A stretch of 64,000 nt of DNA from Longimicrobiales bacterium (GTDB taxonomy: Bacteria > Gemmatimonadota > Gemmatimonadetes > Longimicrobiales > Gaopeijiaceae). Below, piece after piece: positions 1 through 64,000 of this stretch (position 1 is the stretch's first letter; each line of letters opens with the position of its first letter). The notes under the pieces are model-generated. The model was given only the letters and a program-made list of their open reading frames with translations. It searched no databases and was not told the origin of the DNA. The translations under genes and the position numbers were made by a program. The stretch covers positions 2,688,001 through 2,752,000 of the forward strand of contig CBDFIQ010000002.1 of the NCBI GenBank assembly GCA_965248195.1, given 5' to 3'.

Positions 1-686
1 CGCCGATTACGTCACTTTTCTCGATTCCGACGATCTCATGTACCCGCAGAACCTTCGCGAGGCAGGCGATTTCGCGGTCGAGACGGGCGCGAAGTTCTTC
101 CACAACCTTTACCAAAGCGTGGACGAGGACGGACGACACGTGCGCTACTGGCCCGTGCCGAGTTTACGGAACCAGCTCCGCTCGATCGCCATCGGCAACT
201 TCCTCTCTTGTATAGGCGTCTTCATTCACCGCGACATCTACTCCGAGTACCGTTTTGACACGAACCCCATGCTGACCGGATCCGAAGACTGGGAGTTTTG
301 GCTCCGAGTCGGGGCAGACCATCAAGTGGATCGCTTGACCGCAGTGAACAGTGCCATCGTCCAGCACTCTGGTCGGACAATGCTCAATCAGGACGTAACT
401 CAGGCAACCCGCCGCGTCGACTACATTTTGAACAAGATCGACTCGGACCCGCATCTGAGTTCGGTTTACGGCCCCTACCGTAGTCTGATGCGAGCAAGCC
501 GAATGGTATTCTTTGGCCGGCTTTGCCAACGACAATCATGACTCCAGGGCCGCCGTACGATTCTTGCGCCGAGCGCTGGCCGAGAAGCCGACCATGGGCT
601 TCTCTCCCCGATTCATCAGGTGTACACAGATCGCGGCAGTGAACTGGCTCCGTCACCCGCAGAGGGGCGAGGGGTCGTCTGGCTGA
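1..686 (+). CDS. GT2 glycosyltransferase, 5'-partial, with a probable 1-nt frameshift near 515
   Basis: The frame reads DYVTFLDSDD (DxD motif) and GSEDWEFW. The ORF stops at 541, but a +1 frame from ~516 continues plausibly (AGFANDNHDSRAAVRFLRRAL...) to TGA at ~686. Confidence 0.75.
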
Positions 687-793
687 TCGCGGGCCGCTCA
701 CCGCCATCCTGAGCCTGATCTGCGCCAGATTCTTTGCTTGCCCGTTCGTACGATTCTATTGGAGGCATCCGTAAGACGATCTTAGCTTACAGA

Positions 794-2476
794 ATGACCA
801 CGAAAACAAGCGCTCCCCAGTCCCAACGCGCCACTGAGCTGGTAAAGGGACTGGTGCACCAGGTCGATAAGTGCCTGCGGGCGATGACGTTGTACAGCCC
901 CTCCCACCCCATGCACCTCCGGGCCGTGGAGGAACTCCAGTCGGGTTTCGAGCCTGTTTGGGCAGAGTTCGGGTCGCTGACGCTTCAAGTCCGGGACGAC
1001 GGCTTCGTCTGGCAATCGAACCTGGTCCTCCCCCAAGATCACACGCCCGACAGCATCTCCTGGCTCCTTTTCAAAGAAGGCATCCGCTCCATCACTCTGA
1101 CCCAAGGCGTGGAAGACGAAGAGATCGTCTGCTTTCTCAGCGTGATTCACCTGTCCCGCTCTCTGGCGGAGGACACGGAGGACGACCTCCTCACCCTCTT
1201 GTGGGACCAGTACTTCGAACACATTCGCTACCGCCTGGTCGACCTCGGAAGCGAGGATGTCGCGGAGATCGAGGGACCTGCGAGTTCGGATCCACCACCG
1301 TCTCCCGAAGAGACCCGGGAACAGGTGGAGGACGAGGTCGCCGAAGTCATGGGTGTGGATGTGCTGGCTGATTTCGACGATTTCGACGCCTCGCTCTACT
1401 TCCTCGATGATCATGAGATCGGCCAGCTCAAAGACGATATCGCGACTGAATTCACGCAAGACGTCTCTGTGAACGTCCTCTCGATGTTGTTGGATGTCCT
1501 GGAGCTTCACCCCGACCGGGATGTCCGGGAGGAGACCTGCGGTGTGCTGGAAGAGCTCTTCTCCCATCTGGTCGGAACTGGGGACTTCGGCTCCATAGCC
1601 TACCTGATCCGAGAGTTGCGGGTTTTGCTCGCGCGGGTGACGGACCTGAAGCTCGAGCACCGGGAGACCCTCGGTGGCTTCGCGAGAAAGCTGTCCGATC
1701 CCAAAGTCATCAGTCTGCTGCTGCGATCGATGGACCACTCAGAGGTGCACCCGACTCCTGAGGATCTGCAGAACCTGTTTGGGGAGCTCGAGCCGGAGGC
1801 GCTGATGGCGGTGGTGAGTAGGATCCCGCAACTCGAAGACGAGGCGGCCAAGGCCCTCCTTCGAAGTGCGCTAGGGCATCAGGCTACACATTTCCCGAAG
1901 GTGATCCGGGAGGCGCTCACCTCCGAGGATGGAGAGATCGTATTGGTGGGGTTGCGTTGTGTGGAGGAAAGCAAGCTCACATCGGTCCATGCCCAGCTCC
2001 AGAGGCTCTCCCAACACGAGGACACGGCTGTGCGACGTGCGCTCGTCGCCGCACTCGCCGGGTTGAAAACATCGGAGGCCGTGCGGGAGATCGAGGAGCT
2101 ATTACACGACCGCGATCACGACATTCGGATCGCAGCGGTGCGCGCTCTCTCCACCTGTGGCGACGCCGAGACTCGGTCCCTAGTGGAGGCGATCGTGCTG
2201 GGCCGGGCCATCCGCGATACCGACAGAAGCGAAAAACTGGCATTCTTCGAGGCCTACGCAGCCCTTTTCGGTGAGTCCGCCACCGCCGGTCTGGAACCGC
2301 TCCTTCATGGAGGTGTGTTTCGGCGGCGGTCTGATGCCGCCACACGGGCATGTGCTGCCAGAGCGCTGGGAAAGGTCGGCGGTCCCGCAGCAAAGGCCAC
2401 GCTGGAAAAAGCACTGAAGGACAGAGATTTTTCGGTGAGAAGCGCCGCCGAGAGAGGGTTGACGGGCTTTGAGTGA
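794..2476 (+). CDS. HEAT-repeat protein
   Basis: C-terminal HEAT repeats (DTAVRRALVAAL, DHDIRIAAVRAL, DFSVRSAAERGL); N-terminal LYSPSHP motif; overlaps the HD-GYP gene. Confidence 0.8.
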   Translation: MTTKTSAPQSQRATELVKGLVHQVDKCLRAMTLYSPSHPMHLRAVEELQSGFEPVWAEFGSLTLQVRDDGFVWQSNLVLPQDHTPDSISWLLFKEGIRSITLTQGVEDEEIVCFLSVIHLSRSLAEDTEDDLLTLLWDQYFEHIRYRLVDLGSEDVAEIEGPASSDPPPSPEETREQVEDEVAEVMGVDVLADFDDFDASLYFLDDHEIGQLKDDIATEFTQDVSVNVLSMLLDVLELHPDRDVREETCGVLEELFSHLVGTGDFGSIAYLIRELRVLLARVTDLKLEHRETLGGFARKLSDPKVISLLLRSMDHSEVHPTPEDLQNLFGELEPEALMAVVSRIPQLEDEAAKALLRSALGHQATHFPKVIREALTSEDGEIVLVGLRCVEESKLTSVHAQLQRLSQHEDTAVRRALVAALAGLKTSEAVREIEELLHDRDHDIRIAAVRALSTCGDAETRSLVEAIVLGRAIRDTDRSEKLAFFEAYAALFGESATAGLEPLLHGGVFRRRSDAATRACAARALGKVGGPAAKATLEKALKDRDFSVRSAAERGLTGFE

Positions 2477-3958
2477 TATCAGGCCGGACCCGGCGGGCGG
2501 GTCGAGGGGACCCGGGCAAGAGCCAACGGAATCGCTGGCCAGCCAGGCGGTCCTCCGGCAGCGTGGACGGGACTTCGTGATCGCGCTGTACCGATCACTC
2601 CGAAGTCTCAAGCTTTACCCGGTCGAGAACCAACAGGTGCAGAGGGCGCTCGACGAGATGGTCGGGGCAGCGCTCGCTCTCCTGGAATACGAGCCGGAGC
2701 TGGAGGTGAGGGTTTCGCAAGAACTGATCTTCGTCAACCAGGTCAGACTACGACTCGACATCGACAACTATGCTTCCTTCGGTCACGTCCTGACCACCCT
2801 CACGCAGTGCGGTGTCGGACTGTTGAGGGTCAGCCCCGCAGTCGATCGCCGCGAATGGCAGATCTTCATCTTGGAACTCCTTCGCTTTGCCGGTCTGGGC
2901 GACGACCCGAACGGCGCGCTGCAGTTACCGCAGAGACTAGATCGAGCCGGCGTCGAGCATATCGTCATCGAGCCGGCGGCGGCGGGCGACGTTGAGTGGA
3001 TGGATGAGGACGGGCAAAAAAAAGTGCGAAGCGCACGTACGAGCGGGCCCTGGCCGTCACCAAGGACCTCATCGGAAGTACGAGGATGGGTCGGGTCAGG
3101 AACGTGCGCAAAGTGAAGCGCGCGGTGCAGAGCATCATCGACCAGGTGTTGAGCAACGAAGTCACGTTGGTGGGCATGACAAACCTCCGGGACTACGACG
3201 ACTACACGTTCACGCACTCGCTGAACGTCTGCATCTTCAGTTTGGCGATCGCCAAGCGACTGGGGTTCACGAGGCGCCAGCTCTTCGAGCTCGGGATGGC
3301 ATCGCTGTGCCACGATATCGGCAAAGGACGCGTGCCTCTGGAAACGCTAAACAAGGTTGGAAGCCTTTCGCCGGAGGAGTGGCGTAGCCTGCAGTCGCAC
3401 ACCTACCGCGGCGCGCTAAGCCTATTCAAGCTGCGGGAGTTCGGGGAAATACCCTTCCGCAGCATGATCGCGGCATATGAGCACCATATGAAGATCGATC
3501 TCACGGGGTATCCTGGGTCCGTACGGGAGCGACGCATGTCTTTCTTCTCCCGCATCGTGGCCATGGCCGACGCGTTCGACGCCGCGACAAGTGCTCGGGT
3601 CTACCAGAAGAGCATGACGCCGGATGAGGCCCTGCGTTTGTTTTGGGAAGAACCCGGAAGGGGCTTCGACCCCGTGTTGGTAAAGGCCCTGACGAACCTG
3701 CTCGGAATCTATCCGGTGGGAACGTGCGTCATTCTCGACAGACGCGAGCTCGCGATCGTGCACGCCGCGAACTCGGACGCCTCATTGATCCACAGGCCCG
3801 TGGTACGCATGATCTGCACCGCCGACGGGACTTGGCTTAGCCCGGGGCCCTTGCTCGATTTGTCGGGAACAACTGAGGACGGCCACTTCCGCCGCTCCAT
3901 CATCAAGGTGACTACGCCAGAAAAATACGGAATCCGAGCCGCCGATTACTTCGTCTGA
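2469..3958 (+). CDS. HD-GYP phosphodiesterase split by a -1 frameshift at an A8 tract (3016-3023)
   Basis: ORFs 2469..3116 and 3086..3958 join if one A is added. Motifs HSLNV, CHDIGK, EHH...GYP and ADAFDA. Confidence 0.8.
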
Positions 3959-4028
3959 TTCTCGTTTCGCCGATTGAGGTAGGTTGGCGAGGGACTCCGA
4001 CCCACGCTGCAAGAGGACTGGCGTGTCA

Positions 4029-5153
4029 TCAAGGCAGCCGACCTCTTCGCTCCGTCAAGGGACTGTCCCCCAGATCATTCTCGCTCAGGAGCCGTCCCAT
4101 CTCACCCCCCTGAAACTCATCGGAGAAGGCGCCACCGTATACGCGGAGCCCTGTGGCTCGGGGCGAGTAGGTGACCCGAAGCACGAAGGCCGGAACCGAC
4201 AGGTCCGCGAGTTCTCGTACACGGCCGTTCGCCTCTCCCAGGGTCTCGTATTCTCCGAGAAAGAAGGAGTAGGGAGCCTCCCGGACGGCCCAGTTTTCGG
4301 GATCGGGATTCAGAAGATCAAAGGCTACAGCCAGGGGAACCTTGAGGTTGTTCGCCTCCGCCACGCTGTACGCGGGCCCCACCATGAGAGCGAAATGCCG
4401 GTCCCCATCGATCAGCAGGGCGGTCACGAAACCGAGGAGGTTGGGCATCCGCGCCCGGAGAGCGTCAGCCATGGCCAACGGCGTCTGGATCTCTCGCCAC
4501 GTATCGACAAGAACCACGTGGCTCATCACCGGCGTCCGGGGCTCGGGACCGGGCAGCACCACAGGACCGGGCGCTGCGGAACGGGACCGCTGCATCAGCG
4601 TGATTCTCGGAATGTCCACTACGCCAAAGTAGGCCATCGCGAATCCGCCGCCACCAAGAATTAGGACGGTCGCGGTAGCGCTCACTAGCCGACGCGCCCC
4701 GCTCCTCCATTTCCGCCGCCGCTCCAACTCCTCGAGACCTCGGTGTCTCGCCGTCGGCTTCGCCCTGTCGGGAGTAGGGGGAGTAGGCGTCGGCAGCAAA
4801 AGGGAGCCCTCATCACCTCCGTCCGTTCTGCCGAAATCCCGGTCCACCACAAGATCTTCACCACCCAGCTCCCCCGAACCGGACGTCTCCGCTTGCTGGA
4901 AATCAAGCTCATTGAACGCCTTCGACCTGATCTCCATGGTCTCGATTTCGACGTCCCGGTCCACTTCATCCGGAGGGCCCTCGACTTCGAGGCCCGAGCC
5001 GGTCTGGAACCCCTCCATGACGGGCGAGGTCTCCGCCGCCTCTGCTATGGCGTCTTCATCCACGTCGAGGTCCGCCCCCGTTTCGATTCGGGGAAGCTCG
5101 AGATCCTCTTCGCGGCCCTCCTGGGGTCCGGATTCTTCGTCGTCAGTCACCAA
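4029..5153 (-). CDS. Membrane-anchored protein with an acidic N-terminus and SPOR-like C-terminal domains
   Basis: 374-aa ORF with one TM segment (VLILGGGGFAMAYF) and VGPAYSVAEA / RVYGGAF SPOR-like motifs. Confidence 0.55.
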   Translation of the reverse strand: MVTDDEESGPQEGREEDLELPRIETGADLDVDEDAIAEAAETSPVMEGFQTGSGLEVEGPPDEVDRDVEIETMEIRSKAFNELDFQQAETSGSGELGGEDLVVDRDFGRTDGGDEGSLLLPTPTPPTPDRAKPTARHRGLEELERRRKWRSGARRLVSATATVLILGGGGFAMAYFGVVDIPRITLMQRSRSAAPGPVVLPGPEPRTPVMSHVVLVDTWREIQTPLAMADALRARMPNLLGFVTALLIDGDRHFALMVGPAYSVAEANNLKVPLAVAFDLLNPDPENWAVREAPYSFFLGEYETLGEANGRVRELADLSVPAFVLRVTYSPRATGLRVYGGAFSDEFQGGEMGRLLSENDLGDSPLTERRGRLP

Positions 5154-5205
5154 CGCGCTCCTCTCATCGGGTCGCTCCCTTCCATTATCAAAAGAGAGTC
5201 AGCCT

Positions 5206-6213
5206 TCAGAAGATCGCAAGGGGGTTGAGGGGCGACCCCGTACCGCCCTCGACCGCCAACGGGGCCGCAACCAGCATGAACTCCCAGCGACCCTGGCGCG
5301 CGGCTTCGGCGGCCACGGCCTCCAGGTCGAGGTTGTCGAACAGCGGGGTCCCCATGGCAACGATCATGAGCTGGTGAATCGGCTGCGAGACCCCCTCGAC
5401 ACCCGAGGGTAGCACGTCGTTCGTATAATCGCTGCCCAGTATCGCGACGCCACGCTCACGGAGCCACGGAACCACGGAAGCGTGCAGCCCGGCAGCCTCC
5501 CGGCCGGTCCGCCAGGGCCCGACCTCGGCACGCCGAGCCCACCGCCCGCTGCGCACCAACACGACGTCTCCGCTCCCGACCCGAATACCGGCCTCACGCT
5601 CCCAGGCCTCCAGGTCTTCCACGTAGATCGGCGTCCCTGGCTCGAGATATTCGACCCCCTTGAGCCGTGCGATATCCATCAGGATGCCACGGGTGACGAT
5701 CCCTTGCTTGAAATTGATGATCGCCAGCTTGTCGCACCCGCCCTCCGTCACCTCGTCGTCTCGAACGTACCCGTTATACAGCCGACCCTCGTGCATCATG
5801 TGGCACAACGCGTCCAGGTGGGAGTGCGCGTATCCGTGGTAGGCGATGGTATACCGATCGCTGCGAAACACACCCGGACTCCCGATCCCGAGCATCTCGT
5901 GGCCGAACGGAGAGGTCGCGTCCTCCGCCCGCTCCTTGAGATAGTTGTGCGAAAGCGACACCGATGTCCCGACCCGTGCGAGGCCGATCGCCTGGAGGCG
6001 CTTCTCCACGGTTATCAGGTTGAGGGTTCCGAGTTGGTCGTCGGCCCCCCATCGGCCCCAATTCGACAAGTCCGCCATCCACTGCTGGACCATCGCCTGC
6101 GTCACCTCCGGCGACGACTGTGCCGAGAGGGGCCGGTCTACCGGAGCCAGCAGCAGGAACACACTACAGAGGAGCAGTCGAGTCGGAATGGCCATGCGGT
6201 GTGGTGTCGTCAT
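5206..6213 (-). CDS. Cyclase family (kynurenine formamidase-like) metal-dependent hydrolase
   Basis: SNWGRWG, HGYAHSHLDALCH and C-terminal GGTGSPLNPLAIF; N-terminal signal peptide. Confidence 0.9.
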   Translation of the reverse strand: MTTPHRMAIPTRLLLCSVFLLLAPVDRPLSAQSSPEVTQAMVQQWMADLSNWGRWGADDQLGTLNLITVEKRLQAIGLARVGTSVSLSHNYLKERAEDATSPFGHEMLGIGSPGVFRSDRYTIAYHGYAHSHLDALCHMMHEGRLYNGYVRDDEVTEGGCDKLAIINFKQGIVTRGILMDIARLKGVEYLEPGTPIYVEDLEAWEREAGIRVGSGDVVLVRSGRWARRAEVGPWRTGREAAGLHASVVPWLRERGVAILGSDYTNDVLPSGVEGVSQPIHQLMIVAMGTPLFDNLDLEAVAAEAARQGRWEFMLVAAPLAVEGGTGSPLNPLAIF

Positions 6214-6260
6214 GAGTTTCTCCGAAGTGTGAAGCCCGCCGGTCCCTCACATGAAAACGC

Positions 6261-6291
6261 GAGGGCGGGCCGGTCTTGCCGGCCCGCCCTC
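6261..6291 (-). terminator. Probable intrinsic terminator
   Basis: Perfect 13-bp stem GAGGGCGGGCCGG/CCGGCCCGCCCTC followed on the minus strand by GCGTTTT, just after the stop at 6323. Confidence 0.65.
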
Positions 6292-6322
6292 CTCTGATCT
6301 TACCAAAGCTGTGCGCTCGGTC

Positions 6323-7342
6323 CTACCGCGCTATGTGCTTCCGGAGTGCACGAGGACCGACCTCCGCGCCGTAGACGTTTCCTTCGTTGTCCACCGCGAC
6401 GCCCTCCGCCGCGCTCGTTCCGCCCGGGGTGGGGTCCGGATCGGGGATGAAGGCGATCACGAAGCCGGTGTCGAGGTCCATCACTCGGATTCCGCGCCTG
6501 AATCCCGGGTTGCTTCCGTATCGGGATTCCGAATCCGCCACGTAGAGCTTGTTATTGTGGATCGTGATGCCACTGGCCCGCCCCATGTTGTAGAAGTCAC
6601 GAACGAAGGTGCCGTCCTGCTCGAAGACCTGGATCCTCCGGTTGCTGCGGTCTCCCACGTAGAGGAGGCCGTCGTCATCCATCGCCAGGGCGTGGGGCGT
6701 CCTGAACTGCCCGGGGTTTGAGCCCTCCTCGCCCCACTCCATGAGATACCTGCCGTCGCTCGAGTACTTGACGATCCGATTGTTTCCTCCAGCGGCCGAA
6801 TGCCCGTCGCCCACGAAGATGTCTCCGTTGGGCGCCACCAACACGTCGTTGGGCTCATTGAGCGTGGTCCGCGTCCTCCCCCCCACCCCCGCCGTGCCCA
6901 GGCGCAGCAAAACCATTCCCTCCGGGCTGAACTTGATCACCTGATTGCCCCGCATGAGGTCGTCGTTCCCCCGGGCATCCGCGATCCAGACGTTGCCGTC
7001 GTCATCCACGTCGATCCCGTGGGGCCAGACGAACATCCCGGCTCCGAACTGCGTGAGGATGTTGCCCATCTTGTCGAACTGGAAGACGACGTCCAGGTCG
7101 TCGTGACCGACACAGTTGTTCTCTCCGCAGCGATCGACGGCCCAGATCGTTTCGCCGTCCGGGGAGACCTCTACCAAGCTGGTCGAACCCCAATCTCGTC
7201 CGTCGGGCAGCGGCGCCCACACCCCGGGCACCGTCCGGTACGGGTTGGGCTCACCATTCTGCGCTTGCATCGGTGCCACCGTCGCGCCCGCAACGGCGCC
7301 GACCACGACGAACATCAAACCCGCTTGACTCAGATAGGACAT
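6323..7342 (-). CDS. Secreted NHL-repeat beta-propeller (peptidyl-alpha-hydroxyglycine lyase-like)
   Basis: Motifs WPHGIDVD, LNEPNDVLV and FRTPHALA...DRSNRRIQVF; signal peptide from ATG 7342. Confidence 0.85.
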   Translation of the reverse strand: MSYLSQAGLMFVVVGAVAGATVAPMQAQNGEPNPYRTVPGVWAPLPDGRDWGSTSLVEVSPDGETIWAVDRCGENNCVGHDDLDVVFQFDKMGNILTQFGAGMFVWPHGIDVDDDGNVWIADARGNDDLMRGNQVIKFSPEGMVLLRLGTAGVGGRTRTTLNEPNDVLVAPNGDIFVGDGHSAAGGNNRIVKYSSDGRYLMEWGEEGSNPGQFRTPHALAMDDDGLLYVGDRSNRRIQVFEQDGTFVRDFYNMGRASGITIHNNKLYVADSESRYGSNPGFRRGIRVMDLDTGFVIAFIPDPDPTPGGTSAAEGVAVDNEGNVYGAEVGPRALRKHIAR

Positions 7343-7637
7343 GGTAAGATCTCCCTTTACGGATAGAGGTAGAACGGTGCCGATCGGCAGCACCACTCGG
7401 GGTTCCAAAAGGGGCTCGTCAGCCCGACAGTCCGGGACCATAGGGGAGAGATATTGAACGGGCAAGTGTCGAGAGGCGGCCGTTTCCTTGCTACTCAACT
7501 GTCGCCCTACGATACTGCCTCAGATCGTCGACCAGGACTCCTGGCTGCTTTGTGCGAGGCGAGCCCATGCGCAAGAAGGAAGACGGATCGGCGTACGCTG
7601 CTCGAACTGGCGGTGTAGAGATCGCGCCTTTTCGGGG

Positions 7638-8003
7638 ATGCTGATGAAACGGCGCGACTTTCTTCGGCTCAAGACCGAGCGGGGGATCCGCACCGTCGAG
7701 CTCTCCTGCCAGCGGCTACACATGCATTACCTCGAGAGGCGTGTGACGGCCGGCCAGCCGGACAGGGGCGACCCGTTGGACGACGATTTCGATCCGACGG
7801 AAGATGGCGAGCCGCCCACAGCCTTCGAGGAGCGGACGACCGAGGAGCTATTCGAGCATCTCCGGCGTGACCTGGACGGCGTCGACCTTCTACGTGTTAC
7901 CGGGCACCGCTGGCTGTCGGAGGGGGACGAGGAGCTGCGGCGGGAATTCAACAGGCTAGTCTCGTCGTTTCGGGCAAGTGGCGGGCGCGTTGAGTACGGC
8001 TGA
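7638..8003 (+). CDS. Hypothetical protein
   Basis: ORF beginning MLMKRRDFL and ending just before the ion channel gene. Confidence 0.55.
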   Translation: MLMKRRDFLRLKTERGIRTVELSCQRLHMHYLERRVTAGQPDRGDPLDDDFDPTEDGEPPTAFEERTTEELFEHLRRDLDGVDLLRVTGHRWLSEGDEELRREFNRLVSSFRASGGRVEYG

Positions 8004-8008
8004 AGCCC

Positions 8009-8892
8009 ATGCCTAACGCGAGCGACCTCCGCCCCCCTGTCGAGGCCTCCCGAGTCCGGCATCGTACGTATGCGGTCATCTTCGGCCACGATACTCGACC
8101 GGGCCGGATTTTCGATGTCGTCCTGATCGTCGTCATCCTCGCCAGCGTTCTCGTGATCATGCTCGAGAGTGTCGCCTCGGTTCGTGCGGAGTACGCTAGC
8201 CTACTCCGGAGAGCGGAGTGGTTTTTCACGCTGCTCTTCACCATCGAGTATGTGACTCGCCTCTGGTGCGTGGGGCGTCCGCTGACTTACGCGAAAAGCC
8301 CCCTGGGCCTCATCGACCTGCTGGCGGTACTTCCAACCTTGGTTTCGTTGCTCTTCCCCGGAGGGCAGGTCATCACCGTCGTGCGAATCCTGCGCGTGCT
8401 CAGGGTCTTCCGCATCCTGAAGCTGGCCCGTTACGTCGGGGAGGCGGGCGTTCTGGTCCGGGCGCTGAGGGCCAGCCAGTACAAGATCACGATTTTCGCC
8501 CTCACGGTCGTGACGATCACCGTCATCGTCGGCGCACTCATGTACCTGATCGAGGGGCCCGACAACGGATTTACCAGCATACCACGTGGCGTGTACTGGG
8601 GAATCGTCACGCTCACGACCGTGGGCTTCGGTGACGTCACACCTCAGACCCCATGGGGCCAGGCCCTGGCGAGCGTCGTGATGATCATGGGGTACGGCAT
8701 CATCGCGGTCCCAACCGGGATCGTGACCGCGGAGCTCGTGTACTCCGCACGGTTGCAAGAGGGACCCGAATGCCAGGGGTGTGGTGTGACCGGAGGGGGC
8801 ACGAGCCTGACGCCCGGCACTGCAAGTGGTGCGGGGCGAGCCTGCGTAGAACGGTAGACCGCACGCCGGCATCCCTTGCCGACATCGACTGA
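8009..8892 (+). CDS. Ion transporter / voltage-gated K+ channel family, with a probable frameshift at the G-run near 8794
   Basis: S4 segment RILRVLRVFRILK and filter TTVGFGD. The expected second Cys pair (HEPDARHCKWCG) is in another frame that ends at 8892. Confidence 0.85.
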
Positions 8893-8950
8893 ATGTCCTA
8901 AGATCGGCGACCCGAACAAAAACCGATAGTGATTTTCCGAAGGAGGCCCC

Positions 8951-9454
8951 ATGTCGATGGCGAAGACGATGCTGGAACAGTTCAAGCGAGAGATGGCCGG
9001 AACGCGAAAGGCGCTGGAGCGCGTCCCCTTCGACAAGGCCGAGTGGGCCCCTCATGAGAAGTCCATGACGTTGGGCCGCCTGGCGGGGCACCTCGCCGAG
9101 GCGCCGAGTTGGGGAGTCTCGATCCTCACGACCGAAGAGCTCGACATCGCTCCAGCCGGCGGAAATTCGTACAAGCCACCCGTCTTCGAGTCCCTTGATG
9201 ATATCCTGGCGACCTTCGATCAAGGGGTTTTGGCGGTAGAAGCGGCGCTGCCCGACGTAACGGACGAAGCGTTGACCGAGCACTGGTCCCTGAAGTCCGG
9301 TGGAGAGGAGATCCTCGGCGGCCCCCGTGGGGCGCTCTTTGGAAACATGGTCACCGGCCACGTCATCCATCACCGAGGCCAGTTGACGGTCTACCTCCGC
9401 CTTTGTGATGTGCCGGTTCCTGGGATGTACGGGCCCTCGGCTGACGAGAAGTAG
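8951..9454 (+). CDS. DinB family protein
   Basis: PHEKSMTLGRLAGHLAE and HVIHHRGQLTVYLR...PGMYGPSADE; AGGAGG RBS. Confidence 0.9.
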   Translation: MSMAKTMLEQFKREMAGTRKALERVPFDKAEWAPHEKSMTLGRLAGHLAEAPSWGVSILTTEELDIAPAGGNSYKPPVFESLDDILATFDQGVLAVEAALPDVTDEALTEHWSLKSGGEEILGGPRGALFGNMVTGHVIHHRGQLTVYLRLCDVPVPGMYGPSADEK

Positions 9455-9500
9455 GACGGGCTGTAGGAACTTGTCAGAAACAGTCCCGGGGAGCTCCCGG

Positions 9501-10103
9501 TTACTCGGGTAAGTCCAGCAGCTGTCCCTGGGGCCCGGCGTTGAGCACCAGGGTCGGCCCGATCGCAGATCGCTGTCCCCAGCACCCGTGAATGTGCCCA
9601 CACACCACCAGGCGCGGGGACATCCGCTCGATGGTGTCGAGCACGGAGTGGCTTCCGAGGTGGCGTCCCCCGGCCTCATCCACATGCCCATGAGGAGGGG
9701 AGTGGCTGACGAGCACACCGTTCTCAGGGCATCCGGCGAGCAACACCTTCGCTTCGTCCTCGTTGAAATCGAAGCTCCACTCTCCGAAGGGCGTCACCGG
9801 AATGCCTCCGCCGATCCCGTAGAAAGGCACCCCTGCAACTGTCACGCCCTCGCCGTGGAGGACATGAGCCGAGGGCCACCCCGCACACGCCTTCCGTAAC
9901 TCGACATCGGACTCACCGTTGCCCGGAACCAGAAGCACCGGCTTATCGACCCCCCGGAGGATCTCGATCACGTCGTCGATGCCGTGCCGCATGACGGCGA
10001 AGTCCCCTGCGCCGATGAGCACGTCCGCCTCACCGGAGCGCTCCACCAACGAACGCGCGGCGTCTCGGTCCCGGTGCAGATCACTGAAGACAAGGAGTCT
10101 CAT
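9501..10103 (-). CDS. Metallophosphoesterase
   Basis: Motifs SDLH, AGD, PGNGE, SHSPP and CGHIH. Confidence 0.9.
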   Translation of the reverse strand: MRLLVFSDLHRDRDAARSLVERSGEADVLIGAGDFAVMRHGIDDVIEILRGVDKPVLLVPGNGESDVELRKACAGWPSAHVLHGEGVTVAGVPFYGIGGGIPVTPFGEWSFDFNEDEAKVLLAGCPENGVLVSHSPPHGHVDEAGGRHLGSHSVLDTIERMSPRLVVCGHIHGCWGQRSAIGPTLVLNAGPQGQLLDLPE

Positions 10104-10305
10104 GGATCGGACAAGGTACCGTGCTGCAGGTCGGTCCACACGGGCCTGAGGGGATGTGGCTCCGGTACTGCTCTTGCGGATGACTATACTATACGATATG
10201 GTATAACAACAGATTGGTGCTCATGTACTAGAACAGGTATACAATCACCAATGGGATTCGTACCTCAACCTCCGCAACGACTCCCGTCACATGACGAGGT
10301 GAGAA

Positions 10306-11469
10306 ATGGACAGGACGATCCTCACATGCGTGGCACTCTTGGTTGGTGCTTCCTCGCTCACGGGGCAGGTTACCTCCCCAGCCGACTCGGCAAACGTCCT
10401 GCTCGACGCAGCTGAATCGTTCGAATCCGACGGCAGGTGGGATGTCGCCGAGGCCCTCTACAGGTTCATCGCCGAGCACTTCGACACGACCCCGGCGTCG
10501 TTGCAGGCTCGGACACGATTCTCAGCACTGAGCAGAGTGGGGGCCGAGGGCAGTGGCAGCGTCGAGCTCCGTGTATGGGCCACGACCTTCGGCCTCTGGC
10601 TGGGAGTCGCCGTTCCCGGCTGGCTCGGTGCGGACCAGCCGGAACCCTACGGCGCTGGGCTTCTGTTGGGCGGGCCGGCAGGCTACTTCGGAGGAAAGGT
10701 CCTGGCCGGGTCCCTGGACCTGACCGAGGGGCAAGCCAGGGCCGTCACCCTGGGCGGAACCTGGGGCACCTGGCAGGGGTTCGGCTGGGCCGAGGTTCTG
10801 GATCTCGGGGGCCAGGAAAACTGCTTCAGGGGTCAGTGCTTCGACAGCGGCCCGAGCGATGAAGCCAGGTTCGGCGCCATGGTGATCGGTGGACTGTCCG
10901 GGATCGCCGCCGGGGCTCTGCTCGCCCGCCGGCCGATAACTCGAGGTGTTGCGAGTACCGCGAACTACGGGGCGCTGTGGGGCACATGGTTCGGGGTAGC
11001 CAGCTCGATTCTCATGGATTTCGACGAGGGCGACGGGCCCTTGACTGGGGCGCTCATCGGGGGAAACGTCGGACTTCTGACGACCGCGCTCTTGGCACCC
11101 GGGTGGAACATCAGCAGGAACCGCGCCCGCCTCATCAGCATCACGGGTGTAATCGGAGGCCTGGGCGGAGTGGGCCTCGATCTTCTCTTTCAGCCGGACG
11201 ATGAAAAAACGGCCGTCGCCATTCCGTTCGCGACGAGCCTACTCGGGTTGGCGATCGGAGCAGTGACCACGCGGGGCTCCGACGCGGAGCCGGTGCCCGC
11301 AGACAACTCACTCTCCTCCTTGTCCGGAGCCCTTTTCAAGTTGGACGAGGGCCGCTTCGGGGTCGGGTTCCCGACGCCCACACCCACCCTGGTTCGAATC
11401 GATCTCCCCTCGGGAGGCACGGCCCTTGAGCCCGCGGCCTCGTTCACCCTCTTCGCGGCGAGGTTCTAG
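10306..11469 (+). CDS. Gly-rich multi-pass membrane protein
   Basis: GAGGTG RBS, signal peptide, a TPR-like helix pair, and repeated GGTWGTW/GALWGTW hydrophobic segments. Confidence 0.7.
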   Translation: MDRTILTCVALLVGASSLTGQVTSPADSANVLLDAAESFESDGRWDVAEALYRFIAEHFDTTPASLQARTRFSALSRVGAEGSGSVELRVWATTFGLWLGVAVPGWLGADQPEPYGAGLLLGGPAGYFGGKVLAGSLDLTEGQARAVTLGGTWGTWQGFGWAEVLDLGGQENCFRGQCFDSGPSDEARFGAMVIGGLSGIAAGALLARRPITRGVASTANYGALWGTWFGVASSILMDFDEGDGPLTGALIGGNVGLLTTALLAPGWNISRNRARLISITGVIGGLGGVGLDLLFQPDDEKTAVAIPFATSLLGLAIGAVTTRGSDAEPVPADNSLSSLSGALFKLDEGRFGVGFPTPTPTLVRIDLPSGGTALEPAASFTLFAARF

Positions 11470-11481
11470 GCTGCCGAACCG

Positions 11482-12360
11482 CTACGCCTCGCCGGCGTCT
11501 CGGTCCGACTCCGCCGCTCCGGACCCGTAGACCTCAGGCACCCAACGCAAGCTGTCGATCGGGGGGCGCTGGTAGTTGGGGTCTTTCTGTAGGTCGGGAA
11601 GCTCGATGGGCTCGTCCGGGATCTCTTGGCACGGAATCGTCTGCAGGAGGTGGTGGATACAGTTGAGGCGGGCGTGGCGCTTGACGTCGGCTCCGACCAC
11701 GTACCAGGGCGCCCCTTCGACATCGGTATGTCTCATCATCTCGTCCCTCGCCCGGGAGTAGTCGCTCCAGTGGGCGCGGGATGCGACATCGATCGGTCCG
11801 ATCTTCCACCGCTTTCTCGGATCTGCTAGCCGGCTTCTGAACCGCCGTTCCTGTTCCTCCGGACTGATCGCGAACCAGTACTTGATCAGGACTATCCCGG
11901 ACTCGACCAGCATCCGCTCGAAACCCGGACACGACCGCAGGAATTCCCGATACTCATCGTCGGTACAGAATCCCATGACCCGCTCTACGCCCGCCCGGTT
12001 GTACCAACTGCGATCGAACAGTACCATTTCTCCGGCAGCCGGCAGGTGAGGAACGTAGCGCTGGAAGTACCACTGGCTTCGCTCCCGTTCGGTCGGGATC
12101 CCGAGCGCCACCACCCGGGCGATACGATGGTTCAGTCGCTGCGTAATCCGCGTGATGACACCGCCCTTCCCCGCCGCATCCCGGCCCTCGAAGACGATGG
12201 CCACCCTGAGGCCTTCGTGCTTGATCCACTTCTGTAGATCGACCAGGTCTTCTTGGAGCCTGAGGAGCTCTCGGTTATAGAACTTGCGGGTGATGCGGCC
12301 GTCCGGGCGATACTCAGACGGCCCTTCGCTCTCTTCCGCGCCTCGCGGGGGCGGAGGCAT
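11482..12360 (-). CDS. ppk2: Polyphosphate kinase 2
   Basis: EGRDAAGKGG, WYFQRY and FDRSWYNRAGVERVMGFC. Confidence 0.95.
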   Translation of the reverse strand: MPPPPRGAEESEGPSEYRPDGRITRKFYNRELLRLQEDLVDLQKWIKHEGLRVAIVFEGRDAAGKGGVITRITQRLNHRIARVVALGIPTERERSQWYFQRYVPHLPAAGEMVLFDRSWYNRAGVERVMGFCTDDEYREFLRSCPGFERMLVESGIVLIKYWFAISPEEQERRFRSRLADPRKRWKIGPIDVASRAHWSDYSRARDEMMRHTDVEGAPWYVVGADVKRHARLNCIHHLLQTIPCQEIPDEPIELPDLQKDPNYQRPPIDSLRWVPEVYGSGAAESDRDAGEA

Positions 12361-12915
12361 TCATTCCCCTCCGTGTTCGACGGTGTCGAACAGTGGATCG
12401 AGGAACCGAAGCACGCGGTAAAGCTCCTCACCCTCGAAGGGGGGATCGACATGCTGCGCACCGACGAGGGTGAGTTGGATAAGCCGGGCCAGTACGTCTG
12501 CGGCCTCTAGGTCCGTCATCCGCTCGGTGCACAACTCGACCAGGAACTCGAGCCTCTTTCGGTCGACGCGATCCTGGACGCGACGTGCCTCGGGCTCTCG
12601 GGTGGCCCAGCCTCGAATCGCCCTCTCCAACCTCGCGTTCTTGAGCTCGGAAGCCTGCCGGTTGACCGCGCGCAGCCGCTCCTTCACCGGGGCTTCGGAG
12701 CGACCCGAGGCAATGATGCGGTCCGTGGCCTGCTGCTCCCACGCCGCCAAGACATCCCCCACGTATCCCGGGCGGCCCTCGAAGTGATGGTAGAACGACC
12801 CCTTTGAGCGCTCGAGACGTTCGCATAGGGCGTCCACCGTGAGTCCGGCATCGCCCTCGCTGGCTAGGATCCGAAAGCCCTCTTCAATCCAGTCCTTTCG
12901 TGATCTTTGGGCCAT
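12361..12915 (-). CDS. TetR family regulator
   Basis: N-terminal HTH LTVDALCERLERSKGSFYHHF. Confidence 0.9.
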   Translation of the reverse strand: MAQRSRKDWIEEGFRILASEGDAGLTVDALCERLERSKGSFYHHFEGRPGYVGDVLAAWEQQATDRIIASGRSEAPVKERLRAVNRQASELKNARLERAIRGWATREPEARRVQDRVDRKRLEFLVELCTERMTDLEAADVLARLIQLTLVGAQHVDPPFEGEELYRVLRFLDPLFDTVEHGGE

Positions 12916-13139
12916 CCGGTGGTCTCGCTCCTCTGGTCGTGACCGTGCTCGGTGGAGAACGGTAACCCCGGTCTTGGGGATAGGCCATCACGGCGTATTC
13001 GCGCGTGACGCGACCATGAGATCCCGGGTAGAACCTCGTGCCTGCGCCCCACCGCTTGCGGGGGCCGGCACAAACGTCCTAGCATCCTTGAGAACCGCCA
13101 CCGGGGTCGCCAAGTCGGGCCCTTTACCAAAATACCGGG

Positions 13140-14264
13140 ATGACTTCCATGGGCAGAAAAGCATTTGAAATCGACCGGCGTGAGTTCGTCCGCCACGGGG
13201 TGGGAATGGGTGCAGGCGCCTTGGCTCTGGGGCGCCTGCCGAAGGGAAGGGCGCACGGGGAAGACCAAGCCGTTGGAACCCCCCTGGTCATCACCAGCCG
13301 TACGACGGACGCCGGCCATGACGCGATGCGGCAGGCGTGGGACATCCTGGACGGAGGGGGCACCGCCTTGGACGCCGTCGAGCGCGGCGCCAACGTCGTG
13401 GAGCTGGACCCGGAAGATTCGGGCGTCGGCTACGGCGGCCTTCCGAATGAGAATGGCGTCATCCAGCTCGACGCTTCGATCATGGATGGCAAGACCTATA
13501 ATGCCGGAGCCGTGGCAGCCCTCGAGAACATCAAGACCCCCGCTTCGGTCGCCCGGCTCGTGATGGAGCGAACGGACCATATAATCCTGGTGGGAGCCGG
13601 CGCGCTGGAGTTCGCCCGCTCCTTCGGTTTCAAGGAGGAGGATCTGCACACCGAACGGTCACGTGCGGCTTGGCTGCGGTGGCGGGAGGAGCACAGCGAT
13701 CGGGACGACTGGGGCTCACCGGATCACTTGAGAAACCTGGCGGGGCCAGGATCGGACGGGCGCGGCGCGAGTTCAGGATCGGGCCGGCGCAGCGATGAGC
13801 CCCTCGACTTCCACTACGGAACGGTCAACGTCCTGGCCGTCGACTCGAACGGCGACATCTCCGGCATCACGACCACCAGCGGATTGAGCTGGAAGGTCAA
13901 CGGACGGATCGGGGACTCTCCGATCATCGGTGCGGGGCTCTACGTCGACAACGACATCGGCGCGGCGGGGGCCACGGGCCGCGGGGAAGACGTCATCAAG
14001 TCCTGCGCCTCATTCTACATTGTCCTGCGCATGGGCCAGGGTCGCACACCCCAAGAGGCCTGCGAGGACGCGTGCGATCTGATCGTCCACAAGTACCGGA
14101 AAGTGAACCCGAACTTCATCCCGGGGGAAAAGTTCGTCGCCATCAACAAGGACGGAGAGTACGGTGCCGCTGCGATGGGCCGCAATCGGAGCCGGCCCCA
14201 GATGACCGTGCGAAGCGCGGAAGGCCTTCAGATTCACGAGGGGACGGTAAATTACACGGGCTGA
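13140..14264 (+). CDS. Glycosylasparaginase / type 2 asparaginase (Ntn hydrolase), Tat-exported
   Basis: RREFV Tat motif, VGYGGLPN, autocleavage site YG|TVN and GRIGDSPIIGAG. Confidence 0.9.
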   Translation: MTSMGRKAFEIDRREFVRHGVGMGAGALALGRLPKGRAHGEDQAVGTPLVITSRTTDAGHDAMRQAWDILDGGGTALDAVERGANVVELDPEDSGVGYGGLPNENGVIQLDASIMDGKTYNAGAVAALENIKTPASVARLVMERTDHIILVGAGALEFARSFGFKEEDLHTERSRAAWLRWREEHSDRDDWGSPDHLRNLAGPGSDGRGASSGSGRRSDEPLDFHYGTVNVLAVDSNGDISGITTTSGLSWKVNGRIGDSPIIGAGLYVDNDIGAAGATGRGEDVIKSCASFYIVLRMGQGRTPQEACEDACDLIVHKYRKVNPNFIPGEKFVAINKDGEYGAAAMGRNRSRPQMTVRSAEGLQIHEGTVNYTG

Positions 14265-14305
14265 AGCACGCCGGCACGGGCGGGGCCCATTGGGGAGAAC
14301 CTGAC

Positions 14306-15745
14306 TTGAAGGCCACGTTCGGCTTTCTGATCTGCATGTCGTTCCTGGCCTCGGGCCTGGCCTTCGGTGGGTGCGCGATGACAGGGGCCACCCCGGTGTA
14401 CGGGGCGGGCCTAGCCGTCCAGTACGGAGAGGTTCAGCGTCTCCTCGACGAGAAATGCACCTCTTGCCACACAGGCGCCGACGCCGTGCGGGGCCTGCGC
14501 CTCGACTCCTGGCCGGCGCTGATCGCGGGGTCCGACCACGGCGAGGCGGTCATCCCCTTCGACGCCGCTCGCTCGCTGTTGGTCGAGCTGACGACCAAGC
14601 TCGTGGGCGGTCCGCATCCTGCCGAGGTAGGCCGTGAGCCCTTGAACGACGCCGAGGTGGCGCTCCTGAGTGAATGGATCGACGAGGGTGCCCCGTCGGA
14701 GACCGGCGAGGTCCCGTTTGCCGACGCGCAACATCTCCTTTATGCGGCCAATCAGAGCGTCGCCGTCATTTCCGTGATCGACATGGACACCAACCAAGTG
14801 ATCCGCACCGTGGATCTCCAGGAATACGGACTCCCGGAGAACGCATCGCCCCACCACATCGCGGTCGAGCCGGACGGCTTTCACTGGTATGTATCGGCCA
14901 TCGCCGCCAACCAGATCCTCAAGTTCGACCGCGAAAACGAATTGGTGCAACGGAAGGAGTTCGTACGGCCGGGCCTTCTGGCAGTCGATCCAGATGGCGA
15001 GAACCTCTACGCCGGCCGCTCGATGGCGGCAGTATCACCGCCGCAGGCAATCGGCGTGATTCGCCGATCCGACATGACGCTGGAAGAGGTGGGCATCTTC
15101 CTGCCGAGACCTCACGCTTTGGCCGTTCGGCCTGGTACGGGCACGGTCTATACAGCCAGCCTGGCGGTCAACCAGATCGCGTCTTTCTATCCCGAGGACG
15201 AGGCCGTCGAGCTCCATGAGCTGGAGGGCGACCGCCAACACACGCTCGTCGGCTTCGCCGTGTCACCGGACGGGCGATGGATGGTCGGAACGACCGAGCT
15301 CACGGCCTCAGTGTTCGTGTTCGATCTCGATCGGGCGCCCGACATGACCCCGGTGGATACCATCGCGGTAAACAGCGCGCCGTGGCATCCTGTGTTCACA
15401 CCGGACGGACGCTGGGTCTACGTGGGCAACAATCGGGACAATACGGTCAACGTGATCGACATGGAGACGCGAACGCTCGCCAAGGTCATCGAGGGGAACG
15501 GGCTTGCACAGCCCCACGGAGCCGCCGTATCAGCGGACGGACGTTTCGTATACATCTCCAGCCGGAACCTCGAGATGTCTGAGGACCCAACCAGAGCAGG
15601 CCACGTGTACACACCTCGGTACGACCTGGGCGACAACGGCCGGGCGGGCACGGTGGTAGTCATCGACACGGAGAGCCAGGAGATCGTGAAAATCATCGAG
15701 ATCGAGGGGTATGGGGCGGGGCTGGGTACGGCCGCGTCTAGCTGA
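14306..15745 (+). CDS. Cytochrome c domain (CTSCH) fused to a YVTN/YncE beta-propeller
   Basis: CxxCH and WIDEGA motifs, then PHHIAV, PHALAV, PWHPVF and PHGAAV blades. The TTG start is uncertain. Confidence 0.8.
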   Translation: MKATFGFLICMSFLASGLAFGGCAMTGATPVYGAGLAVQYGEVQRLLDEKCTSCHTGADAVRGLRLDSWPALIAGSDHGEAVIPFDAARSLLVELTTKLVGGPHPAEVGREPLNDAEVALLSEWIDEGAPSETGEVPFADAQHLLYAANQSVAVISVIDMDTNQVIRTVDLQEYGLPENASPHHIAVEPDGFHWYVSAIAANQILKFDRENELVQRKEFVRPGLLAVDPDGENLYAGRSMAAVSPPQAIGVIRRSDMTLEEVGIFLPRPHALAVRPGTGTVYTASLAVNQIASFYPEDEAVELHELEGDRQHTLVGFAVSPDGRWMVGTTELTASVFVFDLDRAPDMTPVDTIAVNSAPWHPVFTPDGRWVYVGNNRDNTVNVIDMETRTLAKVIEGNGLAQPHGAAVSADGRFVYISSRNLEMSEDPTRAGHVYTPRYDLGDNGRAGTVVVIDTESQEIVKIIEIEGYGAGLGTAASS

Positions 15746-15980
15746 CTGCGACCTTCGCCGAGCCCTCCCTCTATTCGTCGTATGCCACCGCCGCGACTCA
15801 TCACAACCTGCCACAGAGCGGGAGACTTCTTGATACGTCGGATGACGTAGAGATGGAGATCCGAATACGTAGTGCTGGGGGTGCGAATCCGTGCGCGCGG
15901 TCCGCGCGAGTGAATGCCCCTTGTCATATAATCCGGACTCTCACGTCACTCATCCTTGAAAATGGATCAGCAGCGTTTGG

Positions 15981-16526
15981 ATGATCTCGCCCGAACTGAC
16001 GCCTGAAGAGCTGGAGGCCCAGCTCGGGCAGTTGCACGAGGACAGCTTCGGTTGGGCGTTGAGCTGCTGTGGATGGGATGAAGCGGACGCGGAGGATGTT
16101 CTGCAGACAACATACCTGAAGGTGGTTTCGGGCAGTGCGTGCTTCGGAGGCAAGTCCGCGTTCAAGACGTGGCTCTTCGGGGTGATCCGGCAGACGGCTC
16201 GTGAGCATATACGGCGAGCGAGCTCTCACCGGGAGCGGGTCGAGAGACTGGAACAGGAGATGGTGTCTGGAGATAGAGCAGTGGCGCATCCGGACGATCG
16301 GGTGGAGCGCTCGGAGACCAGTGGCGCGCTGCTCGAGGCGATGGCAGAGTTGCCGCCGAAGCAGCGTGAGGTGCTTCATTTGGTCTTCTACCAAGATCTT
16401 ACAGTCCGCGAGGCGGGCGAGGTGATGGGGGTATCCCTGGGTACGGCCCGGGTGCATTATGACCGAGGGAAGAAGAAGCTGAAGGCCCTTCTCTCTGATG
16501 AGGAAGTAGGCGGAGGATCTCCGTGA
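15981..16526 (+). CDS. ECF sigma-70 factor
   Basis: DAEDVLQ, FKTWLFGV and region 4 LPPKQREVL...VSLGTARV. Confidence 0.9.
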   Translation: MISPELTPEELEAQLGQLHEDSFGWALSCCGWDEADAEDVLQTTYLKVVSGSACFGGKSAFKTWLFGVIRQTAREHIRRASSHRERVERLEQEMVSGDRAVAHPDDRVERSETSGALLEAMAELPPKQREVLHLVFYQDLTVREAGEVMGVSLGTARVHYDRGKKKLKALLSDEEVGGGSP

Positions 16527-17014
16527 TGCATAGACATGACGATGACCGTTTGAAGCATGACGACGACGGCTTGAAGGAGGAGTTCGGGCGACTCCGGTCC
16601 GAAACGGAGGGGTCCCCACGTGTACCCGACTTCGGGACGATGCTCGAGAAGGCCAAGGCCGACGCGGTGGCGCGCCCCGAACTCCAGGTCTTACAAGGTG
16701 GGCAGTCCGACGCCGGACCGCACCGCAGGCGCGTGATGCTGATCGGCGGTTGGGCCTCGGCAGCCGTTGCGGCGGCCATGGCCGGGGTCCTGCTGATGGG
16801 TGGTCGCTCCGATGCCGATCGCGAGTTCGAACGTTTGGTGGCCTCCTACTCGGCGGACGTGTCTTCCGGCGCTTGGCGGTCGCCGACTTCTGGACTGCTG
16901 AATGTGCCGGGCATGGGCCTCACCCGCTCGGTGCCGTCGCTCGGCTCCGCGATCCGAGGTCTCGATCCGGACCAGCTCCGCAACGTGCCCGATCCCGAGA
17001 CGAGGGACTTATGA
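16523..17014 (+). CDS. Putative single-TM anti-sigma factor
   Basis: GTGA overlap with the sigma gene; one TM segment; WRSPTSGLL. Confidence 0.6.
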   Translation: MMHRHDDDRLKHDDDGLKEEFGRLRSETEGSPRVPDFGTMLEKAKADAVARPELQVLQGGQSDAGPHRRRVMLIGGWASAAVAAAMAGVLLMGGRSDADREFERLVASYSADVSSGAWRSPTSGLLNVPGMGLTRSVPSLGSAIRGLDPDQLRNVPDPETRDL

Positions 17015-17481
17015 GGCGATCTAGTGCTGGACTGTCGAGCGCCGGACTCGTGATCGCACTCGTGGTGTGCTCGGTTGCGCTCTCGACGCCCGCTCTCGCC
17101 CAGCAAGAGCAGGCGACTGCGGAAGATCCTCTGTTTTCGACGCTGTTTCCGCCCGAGCTGATCATGCAGCACCGGCGCGCGATCGGCCTCACGGACGAGC
17201 AACGGGACGCGATCAGCCAGTTGATTGGGGACCTGCAGGGGCGCGTTGTCCGACTCCAGTGGGATCTGCTCGACGAGATCCAGCGGCTGACGGAGATCAC
17301 GTCGGGCGCGAGGGTCGACCTCGACCGATCTCTCGATCAGATCGGGAACGTGCTCGACACGGAAAACGAGATCAAGGAGGCGCACTTCGAGATGTTGGTG
17401 CGGGTCAAGAACCTGCTGAGCGCTGAGCAGCAGGCGACGCTGGAACGGCTACGTGCCGCGGAGATGCCGCCGCCCGGCTGA
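17011..17481 (+). CDS. Spy/CpxP-like periplasmic protein
   Basis: Signal peptide plus LTDEQ and LSAEQ LTxxQ motifs; ATGA overlap. Confidence 0.75.
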   Translation: MRRSSAGLSSAGLVIALVVCSVALSTPALAQQEQATAEDPLFSTLFPPELIMQHRRAIGLTDEQRDAISQLIGDLQGRVVRLQWDLLDEIQRLTEITSGARVDLDRSLDQIGNVLDTENEIKEAHFEMLVRVKNLLSAEQQATLERLRAAEMPPPG

Positions 17482-17539
17482 GCGCCTGAGCAACCACTTG
17501 GTCTGCAGCCGGCCTAAGGCCACCCGATCTGGAGCCGGC

Positions 17540-18175
17540 CTAAGGCCACCACGACACGCCGAGGTTGACGCGTGACGAGTTCGCGTCGAAGTCCAGGCCG
17601 CTTAGCGAGACGTTATCGACCCTCAGGGTGGTGAACTCGCCTCCGGTCCATAGCAGCTGCAGATCCAGCGCCCACGACTCGCTCAAGTAGTAGTCGACTC
17701 CGCCGCCGAGCGTGAGCCCTGCGCCCGAGAAAGAGAGTTCGTTCCGTGCGGTACCGTCTACCACGGGGTCGTTGACGCTCACCACTCGATAACCGATCGC
17801 CCCCTGCAGGAACGGAACCCACTTGCGCAGCGAGTTCGCGAAGTTGAACCGGACACCGACGTCGAAGTGGCCCATGGTCCACTCGCCCTCGATGTTGTCC
17901 GTGCTCTCGTTGTCGAACTGCCCGCCGTCACCTTGAACGAAGATCGTGATTCTGCGGTTCACGCCGTAGCCGAGATAGAGGCCCCCACCCCCCGCGTTGT
18001 TGCGCTCATCGTCACCGCCGTCGACGGACAGCGACGCAGCGGTCAGGTGCAGCCCGACGGTGAACCCTCGGGTCGTGGACTCTTGCGCAGCGGCCGATTC
18101 GGCCACGAAAAAGAGGGCCAGAGCGGCCAAGGACAGGAGGGCCAAGGGTAGGAGACTGAGCTTCGAGCGTCGCAT
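17540..18175 (-). CDS. Outer membrane beta-barrel protein
   Basis: Signal peptide, amphipathic strands, aromatic C-terminus VNLGVSWWP. Confidence 0.8.
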   Translation of the reverse strand: MRRSKLSLLPLALLSLAALALFFVAESAAAQESTTRGFTVGLHLTAASLSVDGGDDERNNAGGGGLYLGYGVNRRITIFVQGDGGQFDNESTDNIEGEWTMGHFDVGVRFNFANSLRKWVPFLQGAIGYRVVSVNDPVVDGTARNELSFSGAGLTLGGGVDYYLSESWALDLQLLWTGGEFTTLRVDNVSLSGLDFDANSSRVNLGVSWWP

Positions 18176-18318
18176 GGTTGCCTCGGTGGTCCAAGTACGA
18201 AGGATCCCCGGTCCGGCGCCGGTGACCGTGACGGACGCGGAGCTCGCCGCGTCCAAAACAATCATAATGGTCCGGCGACGGACCGGGGCGAGTTTCTTTT
18301 GCCCCGTCTATTGCCCCT

Positions 18319-19416
18319 CTAGAGGATGATCCCGAGAATCACGAGATCGTCGATCGGGTCGATGAGATCCTCGAGGAAGTCGAAAACGTCTTCAACGACG
18401 TCGACAATCCGGTGGAGCACGAGCGCCTCGCCGAAGGTAAGCGGCTCGCCACCCTGGCCGAGGATGGTCAGGTCGTCCTCGGGCCCGGAGACCGTGGCGA
18501 AGATGTCACCGTTGAGGAAGAACGTGCCTTCCATGATTCCGTCGACTCCAATCACGTCGACCCGGATCGAGTGCATGCGGTGGCGCACCGTGAGGTCGAT
18601 ATCTCCGACGCTCTCGGTATCGTCCTCGATACCACTGACGTTGCCGGTGATGCTGAAATCACGCGCGTCGACGCGGAGCTCGAACTCGATGTCGAGCATA
18701 GTCCCGTCCTCGGTTTCCGTCCCGACGGCCTCGATGGCGAAGTCCAGCCGGACGCCGTCCCCGTTTAAGAACCCGTGCACGGTCAGGGCGCCGCGATTCG
18801 CGCTTTCGTCCAGCGTGGTGCGGTAATCGAGCACCGTACTCTCGTTCTGCACAACGGTGAGGTGTAAGACGATGTCCTCGGCGCTCCCGTCTCCCTCATC
18901 GATCAAGTCGGCGTATCCGCTCTCCCGTTCGACGATGGGCGTGCCCCCCTCGTCTACCTCGTACGTGATGAAGCGCACGCCGGTCTCGGGGGCGCCCGTG
19001 CGCTCCGGATCGGGGGCGTAGTCATCGGCGACGGGATCGTACACGAAGGTCACACCGCGATGTATGTCGGAGATGATCGGCGCGGCGGCCGGGCCTCGGG
19101 TGGCGTTGGCCGCGTTGATGCGGCGGGCCATGTTCAGGGCGAACGCTCTGCCGCCGTCGGCGGTGTTCGGCGAGCCCATTGCGGCTACGAGGTCGATTGC
19201 GGCGGGTGAGGCCCCGAACGGCGTGCGGTTTCCCAGGGCCTGGAAGCCGGCGAACTCGGCCGAGCCGAGCGCCGCATCCATGGCCGCGTAGTCCGCAAGT
19301 GCGGCGTCGGTGTCGAGCGCCGTCTCGAGATCGGGCTCCGTGCTGCTCTCACACCCGGCCGCGAACGTGCTTACGGCTGCGATCGTGGCGAGCGCTTTCA
19401 GTCGATTCTTCCACAT
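18319..19416 (-). CDS. Hypothetical lipoprotein
   Basis: Lipobox FAAGC; GGAGG RBS. Confidence 0.75.
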   Translation of the reverse strand: MWKNRLKALATIAAVSTFAAGCESSTEPDLETALDTDAALADYAAMDAALGSAEFAGFQALGNRTPFGASPAAIDLVAAMGSPNTADGGRAFALNMARRINAANATRGPAAAPIISDIHRGVTFVYDPVADDYAPDPERTGAPETGVRFITYEVDEGGTPIVERESGYADLIDEGDGSAEDIVLHLTVVQNESTVLDYRTTLDESANRGALTVHGFLNGDGVRLDFAIEAVGTETEDGTMLDIEFELRVDARDFSITGNVSGIEDDTESVGDIDLTVRHRMHSIRVDVIGVDGIMEGTFFLNGDIFATVSGPEDDLTILGQGGEPLTFGEALVLHRIVDVVEDVFDFLEDLIDPIDDLVILGIIL

Positions 19417-19616
19417 GGTTCAGTCCTCCCCTTCTCGTTCTCGAAGTTGTTTCGATCGAGGGTGAGTGACCTGGGGGGTCCGGTTGTATGACAAGTGCTC
19501 GGAAACGCAGGCCGGAGGCCAATCCAGTCGCCCGCTATGACTGGCGGCTGCTTGCGCCTGCGGCCCCGTATGTACACTCCGGCCAACTTCTCGGAGAGGA
19601 TCCGGTGGTGAGGCGT

Positions 19617-20459
19617 TTACCGGCGCCCCTCCACCTCCACGATGAAAGCCAGCGTGTGCTCGATCACCTCATCCGTGACTGACATGTGTCCGCGATCCTC
19701 GTAATGGACGAAGCGGTGTAGGACGTTGGCGGCGTCCAACGCGGCCGCCATGTCGAGCGCTTGATCGATAGGCACTGAACGATCGTCGTCGGAATGCACG
19801 ACCAGGATCGGCTTCGTGCCGGACCCGACGTGGTGGATCGGAGACGCTAGGCGCCGAGCTTCAGGAGTGTCCCCCTCGACCGGTGTCCAAAGATCGCCCC
19901 AGGAGAGAGTGTTCAAGTCATAGGGACCGGCGGCGCTGATCACCGCCCGTACATCACTCCGGGCGTCCTCCCAGCCCCCCACTCTTTCGTAGGGTCCCTC
20001 GCCCAGCGTGGCGGCCAGCGCTACGAGGTGGCCGCCCGACGAGTTCCCGATCAGGTAGATGCGGTCCGGGTCGATCCCGTACTCGTCGGCGTGGGCGTGC
20101 ACCCAACGGATGGCCGTCTGGAGGTCCTGATACGCGGCGGGGGCCGGTGATGCCCCCACCAGGCGATAATCGATAGTCATCGCGAAGAATCCCATCCCAG
20201 CCCATTGAGCAACTTTGAGACCCGCGTCGTTGACCCGCGTGCCGCCCCGCCAGCGGCCGCCGTGCACATACATGATGACCGGCAACTCCGCACCGCCGAC
20301 CGGATACGCGATATCCGCGAGGATGGCCGAGCCGAGAGTACGGCTGAAGATCACGTCCTCTTCAACGGTGACTGGCGTCTGCGCGGACGCTGCCGCGGGG
20401 ATGGTGAGGGCCAGCGAGGCGATGGCGGCGATTAGCCTGGACGCGATAGGCCTGGACAT
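19617..20459 (-). CDS. Alpha/beta hydrolase (HSL-like esterase)
   Basis: HGGRW, DYRL, GNSSGG nucleophile elbow, D and GH catalytic residues. Confidence 0.9.
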   Translation of the reverse strand: MSRPIASRLIAAIASLALTIPAAASAQTPVTVEEDVIFSRTLGSAILADIAYPVGGAELPVIMYVHGGRWRGGTRVNDAGLKVAQWAGMGFFAMTIDYRLVGASPAPAAYQDLQTAIRWVHAHADEYGIDPDRIYLIGNSSGGHLVALAATLGEGPYERVGGWEDARSDVRAVISAAGPYDLNTLSWGDLWTPVEGDTPEARRLASPIHHVGSGTKPILVVHSDDDRSVPIDQALDMAAALDAANVLHRFVHYEDRGHMSVTDEVIEHTLAFIVEVEGRR

Positions 20460-20643
20460 GGACGTCTCCCTACCTGGGTGCCTGGAAGAATGAGGGGGAA
20501 AGATTACCCCAGGCTCGGGTGCGGGCAACTACGGAAACGAGCCGTTCATCACACCGAAGGGACCGCCTCCTGCTTCAATGGTGGTCGTCGCCCGCAGGGA
20601 TCAGGGTCGGCAGGCCCTCGCGCAGACGTTAAACGCCATGGCC

Positions 20644-20693
20644 TAACATCGGCCCACGAGCTACGTAACATCGACCCACGAGCTACGTAACAT
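20644..20693 (+). repeat. 22-bp tandem repeat, about 2.3 copies
   Basis: TAACATCG(G/A)CCCACGAGCTACG twice, then TAACAT. Confidence 0.85.
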
Positions 20694-20765
20694 GACGTAG
20701 ATGAGGACTCCTCCCGGAACCTTAACGTTCTTCCTCACGCAGCTCTTTCAAAAGGAGGAGAAATC

Positions 20766-21151
20766 ATGTTCAGGAAAAACCCGATCCCCGTCGCCCTGCT
20801 GTGCATCGCCCTGCTTGGGGCATGTACAGATCAGGCCGACTCCGTATTCGAGCCGAGCTCCGAAGTCGCATTCGGTCGCGACGGGGAGGGCTCGTGCGGC
20901 GCCATCTCGGCGCTCACGAGGAATGTCTACGTCGGCGCCGACCTCAGTCCGATCTTCGAGGTCGACTTCAACAATCCTCTCGCCGTCGTTCAAGCCGCCG
21001 CCGGCGTTTGGGCTGAGGTTCAGAGCACCCGCTTCGAGGAGAGGGCCGTAGTCCTGGTCGACGAGATCGAGGAGCGACGGCCCCACCTGATCGGTCTCCA
21101 GGAAGTGGCGAGGTTCATCACGATCGATCCCGCGACTGGGGCCCCTACGGC
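20766..21151 (+). pseudogene. 5' part of a lipoprotein EEP-family gene interrupted by the ICE
   Basis: Lipobox LLGAC and EEP N-terminal motifs TRNVYVG and PHLIGLQEV; the host sequence ends at the att core (codons APTA). Confidence 0.9.
21141..21151 (+). repeat. Left att core GCCCCTACGGC
   Basis: Identical to 58062-58072 and in the same reading frame of the split gene. Confidence 0.9.
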
Positions 21152-21622
21152 ACAGTACAGATGGCGTGAATCACGGCAAGGAATCGTCTAAGTTCAACTA
21201 GGACTGCACGATCTGCCGCACTTGCCGTTCGACGATATCTGACTCCACCGTACTGAAATAGCCGTGCTGCCGGCATCGAATGGCGGGAATTCGGGTCGCA
21301 TCACGTTCCATCCGAGGGGCGCTGCGCAGCACCACGAGGAAAGTGCTTCCAGCTCAAGGGTGATGGCAGCGGGGATAAGGCGTCAACACTGCAATTCATG
21401 GCTGACCTCGGAAGTGGTGTCATGGGGGAGTGACGGAAGTAAGAAGGTGCGGCAGAAGTGACCGAGGTCCACGGCCACGGCCAACGTCGACCATACGCCT
21501 GCACGAGGAGGCCGAGACCCTCAGGCTCGCCATCGATACGGCCAAGCTGCCGGCCGGTGTCTCGCCGCACCCCAATCAGCATCGCCTAGGGCGGCGGTCC
21601 AAGTCCCCGTTGACGTGCCTTT

Positions 21623-22200
21623 CTAGAACGAGTCCATCAGCGAAAAGTGGTGATCACCTGTGGCAACGAACTGATCGAACTCGCACCCACGCTGGCATGC
21701 CAAGCCGACACGCTGATCCATGATGCCCGGATAGTACCGAAAGCGTTGGACGCCGAGGTCACTCTGCCCGGCGATCCCCGTCACCATTGAGATCATGTGG
21801 AACACCTCGAGGGACGCCAAGTTGGCGCTGAAGGGGAAGACATTCTCGCGCCGATGTAGAGGACTCCCGGCATCAAGCCCAGCCATGTAGCTGGGATCGT
21901 CAAGCAGGCCCGCCTGATCGAGCGAGACCGTGTTCTCGTCGTAGGCTCCGAGGCAGCGCAGGCACGCTCGGCCAGGCGCCACAGTCTGAACTTGCCAGTC
22001 CGCACCGCGGAACTGGCACTAGATGGCTGTAGGCCAGGAAGTTGAGCACGTGCCGTGGGTGGGGCCGATCGACACAGCTGAACAGGATGTCACAGTCCAG
22101 CGCTGCCCGGTAGCTATCCGGATGGGAGATTCTTTCCGGTACGACACGCAGGTCGAGCGCCGCCGCCGTTGCAACATGAGGCGACGTGCCTTTCCCCCGG
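21623..22200 (-). pseudogene. ThiF/E1-like adenylyltransferase, C-terminal fragment
   Basis: [16 protein letters not shown], then in a shifted frame [10 protein letters not shown]...ENVFPFS; 5' part missing. Confidence 0.75.
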
Positions 22201-22456
22201 GTGCTCACCCGGGATTCGCTGGTTATTGCTCAGCGGACAGGTACGTCGCCTCTCTTTTTACACACCCTTTGATCCTACCTCCGGCCGCAAGCCACAGGAT
22301 GGACGCCAACTGTAATCCTGCACCCATCAGTCGCAGTCCGGCTACCCTACTCCTCTGCTTCTCCTCGAAGACGACATACCACCTGGCTCCGAGAAGGAGG
22401 AAACCCGTGTCACGCCGTTCGTCGCAGGCCACCTGCGCCACGGTGCGCCAACGATA

Positions 22457-23832
22457 GGTAGTGTCCCTAGATTTGTGTAAAAGCGGATAAGCTGGACAGG
22501 AGGGAAAGAAAAACGGAAGCTCCTCTGTTGTTGTTCACTGTCACATGAACCCGGGAGTCCGGGTCTGCAGAGCAGGCTCGGAACCGGAGAGGAGCTTCCG
22601 ATGCAAGAGATTGTGGAGATCGGTCGGGCCACGCAAGACGAGCTACGCGATGATTTGCGCGAGCTGTTTCAAGGCGCGATCCGGCTGACGCTCGAGATGG
22701 TGCTGGAAGAGGAGCTGAAGGCCATGGTAGGTGCACGCCGCTTCGAGCGGGTGGGAAGCCGGAAGGACCATAGGAACGGCACATACCTGAGGCGGCTGCT
22801 GACGAGCCTGGGGCAGATCGAGGTCGCCATGCCCCGGAGCCGGGACAACGGTTCGCCGGCCGACGTGATCGGCCGCTACCAGCGCAGGAGCCCCGAGCTC
22901 GACGAGATGATGGTCGAGGCGTATGTGAGCGGCGTGTCACAGCGCAAGATGGGCGACGTCACCGAGGCGCTGATGGGCGAGCGTGTTGGGCGCTCGACGG
23001 TGAGTCGTGTGGCAAAACGGCTCGACGAGGCCGTGGAAGGGCTGCGCCGTGCGCCGATCGAGGGGCCTCACCCCTATCTGTACCTGGACGCCACGTTCTT
23101 GGACGCCCGCTGGGCCCGCAAAGTCGAGAACGTGAGTGCGCTCGTGGCGTATGCAGTGGGCCCTGAGGGTCACCGACGGCTCCTGGCCGTCACGCTGGGC
23201 GCTGAGGAGTCGCAGCAGAGCTGGTCGGAGCTCCTCGAGCAACTCCAGGACCGCGGCCTCGGCGGTGTCGAGCTCGTGATCGCCGATGAGCACGCAGGCC
23301 TGGCAGCTGCGGTCCGCCGCTTCCTGCCCGAGGCACGCCGTCAGAGGTGTACGGTCCATCTGCAGCGTAATGTGGGGGCGAGGGTCCCCCACCGCCTACG
23401 CAAGCGCGTGGCGCGTGAGGTCTCGGTGATCTTCCAGACATCCGGACTCGCCGAGGCGAAGAAGCTCCTGGGCGAGTTCGGCGCACGCTGGAAGAAGGAG
23501 CTGCCCGAGGCCGTGGAGGTCCTGGAGCGGGGCTTCGGGGCAGCGACGCAGTTCTACGCGTTCCCCGAGGCGCACTGGCCCCGGCTGCGTACCACCAACA
23601 GCCTCGAGCGGCTGCACGGCGAGATCAAACGCAGGATCAAGGCCGCCGGCGCCTTCCCGGACCGGGCCAGCGCCCTCAGGCTCATCACGGCCGTCGCACT
23701 CAGGACCACACACGTCTGGGGCGACCGGCGTTACCTCGACCTCTCACTCCTCCAGAAACAGGAGGTCGCCCAAGCAGCCTAGCCGAAGGCGAGGAGCTTC
23801 CTCCGCTTTTACACACAAATCGGGACTTGACC
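22457..23832 (+). mobile_element. IS256-family element, copy 1 (1376 bp)
   Basis: Ends GGTAGTGTCCC.../...GGGACTTGACC; 8-bp TSD CAACGATA. Confidence 0.95.
22601..23782 (+). CDS. IS256 transposase
   Basis: RNG, YLYLDA, QRCTVH and RTTNSLERLHGEIKRR. Confidence 0.97.
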   Translation: MQEIVEIGRATQDELRDDLRELFQGAIRLTLEMVLEEELKAMVGARRFERVGSRKDHRNGTYLRRLLTSLGQIEVAMPRSRDNGSPADVIGRYQRRSPELDEMMVEAYVSGVSQRKMGDVTEALMGERVGRSTVSRVAKRLDEAVEGLRRAPIEGPHPYLYLDATFLDARWARKVENVSALVAYAVGPEGHRRLLAVTLGAEESQQSWSELLEQLQDRGLGGVELVIADEHAGLAAAVRRFLPEARRQRCTVHLQRNVGARVPHRLRKRVAREVSVIFQTSGLAEAKKLLGEFGARWKKELPEAVEVLERGFGAATQFYAFPEAHWPRLRTTNSLERLHGEIKRRIKAAGAFPDRASALRLITAVALRTTHVWGDRRYLDLSLLQKQEVAQAA

Positions 23833-24301
23833 CAACGATACCCCCTCTCGACGGCTTTACTGGCACGCCGGAGAAGGCGAAAGAGCGCGACGAACGTCTC
23901 CAGAACCAGACCCATGCCCACGCCGGTGGTGATGAGGATGATCCACCAGGCCCTGCCTAGCGGTCCCAGACTCCAGAAGTCTTGCCTCAATGAGATGGAG
24001 AGAAGAAGGGGAAAGACCAGGATCAACACGGCAAGCGTGCCGCTGCGGACTATGTTCCAGACGTCGCCCTGTAGTCGTTCCAGCCCCGGAGGAGGCCAGC
24101 GGAGGCTGGATCCCGTGGACGGTGCCTGCCCATCAACGTTGTCACCGGATTGATCCATGGCCTCTCTTTTTGCTAGGTGTGAGCCACCAGCAAATACCGT
24201 GTCAACGGCCATCGAAAGCTGCACAGGTCTTGGAGTGAACCCTACAAAGTGGACACAGAGGGGGCGATGGATTGACCTTCCGTAATCACTCGGGAGGTTC
24301 G

Positions 24302-24664
24302 ATGACGGTTCGACGACACACGAGGTACAGCACGGAGTTCAAGATCCAGCTGGTCCAGGCGTACTTGGATGGAGAAGGCAGTGCGAGGGCGATCGCTACT
24401 CGACACAGTGTACCTCACTCCCTACTCATGATCTGGGTCAAGAAGTACGGGGAAGGCGAACTTACGGAGGAGATCCACCTGCAGGAGCAAGTTGTCGAGG
24501 ACCAGGCCAAGATCGCGGCACTCGAGCGCAAGATTGGTCAGTTGACGATGGAACTCGACGCCATGAAAAAAAGGGCTCTGATACAGCCGTCACAGAAAAG
24601 CGCGCGGCCGTCGATCATCTCCGGGCCAGGGGTGTCCCTGTCCGACGGGGATGCAGCCTCATGA
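24302..24664 (+). CDS. IS3 transposase OrfA
   Basis: RYSTEFKIQLV HTH; LERKIGQLTMELD coiled coil. Confidence 0.9.
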   Translation: MTVRRHTRYSTEFKIQLVQAYLDGEGSARAIATRHSVPHSLLMIWVKKYGEGELTEEIHLQEQVVEDQAKIAALERKIGQLTMELDAMKKRALIQPSQKSARPSIISGPGVSLSDGDAAS

Positions 24665-25455
24665 ACATCCCGAGGAGTACCTTCTACAAGCGACCGGATG
24701 CGGCCTGCGAGACCGCTCGGGAGAGAGCGGACGGGGACCTGCGCGTGCGGATCGAAGACATTCTCGCCGAGTTCCCCGCCTACGGATATCGCCGGGTCAC
24801 GCACGAACTCGGGAGACGCGGCCTGGTGGTCAATCACAAGCGAGTCTCCAGGATTATGCGTGAACACGCGCTTACGCCCCACCGCGTACGCGCATGGCTT
24901 GCTACGACGAACAGCAATCACAAGCAGCGCATCTACCCGAACCTGAGGTCGTCGATCACGCCCGAGGGGCCTGACGAGCTCTGGGTGGCCGATCTGACGT
25001 ACATCCGGCTCACGACCGGCTTTGTTTTCCTAGCCGTCGTGCTCGACGTGTGGTCGCGGCGTGTCATTGGCTACGCCATCAGCCATCTCCTGGACGTGCG
25101 TCTTTGCCTGGCCGCACTCGATGCCGCACTCGAACTTCGGCAGCCGCGGTCTGGCCTCATCCACCACTCCGATCGCGGCGTCCAGTATGCATCCCAATTG
25201 TACCGTTCACGTCTCGCCGAACACGGTGTCCGAGGATCGATGTCCCGGCGGGGCAACCCGTACGACAACGCCCATGTTGAGAGCTTTTTCAAAACCCTGA
25301 AGCACGAGGAGATCTTGGCAAACGACTACAGCACAATTGATGACGTAGCCAACCGACTCCCCCACTTCCTTGAGGAGGTGTACAATCGAAGACGCTTGCA
25401 CTCCTCGCTCGGTTACATGCCACCTGAGGAATTCGAGAGCATTCATGCAGCTTGA
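24661..25455 (+). CDS. IS3 transposase OrfB (DDE), probably fused to OrfA by a -1 frameshift
   Basis: YGYRRV, WVADLTY, HHSDRGVQY and DNAHVESFF; the -1 frame is open from 24571. Confidence 0.93.
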   Translation: MNIPRSTFYKRPDAACETARERADGDLRVRIEDILAEFPAYGYRRVTHELGRRGLVVNHKRVSRIMREHALTPHRVRAWLATTNSNHKQRIYPNLRSSITPEGPDELWVADLTYIRLTTGFVFLAVVLDVWSRRVIGYAISHLLDVRLCLAALDAALELRQPRSGLIHHSDRGVQYASQLYRSRLAEHGVRGSMSRRGNPYDNAHVESFFKTLKHEEILANDYSTIDDVANRLPHFLEEVYNRRRLHSSLGYMPPEEFESIHAA

Positions 25456-25513
25456 AGCCACTGACTGGTCAATCCAACCAACTCTCGTTGTCCACCCTCA
25501 GGGGTTCACTCCA

Positions 25514-26276
25514 CTCGACGAGGTCCTCACCGGCGTCGATGGCGGCGGCGTCACTGCCTCAGAGGCCATTGAACAGCTTCTGGGCGCCCAAATCATGCTC
25601 CGCAACAACCGACGACTTCAGGCCGCGATGCGCTCGTCCCGGTTGCCGACTATCAAGACGCTCGAAGACTTCGACTTCAGCTTCCAGCCCTCGATCCAGC
25701 GAGATCAGATCGACTCGCTCCACGAGCTCGGCTTCCTGGAGCGCAAGGAAAACGTGATCTTCCTCGGCCCACCGGGCGTCGGCAAGACACATCTCGCGAT
25801 CAGTCTCGCGATCGAGGCAGCCCAGAGCGGCCGTAGGGTCTACTACGGGACGCTCGCTGACCTCATCACTTCGCTCGAAGAAGCGAAGTCCGCTGGTAGG
25901 TTCGGCCACCGCCTCAAGACGCTGACCTATCCGTCTCTGCTCGTCGTCGACGACGATCGGTTATCTACCGGTCGGCCCGACCGGCGCCATGCTCTTCTTC
26001 CAGCTCATCAATCGACGCTACGAGCACGCCTCTACCGTGCTCACTTCCAACAAAGGGTTCGAGGAATGGGGCGAAATCCTGGGCGACGAAGTCATGGCCG
26101 CTGCACTCATCGACCGCCTCGTCCATCACTGCCACATCGTCAACATCCGAGGCAACAGCTTCCGGATGCGTCATCACACCGAACTCTCCAAAGCCCTCCA
26201 CTCGCCTCCTTCGGAGTCGAGCTCTTCACACCCACGGTCTAGGAGAAGAAAACAAAAGGAGAAAACGACGACTTAG
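25514..26276 (+). pseudogene. istB: IS21 helper ATPase IstB, 5'-truncated and frameshifted near 25950
   Basis: FDFSFQP, GPPGVGKT, a broken VVDEIGY, TSNKGF and LIDRLVHH. Confidence 0.9.
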
Positions 26277-26630
26277 AGGCCCGTCACCTCCCGCCGAAAT
26301 GTGTGACATTTTCAACCGGCACATGTGTGACATTTTCAACCGGCGTTGACACCATGGCTCCTTCTGATGGTTAGTGTTCCAGCAAACCACTTTCACCATT
26401 CGAATGCTCCGTTGAGATTACATGGGCACCCTAACGACGACGCTGCCTGTCTAGTGGGGCGGTCTATTGGGTTAGCTCCCGGGGTGGCCGGGGTTGACCG
26501 GTCGTTTCGGAGGCAGACGGGAGCGAGGCCATGAGCGACGCCCCGCTGGCGGAATGGCTCGCCCGCTACCGGCCGCCTAATTGGAGTTTGAATGCGGTAC
26601 CCAAGCGACCTGCTCCGACCGCGCAATGCG

Positions 26631-26819
26631 TCATCGGGTAGCTTGCGATACCTTCGCCTCCTCGAAATAGCGGACTGCGCTTTCGAACTTGTCGCGGCAA
26701 CCGGGATTGCAGAACCCGACGAGATGGCCGTCGTACTCGGTGAGCGAACCGGCCTGCACCGGCTTGCCGGACCAGGGGCAGGTTTGGTTGATGCAATCAG
26801 CAATGTCGAGCGCACGCAT
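26631..26819 (-). CDS. Small YHS-like Cys-containing protein
   Basis: INQTCPWSGKPV...VGFCNPGCRDKF; AAGGAAGG RBS. Confidence 0.75.
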   Translation of the reverse strand: MRALDIADCINQTCPWSGKPVQAGSLTEYDGHLVGFCNPGCRDKFESAVRYFEEAKVSQATR

Positions 26820-27224
26820 CGTGCCTTCCTTCGTTTCGCGGCTGTAGAGTTCAAGAACCCAATGGCGGAGCTCGACCCGGTTCCAGTACGTGAATAGACC
26901 ACCTGGGATATCCCGTCGCTGACCATGATTGACATCGCGCGAAGGAGGCTCCTGATTGTAACGGGTAGGGAGAACCATCGAGCAGATGCGGGTGGCCGCG
27001 TTCCAGGACCCGGACAGGCTGCGGGAATGGCTCCTCTTCAAGCTCCCTTGTTCTACACGGGCGCCGATAGCTAGGGACTCAGGGAGGCGGAGCGGCGATG
27101 ATCGCCCAACTCCAGGGACGCGAGAAAGGCGCTCGAGCCCTTCGCGTGGAAGGGCGCCGGGCCGAATGGATCGTCTTCGCCTGTCTACACAGCGGCGTCT
27201 TCATACGCGACCAGAGGTCCCGGT

Positions 27225-28600
27225 GGTCAAGTCCCGATTTGTGTGTAAAAGCGGAGGAAGCTCCTCGCCTTCGGCTAGGCTGCTTGGGCGACCTCCTGTT
27301 TCTGGAGGAGTGAGAGGTCGAGGTAACGCCGGTCGCCCCAGACGTGTGTGGTCCTGAGTGCGACGGCCGTGATGAGCCTGAGGGCGCTGGCCCGGTCCGG
27401 GAAGGCGCCGGCGGCCTTGATCCTGCGTTTGATCTCGCCGTGCAGCCGCTCGAGGCTGTTGGTGGTACGCAGCCGGGGCCAGTGCGCCTCGGGGAACGCG
27501 TAGAACTGCGTCGCTGCCCCGAAGCCCCGCTCCAGGACCTCCACGGCCTCGGGCAGCTCCTTCTTCCAGCGTGCGCCGAACTCGCCCAGGAGCTTCTTCG
27601 CCTCGGCGAGTCCGGATGTCTGGAAGATCACCGAGACCTCACGCGCCACGCGCTTGCGTAGGCGGTGGGGGACCCTCGCCCCCACATTACGCTGCAGATG
27701 GACCGTACACCTCTGACGGCGTGCCTCGGGCAGGAAGCGGCGGACCGCAGCTGCCAGGCCTGCGTGCTCATCGGCGATCACGAGCTCGACACCGCCGAGG
27801 CCGCGGTCCTGGAGTTGCTCGAGGAGCTCCGACCAGCTCTGCTGCGACTCCTCAGCGCCCAGCGTGACGGCCAGGAGCCGTCGGTGACCCTCAGGGCCCA
27901 CTGCATACGCCACGAGCGCACTCACGTTCTCGACTTTGCGGGCCCAGCGGGCGTCCAAGAACGTGGCGTCCAGGTACAGATAGGGGTGAGGCCCCTCGAT
28001 CGGCGCACGGCGCAGCCCTTCCACGGCCTCGTCGAGCCGTTTTGCCACACGACTCACCGTCGAGCGCCCAACACGCTCGCCCATCAGCGCCTCGGTGACG
28101 TCGCCCATCTTGCGCTGTGACACGCCGCTCACATACGCCTCGACCATCATCTCGTCGAGCTCGGGGCTCCTGCGCTGGTAGCGGCCGATCACGTCGGCCG
28201 GCGAACCGTTGTCCCGGCTCCGGGGCATGGCGACCTCGATCTGCCCCAGGCTCGTCAGCAGCCGCCTCAGGTATGTGCCGTTCCTATAGTCCTTCCGGCT
28301 TCCCACCCGCTCGAAGCGGCGTGCACCTACCATGGCCTTCAGCTCCTCTTCCAGCACCATCTCGAGCGTCAGCCGGATCGCGCCTTGAAACAGCTCGCGC
28401 AAATCATCGCGTAGCTCGTCTTGCGTGGCCCGACCGATCTCCACAATCTCTTGCATCGGAAGCTCCTCTCCGGTTCCGAGCCTGCTCTGCAGACCCGGAC
28501 TCCCGGGTTCATGTGACAGTGAACAACAACAGAGGAGCTTCCGTTTTTCTTTCCCTCCTGTCCAGCTTATCCGCTTTTACACAAATCTAGGGACACTACC
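27225..28600 (-). mobile_element. IS256-family element, copy 2
   Basis: Inverted copy with 9-bp TSD GGTCCCGGT. Confidence 0.95.
27275..28456 (-). CDS. IS256 transposase
   Basis: Same protein as copy 1 except H>Y (KDYRNG). Confidence 0.97.
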   Translation of the reverse strand: MQEIVEIGRATQDELRDDLRELFQGAIRLTLEMVLEEELKAMVGARRFERVGSRKDYRNGTYLRRLLTSLGQIEVAMPRSRDNGSPADVIGRYQRRSPELDEMMVEAYVSGVSQRKMGDVTEALMGERVGRSTVSRVAKRLDEAVEGLRRAPIEGPHPYLYLDATFLDARWARKVENVSALVAYAVGPEGHRRLLAVTLGAEESQQSWSELLEQLQDRGLGGVELVIADEHAGLAAAVRRFLPEARRQRCTVHLQRNVGARVPHRLRKRVAREVSVIFQTSGLAEAKKLLGEFGARWKKELPEAVEVLERGFGAATQFYAFPEAHWPRLRTTNSLERLHGEIKRRIKAAGAFPDRASALRLITAVALRTTHVWGDRRYLDLSLLQKQEVAQAA

Positions 28601-28821
28601 GGTCCCGGTTCCCAGATGCGCATCCTGAACAGGTACGCTGCGGCGTCCACGCCCTGATCGCACGGGGCATGGCGACCGACGAGATGGCCCGAATTGAGGA
28701 GGCCATCCTTCGGGGCGATGGGTGGGTGCTCGGAGAGTATGGTGGTCTGCAGGCCGCCATGAAGCGCAGCGTCGCGCTGAAGAAGCAGGCGCGCCAGCGG
28801 AGCGTATCATCGCCAAGCCGG

Positions 28822-28970
28822 AGCTTGGCGAGACGCGGGCGTAGCCGATCAGCATGTGTTGTAAACGGTCGTTTGCGACACGCTGGCAATGGCGCCGTCC
28901 AGCGAGCGCCGCCGTGTGTCGTATCCCGTGTCTGATTCTATGTCATGCAGACGTCAAGCGCGTGTGACAG
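28822..28970 (-). pseudogene. Serine resolvase N-terminal stub with upstream res-like inverted repeats
   Basis: MLIGYARVS starts at 28855; IR GTGTTGTAAAC/GTTTGCGACAC at 28856-28881; TGTCA...TGACA at 28941-28969. Confidence 0.65.
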
Positions 28971-29090
28971 TGCCGTTCGCTTCTACGTCCGCCGCCGCAG
29001 ATCCTTACTGGGATAGTAACAGCCCCACAAAAACAGCACCAAAATCGGCCCACGGCGCACATTCGTTATGATTGCTGTACGTTGCGAAGA

Positions 29091-29545
29091 AAGGAATCCC
29101 CGATGAAGGAATCCCCGATGAAGGAATCCCCGATGAAGGAATCCCCGATGAAGGAATCCCCGATGAAGGAATCCCCGATGAAGGAATCCCCGATGAAGGA
29201 ATCCCCGATGAAGGAATCCCCGATGAAGGAATCCCCGATGAAGGAATCCCCGATGAAGGAATCCCCGATGAAGGAATCCCCGATGAAGGAATCCCCGATG
29301 AAGGAATCCCCGATGAAGGAATCCCCGATGAAGGAATCCCCGATGAAGGAATCCCCGATGAAGGAATCCCCGATGAAGGAATCCCCGATGAAGGAATCCC
29401 CGATGAAGGAATCCCCGATGAAGGAATCCCCGATGAAGGAATCCCCGATGAAGGAATCCCCGATGAAGGAATCCCCGATGAAGGAATCCCCGATGAAGGA
29501 ATCCCCGATGAAGGAATCCCCGATGAAGGAATCCCCGATGAAGGA
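29091..29545 (+). repeat. Perfect tandem array, 30 x AAGGAATCCCCGATG
   Basis: Identical 15-bp units from 29091 to 29540, plus a partial AAGGA. Confidence 0.97.
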
Positions 29546-30305
29546 TATGCGTCGAGTCCACGCCGAACAACTGATGTCGTCGCTGGAGCTGTCACTGCCC
29601 CCGGTGGCCATCGCGTTCTGTGACGTCGTGCCGGACGACGTGCCGATGTTTGAGGGGGTGGTTCCCGCAGGATGCGCGTTCTGGCCGCAGGCCACGGCGC
29701 GCACCTTCGCGACAGCAGCCCGTGACCACGCCCTGTGCGCGATTGGCATCCACACGCACAATCTCTCGGGCGCGGCGGCCTCGCAGCCGGATGAGTTGCA
29801 AGCCTCCCTCAAGGCCATGATGGGACTCGATTACGTACGCGAGGAAGAAATCGCCGCCATTCCGGTCATGCAGGACAAGCTGGCCCATGCGCTCTACGGT
29901 CCGCTCGCGGACTTCCCGGTCCAGCCCGAGGTCGTCCTGGTGTTCGCCCACGCGCAACACGGGCTCATCCTGAGTGAGGCCGTCGCGCGCGTCGATGGCG
30001 GCACACCGCCGGCGATGGGGCGACCGGCGTGTGCCATCGTCCCTCACGTGCTCAATCAGCGGCGCGCGGCCATGAGCCTAGGGTGCTGCGGCGCGCGTGC
30101 CTACCTCGATGCGTTGACGGACGATGTAGCGCTATGGGCTCTGCCGGCACATTGCCTCGACCAGTACTGTGAGCAGATTGCCGCATTCGCTGATGCGAAC
30201 AGGACGCTCACGGCGTTTCATGAGCGTCGGCGGCAGGATGTCGAGTCTGGCCAGAGACCGACGGTCCAACAGTCGCTCGAGCGGCTGTCGGAGCCAGCGC
30301 CGTAA
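29538..30305 (+). CDS. DUF169 family protein; the array could extend it by (MKESP)n
   Basis: PPVAIAF, GCAFW, CAIG, YGPL, PEVVLVF, GRPAC and SLGCCGAR Cys pattern. Confidence 0.8.
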   Translation: MKDMRRVHAEQLMSSLELSLPPVAIAFCDVVPDDVPMFEGVVPAGCAFWPQATARTFATAARDHALCAIGIHTHNLSGAAASQPDELQASLKAMMGLDYVREEEIAAIPVMQDKLAHALYGPLADFPVQPEVVLVFAHAQHGLILSEAVARVDGGTPPAMGRPACAIVPHVLNQRRAAMSLGCCGARAYLDALTDDVALWALPAHCLDQYCEQIAAFADANRTLTAFHERRRQDVESGQRPTVQQSLERLSEPAP

Positions 30306-30589
30306 CTGCCGTCCGCTCACCAGGACACCGCCACGCTGGCCCCGATGCACGCCGAGCCCGCCGCAGTGTGCAAGACGACCTCCGCGCCGAGGGGGCGGTA
30401 CACGCCGAGCGTGTCGCCAGCAAACGACGACGAGACCGTGACCGCCGTGGTCAGCACGCTCCTGACCCTAGCTCTACTTCTTGATGTGGCCCGGCTTGCT
30501 GGGGGGCCGGGACGACTAGTGCGTTTTCACGGTGCTGTAGTGACTCGTAACCGCTATTGAAGCTCTGCACGTGAGCGTCTATGACCCCT

Positions 30590-30835
30590 CGACCGACGAT
30601 CACCAGCCAATCGAATAGGCGGCGGATGGCGGCCAGATGCTGCTTGATCGTGGGGGCACGATACCCGCCTTGCATTTCTTCGATGTAGGTGGCCACCGCG
30701 ACCGGCGAAATCTGTGCGAGCTCGAGCCCGCGCGCGTCGCACCAAGCGAAGAATCGCGTCACAGCCGCGCCGTACGCCGCGCGCGTATGCGGGTTGCGGA
30801 TCTGGGCCGTGAAAAACTCAACCGTCCGCTCCGCG
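30590..30835 (-). pseudogene. Tyrosine recombinase N-terminal SAM-like domain fragment
   Basis: EFFTAQIRNPHTRAAY...TIKQHLAAIRRLFDWLV; no catalytic domain follows. Confidence 0.8.
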
Positions 30836-30971
30836 GCTTACCGCTGTCGTTCCTTAAGGATCCGTTCCAGCGCTTCCACGCCGAGCGCCTGAAGACTGGT
30901 GTCCTCGTCGAGGGAGAGCTGTCGCAGTTGCCGGTGTAGTTTTGGCTGGAGTCGGAGCAACACTCCTTTCA

Positions 30972-32347
30972 GGTAGTGTCCCTAGATTTGTGTAAAAGCG
31001 GATAAGCTGGACAGGAGGGAAAGAAAAACGGAAGCTCCTCTGTTGTTGTTCACTGTCACATGAACCCGGGAGTCCGGGTCTGCAGAGCAGGCTCGGAACC
31101 GGAGAGGAGCTTCCGATGCAAGAGATTGTGGAGATCGGTCGGGCCACGCAAGACGAGCTACGCGATGATTTGCGCGAGCTGTTTCAAGGCGCGATCCGGC
31201 TGACGCTCGAGATGGTGCTGGAAGAGGAGCTGAAGGCCATGGTAGGTGCACGCCGCTTCGAGCGGGTGGGAAGCCGGAAGGACCATAGGAACGGCACATA
31301 CCTGAGGCGGCTGCTGACGAGCCTGGGGCAGATCGAGGTCGCCATGCCCCGGAGCCGGGACAACGGTTCGCCGGCCGACGTGATCGGCCGCTACCAGCGC
31401 AGGAGCCCCGAGCTCGACGAGATGATGGTCGAGGCGTATGTGAGCGGCGTGTCACAGCGCAAGATGGGCGACGTCACCGAGGCGCTGATGGGCGAGCGTG
31501 TTGGGCGCTCGACGGTGAGTCGTGTGGCAAAACGGCTCGACGAGGCCGTGGAAGGGCTGCGCCGTGCGCCGATCGAGGGGCCTCACCCCTATCTGTACCT
31601 GGACGCCACGTTCTTGGACGCCCGCTGGGCCCGCAAAGTCGAGAACGTGAGTGCGCTCGTGGCGTATGCAGTGGGCCCTGAGGGTCACCGACGGCTCCTG
31701 GCCGTCACGCTGGGCGCTGAGGAGTCGCAGCAGAGCTGGTCGGAGCTCCTCGAGCAACTCCAGGACCGCGGCCTCGGCGGTGTCGAGCTCGTGATCGCCG
31801 ATGAGCACGCAGGCCTGGCAGCTGCGGTCCGCCGCTTCCTGCCCGAGGCACGCCGTCAGAGGTGTACGGTCCATCTGCAGCGTAATGTGGGGGCGAGGGT
31901 CCCCCACCGCCTACGCAAGCGCGTGGCGCGTGAGGTCTCGGTGATCTTCCAGACATCCGGACTCGCCGAGGCGAAGAAGCTCCTGGGCGAGTTCGGCGCA
32001 CGCTGGAAGAAGGAGCTGCCCGAGGCCGTGGAGGTCCTGGAGCGGGGCTTCGGGGCAGCGACGCAGTTCTACGCGTTCCCCGAGGCGCACTGGCCCCGGC
32101 TGCGTACCACCAACAGCCTCGAGCGGCTGCACGGCGAGATCAAACGCAGGATCAAGGCCGCCGGCGCCTTCCCGGACCGGGCCAGCGCCCTCAGGCTCAT
32201 CACGGCCGTCGCACTCAGGACCACACACGTCTGGGGCGACCGGCGTTACCTCGACCTCTCACTCCTCCAGAAACAGGAGGTCGCCCAAGCAGCCTAGCCG
32301 AAGGCGAGGAGCTTCCTCCGCTTTTACACACAAATCGGGACTTGACC
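30972..32347 (+). mobile_element. IS256-family element, copy 3
   Basis: 9-bp TSD CTCCTTTCA. Confidence 0.95.
31116..32297 (+). CDS. IS256 transposase
   Basis: Protein identical to copy 1. Confidence 0.97.
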   Translation: MQEIVEIGRATQDELRDDLRELFQGAIRLTLEMVLEEELKAMVGARRFERVGSRKDHRNGTYLRRLLTSLGQIEVAMPRSRDNGSPADVIGRYQRRSPELDEMMVEAYVSGVSQRKMGDVTEALMGERVGRSTVSRVAKRLDEAVEGLRRAPIEGPHPYLYLDATFLDARWARKVENVSALVAYAVGPEGHRRLLAVTLGAEESQQSWSELLEQLQDRGLGGVELVIADEHAGLAAAVRRFLPEARRQRCTVHLQRNVGARVPHRLRKRVAREVSVIFQTSGLAEAKKLLGEFGARWKKELPEAVEVLERGFGAATQFYAFPEAHWPRLRTTNSLERLHGEIKRRIKAAGAFPDRASALRLITAVALRTTHVWGDRRYLDLSLLQKQEVAQAA

Positions 32348-32452
32348 CTCCTTTCATCGCTCCAGTGTTAGCGGACGGTGCCATCTTCTCGCGCGGGCGC
32401 TTGTCAGCGCGCGCCGCGCCATGCACTGCGTCGGCAAGACTGGATTTACGCT

Positions 32453-32705
32453 TCACCATTGGTCTCGGCTCCGTGTCCATTCAAAGAGTTCATTGATCTC
32501 GGCGGCGGCCTTCCCGCTTGGCGCAGACTCAGACGCGGACAATCCGGCTGTGAAGGCATGGACGTGCTCGATTCTCTGATGCACGATGACGGGGCAGGCC
32601 TTCACACCGTAACCAGCGATGGCTGTCAGGGCTTGGTCCGTGAGCTGGTTGGCGACTGGCGCCGCGTTGATGACCACAGCGCCTGCGGCGGCTTTCCCCC
32701 GGCCC
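32453..32705 (-). pseudogene. parA: ParA ATPase, C-terminal fragment
   Basis: VVINAAP...QRIEHVHAFTAGLSASE...GKAAAEINELFEW; Walker A missing. Confidence 0.7.
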
Positions 32706-32809
32706 CTGAGGCGATTAAGCCATCGCCCTGGTTCCTGAGGATGCCCGTCCTTCACGGCCCTCCACAGGTGCTGGGACTAACATAGGATGTGGTACCGCTC
32801 TTGGGGGCA

Positions 32810-33340
32810 GGTCACTGCCAATGGCACAAGCGAGAGAATGTGGTCTCGTACCTGCCACGCACCGAGCAGAAGGCCTGGCGTGTACGTCTGCAGCGAGCCT
32901 ACGAGCGGCCCACCTACGAGGAGGCGAAGCGGGACCTGAAAGCGATGCGGGCTGAGCTGGACGAGCTCAACCAGTCGGCGGTTGCGAGCCTGGACGAAGG
33001 GTTCGAGGAGACGTTGACCCTGCATCGACTCGGCGTGTTCCCGCTGGTTGGCCGTTCGCTGAAGACGACCAACGTTCTCGAATCCGTGAACGCTCAAGCC
33101 GAACAGCGCTGTGCGAGAGTCGACCGATGGAGAAACTCGAACCATAAGCAGCGCTGGCTCGCCGCCGCGCTCATCGACATCGAGCCTCGGCTCAGGGGGC
33201 TACTCGGCTATCGCCACCTCCCGTCGCTCCGTGCCGCGATTCAGAAGGAACTCGGGATCATCCATCCCGATAGCCAGACTCATGCCGCAGCCTGAGCGTC
33301 CGGAGGTCACTCGAGTTTCAACTAGCTTTGGGATTGACTC
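32810..33340 (+). mobile_element. 3' fragment of a second, different IS256-family element
   Basis: CQWHKRENV...LKTTNVLESVN; end-like sequence TTTCAACTAG...GGGATTGACTC. Confidence 0.8.
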
Positions 33341-33413
33341 ATCAGAGTCGACCGGGAAGGTTAAAGGAACTGTCAGGCGTCATTGCTCAAGCTCACCTCC
33401 ACCGATTTGACGC

Positions 33414-33557
33414 TCAAGATCCCATCGAGTTCGGATCTCGCGGGGGTTTGAGATCCTCAGCAAGATAGACGGTCGCCATGCCACCTTCGCCAATCTGGCG
33501 TTCAAGGCGGTAGCGGCCTTCCAGAGCTGAATCCAGCCGGGCAATCGGATCGGACAT
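33414..33557 (-). pseudogene. Ser/Thr kinase N-terminal stub 1
   Basis: MSDPIARLDSALEGRYRLERQIGEGGMATVYLAEDLK, then an early stop. Confidence 0.8.
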
Positions 33558-33605
33558 CAAGAAGACCTCGGGTCGAAGGGGTACCGCGAGGGATCATCCG
33601 ATGGA

Positions 33606-33737
33606 CTACATCATTCTGTGCGGAAGGGAGTTATCGCAAGCCGCTCCGTCTCTGGCCATCCCGCCCTCGCCAAGCTCACGCTCGACGCGGTAGCGGCCTT
33701 CGAGGGCAGCGTTCAGGCGGGTGATGGGGTCGGTCAT
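33606..33737 (-). pseudogene. Ser/Thr kinase N-terminal stub 2
   Basis: MTDPITRLNAALEGRYRVERELGEGGMA, then unrelated sequence. Confidence 0.8.
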
Positions 33738-33832
33738 GGCAGATTTCTAAAGTCGTTCCCGTCCACAAAGTGGGGCTCGAACTCCCCACGCCCGGACAAG
33801 CTGTAAGCACGAACTTCGACGCGGTCTTCTGC

Positions 33833-35410
33833 TTACGGTTCGTCGGCTTTCACCAACTCCTCTACCTCAACAACCTTCGTCTCCGTGGGTTCCGACCGGG
33901 CCGCATTGCGGTTGACTGTGCCCAACACTGCCGGCAACTCAATGCCCGCCTGCTCGGCCAGCTCGTGGATCGCCGGCAGCGACCCGATCAAGCTCGACAG
34001 AAAATCGGCCGTTCCACCGCCGTGCTTCGATCCACGACCACCGTTCCCCGAATCCCACACAGTGATCTTGTCGATCTTGAGGTTCTGAATCGCCTTCACC
34101 TGCTCGGCGACCAAGGTAGGAAGCTGCTCGATCATGAGCAGAGTCGGAGCGATCTGCGGATTCCCGGCGCAGGCCTCGACCAGTCTCTGGTACCCCGCGG
34201 CCTTGGCCTCCAACACCTTTTGCGTACCCTCCGCCTCGGCCACGAATTTGGCCAACATCGCGTCGGCCTCACCGCGCGCCTCGCGCCGCAGTTGCTCCGC
34301 AGTCGCCTCGGCCTCGATCTCGACCCGCTGTTTCTCGATCTCCTGAGGCGCCAGTTCGTCTTTGCCCAAGCGGGCGATCTCCTGCTCGCGCTGAGCCCCG
34401 AAGATCGCCTCGTCCGCCTGTGCGGCCGCGATCTCAGCCCTGCGCTTCGCCTCGGCCCGCACCTCTGCGAGCTGGGCGTTTGAGTTCGCGATCTCTCCCT
34501 GTGACGAGTTCTCGCCCTGAACCGCCGTCGACTCCGCCGCGGCAACCTGCACCCGCTGCTCCTGCTCCGCGTTCTTCTTAGCGGCGATGGTCTCGGCTTC
34601 CCGCTCGGCGGTTGCGATCTCGTAGTCGCGCTTCGACTTCACCTCGCCCTCAATCGCGGTCGCCTCCAGCGCAGCCACGCGCACCCGCTGATCGCGCTGG
34701 GCATCCTTCTGCCCGGTAGCGCCGTCGCGATCCTGCTGGGCGACCTCCACCTTGGCGCGATTGATCGCCTCCGCCGCCGCACGTTTCCCGATGGCTTCGA
34801 TGTAGCCACTCTCGTCGGTGATGTCACGGACGTTCACGTTGATCAGCGCGAGCCCCACCTTGTTGATCTCCTCGGCTACGTTCGTGTTGATGAGATTCAT
34901 GAACTTCTCGCGGTCCTTGTTAATCTCTTCGATCGACAGGGTCGCAATGACCAGCCGCAACTGACCCAGAATGATGTCCTGGGCTTGCTCGCGAATCTGG
35001 TTCTCATCCAGGTGCAGTAGTCTTTCCGCTGCTGAGTTCATGAGCACCGGGTCGGTGGAAATGCCCACCGTGAACGTCGAGGGAACGTTCACCCGGATGT
35101 TGTTGAGCGACAGCGCTCCTTCCAGGGGGATATCGATGACCAGCGGCTCGAGAGGCAAGAACGCGTAGTCCTGCAACAGCGGGATTATGAACTTGCCGCC
35201 GCCGTGGAGGCACTGTGCCGCCTGTGCGCCCGCGACCCTCCCATAGATGACCAGGATCCTGTTGGAAGGACAGCGCTTGTATTGCTTCACCAAGAACGAG
35301 ATGCCGAAGAAGAGGATAAGCAGACCCCCACCTATCAAGCCGAGCCACACCCTCGAATCGCCCTCGAACGCGCCCACTTGGAGGAGTGCCACCGTGGCGA
35401 ACAGGAACAT
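33833..35410 (-). CDS. Flotillin-like SPFH domain protein
   Basis: TM segment, SPFH domain (GQLRLVIA, DITDESGYIEAIG), EA-rich coiled coil and IDKITVWD. Confidence 0.92.
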   Translation of the reverse strand: MFLFATVALLQVGAFEGDSRVWLGLIGGGLLILFFGISFLVKQYKRCPSNRILVIYGRVAGAQAAQCLHGGGKFIIPLLQDYAFLPLEPLVIDIPLEGALSLNNIRVNVPSTFTVGISTDPVLMNSAAERLLHLDENQIREQAQDIILGQLRLVIATLSIEEINKDREKFMNLINTNVAEEINKVGLALINVNVRDITDESGYIEAIGKRAAAEAINRAKVEVAQQDRDGATGQKDAQRDQRVRVAALEATAIEGEVKSKRDYEIATAEREAETIAAKKNAEQEQRVQVAAAESTAVQGENSSQGEIANSNAQLAEVRAEAKRRAEIAAAQADEAIFGAQREQEIARLGKDELAPQEIEKQRVEIEAEATAEQLRREARGEADAMLAKFVAEAEGTQKVLEAKAAGYQRLVEACAGNPQIAPTLLMIEQLPTLVAEQVKAIQNLKIDKITVWDSGNGGRGSKHGGGTADFLSSLIGSLPAIHELAEQAGIELPAVLGTVNRNAARSEPTETKVVEVEELVKADEP

Positions 35411-35431
35411 CGTGTTATCCCCCTCTGGAGT

Positions 35432-36037
35432 TCATGCCTTCGTTACTGTTACTGAGTTGTCCTCATTTATGCTCACGACGCGGACCTTCTCGCTCCGGGG
35501 CAGTGCCTCGCCCTCCGTGATCGCTTTGTAGAACCGTTGGCGGTCGTCGATCAGGACACGCACGCGCCCCTTCCCGAGACCCTTGGCGGGGATCTTCGCG
35601 TACACCGTGCCCTCCGCCTCCAGGGTCTGGTATATGGGCACGTTGCCGCTGCTCTGGAGGCCATACATGGCCGTGAGCAATTTCGCGAGGAACCAAACCA
35701 TGCCCGTTCCACACGCCACCGCGAAGACGACGCTGATCGTGCCCCCCCAGCCTCCGCCGCGGAACGCACCCAGCCCTCCCCAGCCAAAGCCCATCAGAAA
35801 AGCAGCGATCGCCTGGACGGACAGGACCTTGAAGGCGTACGAGGATTCGCCGGTATCTACGTCGATATCGGCTCCCGCATCGATATCTACATCGACATCG
35901 AAGTCCACATCGACGTCCACGCCCGTATCGGCACCCCCGACGAGCATGAGGAGCGTACGCAAGGAGAAGAACACGGTGCCGGCAATCGCTGGCACGGTGA
36001 ACCAGATGGCGACGGGACCGAAGAACAGCTCCTGCAT
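35432..36037 (-). CDS. NfeD-like membrane protein
   Basis: DVDVD linker, FLMGFGWGG and a C-terminal OB fold (GTVYAKIP, GRVRV); directly upstream of the flotillin gene. Confidence 0.85.
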   Translation of the reverse strand: MQELFFGPVAIWFTVPAIAGTVFFSLRTLLMLVGGADTGVDVDVDFDVDVDIDAGADIDVDTGESSYAFKVLSVQAIAAFLMGFGWGGLGAFRGGGWGGTISVVFAVACGTGMVWFLAKLLTAMYGLQSSGNVPIYQTLEAEGTVYAKIPAKGLGKGRVRVLIDDRQRFYKAITEGEALPRSEKVRVVSINEDNSVTVTKA

Positions 36038-36239
36038 ACGGCTTCCATCTCGGGGGGTGGCGGTTACTGGAGGATACGCGGAGGCCGTGATCCGCCTTCA
36101 GAGCATCACATTAGTCGCCCCCCGAGGGAGCCGCAACCAACGCTGGGCTGCCTTGCCGCCTCTCTCAGTTCACGCGGGATCCCAACGGGGCTTCAAGGCC
36201 GAACGCAGTGTGATGCGGCGAGCCTGTCCGAGGGGACTG

Positions 36240-36533
36240 TGATCTGACCCCCTAAAACGAGACCAAGTCCAGTTTTAGAATTCTGGACGGGTCGAGACAA
36301 GGAAAAGGAGGTCAGGATGGCAGCGCCAAAGAACCTGAGCGCGGGACAAATCATCAACCAACTGTGCAGGGCGGAAGTGGCCCTGGCGAACGGGAAGAGG
36401 GTCAAGCAAGTGTGCCGGGAGCTGGGGGTGAGCGAGCAAACGTACTACCGGTGGCGCAAAGAGTACGGGGGAATGAAGGTGAGCCAGGCGAAGCGGCTCA
36501 AGGCGCTCGAGAAGCAAAACCAGCGACTGAAGC
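36240..36533 (+). mobile_element. IS3-family left end with orfA truncated by IS256
   Basis: TGATCTGACCCC end; GVSEQTYYRWRKEYGGMKVSQAKRLKALE. Confidence 0.88.
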
Positions 36534-37909
36534 GGTAGTGTCCCTAGATTTGTGTAAAAGCGGATAAGCTGGACAGGAGGGAAAGAAAAACGGAAGCTCC
36601 TCTGTTGTTGTTCACTGTCACATGAACCCGGGAGTCCGGGTCTGCAGAGCAGGCTCGGAACCGGAGAGGAGCTTCCGATGCAAGAGATTGTGGAGATCGG
36701 TCGGGCCACGCAAGACGAGCTACGCGATGATTTGCGCGAGCTGTTTCAAGGCGCGATCCGGCTGACGCTCGAGATGGTGCTGGAAGAGGAGCTGAAGGCC
36801 ATGGTAGGTGCACGCCGCTTCGAGCGGGTGGGAAGCCGGAAGGACCATAGGAACGGCACATACCTGAGGCGGCTGCTGACGAGCCTGGGGCAGATCGAGG
36901 TCGCCATGCCCCGGAGCCGGGACAACGGTTCGCCGGCCGACGTGATCGGCCGCTACCAGCGCAGGAGCCCCGAGCTCGACGAGATGATGGTCGAGGCGTA
37001 TGTGAGCGGCGTGTCACAGCGCAAGATGGGCGACGTCACCGAGGCGCTGATGGGCGAGCGTGTTGGGCGCTCGACGGTGAGTCGTGTGGCAAAACGGCTC
37101 GACGAGGCCGTGGAAGGGCTGCGCCGTGCGCCGATCGAGGGGCCTCACCCCTATCTGTACCTGGACGCCACGTTCTTGGACGCCCGCTGGGCCCGCAAAG
37201 TCGAGAACGTGAGTGCGCTCGTGGCGTATGCAGTGGGCCCTGAGGGTCACCGACGGCTCCTGGCCGTCACGCTGGGCGCTGAGGAGTCGCAGCAGAGCTG
37301 GTCGGAGCTCCTCGAGCAACTCCAGGACCGCGGCCTCGGCGGTGTCGAGCTCGTGATCGCCGATGAGCACGCAGGCCTGGCAGCTGCGGTCCGCCGCTTC
37401 CTGCCCGAGGCACGCCGTCAGAGGTGTACGGTCCATCTGCAGCGTAATGTGGGGGCGAGGGTCCCCCACCGCCTACGCAAGCGCGTGGCGCGTGAGGTCT
37501 CGGTGATCTTCCAGACATCCGGACTCGCCGAGGCGAAGAAGCTCCTGGGCGAGTTCGGCGCACGCTGGAAGAAGGAGCTGCCCGAGGCCGTGGAGGTCCT
37601 GGAGCGGGGCTTCGGGGCAGCGACGCAGTTCTACGCGTTCCCCGAGGCGCACTGGCCCCGGCTGCGTACCACCAACAGCCTCGAGCGGCTGCACGGCGAG
37701 ATCAAACGCAGGATCAAGGCCGCCGGCGCCTTCCCGGACCGGGCCAGCGCCCTCAGGCTCATCACGGCCGTCGCACTCAGGACCACACACGTCTGGGGCG
37801 ACCGGCGTTACCTCGACCTCTCACTCCTCCAGAAACAGGAGGTCGCCCAAGCAGCCTAGCCGAAGGCGAGGAGCTTCCTCCGCTTTTACACACAAATCGG
37901 GACTTGACC
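36534..37909 (+). mobile_element. IS256-family element, copy 4 (no TSD; adjacent deletion)
   Basis: The flanks differ and both neighbouring genes are truncated. Confidence 0.93.
36678..37859 (+). CDS. IS256 transposase
   Basis: Protein identical to copy 1. Confidence 0.97.
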   Translation: MQEIVEIGRATQDELRDDLRELFQGAIRLTLEMVLEEELKAMVGARRFERVGSRKDHRNGTYLRRLLTSLGQIEVAMPRSRDNGSPADVIGRYQRRSPELDEMMVEAYVSGVSQRKMGDVTEALMGERVGRSTVSRVAKRLDEAVEGLRRAPIEGPHPYLYLDATFLDARWARKVENVSALVAYAVGPEGHRRLLAVTLGAEESQQSWSELLEQLQDRGLGGVELVIADEHAGLAAAVRRFLPEARRQRCTVHLQRNVGARVPHRLRKRVAREVSVIFQTSGLAEAKKLLGEFGARWKKELPEAVEVLERGFGAATQFYAFPEAHWPRLRTTNSLERLHGEIKRRIKAAGAFPDRASALRLITAVALRTTHVWGDRRYLDLSLLQKQEVAQAA

Positions 37910-39244
37910 GCGCCGGCCGACGACGGCGGCGCCGCCATCACCGGCTACAAGATCGAGGTTTCGCCCAATGGCAGCACCGGCTGGACCAACCGCGTCGCCA
38001 CCACCGGCAACACCAACACCACCTACGCCCACACCGGCCTTTCCGCCGGCACCACCCGCCACTACCGCGTCTCGGCGATCAACTCGGTCGGCACCGGCGC
38101 CGCCTCCAGCACCGCCAACGCCACCACCGACGCCGAGCCGGGGCTGGCGGTGGTGACGGTGCACGCGCTGGCGACATCGGTGCCGGGGGGGGGCCTCGCC
38201 CGTTTCGAGCTGCGGCGCAGCGGCGGCGACCTGGACGACTGGCTCAAGGTCAGCTACCGGCACGACGAGTCGTCCGACGGCAACTACGTGAAGTCGTGGG
38301 GCTACTTCAAGCCGGGCGACACGAAGAAAAAGGCGGATTACGTCGTGGGGTCGTCCGGCACGGTGACGGCGTGCGTCATGGAGCCTTCGGTGCTGTGCAC
38401 AGAGGATCCGAATAATTCCTCGTGCACCGACAACTACATGGTCGGCAACCCGTCGAGCGCGTCGATGCAGGTAACGGCCAGCGCCAGCTCGTCGGACGAC
38501 GCGCTGGAATACGCGCTGACCCTCGTGGACGACCTGACCCCGGATGTGGCCGCCGCAGTGTTGCTCGGCGAGCAGACCCTCGGCGAGGCTGAGTTGGCCG
38601 CGCTCGACCGGCTGGGCAATGGTAACGGTCGCTACGACCTCGGGGACCTGCTCTCCTGGATCGATCGCTGCCGGCGGGGTGAAGCGCGGTGCGGACCAAC
38701 CTCGACGGGTTCCGGTCCCCCTTCCGCCGCCGGCCTCCTCGCCGCCGCGGCGGCCGGACGGCCGTGGATCTCCAGGCGCACGAGACGGCGCGGTTCCGGG
38801 CGCCCGGGACGAAAATCGATCCGCGCCGCGCGCCGCCGGGGGCGCTTCGCCGGATACGCACTCGCCACGCTGCTCGCCGTGACCATGACCCTGTCGTGCA
38901 CCGAAGGTTCGGTGGGACCGGCCGCCAACGTGCAGGACCCGGGGTTCCTGACCGTCGAGTGGACCGGGCCGGCAGCCGGTCGCGGCATCGGCGTTCTGCT
39001 GGAGCTCGAGGGTCCCGGCATCGAGGCCGTGCGCGCTCCCGGTTTCGAGTTGTACGAATCCAGGGCGTCCGGGCGGCATGAGATCGTCGTGGCGGGATCC
39101 CTCCGGGCGGGTCCCCTCGTGCAGTTCCGGGTCCCGGACCGGGGCCAGCTGCCTCTGTACCGGGTCCGCGTCCTCGAGGTCGCGGGAGAGGATTACGAGC
39201 TCAGGGACGCGGGGCAGTACCGGGCCGTGATCACGCTGCACTGA
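37910..39244 (+). pseudogene. 5'-truncated fibronectin type III surface protein
   Basis: APADDGGAAITGYKIE...GLSAGTTRHYRVSAINSVGTG; starts abruptly at the IS end. Confidence 0.8.
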
Positions 39245-39832
39245 CAACCCCAGCCAAGATGGGTCCCCCGACGTGCGCGGCAAGGTTCGAGTGCGTCGGG
39301 GGGGCCACGCCCACAGCAGCCGGGGCGTGCGCAGGTGTCGCGCGCCCCGGCCTCTTGAGGGCTGCACCGAGCAGCGCCTGCTTGACGGGCCGGATGGCGC
39401 CGGGCTGGCCGGTGGAGCCCGCGTCACAGCCAACCCTGACCTCCCGTCCCGCCATCCCGGCGCCCGCGAACGACGGCTCGCAGCCGCCGTAGGGGCGCCC
39501 GCCCGCGGCGCATTCCATGACGCGCGCGGCCAGGCCGCACACGGCGTCCTCCTCCGCGCCGGGAATCGACCCGCTGACCTAGCGCCGTCCTCTTACCAGC
39601 AACCGGCCCGGCCTCCCGGACGGCATCCGGTTCCCACGGACCTTCGCGTTCCGTCGCGCCGGCCGGCGCACACCCCGCACCGGCCGCACCCGGGCCCGGC
39701 TCTCCCGGCCGAGCCTCGCACCCCACCCCCCCGGCCTCGCATCCCCTGCCTCGCGGGGGCGTGCGCCACTGCACTGGCGGCGGCCTCCAGAGCCTCCCGG
39801 ACAACGTCGGATAACTACGTGCACCACGGACA

Positions 39833-39881
39833 CTTAGGAAATTTCCTAAGAGTTGACTTCCTGGAAAAGGCCCCCTCAACG
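39833..39881 (+). promoter_or_regulatory. 18-bp palindromic operator adjacent to a putative -35 box
   Basis: Perfect palindrome CTTAGGAAATTTCCTAAG, then TTGACT at 39853; the -10 box is weak. Confidence 0.6.
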
Positions 39882-39913
39882 TTACGGGCCATGACACGGT
39901 TGGAACGGCTCTC

Positions 39914-40438
39914 ATGCAGACCCTGGAGGAGCAATTCAACACACGGCTGAACGCGTTTCTGGGCAGCACGGGCCTGAGTCCGACGACGCTCGGCATGCAG
40001 GCGGTGGGCGACCCGAGCCTGTTACGCCAGATCGAGCGGGGACGCTCGCCGTCGCTCAGGACGGCGGACCGGATTCTGGCCTTCATGGCCGCCTACGAGC
40101 AGGACACGGGCGGCGCGAGGGCTCCGCCCGGCCGCCTGGCCGGGCCGGGGCCGGCGACGCGGGGGAGGAAGGCGAACCGGAGCAGAGCGATGAGTGAACA
40201 ACCGATCGAACAGAGAACAAACCCGCCGATCCGTTTCCTGCGGATCTCGGCTGTCGAGGCGCTGACGGGCCTGTCGCGGACCACGATCTACGACTGGTCG
40301 GCACAGGGGCGCTTCCCCCGGGCGGTCCGGCTGAGCGAGCGCGCGGTGCGCTGGATCGAGTCGGAGGTCGAGGAATGGATGGATGAGCGGATCGAGCAGG
40401 GCCGGGGCGGGGACGCCTCGGCGGCAAAACACAACTGA
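39914..40438 (+). CDS. Cro/XRE-like HTH fused to an AlpA-family DNA-binding domain
   Basis: GDPSLLRQIERGRSPSLRTADRI, and FLRISAVEALTGLSRTTIY...GRFPRAVRL...VRWIESEV. Confidence 0.85.
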   Translation: MQTLEEQFNTRLNAFLGSTGLSPTTLGMQAVGDPSLLRQIERGRSPSLRTADRILAFMAAYEQDTGGARAPPGRLAGPGPATRGRKANRSRAMSEQPIEQRTNPPIRFLRISAVEALTGLSRTTIYDWSAQGRFPRAVRLSERAVRWIESEVEEWMDERIEQGRGGDASAAKHN

Positions 40439-40457
40439 ACCCCAAGGAGGAGAGAGA

Positions 40458-40745
40458 ATGAGAACGTTGTCGAGAACGCTGCAAGCGGCCGCCTGGGCCG
40501 CACTGCTGGCGCTGACGCCGAGTGTGCTGCTGGCGCAGGGGACGAGCCCATGGGTGGAGGCGGTGAACGAGTTACAGGCGCAGTTCACGGGTCCGATCGC
40601 TCGGGGGCTGTCGCTGATCGCGATCGTGGTGGGCGGGCTGATGTTCGCGTTCGGCGAGGGCGGTAGCAAGCGCACGCTGGCCGGGATCATCTTCGGTCTC
40701 GGGATGGCGATGGGCGCGGCGAACTTCCTGGCGTGGCTGTTCTGA
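40458..40745 (+). CDS. virB2: VirB2/TrbC pilin
   Basis: AAGGAGG RBS, signal peptide and PW...TGPIARGLSLIAIVVGGLMFAFGEGG. Confidence 0.9.
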   Translation: MRTLSRTLQAAAWAALLALTPSVLLAQGTSPWVEAVNELQAQFTGPIARGLSLIAIVVGGLMFAFGEGGSKRTLAGIIFGLGMAMGAANFLAWLF

Positions 40746-41047
40746 TGCGGGGTCTGAGGCGCTGGGCCGGTTATGCGGCGCTGAACCGTCCGCTGACGAT
40801 CCTGGGTGTCGAGCGTAGGGGGTTCCTCCTCATCGCGACGCTCGGGCTCGCGATGTGGAACGCGACGGCTTCGCTCGTGACGGGCGGCGTGGTGTTCGCT
40901 GTCGGCTACGGTGCGGGCTGGCTGGCCGGCCGCAAAGACCCGGACATGCTTGGCGTGCTACGGGCCGGGACGCGCTACCCGTCGCGTTTCGACCCGGGCA
41001 AGTGGGCCGACGAGCCGTGGCATCTCGTGATCCGGAGCGGGCGATGA
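40745..41047 (+). CDS. virB3: VirB3/TrbD
   Basis: LNRPLTILGVER, two TM segments and KDP; lies between the pilin and VirB4. Confidence 0.85.
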   Translation: MRGLRRWAGYAALNRPLTILGVERRGFLLIATLGLAMWNATASLVTGGVVFAVGYGAGWLAGRKDPDMLGVLRAGTRYPSRFDPGKWADEPWHLVIRSGR

Positions 41048-43488
41048 GGATCTCCGCGGAGCTCCGGGACCCCGAGGCGGCCGGCTCGCTGGCCGAGGAG
41101 CTGCCCTACTGGGGCTGGCTCGAGGACGGCCGCACGTGCCTGACCCGCACGGGCGAGCTGATCGCGGCCGGGCGGCTGGAGCCCGCGGTAGTCGATGGGC
41201 GTTCGCCCGAACAGATCGACCGCGTGCTGGGCCGCTGGCAGCGGCTGCTGTCGGGGCTCGACGCCGACACACGCCTCTACTTCTATGTGCTGCGTCGGCC
41301 GGTCTCGCCCGAGGCCGCGGACGACGACGGCTCCGGCATCGTAGCGGTGTCGCAGCGGAAGCGGAGTGCGTTTCTGGCCGGGCGGGTGCAGCGGCTCGAG
41401 GCCTACCTGGTCTGGTCGCACGATCCCCGTCTCCGGACGGTCGCCGACGGGCCAACATCGGGAAGAGCGTCCCGGCTCATGCAGTGGTGGAAGCGCCGCC
41501 GAGGGGGCGCGCCGACCTACCTGCGGTCCGAAATCGAGGCCGCCGCCGCCCGCTTTCGCGCGACGGTGGACGCGGGCCGCGCGCTCGTAGGGGAGCACAC
41601 GCCGATCGAGATGCTCGAGCCCGCCGAAGCCTCGCGGCTTCTCTCCGAGCTGATCAACCGTCCGGGCACGATGTGGGACGGCGCGACGGGGAGCGGTATG
41701 AACTGGCGGCTCGCGCTCTCGGAGCTCGAGGCGGAGCGCAGTCACCTCCGTCTCGACGGCGAGCCCGTGATCCTGTACTCGCTTCTCTCGCCACCCGGAC
41801 AGACGCGGGCGAACCTGCTCCAAGAGCTCTACTGCCTGGATGCGGTGATGACGGTCTCGCTCGAGTGGCGGCCCTGGGCGATGGAGGCGGCCCGGCGCCG
41901 GATACGGGGCGCGCAGCGGCATTACTTCGCGCGCCGTTACTCGATGATGGCGCATGTGCAGGAGACGGAGGGCACGGCCGCCGCGATGGTCGACTCGGCC
42001 GCGGCGACCGAGTCCGACCGGCTGGGCGAGGCGCTGGTCGAGCTCGAGGCGGACGGAGTGAGCTACGGCGAGGCCACGCTGACCGTGGCGCTCCACGGCG
42101 AGCTCGGAAGCATCGAACGGCTGGACGGCGACCTGCGGCGTCTCTTCGCGGCCCACGACGCGAAGGTGATCCGGGAGGGCTACGGCCAGCTGCCGGCGTG
42201 GTTCTCGCGGCTCCCGGCTCAGCCCCGCGGGCGGCAGGTGCGGAAGGTGTTCGTGTCGGCCGGCGTCGCGGCGTGTCTGGCACCGTTGTTCGGGCCGCCA
42301 CGGGGCACCGTGAAGAGCAAGCATCTCGGTCGCGAGTCGCTCGCGGTCTTGGAGACGCCGTGGCGCACGGCGTACCACTACGACCTGTTCGCCGGCGACG
42401 TAGGCCACACGTTGATGCTCGGCGCGACCGGCTCGGGCAAGAGCTTCACACTGAACTTCCTGCTGGTCGAAGCTCTCAGGTACGACGCGCACGTCCTGAT
42501 TCTGGACTTGGGCGGCTCGTACCGCTGGCTGACCCGGTTTCTGGGAGGCCGCTACCTGGAGCTCTCGCCCGGCGAGGCGGAGCCCACGCTCCGGTTGCAG
42601 CCGTTCGCCCTCCCGGCGGGCACGCGGACGTTCCAGTTCCTCACGGGCTGGGTGCTCCGGCTGCTGAAGCTCGGCGGCTGGGAGGCGAGCGGAGCGGACA
42701 CGAGCGAGATCCGGGCCCGGATCGAGGACCTGTATGCGTTCGAGCCGGAACGGCGGACGCTGAGCGTCTTGGCAAGCTCGCTTCCGTCCGCGACGTGGCC
42801 GGCGTGGAGCCGCTGGATCGAAGGCGGCGCCTGGGGCGCGTACTTCGATAACCCGGCCGTCGGGGCACCGGATCTCGAGTTCGCCGACTGGCAGGTGATC
42901 GATTTGGCCGGGGCGGTCGAGCATCCGGATCTCTGCGACGCGGCACTCTCCTATCTGCTCGAGCGGATGCGGCTCGAGGTGGAGGACCCGTCCGAGGCGG
43001 CGCGGCTGAAGCTGATGGTCGTGGACGAAGCCTGGCGCTACCTGCAGGACCCGGCCGTACTGAATTACCTGGCCGAGGCGGCGAAGACGTGGCGGAAGAA
43101 GAACGCCGCGCTGGTCCTCGCCACGCAGTCCGCGGTGGACGTGACGGCGACGCCCGGTGCTGCGGCGCTCCTCGAGTCGATCCCGACCAAGCTCTTCCTC
43201 GCGAACCCCGAGCTCCCCGACGCGGTCGGAGCGCTGTTCCGGCTGAACGACTCGGAACTCGCGCAGGTCCGGGGCCTGATCCCCAAGCGCGAGCTCTACC
43301 TCCGCCGCCCGGACGGGGCGGCGGTGCTCCGGCTCGAGGTCGATCCGGAGAGCTACTGGCTCTACACCTCGTCCGCATTGGACGCCGAGGAGAGGGCCCG
43401 GGCCGTCGAGCGTCACGGACTCAGCCGGGCCCTCGAGGTGCTCGCGAGCCGAGACCATCCCACCCCCACCCCCAACGCGAGGAGCTGA
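41044..43488 (+). CDS. virB4: VirB4/TrbE ATPase
   Basis: VGHTLMLGATGSGKS, VVDEAW and WRKKNAALVLATQS. Confidence 0.93.
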   Translation: MRISAELRDPEAAGSLAEELPYWGWLEDGRTCLTRTGELIAAGRLEPAVVDGRSPEQIDRVLGRWQRLLSGLDADTRLYFYVLRRPVSPEAADDDGSGIVAVSQRKRSAFLAGRVQRLEAYLVWSHDPRLRTVADGPTSGRASRLMQWWKRRRGGAPTYLRSEIEAAAARFRATVDAGRALVGEHTPIEMLEPAEASRLLSELINRPGTMWDGATGSGMNWRLALSELEAERSHLRLDGEPVILYSLLSPPGQTRANLLQELYCLDAVMTVSLEWRPWAMEAARRRIRGAQRHYFARRYSMMAHVQETEGTAAAMVDSAAATESDRLGEALVELEADGVSYGEATLTVALHGELGSIERLDGDLRRLFAAHDAKVIREGYGQLPAWFSRLPAQPRGRQVRKVFVSAGVAACLAPLFGPPRGTVKSKHLGRESLAVLETPWRTAYHYDLFAGDVGHTLMLGATGSGKSFTLNFLLVEALRYDAHVLILDLGGSYRWLTRFLGGRYLELSPGEAEPTLRLQPFALPAGTRTFQFLTGWVLRLLKLGGWEASGADTSEIRARIEDLYAFEPERRTLSVLASSLPSATWPAWSRWIEGGAWGAYFDNPAVGAPDLEFADWQVIDLAGAVEHPDLCDAALSYLLERMRLEVEDPSEAARLKLMVVDEAWRYLQDPAVLNYLAEAAKTWRKKNAALVLATQSAVDVTATPGAAALLESIPTKLFLANPELPDAVGALFRLNDSELAQVRGLIPKRELYLRRPDGAAVLRLEVDPESYWLYTSSALDAEERARAVERHGLSRALEVLASRDHPTPTPNARS

Positions 43489-43494
43489 CACGCC

Positions 43495-44361
43495 ATGCGA
43501 TCCCCTACGACACCTATGGTTCTAGCGGCGCTTCTCCTGGCCGCGCTGCCCGCCGGGGCCGCCCCGCAGCAGGAGGACGACGACCAAGCCCTCCTCCGGG
43601 TAGCGGTCCCGGAGGAGGGCGAGGACCGCATTCACCGGCTGCGGACCCAGGTCCGTCACACGACGGTGATCGTGCTCCCCGCCGGGGAGAACATCCTGGA
43701 CTTCGTGGTCGGCGACTCGGAGTACTGGCACCTGACCGGCGCGGCGAACGTCGCGTTCCTGAAGCCCCTCGCTTCGGACGCGGCGACGAATATCGCGCTC
43801 GTATGCGAGTCGGGGCGGATCTACTCGTTCCTGGTGGCTGAGCACAGCGACGGGCCGCCCCATCTGGTCGTTCGCGTAGAGTCCGGAGCAGAGGCGGCGC
43901 GGCTCTCCGGAGGCAGCGGCCGTCCCGCGTTCGTCGCGCGTAGCGAGGTCGCGGCCTACCAACAGATGGCCGCCGAGGCGGCCGAGGCGGCACGTAGCGC
44001 CCGGGAGGCGGCCGAGGCCGGCATCCTGGAAGCCCGGACTCAGGCCGAAACGGAGATCGAGGAGTTCCGTGCGCGCTATCCGGAGCGTCTCGCGTTCGAG
44101 TACCGGCTCGACGGGGACGCGGCGGACCGGCCGTTCCTGGTCGAAGCGATGTGGCACGACGGGCAGTTCACCTACGTCCGCTCCCGCGCCCAGGAGTCGC
44201 CGGCCCTCTATGAGCTCCGGGACGGGGAGCCGGCGCTCGTCGCCTACGACCTCTCAGAGGACGGCCTCTACATCGCCCGCCACGTGCTGGGCGACGGGTG
44301 GCTCCAGATCGGCGACAAGCGGGCTGCCTGGCGGTTCACGCCGCGGGAAGGCCTCCGATGA
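43495..44361 (+). CDS. virB9: VirB9/TrbG
   Basis: Signal peptide, TVIVLPAGE, GDSEYW, FLKP and HDGQFTY...PALY. Confidence 0.88.
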   Translation: MRSPTTPMVLAALLLAALPAGAAPQQEDDDQALLRVAVPEEGEDRIHRLRTQVRHTTVIVLPAGENILDFVVGDSEYWHLTGAANVAFLKPLASDAATNIALVCESGRIYSFLVAEHSDGPPHLVVRVESGAEAARLSGGSGRPAFVARSEVAAYQQMAAEAAEAARSAREAAEAGILEARTQAETEIEEFRARYPERLAFEYRLDGDAADRPFLVEAMWHDGQFTYVRSRAQESPALYELRDGEPALVAYDLSEDGLYIARHVLGDGWLQIGDKRAAWRFTPREGLR

Positions 44362-45626
44362 GCCGTTGGAAGCAGTGGGTATCGCCGCCGGAAGGTGCGC
44401 TCCCCGGCGGGATCGTGACGAAGGCGGGCGTGGTGTTGATCGCCGTGCTCGTCGGTGGACTGCTCCTGTCCTGGGCGATGACGGGTCCCGAGGAAGATGC
44501 GCCCGCTCTCGGGGCATTGCCCGAGGCGCAGGCGGTCGACGACGGGATGGGCCGTTCGCTCCAGAACCGCATTCGTGCGGAGGCCGAGCGGCAGGCCCAG
44601 CAGGCCGCCGCCCGAGCGCGCGCCGAGCTCGAGCGCCGGCAGGCTGCGGCCGCCGGGGAGATGGCTCGGCTCCAGACGGAGTCGGAGACGCCGAACACCG
44701 CAGCCTTGATCCCAGGCGTGAGCGCGGCCGAGTCGGAGCTTCGGGAGGCGCTTCGGCTCGAGGAGCTGGAGCGAAGAACCCGCTCGCTCCGTGCCCTTCC
44801 CGTCGCTCAGTCGTACAGGGACCCGAATGCAGCTGCGGAGTCGTCCGAAGCCGGCACCGGCGATGCGGCCGACGCGGATGTGGCGCTCCTCGAGAACGCG
44901 GTCCAAGCGGCTCTCGCATCCTTCGAGCAGTCGGTCGGGGCGCTCGAGGAGGAGTTGGCAGCGGAGTTGGCGGCCGGGCAGCTCCTCTCCGGCTCCCCGG
45001 GACCTGCCGCACCGCCAAGCTCTCCTCGCCCCCCCGGCACGGCTGAGCCCGGCCGGAGCGTCCGGCCCGCCGACCCGCCGGGTTGGGAGCGGATCTACGA
45101 GGGCTCGTTCCTCGAGGCGGTGCTGCTCACGCAGCTCACGGGCGATTTCCCCGGGCCCGTGCTCGCGACCGTCTCGGTCCCGTTCTATTCGGCCGACCGC
45201 CAGCGGATCCTGATCCCGCGCGGCGTGCGCGTCGTCGGCACGGCCCAGGCCGTTCAGGACCCGGACCAGAGCCGGCTCGCCGTCGCCTTCCACCGGTTGC
45301 TCCTGCCCGACGGCAGCTGGATCGACCTCGAGTTCACCGGCCTGAACCAGGCGGGCGAGGGCGCTCTTCAGGACCAGGTCGACCGCCACTACTTCAGCAC
45401 GTTCGCGGCCGCCGGAGCCATCGGCGTCGTGAGCGGGCTCGCCTTGGCCGGCGGTTCGCCGTTCGGCCTCAGGGCGGGCGTCGGCCAGGGACTCGGCCAG
45501 AGCGCGACCTCGGTCCTCGACCGGTTCCTGAACCGGCTACCCACCCTCACGATCCGCGCAGGCCATCGCCTGCGCATCTGGTTCACGTCCGATGTCCTGG
45601 TCCCCAGGGCCGGGACACGGCAATAA
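44358..45626 (+). CDS. virB10: VirB10/TrbI
   Basis: EGSFLEAVL, ILIPRG, GALQDQVDRHY and PTLTIRAG. Confidence 0.92.
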   Translation: MSRWKQWVSPPEGALPGGIVTKAGVVLIAVLVGGLLLSWAMTGPEEDAPALGALPEAQAVDDGMGRSLQNRIRAEAERQAQQAAARARAELERRQAAAAGEMARLQTESETPNTAALIPGVSAAESELREALRLEELERRTRSLRALPVAQSYRDPNAAAESSEAGTGDAADADVALLENAVQAALASFEQSVGALEEELAAELAAGQLLSGSPGPAAPPSSPRPPGTAEPGRSVRPADPPGWERIYEGSFLEAVLLTQLTGDFPGPVLATVSVPFYSADRQRILIPRGVRVVGTAQAVQDPDQSRLAVAFHRLLLPDGSWIDLEFTGLNQAGEGALQDQVDRHYFSTFAAAGAIGVVSGLALAGGSPFGLRAGVGQGLGQSATSVLDRFLNRLPTLTIRAGHRLRIWFTSDVLVPRAGTRQ

Positions 45627-45643
45627 CAAACAAGGAGCTCATC

Positions 45644-46552
45644 ATGCGTCACCGCAGCCTCACCACCGTCCTCCTCGTCTCGGTCCTGATGCTCGCGAGC
45701 GCTGGGCCGGCCAACGCCCTGTTCGACATCGGCGGCGTGATCCAGCGGGCCCAGATGATCGTGAACCAAGCGACCCAGATCGCGAACCAGATCCGCCAGA
45801 TGCGGACGATGACCCGCCAACTCACCGAGCTCGAGGAGCAGCTCGACTACATGAGAGAGGCCGCGAGGGGCGAGGTGGACGCGCTGATCGAACCGTTCTC
45901 GGAGCTGGCGGCCGGATCCATCGGCCTCGTCGGCGACGGCCTCGACTGGGGCTCCGAGTTCAGCGGCGCAGCCGGCGAGCTGGTCGAAGCAGTGCGTGAC
46001 ATGGGGAGCGGCGACTCGTTCACCGACGTCTGGCGGAGCGCCCAAGGGGTGGCCGACCAGGTGAGCGAGGCGGACATCCTCGAGCTCTACCGTAACCGCC
46101 CGGCCGAGGCATCCTCCCGTGCGGTTGAGGACTACCGCCAGGCCAAGGAGGCCGCCGACCGCCAGCGCGTGCTCGACTACGCGATGATGGACGCCGCGGC
46201 CTCGCTCGCATCGACCGTCGAGAGCGCACAGGACTCGTTCGACGACCTGACCGCGAACGGCAATCTCTCGAATACGGCGCTCCAGCAGGCGCAGGTCGCG
46301 GCCGCGCTGACCCAGGGCCGGATCAACGCCGCCGTGGCGCAGGTGCTCGCCTATCAGGCCGTCGAGCAAGCGAACCGGATGCAGCAGGCCGAGATCGACC
46401 GGCTCGAGCGGCTCGCCGAGTGGAGGGACGCACGCCTCCGTACGAACGCGATGGCCGATGCGATGCGGGCGGCCGCGTTCCAGAACCGCGACCGGCTCCG
46501 GGAAGGGCTCCTGTTCAAGATCCCGTCGTTCTACATGGGCGGCCAAGTTTAG
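45644..46552 (+). CDS. TrbJ/VirB5-like exported helical protein
   Basis: AAGGAG RBS, signal peptide and NQATQIANQIRQ coiled coil; precedes virB6. Confidence 0.65.
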   Translation: MRHRSLTTVLLVSVLMLASAGPANALFDIGGVIQRAQMIVNQATQIANQIRQMRTMTRQLTELEEQLDYMREAARGEVDALIEPFSELAAGSIGLVGDGLDWGSEFSGAAGELVEAVRDMGSGDSFTDVWRSAQGVADQVSEADILELYRNRPAEASSRAVEDYRQAKEAADRQRVLDYAMMDAAASLASTVESAQDSFDDLTANGNLSNTALQQAQVAAALTQGRINAAVAQVLAYQAVEQANRMQQAEIDRLERLAEWRDARLRTNAMADAMRAAAFQNRDRLREGLLFKIPSFYMGGQV

Positions 46553-46570
46553 GCCCCGGGAGCGACTGTC

Positions 46571-47581
46571 ATGCAGCTCGTGCCACCGCAGTCGATCGAT
46601 CCGAACGTCCCGGCCCAGATCCCCGCGGATCAGCTCCAGGACTTCAAGGGGTTCCTGGACATCGTGCTCGACACCGTGGTCGGCGGCGCCGCGCCCGACG
46701 TGCTCACGCTCGGCCACCAGCTGTGGGGCGGTCTCGCGGCGATCGTCGTCGCATGGAGCGGCCTCAAGATCGCGTTCAGCGGAACCTTCGAGCCCTGGTC
46801 CCTCGTGCGTGTCGTGCTCGGGATCGCGATTCCGAGGACGCTGCTCCACTACTACAGCGTTCCGATCCCGGGCGTGGGCTTCACGTTTCCGGCCATGGTC
46901 GCGGCCGGAGGGATCTGGCTCCAGAACCTGTTCATCTCCGATGTCGTGTCCGTCGGCTACACGGAGATGACCGCGCTCGTCCAGGCGTTCGCCGCCCGGC
47001 TCGGAGCGGCATGGTCGGGCGGGAGCCTGATGACCCTCGTGACCGAGGGCGTGAGCGTGTTCTTCTCGTCCCTCGTCGCGCTGATGATGGGCGTGCCGCT
47101 CGTGCTCGGCCTGGTCGCACTCTTCTGCCTTACCTACGCGCAGGTGATCTGGGCGCAGGTGGCGCTCGCGATCGTGATCCTGCTCGGGCCGGTGTTCATC
47201 CCCTGGCTGCTGTTCGAGCCGCTCGCGTTCCTGTTCTGGGGATGGTTCCGCACGCTCATGGTCTACACGCTCTACGGCGTCGTGGCCGGAGCCATCCTCC
47301 GCGTCTTCATGGGCGTCGGCATGGGCTACGTCACCACCTATACCGGCGCCTTGATGGGCACCGGCTCCTCCGACCCGGCCGAGCTGGGGCTGTGGGTCGT
47401 CGTCCTCCTACCGCTTGTCGTCTCCGGCCTGATGGCCGGCATGAAGGTGGGCGAGCTCGCCGCGATGCTCGTCTCCGGCTCCGGATCCGTCGGGTCGGGC
47501 ATGATGGCGCTCGTGGTGCGTGGAGGCGGACGCCTCAGCGCTGCCGCGAACCCGGCCCGCCCCCCAATCCCCGGAGGCTGA
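46571..47581 (+). CDS. virB6: VirB6/TrbL
   Basis: Polytopic membrane protein with LLGPVFIPWLLF...FWGWFR. Confidence 0.85.
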   Translation: MQLVPPQSIDPNVPAQIPADQLQDFKGFLDIVLDTVVGGAAPDVLTLGHQLWGGLAAIVVAWSGLKIAFSGTFEPWSLVRVVLGIAIPRTLLHYYSVPIPGVGFTFPAMVAAGGIWLQNLFISDVVSVGYTEMTALVQAFAARLGAAWSGGSLMTLVTEGVSVFFSSLVALMMGVPLVLGLVALFCLTYAQVIWAQVALAIVILLGPVFIPWLLFEPLAFLFWGWFRTLMVYTLYGVVAGAILRVFMGVGMGYVTTYTGALMGTGSSDPAELGLWVVVLLPLVVSGLMAGMKVGELAAMLVSGSGSVGSGMMALVVRGGGRLSAAANPARPPIPGG

Positions 47582-47592
47582 AGGAGACGTCC

Positions 47593-48261
47593 ATGAACCG
47601 AGAACACGATGCCGGCCGCGAGTACGCGGAAATTTGGGGCGAGACCGTCGAGGCTAACCGGAAACTCCGGACGCTGGCGATGATCCTCGCCGCCGCGTGC
47701 CTCGCGCTCGGCGTGCTCCTCCTCCGGGTCGCGACCGTCGAGCCGCCCCGCCCGATCGTGGTCCGGGTCGACGAGGTCGGCCGCGCCGAGGCCGTGGCCT
47801 ACGAGGCCGCCACGGCGCAGGCGGATCCGCTCGATCCCACGACCAAGTACTTCCTTAACCGCTTCATCTCCGACTTCTACTCCAGGCGCCGGGCGACGGT
47901 CGAGCAGCACTGGACGCGGAGCCTCCGGTTCCTGTCGACCGAGCTGGCGAACGCCGCGTTCACGCGTGACGGCGCCGAGGTCGCCGCGATGGCCGCGGGC
48001 ACCTCCGACACCGAGCTCCAGGTCGAGCAGGTCGTGCTCCGCATCCACCCGGCACCGGAGGCGCCGCACGGCGCGACCGCCGACTTCGACCTAGTCCACT
48101 TCAGGCAGGGGCAGGAGACGCTGAGGGAGCGGTGGTCGATCACGGTCCGGTTCACGTTCCTCACCGTCATCCCCTCCGAGCTCGTCGTCTACAACCCGAT
48201 GGGCATCCTCATCACCTACCTCCAGGCCGACCGGGCCCTGGTCACGGAGCAGCCCAGGTGA
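47593..48261 (+). CDS. virB8: VirB8/TrbF
   Basis: TM segment, PIVVRVDEVG and C-terminal NPMGILIT. Confidence 0.88.
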   Translation: MNREHDAGREYAEIWGETVEANRKLRTLAMILAAACLALGVLLLRVATVEPPRPIVVRVDEVGRAEAVAYEAATAQADPLDPTTKYFLNRFISDFYSRRRATVEQHWTRSLRFLSTELANAAFTRDGAEVAAMAAGTSDTELQVEQVVLRIHPAPEAPHGATADFDLVHFRQGQETLRERWSITVRFTFLTVIPSELVVYNPMGILITYLQADRALVTEQPR

Positions 48262-49190
48262 TCGCCCATCTCGCCGGGCGAGAGAGGGCGCTCGAACCGT
48301 TCGGTTGGACGGGACGCCAGGCCGAGTGGATCGCGCTCGTCTGCCTCCACAGCGGCGTGTTCACCCGCACACAGGCGACGCGGTTCCTGGACACGCATCA
48401 CGAGCGGGCGCGCCGCCTCGTCCACGCGCTGATCACGCCGGGCCTCGCCGCCGAGGAGACCGTGCCGGGCGTTCGGGGGATCGGCCGCGTGTGCCGGATC
48501 TTCTCCCGGGGTCTATACCGCGCGCTCGGAGCCGAGCACATCCGCCACCGCCGCACGGCGTCCGCCGACGTGCTCATGCGCCGCCTGCTCTCGCTCGACT
48601 ACGTGATCGAGCATCCCGGCTTGCCTTGGCTGGCCACCGAATCCGAGAAAGTCGCCGCGTTCGAGGCCCTCGGCATCGAACACGGGCTGCTGCCCGTCCG
48701 GGTTTACCGGGGTGCCGCCGGTGCGACTCGGCGCTACTTTCCGGTAAAGCTGCCGGTCGCGCTGGAGGCCGAGAGCGCCGTCTTCGTCTACGCCGATCCC
48801 GGCCACGCGACCGCGACCGCGCTTCACTCCTGGGGTGCGGCGCACCGCGGGCTCTGGCACGCGCTTGGGAGACGAGGCCGATCCGTCGAGGTTGTCGCGG
48901 TCGGTCGCACCTCGAGAGAGCTTGAGCGGGCACGGCGAGTCATGCGGCACTGGGCCGAGCCCTCCGGTCCAGCCGAACTCGACCCCCAGGTTCGCAAGGA
49001 GCTCGCCCGGATCGAGGAGGCCATTCTCGCGGGCGCGGTCCCGATCCTGGAGGAGTACGGCGGTCTCCAGGCCGCCATGAAGCGCAGCGTGGCGCTGGAG
49101 AAACAGGCCCGACGGCAGGCCGCCCGCGCCTCAATCCGCCGCGGCAGCACATGGCGGACCGCACGCCTCGCCGGGGCTCGCTACCGATGA
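48258..49190 (+). CDS. Hypothetical protein with a predicted N-terminal winged helix
   Basis: GTGA overlap with virB8; WIALVCLHSGVFTRTQ; a degraded paralog lies at 27098-28810. Confidence 0.75.
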   Translation: MIAHLAGRERALEPFGWTGRQAEWIALVCLHSGVFTRTQATRFLDTHHERARRLVHALITPGLAAEETVPGVRGIGRVCRIFSRGLYRALGAEHIRHRRTASADVLMRRLLSLDYVIEHPGLPWLATESEKVAAFEALGIEHGLLPVRVYRGAAGATRRYFPVKLPVALEAESAVFVYADPGHATATALHSWGAAHRGLWHALGRRGRSVEVVAVGRTSRELERARRVMRHWAEPSGPAELDPQVRKELARIEEAILAGAVPILEEYGGLQAAMKRSVALEKQARRQAARASIRRGSTWRTARLAGARYR

Positions 49191-49485
49191 GCGGCGCGCG
49201 ACTTACGGCCGCACTGGAGTGCGCAAACGACGCGGGGGTACGATTCACACTTCGGCGCCCCGGCGATTCACACGGAGCTTCCCGCCTATCCGCTGGCGCC
49301 GCAGCGTCTTGCGCTTCCGCGGACAGGCCGGCCAGCGCTGTACGGGCGGCACCGTCCGTGGTGGGAGCGACCCCCCAGTCCGAGGGCCTGGTACGGGTTC
49401 GGGGCCAGGTGTGTTTGCGCACCTGCCCCCGCCCTCCTGGGGTCGCTCCCGAGCCATCGATCCTTCCAGGAAGGGTGTTGGACCG

Positions 49486-51522
49486 ATGAGGCCGGCTACG
49501 CTCGCCATCATCGGCACCGCTCTGGGAGCGGCCGCCGGCCACGCGTTCTGGGCACCGTTCCCCGGCATGGGCGGCAACCCGGTTCTGGACCTGATCGCCT
49601 ACCACGATCCGGGCCTTCACACGGTGATCCGCGTCTGGTACTACGCGGCCCCGGCCGTCGTCGTCGTCCTCGCCGGGAGCGTGTGCCTCTCGGTCTGGAG
49701 GGTGTGGCTTCAGCCGCGTGCAAGACGCCGCGGCCGGGGCAGCCTGCCCGCCTGGCCCACCTCGCCGAACGATGCCGCGCCCTCGCTCGTGATCGGCGAG
49801 CTCCACCATCCCGTCGTCCCGCGCGAGAGCGAGCGGCCCTCCTGGCTCGTCGTTCCCGAGACGGGGCTCTACACCGGCGTCCTCGTCGTCGGCGCCGTCG
49901 GCACCGGCAAGACCACCGCCTGCATGTACCCGTTCGCCCAGCAGCTCCTCTCGTGGCAAGCCGACCGGGCCGGGCGCCGGGCCAGCGCCCTTGTGCTCGA
50001 GGTCAAGGGCGACTTCTGCTACAGCGTGCGGGGGATCCTCGACGCCGCCGGGCGCGGCGGCGACTACCTCGAGATCGGGCTCGACGGCTCGTTGCAGTGG
50101 AACCCGCTCGACGATCCGCTGCTCGACTCCTACTCGCTCGCCTACGGCGTCGCCTCCCTCATCAACCAGCTCTTCGGCAAGAGCCGAGAACCGTTCTGGC
50201 AGCAAGCCTATACGAATCTCGTGCGCTGGATCATCGAACTGCACCGGCTCTTGCCGGGGGGCTGGGTCACGCTGCAGGACATCTACCGCTGCACGGTGGA
50301 TGCGGAACTGTTCGGCCGGAAGATCGGCGAGGCCCGCGAGCTGGCCGACCGGCTCTGCCCGGTGCGGGCCGTCATCGCGACCAAGGATCTCGCCGCTCAC
50401 AAGGAACCCCTCGGGGAATGGGGCTGGGAGCCGGTGCCCGGCTCGGACAAGGCGGCTTGCCGGCTCGACCCCGCACTCCGGGACCGGCTCAAGGAACTCA
50501 AGGTCGCATACGCGACGGAGGAGAGCGGGGGCGGCGCGGGGAGCGAGTTCCGTGAGCAGGTCGAGGCCATCGAGCGGTGGTATCTGCATGACTGGACGGC
50601 GCTCGACGCCAAGCTCCGCACGTCGATCGTCGAGGGCATCAGCGTGTTCCTCTCGCTCTTCGACCAGCCGCAGGTCGCCGGCGTGTTCTGCCCGCCGCCT
50701 CCCGAGCCGGATGAGTCTATATATATAGGTGACGATGCACCGGACGAGGACGCCGAGGCCGTCCGGCCCGTGCCGGGCCTCCGGCGCCGGCTGCCGCCGC
50801 TCAGCGAGCTGATCGAGGGCGGCAAGGTCCTGGCGCTCAACATGCCCGCGGGCGCGAACCCCGCGCTCGCCCGCGCCATCGGCGTCCTCTTGAAGAACGC
50901 CTGGATGCAGGCGCTGCTGCGGCGGCCCGCCGAGGCCGCCCGCCGGCCCGGACGCTACCTCCGACCCGCCGTGTTCATCTGCGACGAGTACCAGGCGTTC
51001 GCGACCGTCGGCCAGGACGATCCCTCGGGCGACGAGAAGGCGTTCGCGCTCACCCGGCAGTGCCGCTGCGTCCCGATCGTCGCCACGCAGTCGATCTCCT
51101 CGCTCCGCTCCGTGCTCCCCGGAGGCGAGGCCTGGCGCACGCTCCTCCAGACGCTCCGCACCCGGATCTTCCTCTCGCTGTCCGACGAGTCGTCGGCCCG
51201 GATCGCGTCCGAGATGTGCGGCAGCGTCATGAAGACGCAGCCCTCCTACACGTTCACCGAGACCACGGGCAGGCCCGAGTTCTCGCTCTTGTCCGGGCGA
51301 GCCGGAGGGGGCCGCGGCACGATCGGCGCGAGCAAGTCGTTCCGGCAGCAGAGGGAGCCCGTGTTCACGCCGCGCGAGTTCGCGCTGTTGGCCAACTACC
51401 AGGCGATCTGTCTGCCCTACGACGGCACGAAGTCGCTCCCTGCCCGGCGCGTCTACCTGAAACCCCACTACCTGCCGAGGGACGTGGGCTACTGGCGGCT
51501 CCGCGAGGAGGGACGGATATGA
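49486..51522 (+). CDS. virD4: VirD4/TraD-like coupling protein
   Basis: N-terminal TM segments, GAVGTGKT, WNPL, FICDEYQ and ATQSIS. Confidence 0.88.
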   Translation: MRPATLAIIGTALGAAAGHAFWAPFPGMGGNPVLDLIAYHDPGLHTVIRVWYYAAPAVVVVLAGSVCLSVWRVWLQPRARRRGRGSLPAWPTSPNDAAPSLVIGELHHPVVPRESERPSWLVVPETGLYTGVLVVGAVGTGKTTACMYPFAQQLLSWQADRAGRRASALVLEVKGDFCYSVRGILDAAGRGGDYLEIGLDGSLQWNPLDDPLLDSYSLAYGVASLINQLFGKSREPFWQQAYTNLVRWIIELHRLLPGGWVTLQDIYRCTVDAELFGRKIGEARELADRLCPVRAVIATKDLAAHKEPLGEWGWEPVPGSDKAACRLDPALRDRLKELKVAYATEESGGGAGSEFREQVEAIERWYLHDWTALDAKLRTSIVEGISVFLSLFDQPQVAGVFCPPPPEPDESIYIGDDAPDEDAEAVRPVPGLRRRLPPLSELIEGGKVLALNMPAGANPALARAIGVLLKNAWMQALLRRPAEAARRPGRYLRPAVFICDEYQAFATVGQDDPSGDEKAFALTRQCRCVPIVATQSISSLRSVLPGGEAWRTLLQTLRTRIFLSLSDESSARIASEMCGSVMKTQPSYTFTETTGRPEFSLLSGRAGGGRGTIGASKSFRQQREPVFTPREFALLANYQAICLPYDGTKSLPARRVYLKPHYLPRDVGYWRLREEGRI

Positions 51523-51859
51523 AGCGCGCAAGCGGGATCGGCCACCTGAAGCCGTTCCTTCCGGGCCTGGAGACGCTCCTCGAGGACCCGGAGGTCTCCG
51601 AGATCATGATCAACGGACCCGGCAACGTCTGGATCGAGCGAGGCGGCCGGCTCGAGCCCCACGAGGCGCCGGGACTCACCGCCGCCTGGCTCCACCGCGC
51701 CGCGATCCACATCGCCCGGCCGCTCGGCCTCGATCCCGCCGCCAGACCCATCCTCGATGCCCGTCTCGAGGACGGCTCAAGGGTCGCCATCTGCACGCCG
51801 CCCGCGAGTCCCGAGGTCGCCATCACCATACGCCGGTTCGGGGGCCGCGCGTTCTCGGC

Positions 51860-53235
51860 GGTAGTGTCCCTAGATTTGTGTAAAAGCGGATAAGCTGGAC
51901 AGGAGGGAAAGAAAAACGGAAGCTCCTCTGTTGTTGTTCACTGTCACATGAACCCGGGAGTCCGGGTCTGCAGAGCAGGCTCGGAACCGGAGAGGAGCTT
52001 CCGATGCAAGAGATTGTGGAGATCGGTCGGGCCACGCAAGACGAGCTACGCGATGATTTGCGCGAGCTGTTTCAAGGCGCGATCCGGCTGACGCTCGAGA
52101 TGGTGCTGGAAGAGGAGCTGAAGGCCATGGTAGGTGCACGCCGCTTCGAGCGGGTGGGAAGCCGGAAGGACCATAGGAACGGCACATACCTGAGGCGGCT
52201 GCTGACGAGCCTGGGGCAGATCGAGGTCGCCATGCCCCGGAGCCGGGACAACGGTTCGCCGGCCGACGTGATCGGCCGCTACCAGCGCAGGAGCCCCGAG
52301 CTCGACGAGATGATGGTCGAGGCGTATGTGAGCGGCGTGTCACAGCGCAAGATGGGCGACGTCACCGAGGCGCTGATGGGCGAGCGTGTTGGGCGCTCGA
52401 CGGTGAGTCGTGTGGCAAAACGGCTCGACGAGGCCGTGGAAGGGCTGCGCCGTGCGCCGATCGAGGGGCCTCACCCCTATCTGTACCTGGACGCCACGTT
52501 CTTGGACGCCCGCTGGGCCCGCAAAGTCGAGAACGTGAGTGCGCTCGTGGCGTATGCAGTGGGCCCTGAGGGTCACCGACGGCTCCTGGCCGTCACGCTG
52601 GGCGCTGAGGAGTCGCAGCAGAGCTGGTCGGAGCTCCTCGAGCAACTCCAGGACCGCGGCCTCGGCGGTGTCGAGCTCGTGATCGCCGATGAGCACGCAG
52701 GCCTGGCAGCTGCGGTCCGCCGCTTCCTGCCCGAGGCACGCCGTCAGAGGTGTACGGTCCATCTGCAGCGTAATGTGGGGGCGAGGGTCCCCCACCGCCT
52801 ACGCAAGCGCATGGCGCGTGAGGTCTCGGTGATCTTCCAGACATCCGGACTCGCCGAGGCGAAGAAGCTCCTGGGCGAGTTCGGCGCACGCTGGAAGAAG
52901 GAGCTGCCCGAGGCCGTGGAGGTCCTGGAGCGGGGCTTCGGGGCAGCGACGCAGTTCTACGCGTTCCCCGAGGCGCACTGGCCCCGGCTGCGTACCACCA
53001 ACAGCCTCGAGCGGCTGCACGGCGAGATCAAACGCAGGATCAAGGCCGCCGGCGCCTTCCCGGACCGGGCCAGCGCCCTCAGGCTCATCACGGCCGTCGC
53101 ACTCAGGACCACACACGTCTGGGGCGACCGGCGTTACCTCGACCTCTCACTCCTCCAGAAACAGGAGGTCGCCCAAGCAGCCTAGCCGAAGGCGAGGAGC
53201 TTCCTCCGCTTTTACACACAAATCGGGACTTGACC
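51860..53235 (+). mobile_element. IS256-family element, copy 5
   Basis: TSD TTCTCGGC/CTCTCGGC (7 of 8 match). Confidence 0.95.
52004..53185 (+). CDS. IS256 transposase
   Basis: Same protein as copy 1 except V>M (RMAREV). Confidence 0.97.
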   Translation: MQEIVEIGRATQDELRDDLRELFQGAIRLTLEMVLEEELKAMVGARRFERVGSRKDHRNGTYLRRLLTSLGQIEVAMPRSRDNGSPADVIGRYQRRSPELDEMMVEAYVSGVSQRKMGDVTEALMGERVGRSTVSRVAKRLDEAVEGLRRAPIEGPHPYLYLDATFLDARWARKVENVSALVAYAVGPEGHRRLLAVTLGAEESQQSWSELLEQLQDRGLGGVELVIADEHAGLAAAVRRFLPEARRQRCTVHLQRNVGARVPHRLRKRMAREVSVIFQTSGLAEAKKLLGEFGARWKKELPEAVEVLERGFGAATQFYAFPEAHWPRLRTTNSLERLHGEIKRRIKAAGAFPDRASALRLITAVALRTTHVWGDRRYLDLSLLQKQEVAQAA

Positions 53236-53906
53236 CTCTCGGCTCAGGACCTGGTGCGCATGGGCTCGCTGCCGGAGACGGTCCTCGGGGCCGGCCGGTC
53301 GGCCCTCTTGGCCCGCAGGAACATCCTGGTCTCCGGAGGCACGGGCTCGGGCAAGACGACGCTCCTCAACGCGCTGATCGAGTTGCTGCCAGAAGACGAG
53401 CGGATCGTCGCCATCGAGGACACGCTCGAACTCAGGATCGACCGCGCCAACTGCCTCCGCTTCGAGGCCGGAGCTGTCGGCACCGAGACCTCCGTCTCGA
53501 TCCGCGACCTGGTGCGGCACGCGCTGCGCCACCGGCCCGACCACATCGTCGTCGGCGAGGTCAGGGGCGGCGAGGCCGCCGATCTGCTCCAGGCGCTCAA
53601 CACCGGCCACGGCGGCTCGCTGACCACCATCCACGCGAACAACGCCCGCTCCGCGCTCTCGCGCCTGGCGAGCTGCGCCATGCAGGCCGAAGGCGCGCTT
53701 CCCTGGGAGGTCACCTGCCGGGGCGTCGTGGACGGGATCGCACTTGTGCTGCACACGACCCGGCAACGGGGCAGGCGGTTCGTCGAGGAGGCGCTCGAAG
53801 TGCGCGGCTACGACGCGGCCAAGGGCCGCTGGATCGCCGAACCGATCTGGAGCGGGTCTGACGAAGCCCCGCAAGAACAGCACCCACACACCAAGGAGGT
53901 GAACCC

Positions 53907-54107
53907 ATGAAAGGCGACGAGAACATCGTTCGCGTCGAGACGCTCGATGACTTCGACCGCGAACTCGCGCGCGACGGAGGCGAGGCCCTCGAGGTGCCGG
54001 CCTCGCTGGCCGAAGAGTACGGCCTCTTCTCCGAGGACGTGGGCAGCGAGGACGAGATCCGCGACGCCGGAGAGGATCCGCACGGCCCCGAGGAGGAAGA
54101 GCTATGA
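53907..54107 (+). CDS. Small acidic protein
   Basis: AAGGAGGT RBS; ATGA overlaps at both ends. Confidence 0.7.
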   Translation: MKGDENIVRVETLDDFDRELARDGGEALEVPASLAEEYGLFSEDVGSEDEIRDAGEDPHGPEEEEL

Positions 54108-55132
54108 AACACGACGAATACCACCGCCAGTTCGCCGAGGGGATCATCGAGCAGATCCGCCAGGGCACCGCGCCGTGGCAGAAGCCCTGGGGGCCGGGCG
54201 AGCGCGTGCTCCCCTCCAACGTCGATAGGGGCCGCTCCTACAGGGGCGGGAACAGCCTGCATCTCGCCGCCGTGCAGCAGGAGCGTGGCTACGGCGACGT
54301 GCGCTGGGGCACCTACCGCCAGATCCAGGCCCAAGGCGGACAGGTGCGCAAGGGCGAGCAGGGCACTCGCATCCTCTCGTTCCAGGACCACCGGAAGATC
54401 GCCGTCAACGACGAGCGCGGACGGCCCAAGAGGGACAACGAAGGCAAGCGCGTTTACCGCCACGAGCGCCTCCAGGCGCCCTTCGTCCGCCAGTACACCG
54501 TGTTCAACGCCGAGCAGGCCGACGGGCTCCCGGCCCGGCCCACACCCACGGCCGAGCCGCTCTGGAAGGTGCACCAGCAGGCCGAACGCGTCCTCGTGGA
54601 CAGCGGGGTCCCCGTCCGTCACGTGGCGGGCGACCGGGCGTTCTACAACCTGAACCGCGACGAGATCGTGCTGCCCGAGCGTGGACAGTTCCCCTCCGCG
54701 AACCACTACTACCAGACCGCGCTCCACGAGCTGGGGCACAGCACCGGCCACCCGGAGCGGATGAACCGCCCAACACTGATCGAAGGGATCGGCGACGGGT
54801 TCGCCTCACCGGCCTATGCGAAGGAGGAGCTCCGCGCCGAAATCAGCGCCATGATGACAGGCGAGCGCGTGGGCGTCGGCCATGACCCGAGCCGGGGCGC
54901 CGCGTACGTCGAGGGGTGGGTCGCCGCGCTCGAGGAGGATCCGCGCGAGATCCGCCGCGCCGCCGCCGACGCGCAGAAGATCTCCGACTTCGTGCTCTCG
55001 CGGCACCGCGAGCGCGAGGCCGTGCGCGAACCCGCGGCCGTGGCCGCGACCCGCGCGCCCGCGCCGGGGCGGATCGTCCATCCCGTGCCGCCGCTCCCCG
55101 TGCCGGAGCGGACCTTCGGGCCGCGCCGCTGA
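54104..55132 (+). CDS. ardC: ArdC-type ssDNA-binding antirestriction protein with a zincin-like domain
   Basis: APWQKPW, YRGGN, WGTYRQ, VRKGE, VFNAEQ, HELGHSTG and YAKEELRAE. Confidence 0.92.
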   Translation: MKHDEYHRQFAEGIIEQIRQGTAPWQKPWGPGERVLPSNVDRGRSYRGGNSLHLAAVQQERGYGDVRWGTYRQIQAQGGQVRKGEQGTRILSFQDHRKIAVNDERGRPKRDNEGKRVYRHERLQAPFVRQYTVFNAEQADGLPARPTPTAEPLWKVHQQAERVLVDSGVPVRHVAGDRAFYNLNRDEIVLPERGQFPSANHYYQTALHELGHSTGHPERMNRPTLIEGIGDGFASPAYAKEELRAEISAMMTGERVGVGHDPSRGAAYVEGWVAALEEDPREIRRAAADAQKISDFVLSRHREREAVREPAAVAATRAPAPGRIVHPVPPLPVPERTFGPRR

Positions 55133-55153
55133 CGGTCGGTGAGGAGCCAGGAG

Positions 55154-56041
55154 ATGTTCGACCGCACGGTCGAACCGGACCCGCGGACCGCCGCGCCACA
55201 AAGCCGCAATCGCTACCGCATGCGGGACGGCCACCGCCGAGAATACGCCGCGAGCCGGGACCGCGGGTCCACCTCCTTCCCCGAACGGTGCGCGCGCGGG
55301 CTCGCCGACATCGGCGTCTACGGCGCCGTCTCGTACCGCGACCTCGCCGAGGCCCGCTTCGGCGGCCATCCCTACACCACCCGGCGGGCCGTGAACGCCT
55401 GGGTACGCGACGGGCTCGTCACCGAGACCACGGCCACCGGACCCGGGGGCAACCCGTTCAAGGTCCTGACGCTCACCCGCAGCGGCGTGGCCGAGGCCCG
55501 GAAGCGGGCCGCCGAACGGGGGATGGATCCCAGCCAGGAAATCCGGTTCGCACGCACCCGGCCTGCCGAAGCCGCGCACGACACCGCCGTCTACCGCGCC
55601 TGCATGAAGGAGAAACAGCGCCTGCTCGAACAGGGCGCCACCGTGCGGCGCATCCGGCTCGACACCGAACTCAAGAGCGCCGTCGCGCGCGGGAGCGAGG
55701 CGGCGCGGCTGAAGGACGGCAAGCGGGCCGCCGATGCCGAACGGCACCGCACCGCCGGCGAACTCGGACTCCCCCTCGACGACGAAGGGCACGTGCTCTA
55801 CCCGGACGCCCAGATCGAGTACACCGACGCCGACGGCCGCACTGGACGCGTCAACATCGAGGTCGCGTCCGGCAACTACCGCGAAGGGGCCATCAAGGCG
55901 AAAGCGGCGGCCGGGTTCGCGCTCCACGCCAACGGACCGGCCGCGGCGCGGCTGCTGCGCACGCTCGGCCTTGGCGGCGGCGGCGACCGCTCCTCGCTGC
56001 GGGGACCCGCCCACCGCGATCCGGCCGCAGTCGAACTCTGA
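55154..56041 (+). CDS. Winged-helix + PD-(D/E)XK-like protein (Replic_Relax/MOBC-like relaxase candidate)
   Basis: wHTH-like segment (GLV...VLTLTRSG), AHDTAVY and YPDAQIEY...VNIEV; GAGGAG RBS. Confidence 0.6.
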   Translation: MFDRTVEPDPRTAAPQSRNRYRMRDGHRREYAASRDRGSTSFPERCARGLADIGVYGAVSYRDLAEARFGGHPYTTRRAVNAWVRDGLVTETTATGPGGNPFKVLTLTRSGVAEARKRAAERGMDPSQEIRFARTRPAEAAHDTAVYRACMKEKQRLLEQGATVRRIRLDTELKSAVARGSEAARLKDGKRAADAERHRTAGELGLPLDDEGHVLYPDAQIEYTDADGRTGRVNIEVASGNYREGAIKAKAAAGFALHANGPAAARLLRTLGLGGGGDRSSLRGPAHRDPAAVEL

Positions 56042-56059
56042 CTACGGGAGAAGCCCGCC

Positions 56060-56374
56060 ATGCAACCCTGGAAGATCAGCGCCGGCCTCACCGCCGCCAT
56101 CGCGGGGTCTGCCGTGCTGCTCGCCGGGCCGCGCCTCGAATACCTCGCGCCGTATTGGCCGCTCCTCCTCGCCGAACACGGCGTCTTGCTCGCCCTCCAC
56201 CTGGCGCTCGCACTCGCAGCCGTTGCGGCCGCCATCTACGCCGTCGCACGCGCCGCCGGGCTCGCCGACCTCGGCCGGCGCGTCGATCTCGCCGAACGCT
56301 CCGTTCGGCGCGGCGAGGGGGACCCGGCCCTCACCGACGCGCTCCGCAGAGACGCCGAGGGCGACTGGGAATGA
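56060..56374 (+). CDS. Small membrane protein
   Basis: Two hydrophobic segments; ATGA overlap with the next gene. Confidence 0.65.
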   Translation: MQPWKISAGLTAAIAGSAVLLAGPRLEYLAPYWPLLLAEHGVLLALHLALALAAVAAAIYAVARAAGLADLGRRVDLAERSVRRGEGDPALTDALRRDAEGDWE

Positions 56375-56811
56375 AAGCGGAGACCGGGCGGGCGGCGGGC
56401 CGACGGGATCGACCCAACCGTGCGCGCACACCTCGCGGCGCGTCCGTCGAGACCCTGCCAGCCACCTGGCGGACGCAGGCCAAGGCGCTCCGCCGGTACG
56501 GGGGCGAGACGCCGGCCGTCGCGCTCGAAAGCTGCGCGGCCGAGCTCGAGGCCACGCTCAGGGAGAGGGACGAGACCACCCTCTCGCTGACGGAGGCCGC
56601 CAGGGAGAGCGGCTACTCCGCTGACCATCTCGGCCGCCTCGTGCGCGACGGCAGGATCCCCAACGCCGGAAGGCCCGGCGCGCCCAGGATCGCCCGCAGC
56701 CACCTGCCACGGAAGGCACCAGCCGAGCCGCCACTGGTCAACGAGCTTCGTCCGCGCCAAGTTTCAAACGCGCAGATCGTGCAGTCCATCATCGAGAGAG
56801 GAATCGAATGA
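56371..56811 (+). CDS. Excisionase-like HTH protein
   Basis: LSLTEAARESGYSADHLGRLVRDGRIP; overlaps the integrase start. Confidence 0.7.
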   Translation: MKAETGRAAGRRDRPNRARTPRGASVETLPATWRTQAKALRRYGGETPAVALESCAAELEATLRERDETTLSLTEAARESGYSADHLGRLVRDGRIPNAGRPGAPRIARSHLPRKAPAEPPLVNELRPRQVSNAQIVQSIIERGIE

Positions 56812-57971
56812 TGGCACGCACGAAACCTATCCGGCGCAGCTACGGCGCTGGCGAATGGGGCCGGAACCGGGTACGGGTCTTTCCCGATCCCAAGACCGGC
56901 CTGTTCCAGATCGAGTGGCGCGACAACGGGCGCAGGCTCACAAGGTCGCTGAAGCACCGCGACTGGAGACGGGCGAAGCGGCAGGCGGACGAGTTCGCCG
57001 CTGGCTACCTCGGGCCGGATCTCCACCGCAAGGCGGACGCCGAGCCCGAGCCACTCACCCTGGAGACGCTTTTTGACATCTACGGTGAAGAGGTGACGCC
57101 CACCAAGCGTGGGCAGTCGCGGCTGCACGACAGGGCCGCGATGAGGATGTTCCTCGGGTGCTTCGGCAGGGACCGGAAGCCCGCAACGCTCTCCCAGCGC
57201 GACTGGGACCGGTTCATCCGGGAGCGCCGGGCGGGCAGGGTTGGCCCGAGCGGCAAACCCGTGTCCGACCGGATGATCGAACGGGACTTGAAGTTCCTGC
57301 TCGCGGTCCTCAACTGGGCCGTGAAGTCGAGGGACGAGCGGGGCGAACTGCTCCTCGGCTCGAACCCGCTCAAGGGCCTGAAGACGCCCACGGAGAAGAA
57401 CCCGACACGGGTGATGCTTACCGAGGAAGAATACCGGGTCCTGCTCCACGTGTCTCTGGAGATGGACTGGCGCTTTCACGTTGCTCTGGTCCTCGCACAC
57501 GAGACAGGACACCGCATCGGCGCCATCCGTCAGCTTCAATGGTCGGACATCGACCTTGAATGCGGAGTGGTGCGGTGGCGCGCAGAGCACGACAAGTCGG
57601 GCTACGAGCACCGGACGCCGGTCACCGCCGAGGCGCTCGCCGCCCTAGAGGAGGCGCGAAAGAGGAATCCCGGGATCGGGGACGCGCCCGTGCTGCCCTC
57701 GCCGCAGGATCGCTCGAGGTGCGTGAGCTGTTCGTGGACGCAGCGCTGGTGGGAGAAGGCCGTAGCGCTCGCAGGGCTGGAATCCAAGCGTGGCCGCGGC
57801 TGGCACTCCCTAAGGCGGAAGTTCGCCTCCGACCTCATGGACCAGCCGCTCAAAGTGCTCTGCGAACTCGGCGGTTGGAAGGAGGCCAAGACGGTGCTGC
57901 ACTGCTACCAGCGGGCCGATGAGGCACAGCTCAGGAAGGCTCTGGAAAGCCGCCGCAGAGTTCGCGCCTGA
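56808..57971 (+). CDS. int: Tyrosine integrase
   Basis: TGHRIG, DKS, HSLRR, GW and Y catalytic set; ends 90 bp before the att core. Confidence 0.93.
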   Translation: MMARTKPIRRSYGAGEWGRNRVRVFPDPKTGLFQIEWRDNGRRLTRSLKHRDWRRAKRQADEFAAGYLGPDLHRKADAEPEPLTLETLFDIYGEEVTPTKRGQSRLHDRAAMRMFLGCFGRDRKPATLSQRDWDRFIRERRAGRVGPSGKPVSDRMIERDLKFLLAVLNWAVKSRDERGELLLGSNPLKGLKTPTEKNPTRVMLTEEEYRVLLHVSLEMDWRFHVALVLAHETGHRIGAIRQLQWSDIDLECGVVRWRAEHDKSGYEHRTPVTAEALAALEEARKRNPGIGDAPVLPSPQDRSRCVSCSWTQRWWEKAVALAGLESKRGRGWHSLRRKFASDLMDQPLKVLCELGGWKEAKTVLHCYQRADEAQLRKALESRRRVRA

Positions 57972-58061
57972 GACCAATCAGCGGGAATCAAACGGCGGGA
58001 ACCCGGTTGGGTACGTCCGTAAGTTCAATTACCCCAAGCAGATGTGAACCTGTCGGCTTCT

Positions 58062-58072
58062 GCCCCTACGGC
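58062..58072 (+). repeat. Right att core GCCCCTACGGC
   Basis: Identical to 21141-21151. Confidence 0.9.
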
Positions 58073-58916
58073 CTCGCTCGATTTCCTCTCCATTCTCGAC
58101 GCGGAGATGGTGGATCGCGGATTACGCTACGAGATCGTCGAGGTGCAGGAAAACACCCGGGTTACCCTGCCCGTGGCCATTGATTTCGGGACCGGTATGG
58201 TTTCGGAGGCTATTGATTTCACGGACAGAGACGTCGTGTTGGCGCGCTCGGACGTAACGATCACGAATATCGCCAGCGGTAACTATCAGGCCGTTGTCCC
58301 CGTGGGCCCTGTGACGCTGAAGAGGGGTTGGATTCGGGTGGAGGCGGACTACAGGGGCCAAATCTATAACTTCGTGAACACGCACCTGGAGGTTCAGTCG
58401 ATCGCGCCGGTGCAGGCGGCCCAGTTGCAGGAGTTGCGCGGGAGCGTGCTCGCGGGGCTGGACGGCGTGACGATTCTCGCAGGGGATCTCAATTCCGATG
58501 CAGAGGCCGGCCCTGGTGATCCCTCCTGGACACCGACGTACGGTGAGCTGATCACCGCGGGTTTCGTGGACACGTGGGATCAGGTGCACCCGCATCGGCC
58601 CGGATTCACGTGTTGTCACGATAAAGACCTACGCAACCTTCGGGGGGCCTTCGATGAACGCATCGACTTCGTCCTGGTCCGTGACGATCGTGGCCCCTTC
58701 GATCAGCGGGTGATCGAGGCGGTTCGAGCACAGGTCGTAGGCGACGAAACCGACGACTTGACCACCAGTGGCCTTTGGCCTTCGGACCACGCTGGGGTGA
58801 TCTCACGCATCCGGCTCGTTTCGCCGACGTTGGCGGACGATGACGATGACGACGACGATGATGACGACGACGATGACGACGATAACGATGACGATGACGA
58901 CGACGATGAACGTTAG
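58062..58916 (+). pseudogene. 3' part of the split EEP-family gene, with a poly-Asp tail
   Basis: NTHLE, AGDLNS, ERIDFV and PSDHAG motifs. Confidence 0.9.
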
Positions 58917-58935
58917 GATTCATCGCTGAGCTTGG

Positions 58936-58970
58936 TCACCACCCTGGGGCTCGCCGTCCCGGGGTGGTGA
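58936..58970. terminator. Hairpin between convergent genes
   Basis: 13-bp stem TCACCACCCTGGG/CCCGGGGTGGTGA with one G-U pair; no U tract. Confidence 0.5.
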
Positions 58971-59042
58971 GGCCGGGCGATCTTCCTACGTGTGCGCGCT
59001 CACCAGGTGATTCGCCGGCGGCCGTCGGACACGGTCGACGAC

Positions 59043-60186
59043 TTAGCGCGTCATGTCCTCGGCGAGGAAAAGATCCGCCACCTCGAGCCCGAGCGTACCG
59101 GGCCTGATGTCACCCATGTTGCAGAGCGCCCACGTCGCGAATCCTTGCTCCGGGAAGCGCACGTAGGAAGCCTGGAACCCCATGTACGAACCGCCGTGGC
59201 CGATCGTCTCGAGGCCACCGTGTTCGCCCGCCTGGATGCCGAAGGCGTAATCCAGGACCTCGCCACTGTTGAGGATCCCTTTGGAATACATCGTCTGCAT
59301 GAATCCGGGTCCGCCCAGCTGGTTGTTTCTGAAGTTGCGCTCCCACTGCAGCAGATCCTCGACGGTGGTGTAGAGCCCACCAGGCCCGGGTATGGCGAAA
59401 TTTCCTTGGTAGCTCTGGTAGTATTTCCCCTCGAGGCCTTGATCTCCATCCTGCCTGGGTTGGTAGCTGAGGGCCCGCCGCTCGACGATGTGCACCGGAT
59501 CGTCGTGGAAGTGTGTGTCGGTCATGCCGAGTGGCTCGAACATTTTCTCGGTGGTGTACTCGCGCAGGGATTTCCCGCTGGCCCGTTCGACGATCATAGC
59601 GAGCGAGAAGTATCCCCCATTGGAGTACCGATATTGTTCCCCGGGCTGGAAATCGAGTTCTTGGAGAGCGAGCAGCTCGAGGGCTTGTTCACGGGTGAAG
59701 CGATCCCAAGTCGAGTGCCCGTTTTGCTCCATCACACGCCATATCCCCGGCAGCCCGCTCGTGTGGTGGACCAGGTGCCGTACGGTGATGGCCGGGTTCC
59801 GGACGGGCATCTCGGGCAGATAGGTCCGAATGTCGGCGTCGAGATCGACCTCGCCTTCATCGGCTAGCAGGGCGATGGCGGCTGCGGTGAACTGTTTCGC
59901 GACGGAGCCCACGTAAAAGACCGTGGTGGGTGTGATGGGGATGTCCCAATCCAGGTTCGCGTACCCGTATCCATTCTTGTAGACGAACTCGCCGTCCTGG
60001 GCGACCCCAAGGGCGCATCCGACGGATCCCGGCATGTCGTAGTCGGCGAAGACGGCGTCGATCTGACTGGCGGGCGGGGTCTGGACCGCCCGTAGTTCGG
60101 CAGCTGTCGAAAAAGCACCGACGGTGACCAGTGCCACGAACGTGCGGATGGTGAAAGCGGTAAGGGATCTCTGAATGGGACTCATT
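59043..60186 (-). CDS. Beta-lactamase-family serine hydrolase
   Basis: SVAK, HTSGLP, YSN and HGG; signal peptide. Confidence 0.9.
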
Positions 60187-60334
60187 GTTACTCCTTGAGT
60201 GCTGGACATCGTTCGCCTCCTGCTTTGCGCACCTTCTTCGCGTATTATGCGAGTCTCGTCCGCCCCACGACAGCACCACGCCTTACAAGGGCCAATTATA
60301 GGGGACAGCTCGTGACCCAGGAGACTCGTATCTC

Positions 60335-60799
60335 ATGACTCAGGGGACTTGGAGCCCCGATGCCTTGCGGGCCCGCCTTGAAACCTACGGACCCTATATG
60401 GGCGCCGGCGTGCTCGTCACCCACATCGCCGAGGACGCCAGCGAGGTCCGCGTCGAGATGCCGCTCACCGAGAGCAATGTCAACCTCGTGGGGACTCACT
60501 TCGGGGGCAGTCTGTACTCGATGGTCGATCCGCATCTTATGCTACTGATGATCCAGCGCCTGGGGCCCGACTATGTGGTCTGGGACAAGGAGGCGAACAT
60601 CGACTTCCGAAAACCCGGCCTGGGCACCGTGCACGCCACGATCCGCATCACCGACGAAGAAGTCGAGGCCATTCGCTCCGCGACGGCGAACGGCGACAAG
60701 CATCTGCCGCAGTGGACGCTCGAGATATTCAACGAGCAGGACGAAGTGGTCGCGACGGTCCTCAAGACGCTCTACGTCCGTCGGAGACGCGAGAGCTGA
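60335..60799 (+). CDS. Hotdog-fold DUF4442/PaaI-like protein
   Basis: NVNLVGTHFGGSLYSMVDP and VVWDK...FRKPG. Confidence 0.88.
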   Translation: MTQGTWSPDALRARLETYGPYMGAGVLVTHIAEDASEVRVEMPLTESNVNLVGTHFGGSLYSMVDPHLMLLMIQRLGPDYVVWDKEANIDFRKPGLGTVHATIRITDEEVEAIRSATANGDKHLPQWTLEIFNEQDEVVATVLKTLYVRRRRES

Positions 60800-60894
60800 T
60801 CCGCCTTCTCGTCCGAAATCAGCTCGTCCAGCTCAGCGCTCTCGTCTCGTCCAGATCCGATTAGCGTCCCCGTCGGATCAGCGACCTCGTCGGG

Positions 60895-61112
60895 TCCAGT
60901 TCGGGGACGTAATCGTGGACATCCGCGACACGATCAACGACATGATCGTAAGCGGGATGCACTTGGAGGAAGTGCTCGCCGCGAGACCCACGGCGGAGTA
61001 CGACGAACGGTGGGGACAGGTCCCCACGTGGAATGCGAAGGACATCGTGCCCATCATCTACAACGAACTCGGCGGTGGGCCGACTCTGCCCCGCGGCGGT
61101 GACGGGCTGTAG
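60895..61112 (+). pseudogene. Orphan C-terminal fragment resembling the tail of an MBL-fold hydrolase
   Basis: IRDTINDMIVSGMHLEEVLAARPTAEYDERWG...IYNEL with no upstream catalytic part. Confidence 0.55.
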
Positions 61113-61312
61113 CCGGGGCTGGTGGTTCCCGATCCCGAGTCGATGGTGGGCGCGGGATCGAGCCATCCCGGTGAGGGTTCGGCAGACCGGAAAGAGCCAT
61201 GAGATCATGCCCGCTGGCGCGAGCGGACGCCACGACCGATGTTGACCCCCTTGAGCGCCGCGCTTCTAGGGCGGCCAAGTCGCCTGAAAGGTTCTTCGAG
61301 AAGGGGGATACA

Positions 61313-62467
61313 ATGTCATCGTCACGAGGTCTATTGTCCGTTTTGGTCGCCTGCACCCTCACCGTGCTGTCGGGGTGCGGAGTGGAAGGCGTTCCGTCCG
61401 CTTCGGCCATGTCCGTAGGCAATCCGATCACCGGCGAGGGTCTGGCAAACCCCGCTCCGACCGTGATGGCGGGTTGGGGCGACCTGCCCGCCGGCAGGGA
61501 GTGGGGATCAACCGCTGGCATCGACATCGACCCGAACGACGGGCACATCTGGGCGTACGAGCGTTGCGGCGCCAGTTCCTTCGGGCCGGGCTCTCTCAAC
61601 TGCGAGAACAATCTGGTCGACCCCATCTTCAAGTTCGACCGGAACACCGGCGAAGTTCTCGCCAACTTCGGAGCGGGGCTCTTTGTCACGCCACACGGCA
61701 TCCACGTGGGTAGCGACGGTAACGTTTGGGTGACCGACTTCGCGGGGAACGCCGAAGGAACCAAGGGCCATCAGGTCCACAAATTCAGCCCGACAGGCGA
61801 CCTGCTAATGTCACTCGGCATCGCGGGCCAGCCAGGGAGCGGGCCGGGCCAGCTGAACCAGCCCAACGACGTCGTCACCGGACCGGACGGGAGCATCTAC
61901 GTGAGTGACGGTCACAACGGCCAGGGCATGACCTCGAACCAGGCAATCGCCCAGGGACGAGAGGCGGGCTCGACGGGCCGCATCCTCAAGTACGCCGCGG
62001 ACGGCACGTTCATCAAGGAGTGGGGGCAAATCGGCACGCTGCACGGGGAGTTCCGCACGCCGCATGCGTTGGTGTTCGACTCCCAGGGTCGTCTGTGGGT
62101 CGCGGATCGCGGCAACCACCGCCTCGAGATCTTCGATCAGGACGGCAACTACCTCGAGTCCCGTTACAGCTTCGGGCGAATCAGCGGCATCTTCATTACC
62201 GAGGACGACATGGTCTACGCGATCGACTCCGAGTCGGGCCCGACCAATCATGTGAACTGGGTGAACGGGGTGCGCATCGCTCCGTTGAACGAAGACCGAA
62301 TCGTAGGCTACATCCCGGGCTTCCCCCACGACAGCCGGCCGTACCAAGGCGCGGCAGGTGAAGGCGTGGCGGTCGACGCGGACGGCAACGTCTACGCGGC
62401 GGAGGGCCCGAACTCGCTCTCGTGGGCCGGCGGCGGAGCGTTCACCAAGTACGTCGTAGGAATGTGA
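61313..62467 (+). CDS. NHL-repeat lipoprotein, paralog of 6323-7342
   Basis: LSGC lipobox; TPHGIHV, NQPNDVV and FRTPHAL. Confidence 0.88.
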   Translation: MSSSRGLLSVLVACTLTVLSGCGVEGVPSASAMSVGNPITGEGLANPAPTVMAGWGDLPAGREWGSTAGIDIDPNDGHIWAYERCGASSFGPGSLNCENNLVDPIFKFDRNTGEVLANFGAGLFVTPHGIHVGSDGNVWVTDFAGNAEGTKGHQVHKFSPTGDLLMSLGIAGQPGSGPGQLNQPNDVVTGPDGSIYVSDGHNGQGMTSNQAIAQGREAGSTGRILKYAADGTFIKEWGQIGTLHGEFRTPHALVFDSQGRLWVADRGNHRLEIFDQDGNYLESRYSFGRISGIFITEDDMVYAIDSESGPTNHVNWVNGVRIAPLNEDRIVGYIPGFPHDSRPYQGAAGEGVAVDADGNVYAAEGPNSLSWAGGGAFTKYVVGM

Positions 62468-62949
62468 GGTAACTGGGGCGACGGGCGCCACCCGAGCCAC
62501 ACGCTCGACGTGGCGCCCCGCTCTGCACGTCGGCGGCCTACGCGCACTCGTGGGCGCTGGAATCAGGGGAATTTCAGAGGGCAGCCCATCTCGAGGAAGT
62601 ACCGCGGGCTGGGGTGGCTCCGTCAGACGAACCCGTGACGGACTGCGCGCCGAACTGCCCTGACGGTGATTCCTCTACGCCACCCTGCTCACGCCCGAGC
62701 GCGAGCGGCCGCAGCCAGACGCAACCAGATGGGGTCAGACGCAAAAGGTCCCGTTCTTTTTTTCAGGAATGACGGGCAGATAGAGCCAGACGCAACTACA
62801 CGCAGAAGACTGGTGAGAACTCCAAAACCGGGGGTTGCAGGACTCTTTGCCCTCGCCTCTCGCTGCGCTCGAGGCATACGGGTCGAGTCCTGCTGTTTAC
62901 CACCGGATGTGGTTACGCGCCGATACGCGCTCGCGACCGACTGGCTGAG

Positions 62950-63538
62950 GCCGGGCTTGACCGCGATGCTCGAGACTCGAGGCGTGCTCTCCTCGGGTGA
63001 GCAGATCGACTACGCGATGGGTCAAACTCACGGCGAATACCGGGGCCTGGCGACGGTAGGACACGGCGGGAGCTTCGTGGGGTTCCGGGCCGACGTGCTT
63101 CGATTCCCATCTGAGCGTACGAGCATCATCACACTCTGCAATCGGGCCGACGGCAACCCCTCCTCGCGGGCTCGCGCGGTGGCCGACGTAGTCCTCGCCG
63201 ATCGACTTGGTCCACGCGCCACCGAAAGGGTGAGATCGGCCGGAAGCGGCGGTGATGCTCCGACGACCAGCCCCGTTTCGGACCCCTCTCCGTACATAGG
63301 GACTTACAACAGTCCCGAGCTGGACGTCGACTACGACTTCATGGAGATCGACGGTGCGCTGATCGTTCGCGGGGGCGCCGGCATCGATGATCAGGTCGTG
63401 GGTGTCGCCGGCGATACGCTGCGAGCGGGCTCCTTGACCTTCCGGTTCGTCCGCGTCGGCGGCCAAGTGACCGGCTTCGAACTCGACGCGGGACGAGTGG
63501 TGCACGTGCGCTTCGAGCGGATCATCGAGAGGCCCTGA
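62950..63538 (+). pseudogene. C-terminal fragment of a serine hydrolase
   Basis: GVLSSGEQIDYAMG...VGHGGSFVGFRA parallels the end of the 59043 gene; no SxxK upstream. Confidence 0.7.
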
Positions 63539-64000
63539 GTCTGCGCGGGAGCGTCCTCCACTTCCTGTCTTTCGCCCTCTGCTCTGAGGGTCCACCTCTG
63601 TTCACCCATCGGGGCTTCACCCACCAGCCGCCCATCTAGGTATGCGCTCGTCCCATTCGAGCATTGTGGATGCTCCAGGCGCACGCTTGCCCCCCAAGCC
63701 TGCGCCAGTCCTCATGTTGACCGCTTTGCTCCCGCCCCCCACCTTTTCCTGACCCGTCAAAGGGCTTTTGATTTACCTATCCTTATCTCTTTGATCTGCC
63801 GCATCTCTTTGATCTGCCGCCAACGGTGGCGTTGGCATTATCGTCGCCGTTGCCGTCACGGTCGGTGCCCGCATTGTGGGTGCAGATGTGGGCACTGCCC
63901 GTGTGGGGACGACGAGGACGGGGACGACGAGGACTAATGACCCTGGAGACCTGCGGATCATGATGGAGTTGGTAACCTGGTACCTCGAAACCGTCTCCGC

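Follow-up and report, generated by a model that had tools for sequence, protein, structure and literature searches.

The window analysed here, a 64,000-nucleotide stretch of Longimicrobiales DNA, contains a 36.9-kb conjugative-type element that splits a gene for an EEP lipoprotein in frame. The best explanation, to which we give a probability of about three in four, is the recent opportunistic insertion of a now decaying ICE into a non-essential gene; restoration of the gene on excision would then be a by-product of the recombination chemistry and not a selected switch.

The element is bracketed by two exact plus-strand copies of the 11-mer GCCCCTACGGC, at 21141-21151 and 58062-58072, the positions at which the sequence-only reading had seen the same core. 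The inner 7 bp of the core, CCCTACG (21143-21149 and 58064-58070), form the strand-exchange overlap and are identical at both junctions. With at most one mismatch allowed, 5 matches to GCCCCTACGGC were observed against 2.4 expected, a count that 9 of 100 shuffles reach; exact copies number 8 genome-wide against about 10 expected. The element also contains a third exact copy, on the minus strand at 39486, and because chance predicts 0.13 copies per window we treated it as probably fortuitous. The copy number of the 11-mer, being at chance level, was discarded as evidence by itself; since the word is weak evidence alone, the case for the element rests on position and frame. As to position, both junctions fall exactly at the conserved end positions of the element family. 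The conserved left end (21152..21298, no strand assigned) has arm-like motifs at 21189 and 21283 and is matched at 84% at two places in the same genome (G000, C2:1954981 and C2:1725113) and at 99% in genome G044, and the conserved right end (57972..58061, likewise without strand) has arm-like motifs at 57981, 57995 and 58020. Judged from their letters, these candidate arm motifs are repeated and conserved, and stand at fixed distances at both element ends.

As to frame, the 5' half of the EEP gene (20766..21149, plus strand) encodes a signal peptide, a lipobox, N53 and E113, and its reading continues into the element to a stop at 21191. The 3' half (58062..58916, plus strand) encodes H233, D267/N269, D327, D367/H368 and a poly-Asp tail, and matches PF03372 at 27.7 bits (cut-off 24.5). 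With 125 codons ahead of the core, the joined flanks give a stop-free frame of 409 aa, which aligned as one segment over the junction with 114 of 120 homologues, the best of them, P0001, at 78.7% over residues 1-377. Compared with its closest homologues the joined frame has one extra residue at the junction; this residue sits in a turn, where other homologues also carry a residue. Among 44 homologues there is no variation at N53, E113, H233, D267, N269 or the terminal D-H pair, and in the homologue alignment the Cys of the lipobox, which we read from the sequence as L-G-A-C, is likewise invariant. N53 and E113 thus lie in the left half and the other invariant residues in the right. The alignment therefore bears out what had been proposed from the sequence, namely that the flanks join into one EEP lipoprotein with a lipobox and the EEP motifs, and that the element splits this gene in frame, divides the active site between the halves and leaves the gene end unduplicated. 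For this last reason a tRNA-type restoring site is ruled out.

The structural model of P0001 matched structures of TDP2 and of EEP proteins from bacteria (best E 6e-15), and the closest solved relative by sequence is 3teb, an uncharacterised EEP protein (E 3e-5). We assign the product of the split gene to the EEP (PF03372) superfamily, with a predicted DNase I-like fold. A scan of 20400-21500 for sigma-70 promoters and terminators found none. The gene is patchily distributed, being present in 74 of 300 family genomes.

The element combines a tyrosine integrase with flanking direct repeats, a type IV secretion system and a coupling protein, and is of the ICE type. Unless stated otherwise, its features lie on the plus strand. 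The integrase (56808..57971, 387 aa, PF00589) retains R236, K263, H333, R336, W357 and Y367, which we take to be the catalytic set of tyrosine integrases, and by tblastn it matched nothing in collections of phages and plasmids. Directly ahead of it lies the gene of an HTH_17 protein (56371..56811), a candidate excisionase by a weak PF12728 match and an atlas match. Both recombination genes look intact, as the sequence-only reading had it. That reading also found virB11 (51519..53910) broken by an insertion sequence, and this is directly seen: the fifth IS256 copy occupies 51857-53238. The other virB11 copy in the genome is internally deleted, so that both are broken, while virB11 is intact in 12 of 80 sibling loci. 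The transfer machinery of the window's copy is therefore incomplete. Its remaining parts are an AlpA-type HTH regulator (39914..40438), a block of type IV secretion genes (40383..48261) comprising virB2, virB3, virB4, virB9 (CagX), virB10 (TrbI), virB6 and virB8 and including an ORF without assignment (45644-46552), a VirD4-like coupling protein (49219..51522) and an ArdC anti-restriction protein (54104..55132). A putative relaxase (55139..56041) had no match in Pfam or NCBIfam; its placement in the Replic_Relax cluster (atlas rank 10, score 0.90) serves as a lead only.

The left part of the element is rich in insertion sequences. The first IS256-family copy (22456..23833) belongs to a set of 104 full-length, near-identical copies genome-wide, has an 8-bp target duplication and is followed by an IS3-type element with an istB remnant (24197..26325), a second IS256 copy (27222..28603, minus strand), a DUF169 cargo protein (29082..30305), a third copy (30971..32351) and a flotillin/SPFH cargo protein (33833..35410, minus strand). 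A fourth copy (36533..37912) is without target duplication, and here the GC content rises from 62% to 70%, probably marking an internal deletion.

The element is one of a family that occurs in multiple copies in genomes of Longimicrobiales-type Gemmatimonadota. GTDB genomes gave 516 relatives, and 10 of the best 80 of these come from one genome. Among these best 80, the right end could be anchored at 75 loci, giving 35 distinct 7-mer overlaps, an approximate number because some anchors are possibly one base off; the left ends use the same small set of words. CGCGTAG occurred at 11 loci and CCGTCCG at 5, in both cases with a different flank at every locus, and 79 element-end flanks fell into 57 clusters. 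Frames abutting the junctions (149 of 180 scanned) matched 13 unrelated Pfam families at 23 of 66 loci. The place where homologous integrases insert, which the sequence-only reading had named as a check, is thus directly observed to be a range of unrelated sites, and the EEP gene is a new intragenic site; the EEP protein itself had no match in 110 element loci. Some family variants do favour a particular target (rhodanese-domain genes, istB or P4-type integrases), and many siblings sit in P4-type integrases, istB or the integrase of their own family. A sister element in the window's genome, with the same overlap at both ends, splits a SAM methyltransferase gene, which was also hit by IS256 and whose halves now lie 440 kb apart and inverted.

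In four co-oriented pairs of ends, 12-60 kb apart in G041, G042 and G044, the two ends of each pair also agree in their overlap, which rules out a Tn916-like homology-free mechanism; pairing failed for several adjacent ends, whose overlaps are unlike. An overlap that both junctions share and that is native to the target, as in a lambda-type homology-dependent system, was found for both G000 elements and for these four pairs. A second element end with CCCTACG turned up neither among the anchored ends (0 of 75) nor in pattern scans of 12 and 401 genomes. A 14-base left-end pattern was found in 10 of the 401 genomes, about the control rate, and at the 10 loci checked the arm motif followed only in the window's own. 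Each of the three integrases nearest to that of the window (96-98% identity, support 98/93) belongs to an element with CCACTCG, whereas the window's element has CCCTACG at both ends.

Evidence on excision comes from assembled contigs. Contigs of runs X5 and X7, from two other samples, enter the right half of the gene at exactly 58062, and their DNA ahead of this position is unlike the element; they are probably the empty allele, and near-identical strains without the element appear to exist. These putative empty-allele contigs have no differing letter listed in the core, so CCCTACG would be the host's own word. In sample S1 (runs X1 and X2) the EEP contig begins exactly at the core, with a branch at 58062, and a separate X2 contig (58010-58091) spans the right junction. 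Together these fit two coexisting forms, and the branch fits either excision or a strain mixture. There was no attP contig among those listed, and when JGI metagenomes were scanned for exact matches to the right junction and to the beginning of the 3' half of the gene, each scan gave 0 stretches. The suggested search of relatives for an empty allele was unsuccessful at the DNA level, as nothing close to the 3' half of the gene (>80% across most of the half) was present in 200 family genomes. In 300 family genomes EEP homologues gave 84 matches, 80 of which span the site, and none of the 84 is broken there.

We propose that the family integrase acts like lambda-type integrases and exchanges strands over the 7-bp overlap, which would have to match between element and target, an identity requirement that we infer, with few other demands on the target beyond, usually, GC on both sides. 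A match limited in this way would offer each element variant several to dozens of possible sites in a genome, presumably mostly inside coding genes. As the element brings no replacement for the gene end, its insertion knocks the gene out, and as the overlap is the same at both junctions, excision should be precise and restore the gene. With integrase, candidate excisionase and both arms intact, the element may still excise. Because its relatives sit in dozens of unrelated genes, we read the split as a chance knockout by a roaming family and not as a built-in switch.

The sequence-only reading had offered either a new intragenic target site, which has held up, or an excision-controlled switch, which has not. 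Such a switch, with the host activating a surface nuclease or phosphatase through excision under particular conditions, would account for an in-frame split that divides the active site and brings no replacement sequence, and for recombination genes that stay intact while transfer is broken; splits of this kind can in most cases be read as regulated gene integrity (PMC10111431). We nevertheless consider it very improbable, since no integrase clade specific to the EEP gene and no recurrence among strains was found: neither the 110 element loci nor the 84 homologue matches show a second split here, siblings break unrelated genes likewise, the EEP gene is patchy and near-identical strains seem to do without the element. 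The sister element, too, splits a different gene, one that IS256 has also hit and whose halves are far apart and inverted.

Unregulated variation, in which an element bearing the host's overlap moves in and out of a mixed population under no dedicated control, is less improbable but still unlikely. It would explain why both ends carry CCCTACG, the host's word by the putative empty-allele contigs, when the nearest integrases go with CCACTCG: mismatched insertion of ICEBs1 leaves unlike overlaps (PMC3715440), so like ends suggest later excision and re-entry, or repair. The contig branch in S1 also fits. However, runs X1 and X2 carry three differences within the EEP half, and a strain mixture therefore accounts for the branch; the change of overlap may have happened at a previous site or through repair, with no cycling involved; the five IS256 copies that have built up suggest long residence; and the attP form was missing among the contigs listed. 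Least probable of all is that the halves are unrelated, or that the element was misplaced in a repeat-rich assembly, as the chance frequency of GCCCCTACGGC and the 104 IS256 copies might suggest, because the halves form one homologous protein, both junctions coincide with the family's conserved ends and a contig of run X2 crosses the right one.

Opportunistic insertion thus remains our preferred reading, and the family is of interest beyond it. Integrases 96-98% identical with different overlaps suggest natural retargeting. More tentatively, and with rather less than even odds, the window's copy may be a fresh case in which an ICE family rewrites the 7-bp overlap of its attachment site with the integrase nearly unchanged: a mismatched insertion would be followed by adoption of the host's word at both ends, here CCACTCG giving way to CCCTACG, possibly through excision and re-entry, and the new site would become a true, reversible attB. 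If so, members of the family would knock genes out reversibly and serve as points of rearrangement in symbiont-type genomes, and seven bases, with little demanded of the flanks, would suffice to program the integrase. The family shows integrase target change in natural genomes (an unchanged enzyme with new overlap words, and many genes broken) and offers a test of a long-standing model of how attachment-site specificity evolves. Its integrase is also a candidate for retargeting in GC-rich hosts. The family was not found in the literature searched, a scope outside which the TIGER clade tables lie. Had the split been a switch, it would have added a new case to regulated gene integrity, but the evidence leads away from this, and scans should bear in mind that any precise insertion by default yields an in-frame split with perfect repeats, which is not in itself evidence of a switch.

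Among known systems, sigK/skin, the comK prophage and the nif/hup elements recur at one gene across strains and excise on developmental or host cues; the in-frame split mendable by excision is shared with them, but no recurrence was found here. Tn916 tolerates unlike overlaps, and CTnDOT is reported to do so too (PMC2817482). Both have many target sites, as here, but unlike overlaps at the two ends were not what we saw: paired ends share an overlap that matches the host sequence. With ICEBs1, ICEclc and SXT-R391 the window's element shares an integrase and HTH gene at one end, a type IV secretion system with coupling protein and short direct repeats. In ICEBs1 short inverted repeats flank the 7-bp crossover, and secondary sites in genes can be used as well (PMC3715440, PMC5812530). 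Those elements, however, use one conserved primary site that is mostly restored, whereas here near-identical integrases use many unrelated coding sites and about 35 overlap words, in many copies per genome, and nothing is restored. Helper-embedded PICIs, like other elements aimed at genes of mobile elements, also break protein genes without replacement, and their clade switched sites repeatedly (PMC10111431); unlike these phage satellites, our element is conjugative and sits in a host gene to no evident benefit. A further parallel, in overlap use, is the integrase of phage mv4: its 7-bp overlap may have any sequence provided that attP and attB agree, its core sites are tolerant, and a changed overlap retargets it (bioRxiv 2023.11.06.565760; the overlap-identity rule is in section 16). 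A 7-bp overlap is common to both, but mv4 is a tRNA-Ser phage reprogrammed in vitro, whereas the present family is an ICE that has apparently been retargeted repeatedly in nature.

The 11-bp core that the sequence-only reading had placed at both ends of the element is present at 21141 and 58062. A third exact copy, inverted, lies within the element (39486–39496, minus strand) and may be an internal secondary site, the source of a changed overlap, or chance. The count of the 11-mer in the 4.86-Mb genome (8 observed, about 10 expected) is unremarkable, and its significance rests on position. From its start at 20766, the left ORF runs for 125 codons ahead of the core, and joining the two flanks restores, as claimed, a stop-free frame of 409 aa. 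When 120 homologues were collected with the right half of the EEP (PF03372) lipoprotein gene as query, 114 aligned with the joined frame as a single segment across the junction, and the best of them, P0001, was 78.7% identical over residues 1–377. The catalytic residues do not vary among 44 homologues and are shared out between the left half (N53 and E113) and the right half (H233, D267, N269 and the terminal D-H pair), so that neither half has a full active site. In the predicted model of P0001 (pLDDT 81.6), which resembles TDP2 and bacterial EEP structures, the break maps to a turn that links two strands. The EEP gene is present only once in the genome. A short direct repeat of ~25 bp was seen by eye upstream of the start codon (20640–20700), and the protein ends in a C-terminal run of ~25 aspartates (58835–58910).

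From its right end, the 36.9-kb element carries a tyrosine integrase, an HTH gene, a putative relaxase (a candidate, taken as a lead), ArdC, virB11 and the coupling protein, followed leftward by virB8/6/10/9/4/3/2 and AlpA; the leftmost 15 kb consists of cargo and IS debris. The integrase motifs are intact and virB11 is interrupted by IS256, both in agreement with the earlier reading. Elsewhere in the genome virB11 occurs only once, with an internal deletion, and because both genes are broken this copy of the element is probably unable to transfer; virB11 is intact in 12 of 80 sibling loci. IS256 is present in five copies within the element and in 104 near-identical full-length copies in the genome, a large recent expansion. 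The copy at 36533–37912 has no target duplication and sits where GC content steps up from 62% to 70%, and probably marks an IS-mediated deletion within the element.

The GTDB scan gave 516 integrase relatives, the best 80 of which, ten from a single genome, come mostly from MAGs of Longimicrobiales and other Gemmatimonadota and in a few cases from Gammaproteobacteria, which suggests a Longimicrobiales-type host for the window element. In aligned right ends, arm-like repeats precede TGC or a similar sequence, and seven variable bases come next; in aligned left ends the same seven stand before GCA. The bases beyond the seven vary with the host, and this delimits a 7-bp overlap, which is CCCTACG in the window element. 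The 75 of 80 right ends that could be anchored carry 35 distinct words, a figure in which a few anchors may be one base off; one word, CGCGTAG, occurs at 11 loci with 11 different flanks. In each of four co-oriented end pairs, both ends carry the same overlap (G041 twice, G042, G044), and other neighbouring ends have unlike overlaps and are probably nested or rearranged elements. Right and left ends are directly fused in the chromosome at G041:C1:23184 and G045:C5:23496, one of them apparently one overlap base short; these attP-type junctions may be tandem arrays or re-inserted circles.

Following the sites of homologous integrases, as had been proposed, led to unrelated genes: 79 element flanks sort into 57 clusters, and the EEP gene was found at 0 of 110 element loci. 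Junction-adjoining frames (149 of 180 scanned for Pfam) matched 13 unrelated families at 23 of 66 loci, including integrases, IstB, rhodanese, DctM, DinB, Fpg and TonB receptors, and one or two of these genes may lie beside the junction without being split. By eye, tRNA-like sequences are the site of a few members (L074, L081, L116). In the source genome G000, an orphan left end without a family integrase alongside (C2:1725113) has an overlap resembling the tRNA-Ile anticodon loop, and 17 tRNA genes are clustered in 2.2 kb at C1:1071378–1073597. Insertions in own-family integrase genes were seen at L025, L028, L031, L033, L059 and L067 and at L046, L053 and L055. Elements of one overlap variant are found in a rhodanese-domain gene in several genomes (L030, L032, L044, L049, L052); that gene is a better candidate than the EEP gene for a dedicated, possibly regulated, target. 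Paired elements occur in G041 (C1:669072–680953 and 14464/4827850), with flanks that read by eye like a mobilisation-protein motif, presumably reflecting insertion into other mobile elements.

A sister element in G000 (C2:1514322–1522531) matches the window element at 99.9–100% identity in its coupling protein, putative relaxase and HTH gene, whereas its integrase is only 84% identical and its overlap is CGCCTCG. Such an identical backbone with a different integrase and att module suggests module exchange. Its left end lies inverted at C2:1954976, 440 kb off, and its two flanks together make up a SAM methyltransferase gene that IS256 has cut as well, close to its end. An unrelated gene thus shows a break like that in the EEP gene, and simple excision there is no longer possible.

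Insertions without replacement sequence are usually understandable as regulated gene integrity, according to passages of PMC10111431 that also describe off-target events in such a clade, and site-promiscuous clades are mentioned in part of PMC12884075. The sequence-only reading had offered a new intragenic site or an excision switch; the in-frame split is real and has the anatomy of a switch, but recurrence and clade specificity are lacking. With P0001 as query against 300 family genomes, 84 EEP matches were found in 74 genomes; 80 span the split site in one piece and the remaining four begin at residues 152, 223, 253 and 265. Together with the absence of the EEP gene from the 110 element loci, this makes a regulated switch very improbable. 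Uninterrupted, though distant, EEP homologues are present in three of five element-rich genomes, and no second end with the overlap CCCTACG was found among the family ends and genomes searched. We consider an opportunistic knockout by a decaying ICE most likely (probability about 0.75).

Assembled contigs from 4 of 24 listed runs were compared with 57400–59000. In X5 and X7, from two other samples, contigs of 762 and 554 nt join at 58062 from contig bases 549 and 217, and their upstream DNA does not resemble the element. In anchored element ends the preceding base is T, or further bases match; an alignment that begins exactly at 58062 is therefore consistent with an empty allele, which we infer for both contigs. 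The window EEP half differs from them at eight positions, six synonymous, without a stop, suggesting a recent insertion. In X1 and X2, two runs of one sample, an EEP contig starts exactly at 58062 and an X2 contig spans 58010–58091; two upstream forms probably coexist there. However, X1 and X2 differ at three EEP positions, and a strain mixture therefore explains this coexistence as well as excision does. Unregulated in-and-out cycling is a less likely reading, for which the host word at both ends offers a possible route by excision and re-entry.

For the favoured knockout, the seven bases and a weak GC flank may aim each variant, which would find several sites per genome and break a gene holding one. 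Excision would repair the EEP gene because both overlaps are alike, a consequence of precise-insertion chemistry. The three nearest integrases (96–98%, support 98/93) have the overlap CCACTCG (two lie at a P4-type integrase gene, the third at an Fpg gene), and a left end 99% identical to that of the window element also has CCACTCG. Since the window element instead has the host's word at both ends, a mismatched insertion would be needed, then repair or excision and re-entry, at the EEP site or an earlier one. Rutkai and colleagues reportedly described a lambda model of a comparable overlap change.

The interest lies in the family's apparent natural retargeting rather than in the EEP gene. No paper on this ICE family was found in the literature searched, which takes in few subscription papers. 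Among known systems, most ICEs leave their target restored, and some insertions are dead ends (PMC5812530). For ICEBs1, PMC3715440 describes a 7-bp crossover, entry into secondary sites within genes and, at a mismatched site, left and right crossovers that end up unlike. For the mv4 integrase, bioRxiv 2023.11.06.565760 states that any 7-bp overlap is functional provided that it matches between attP and attB.
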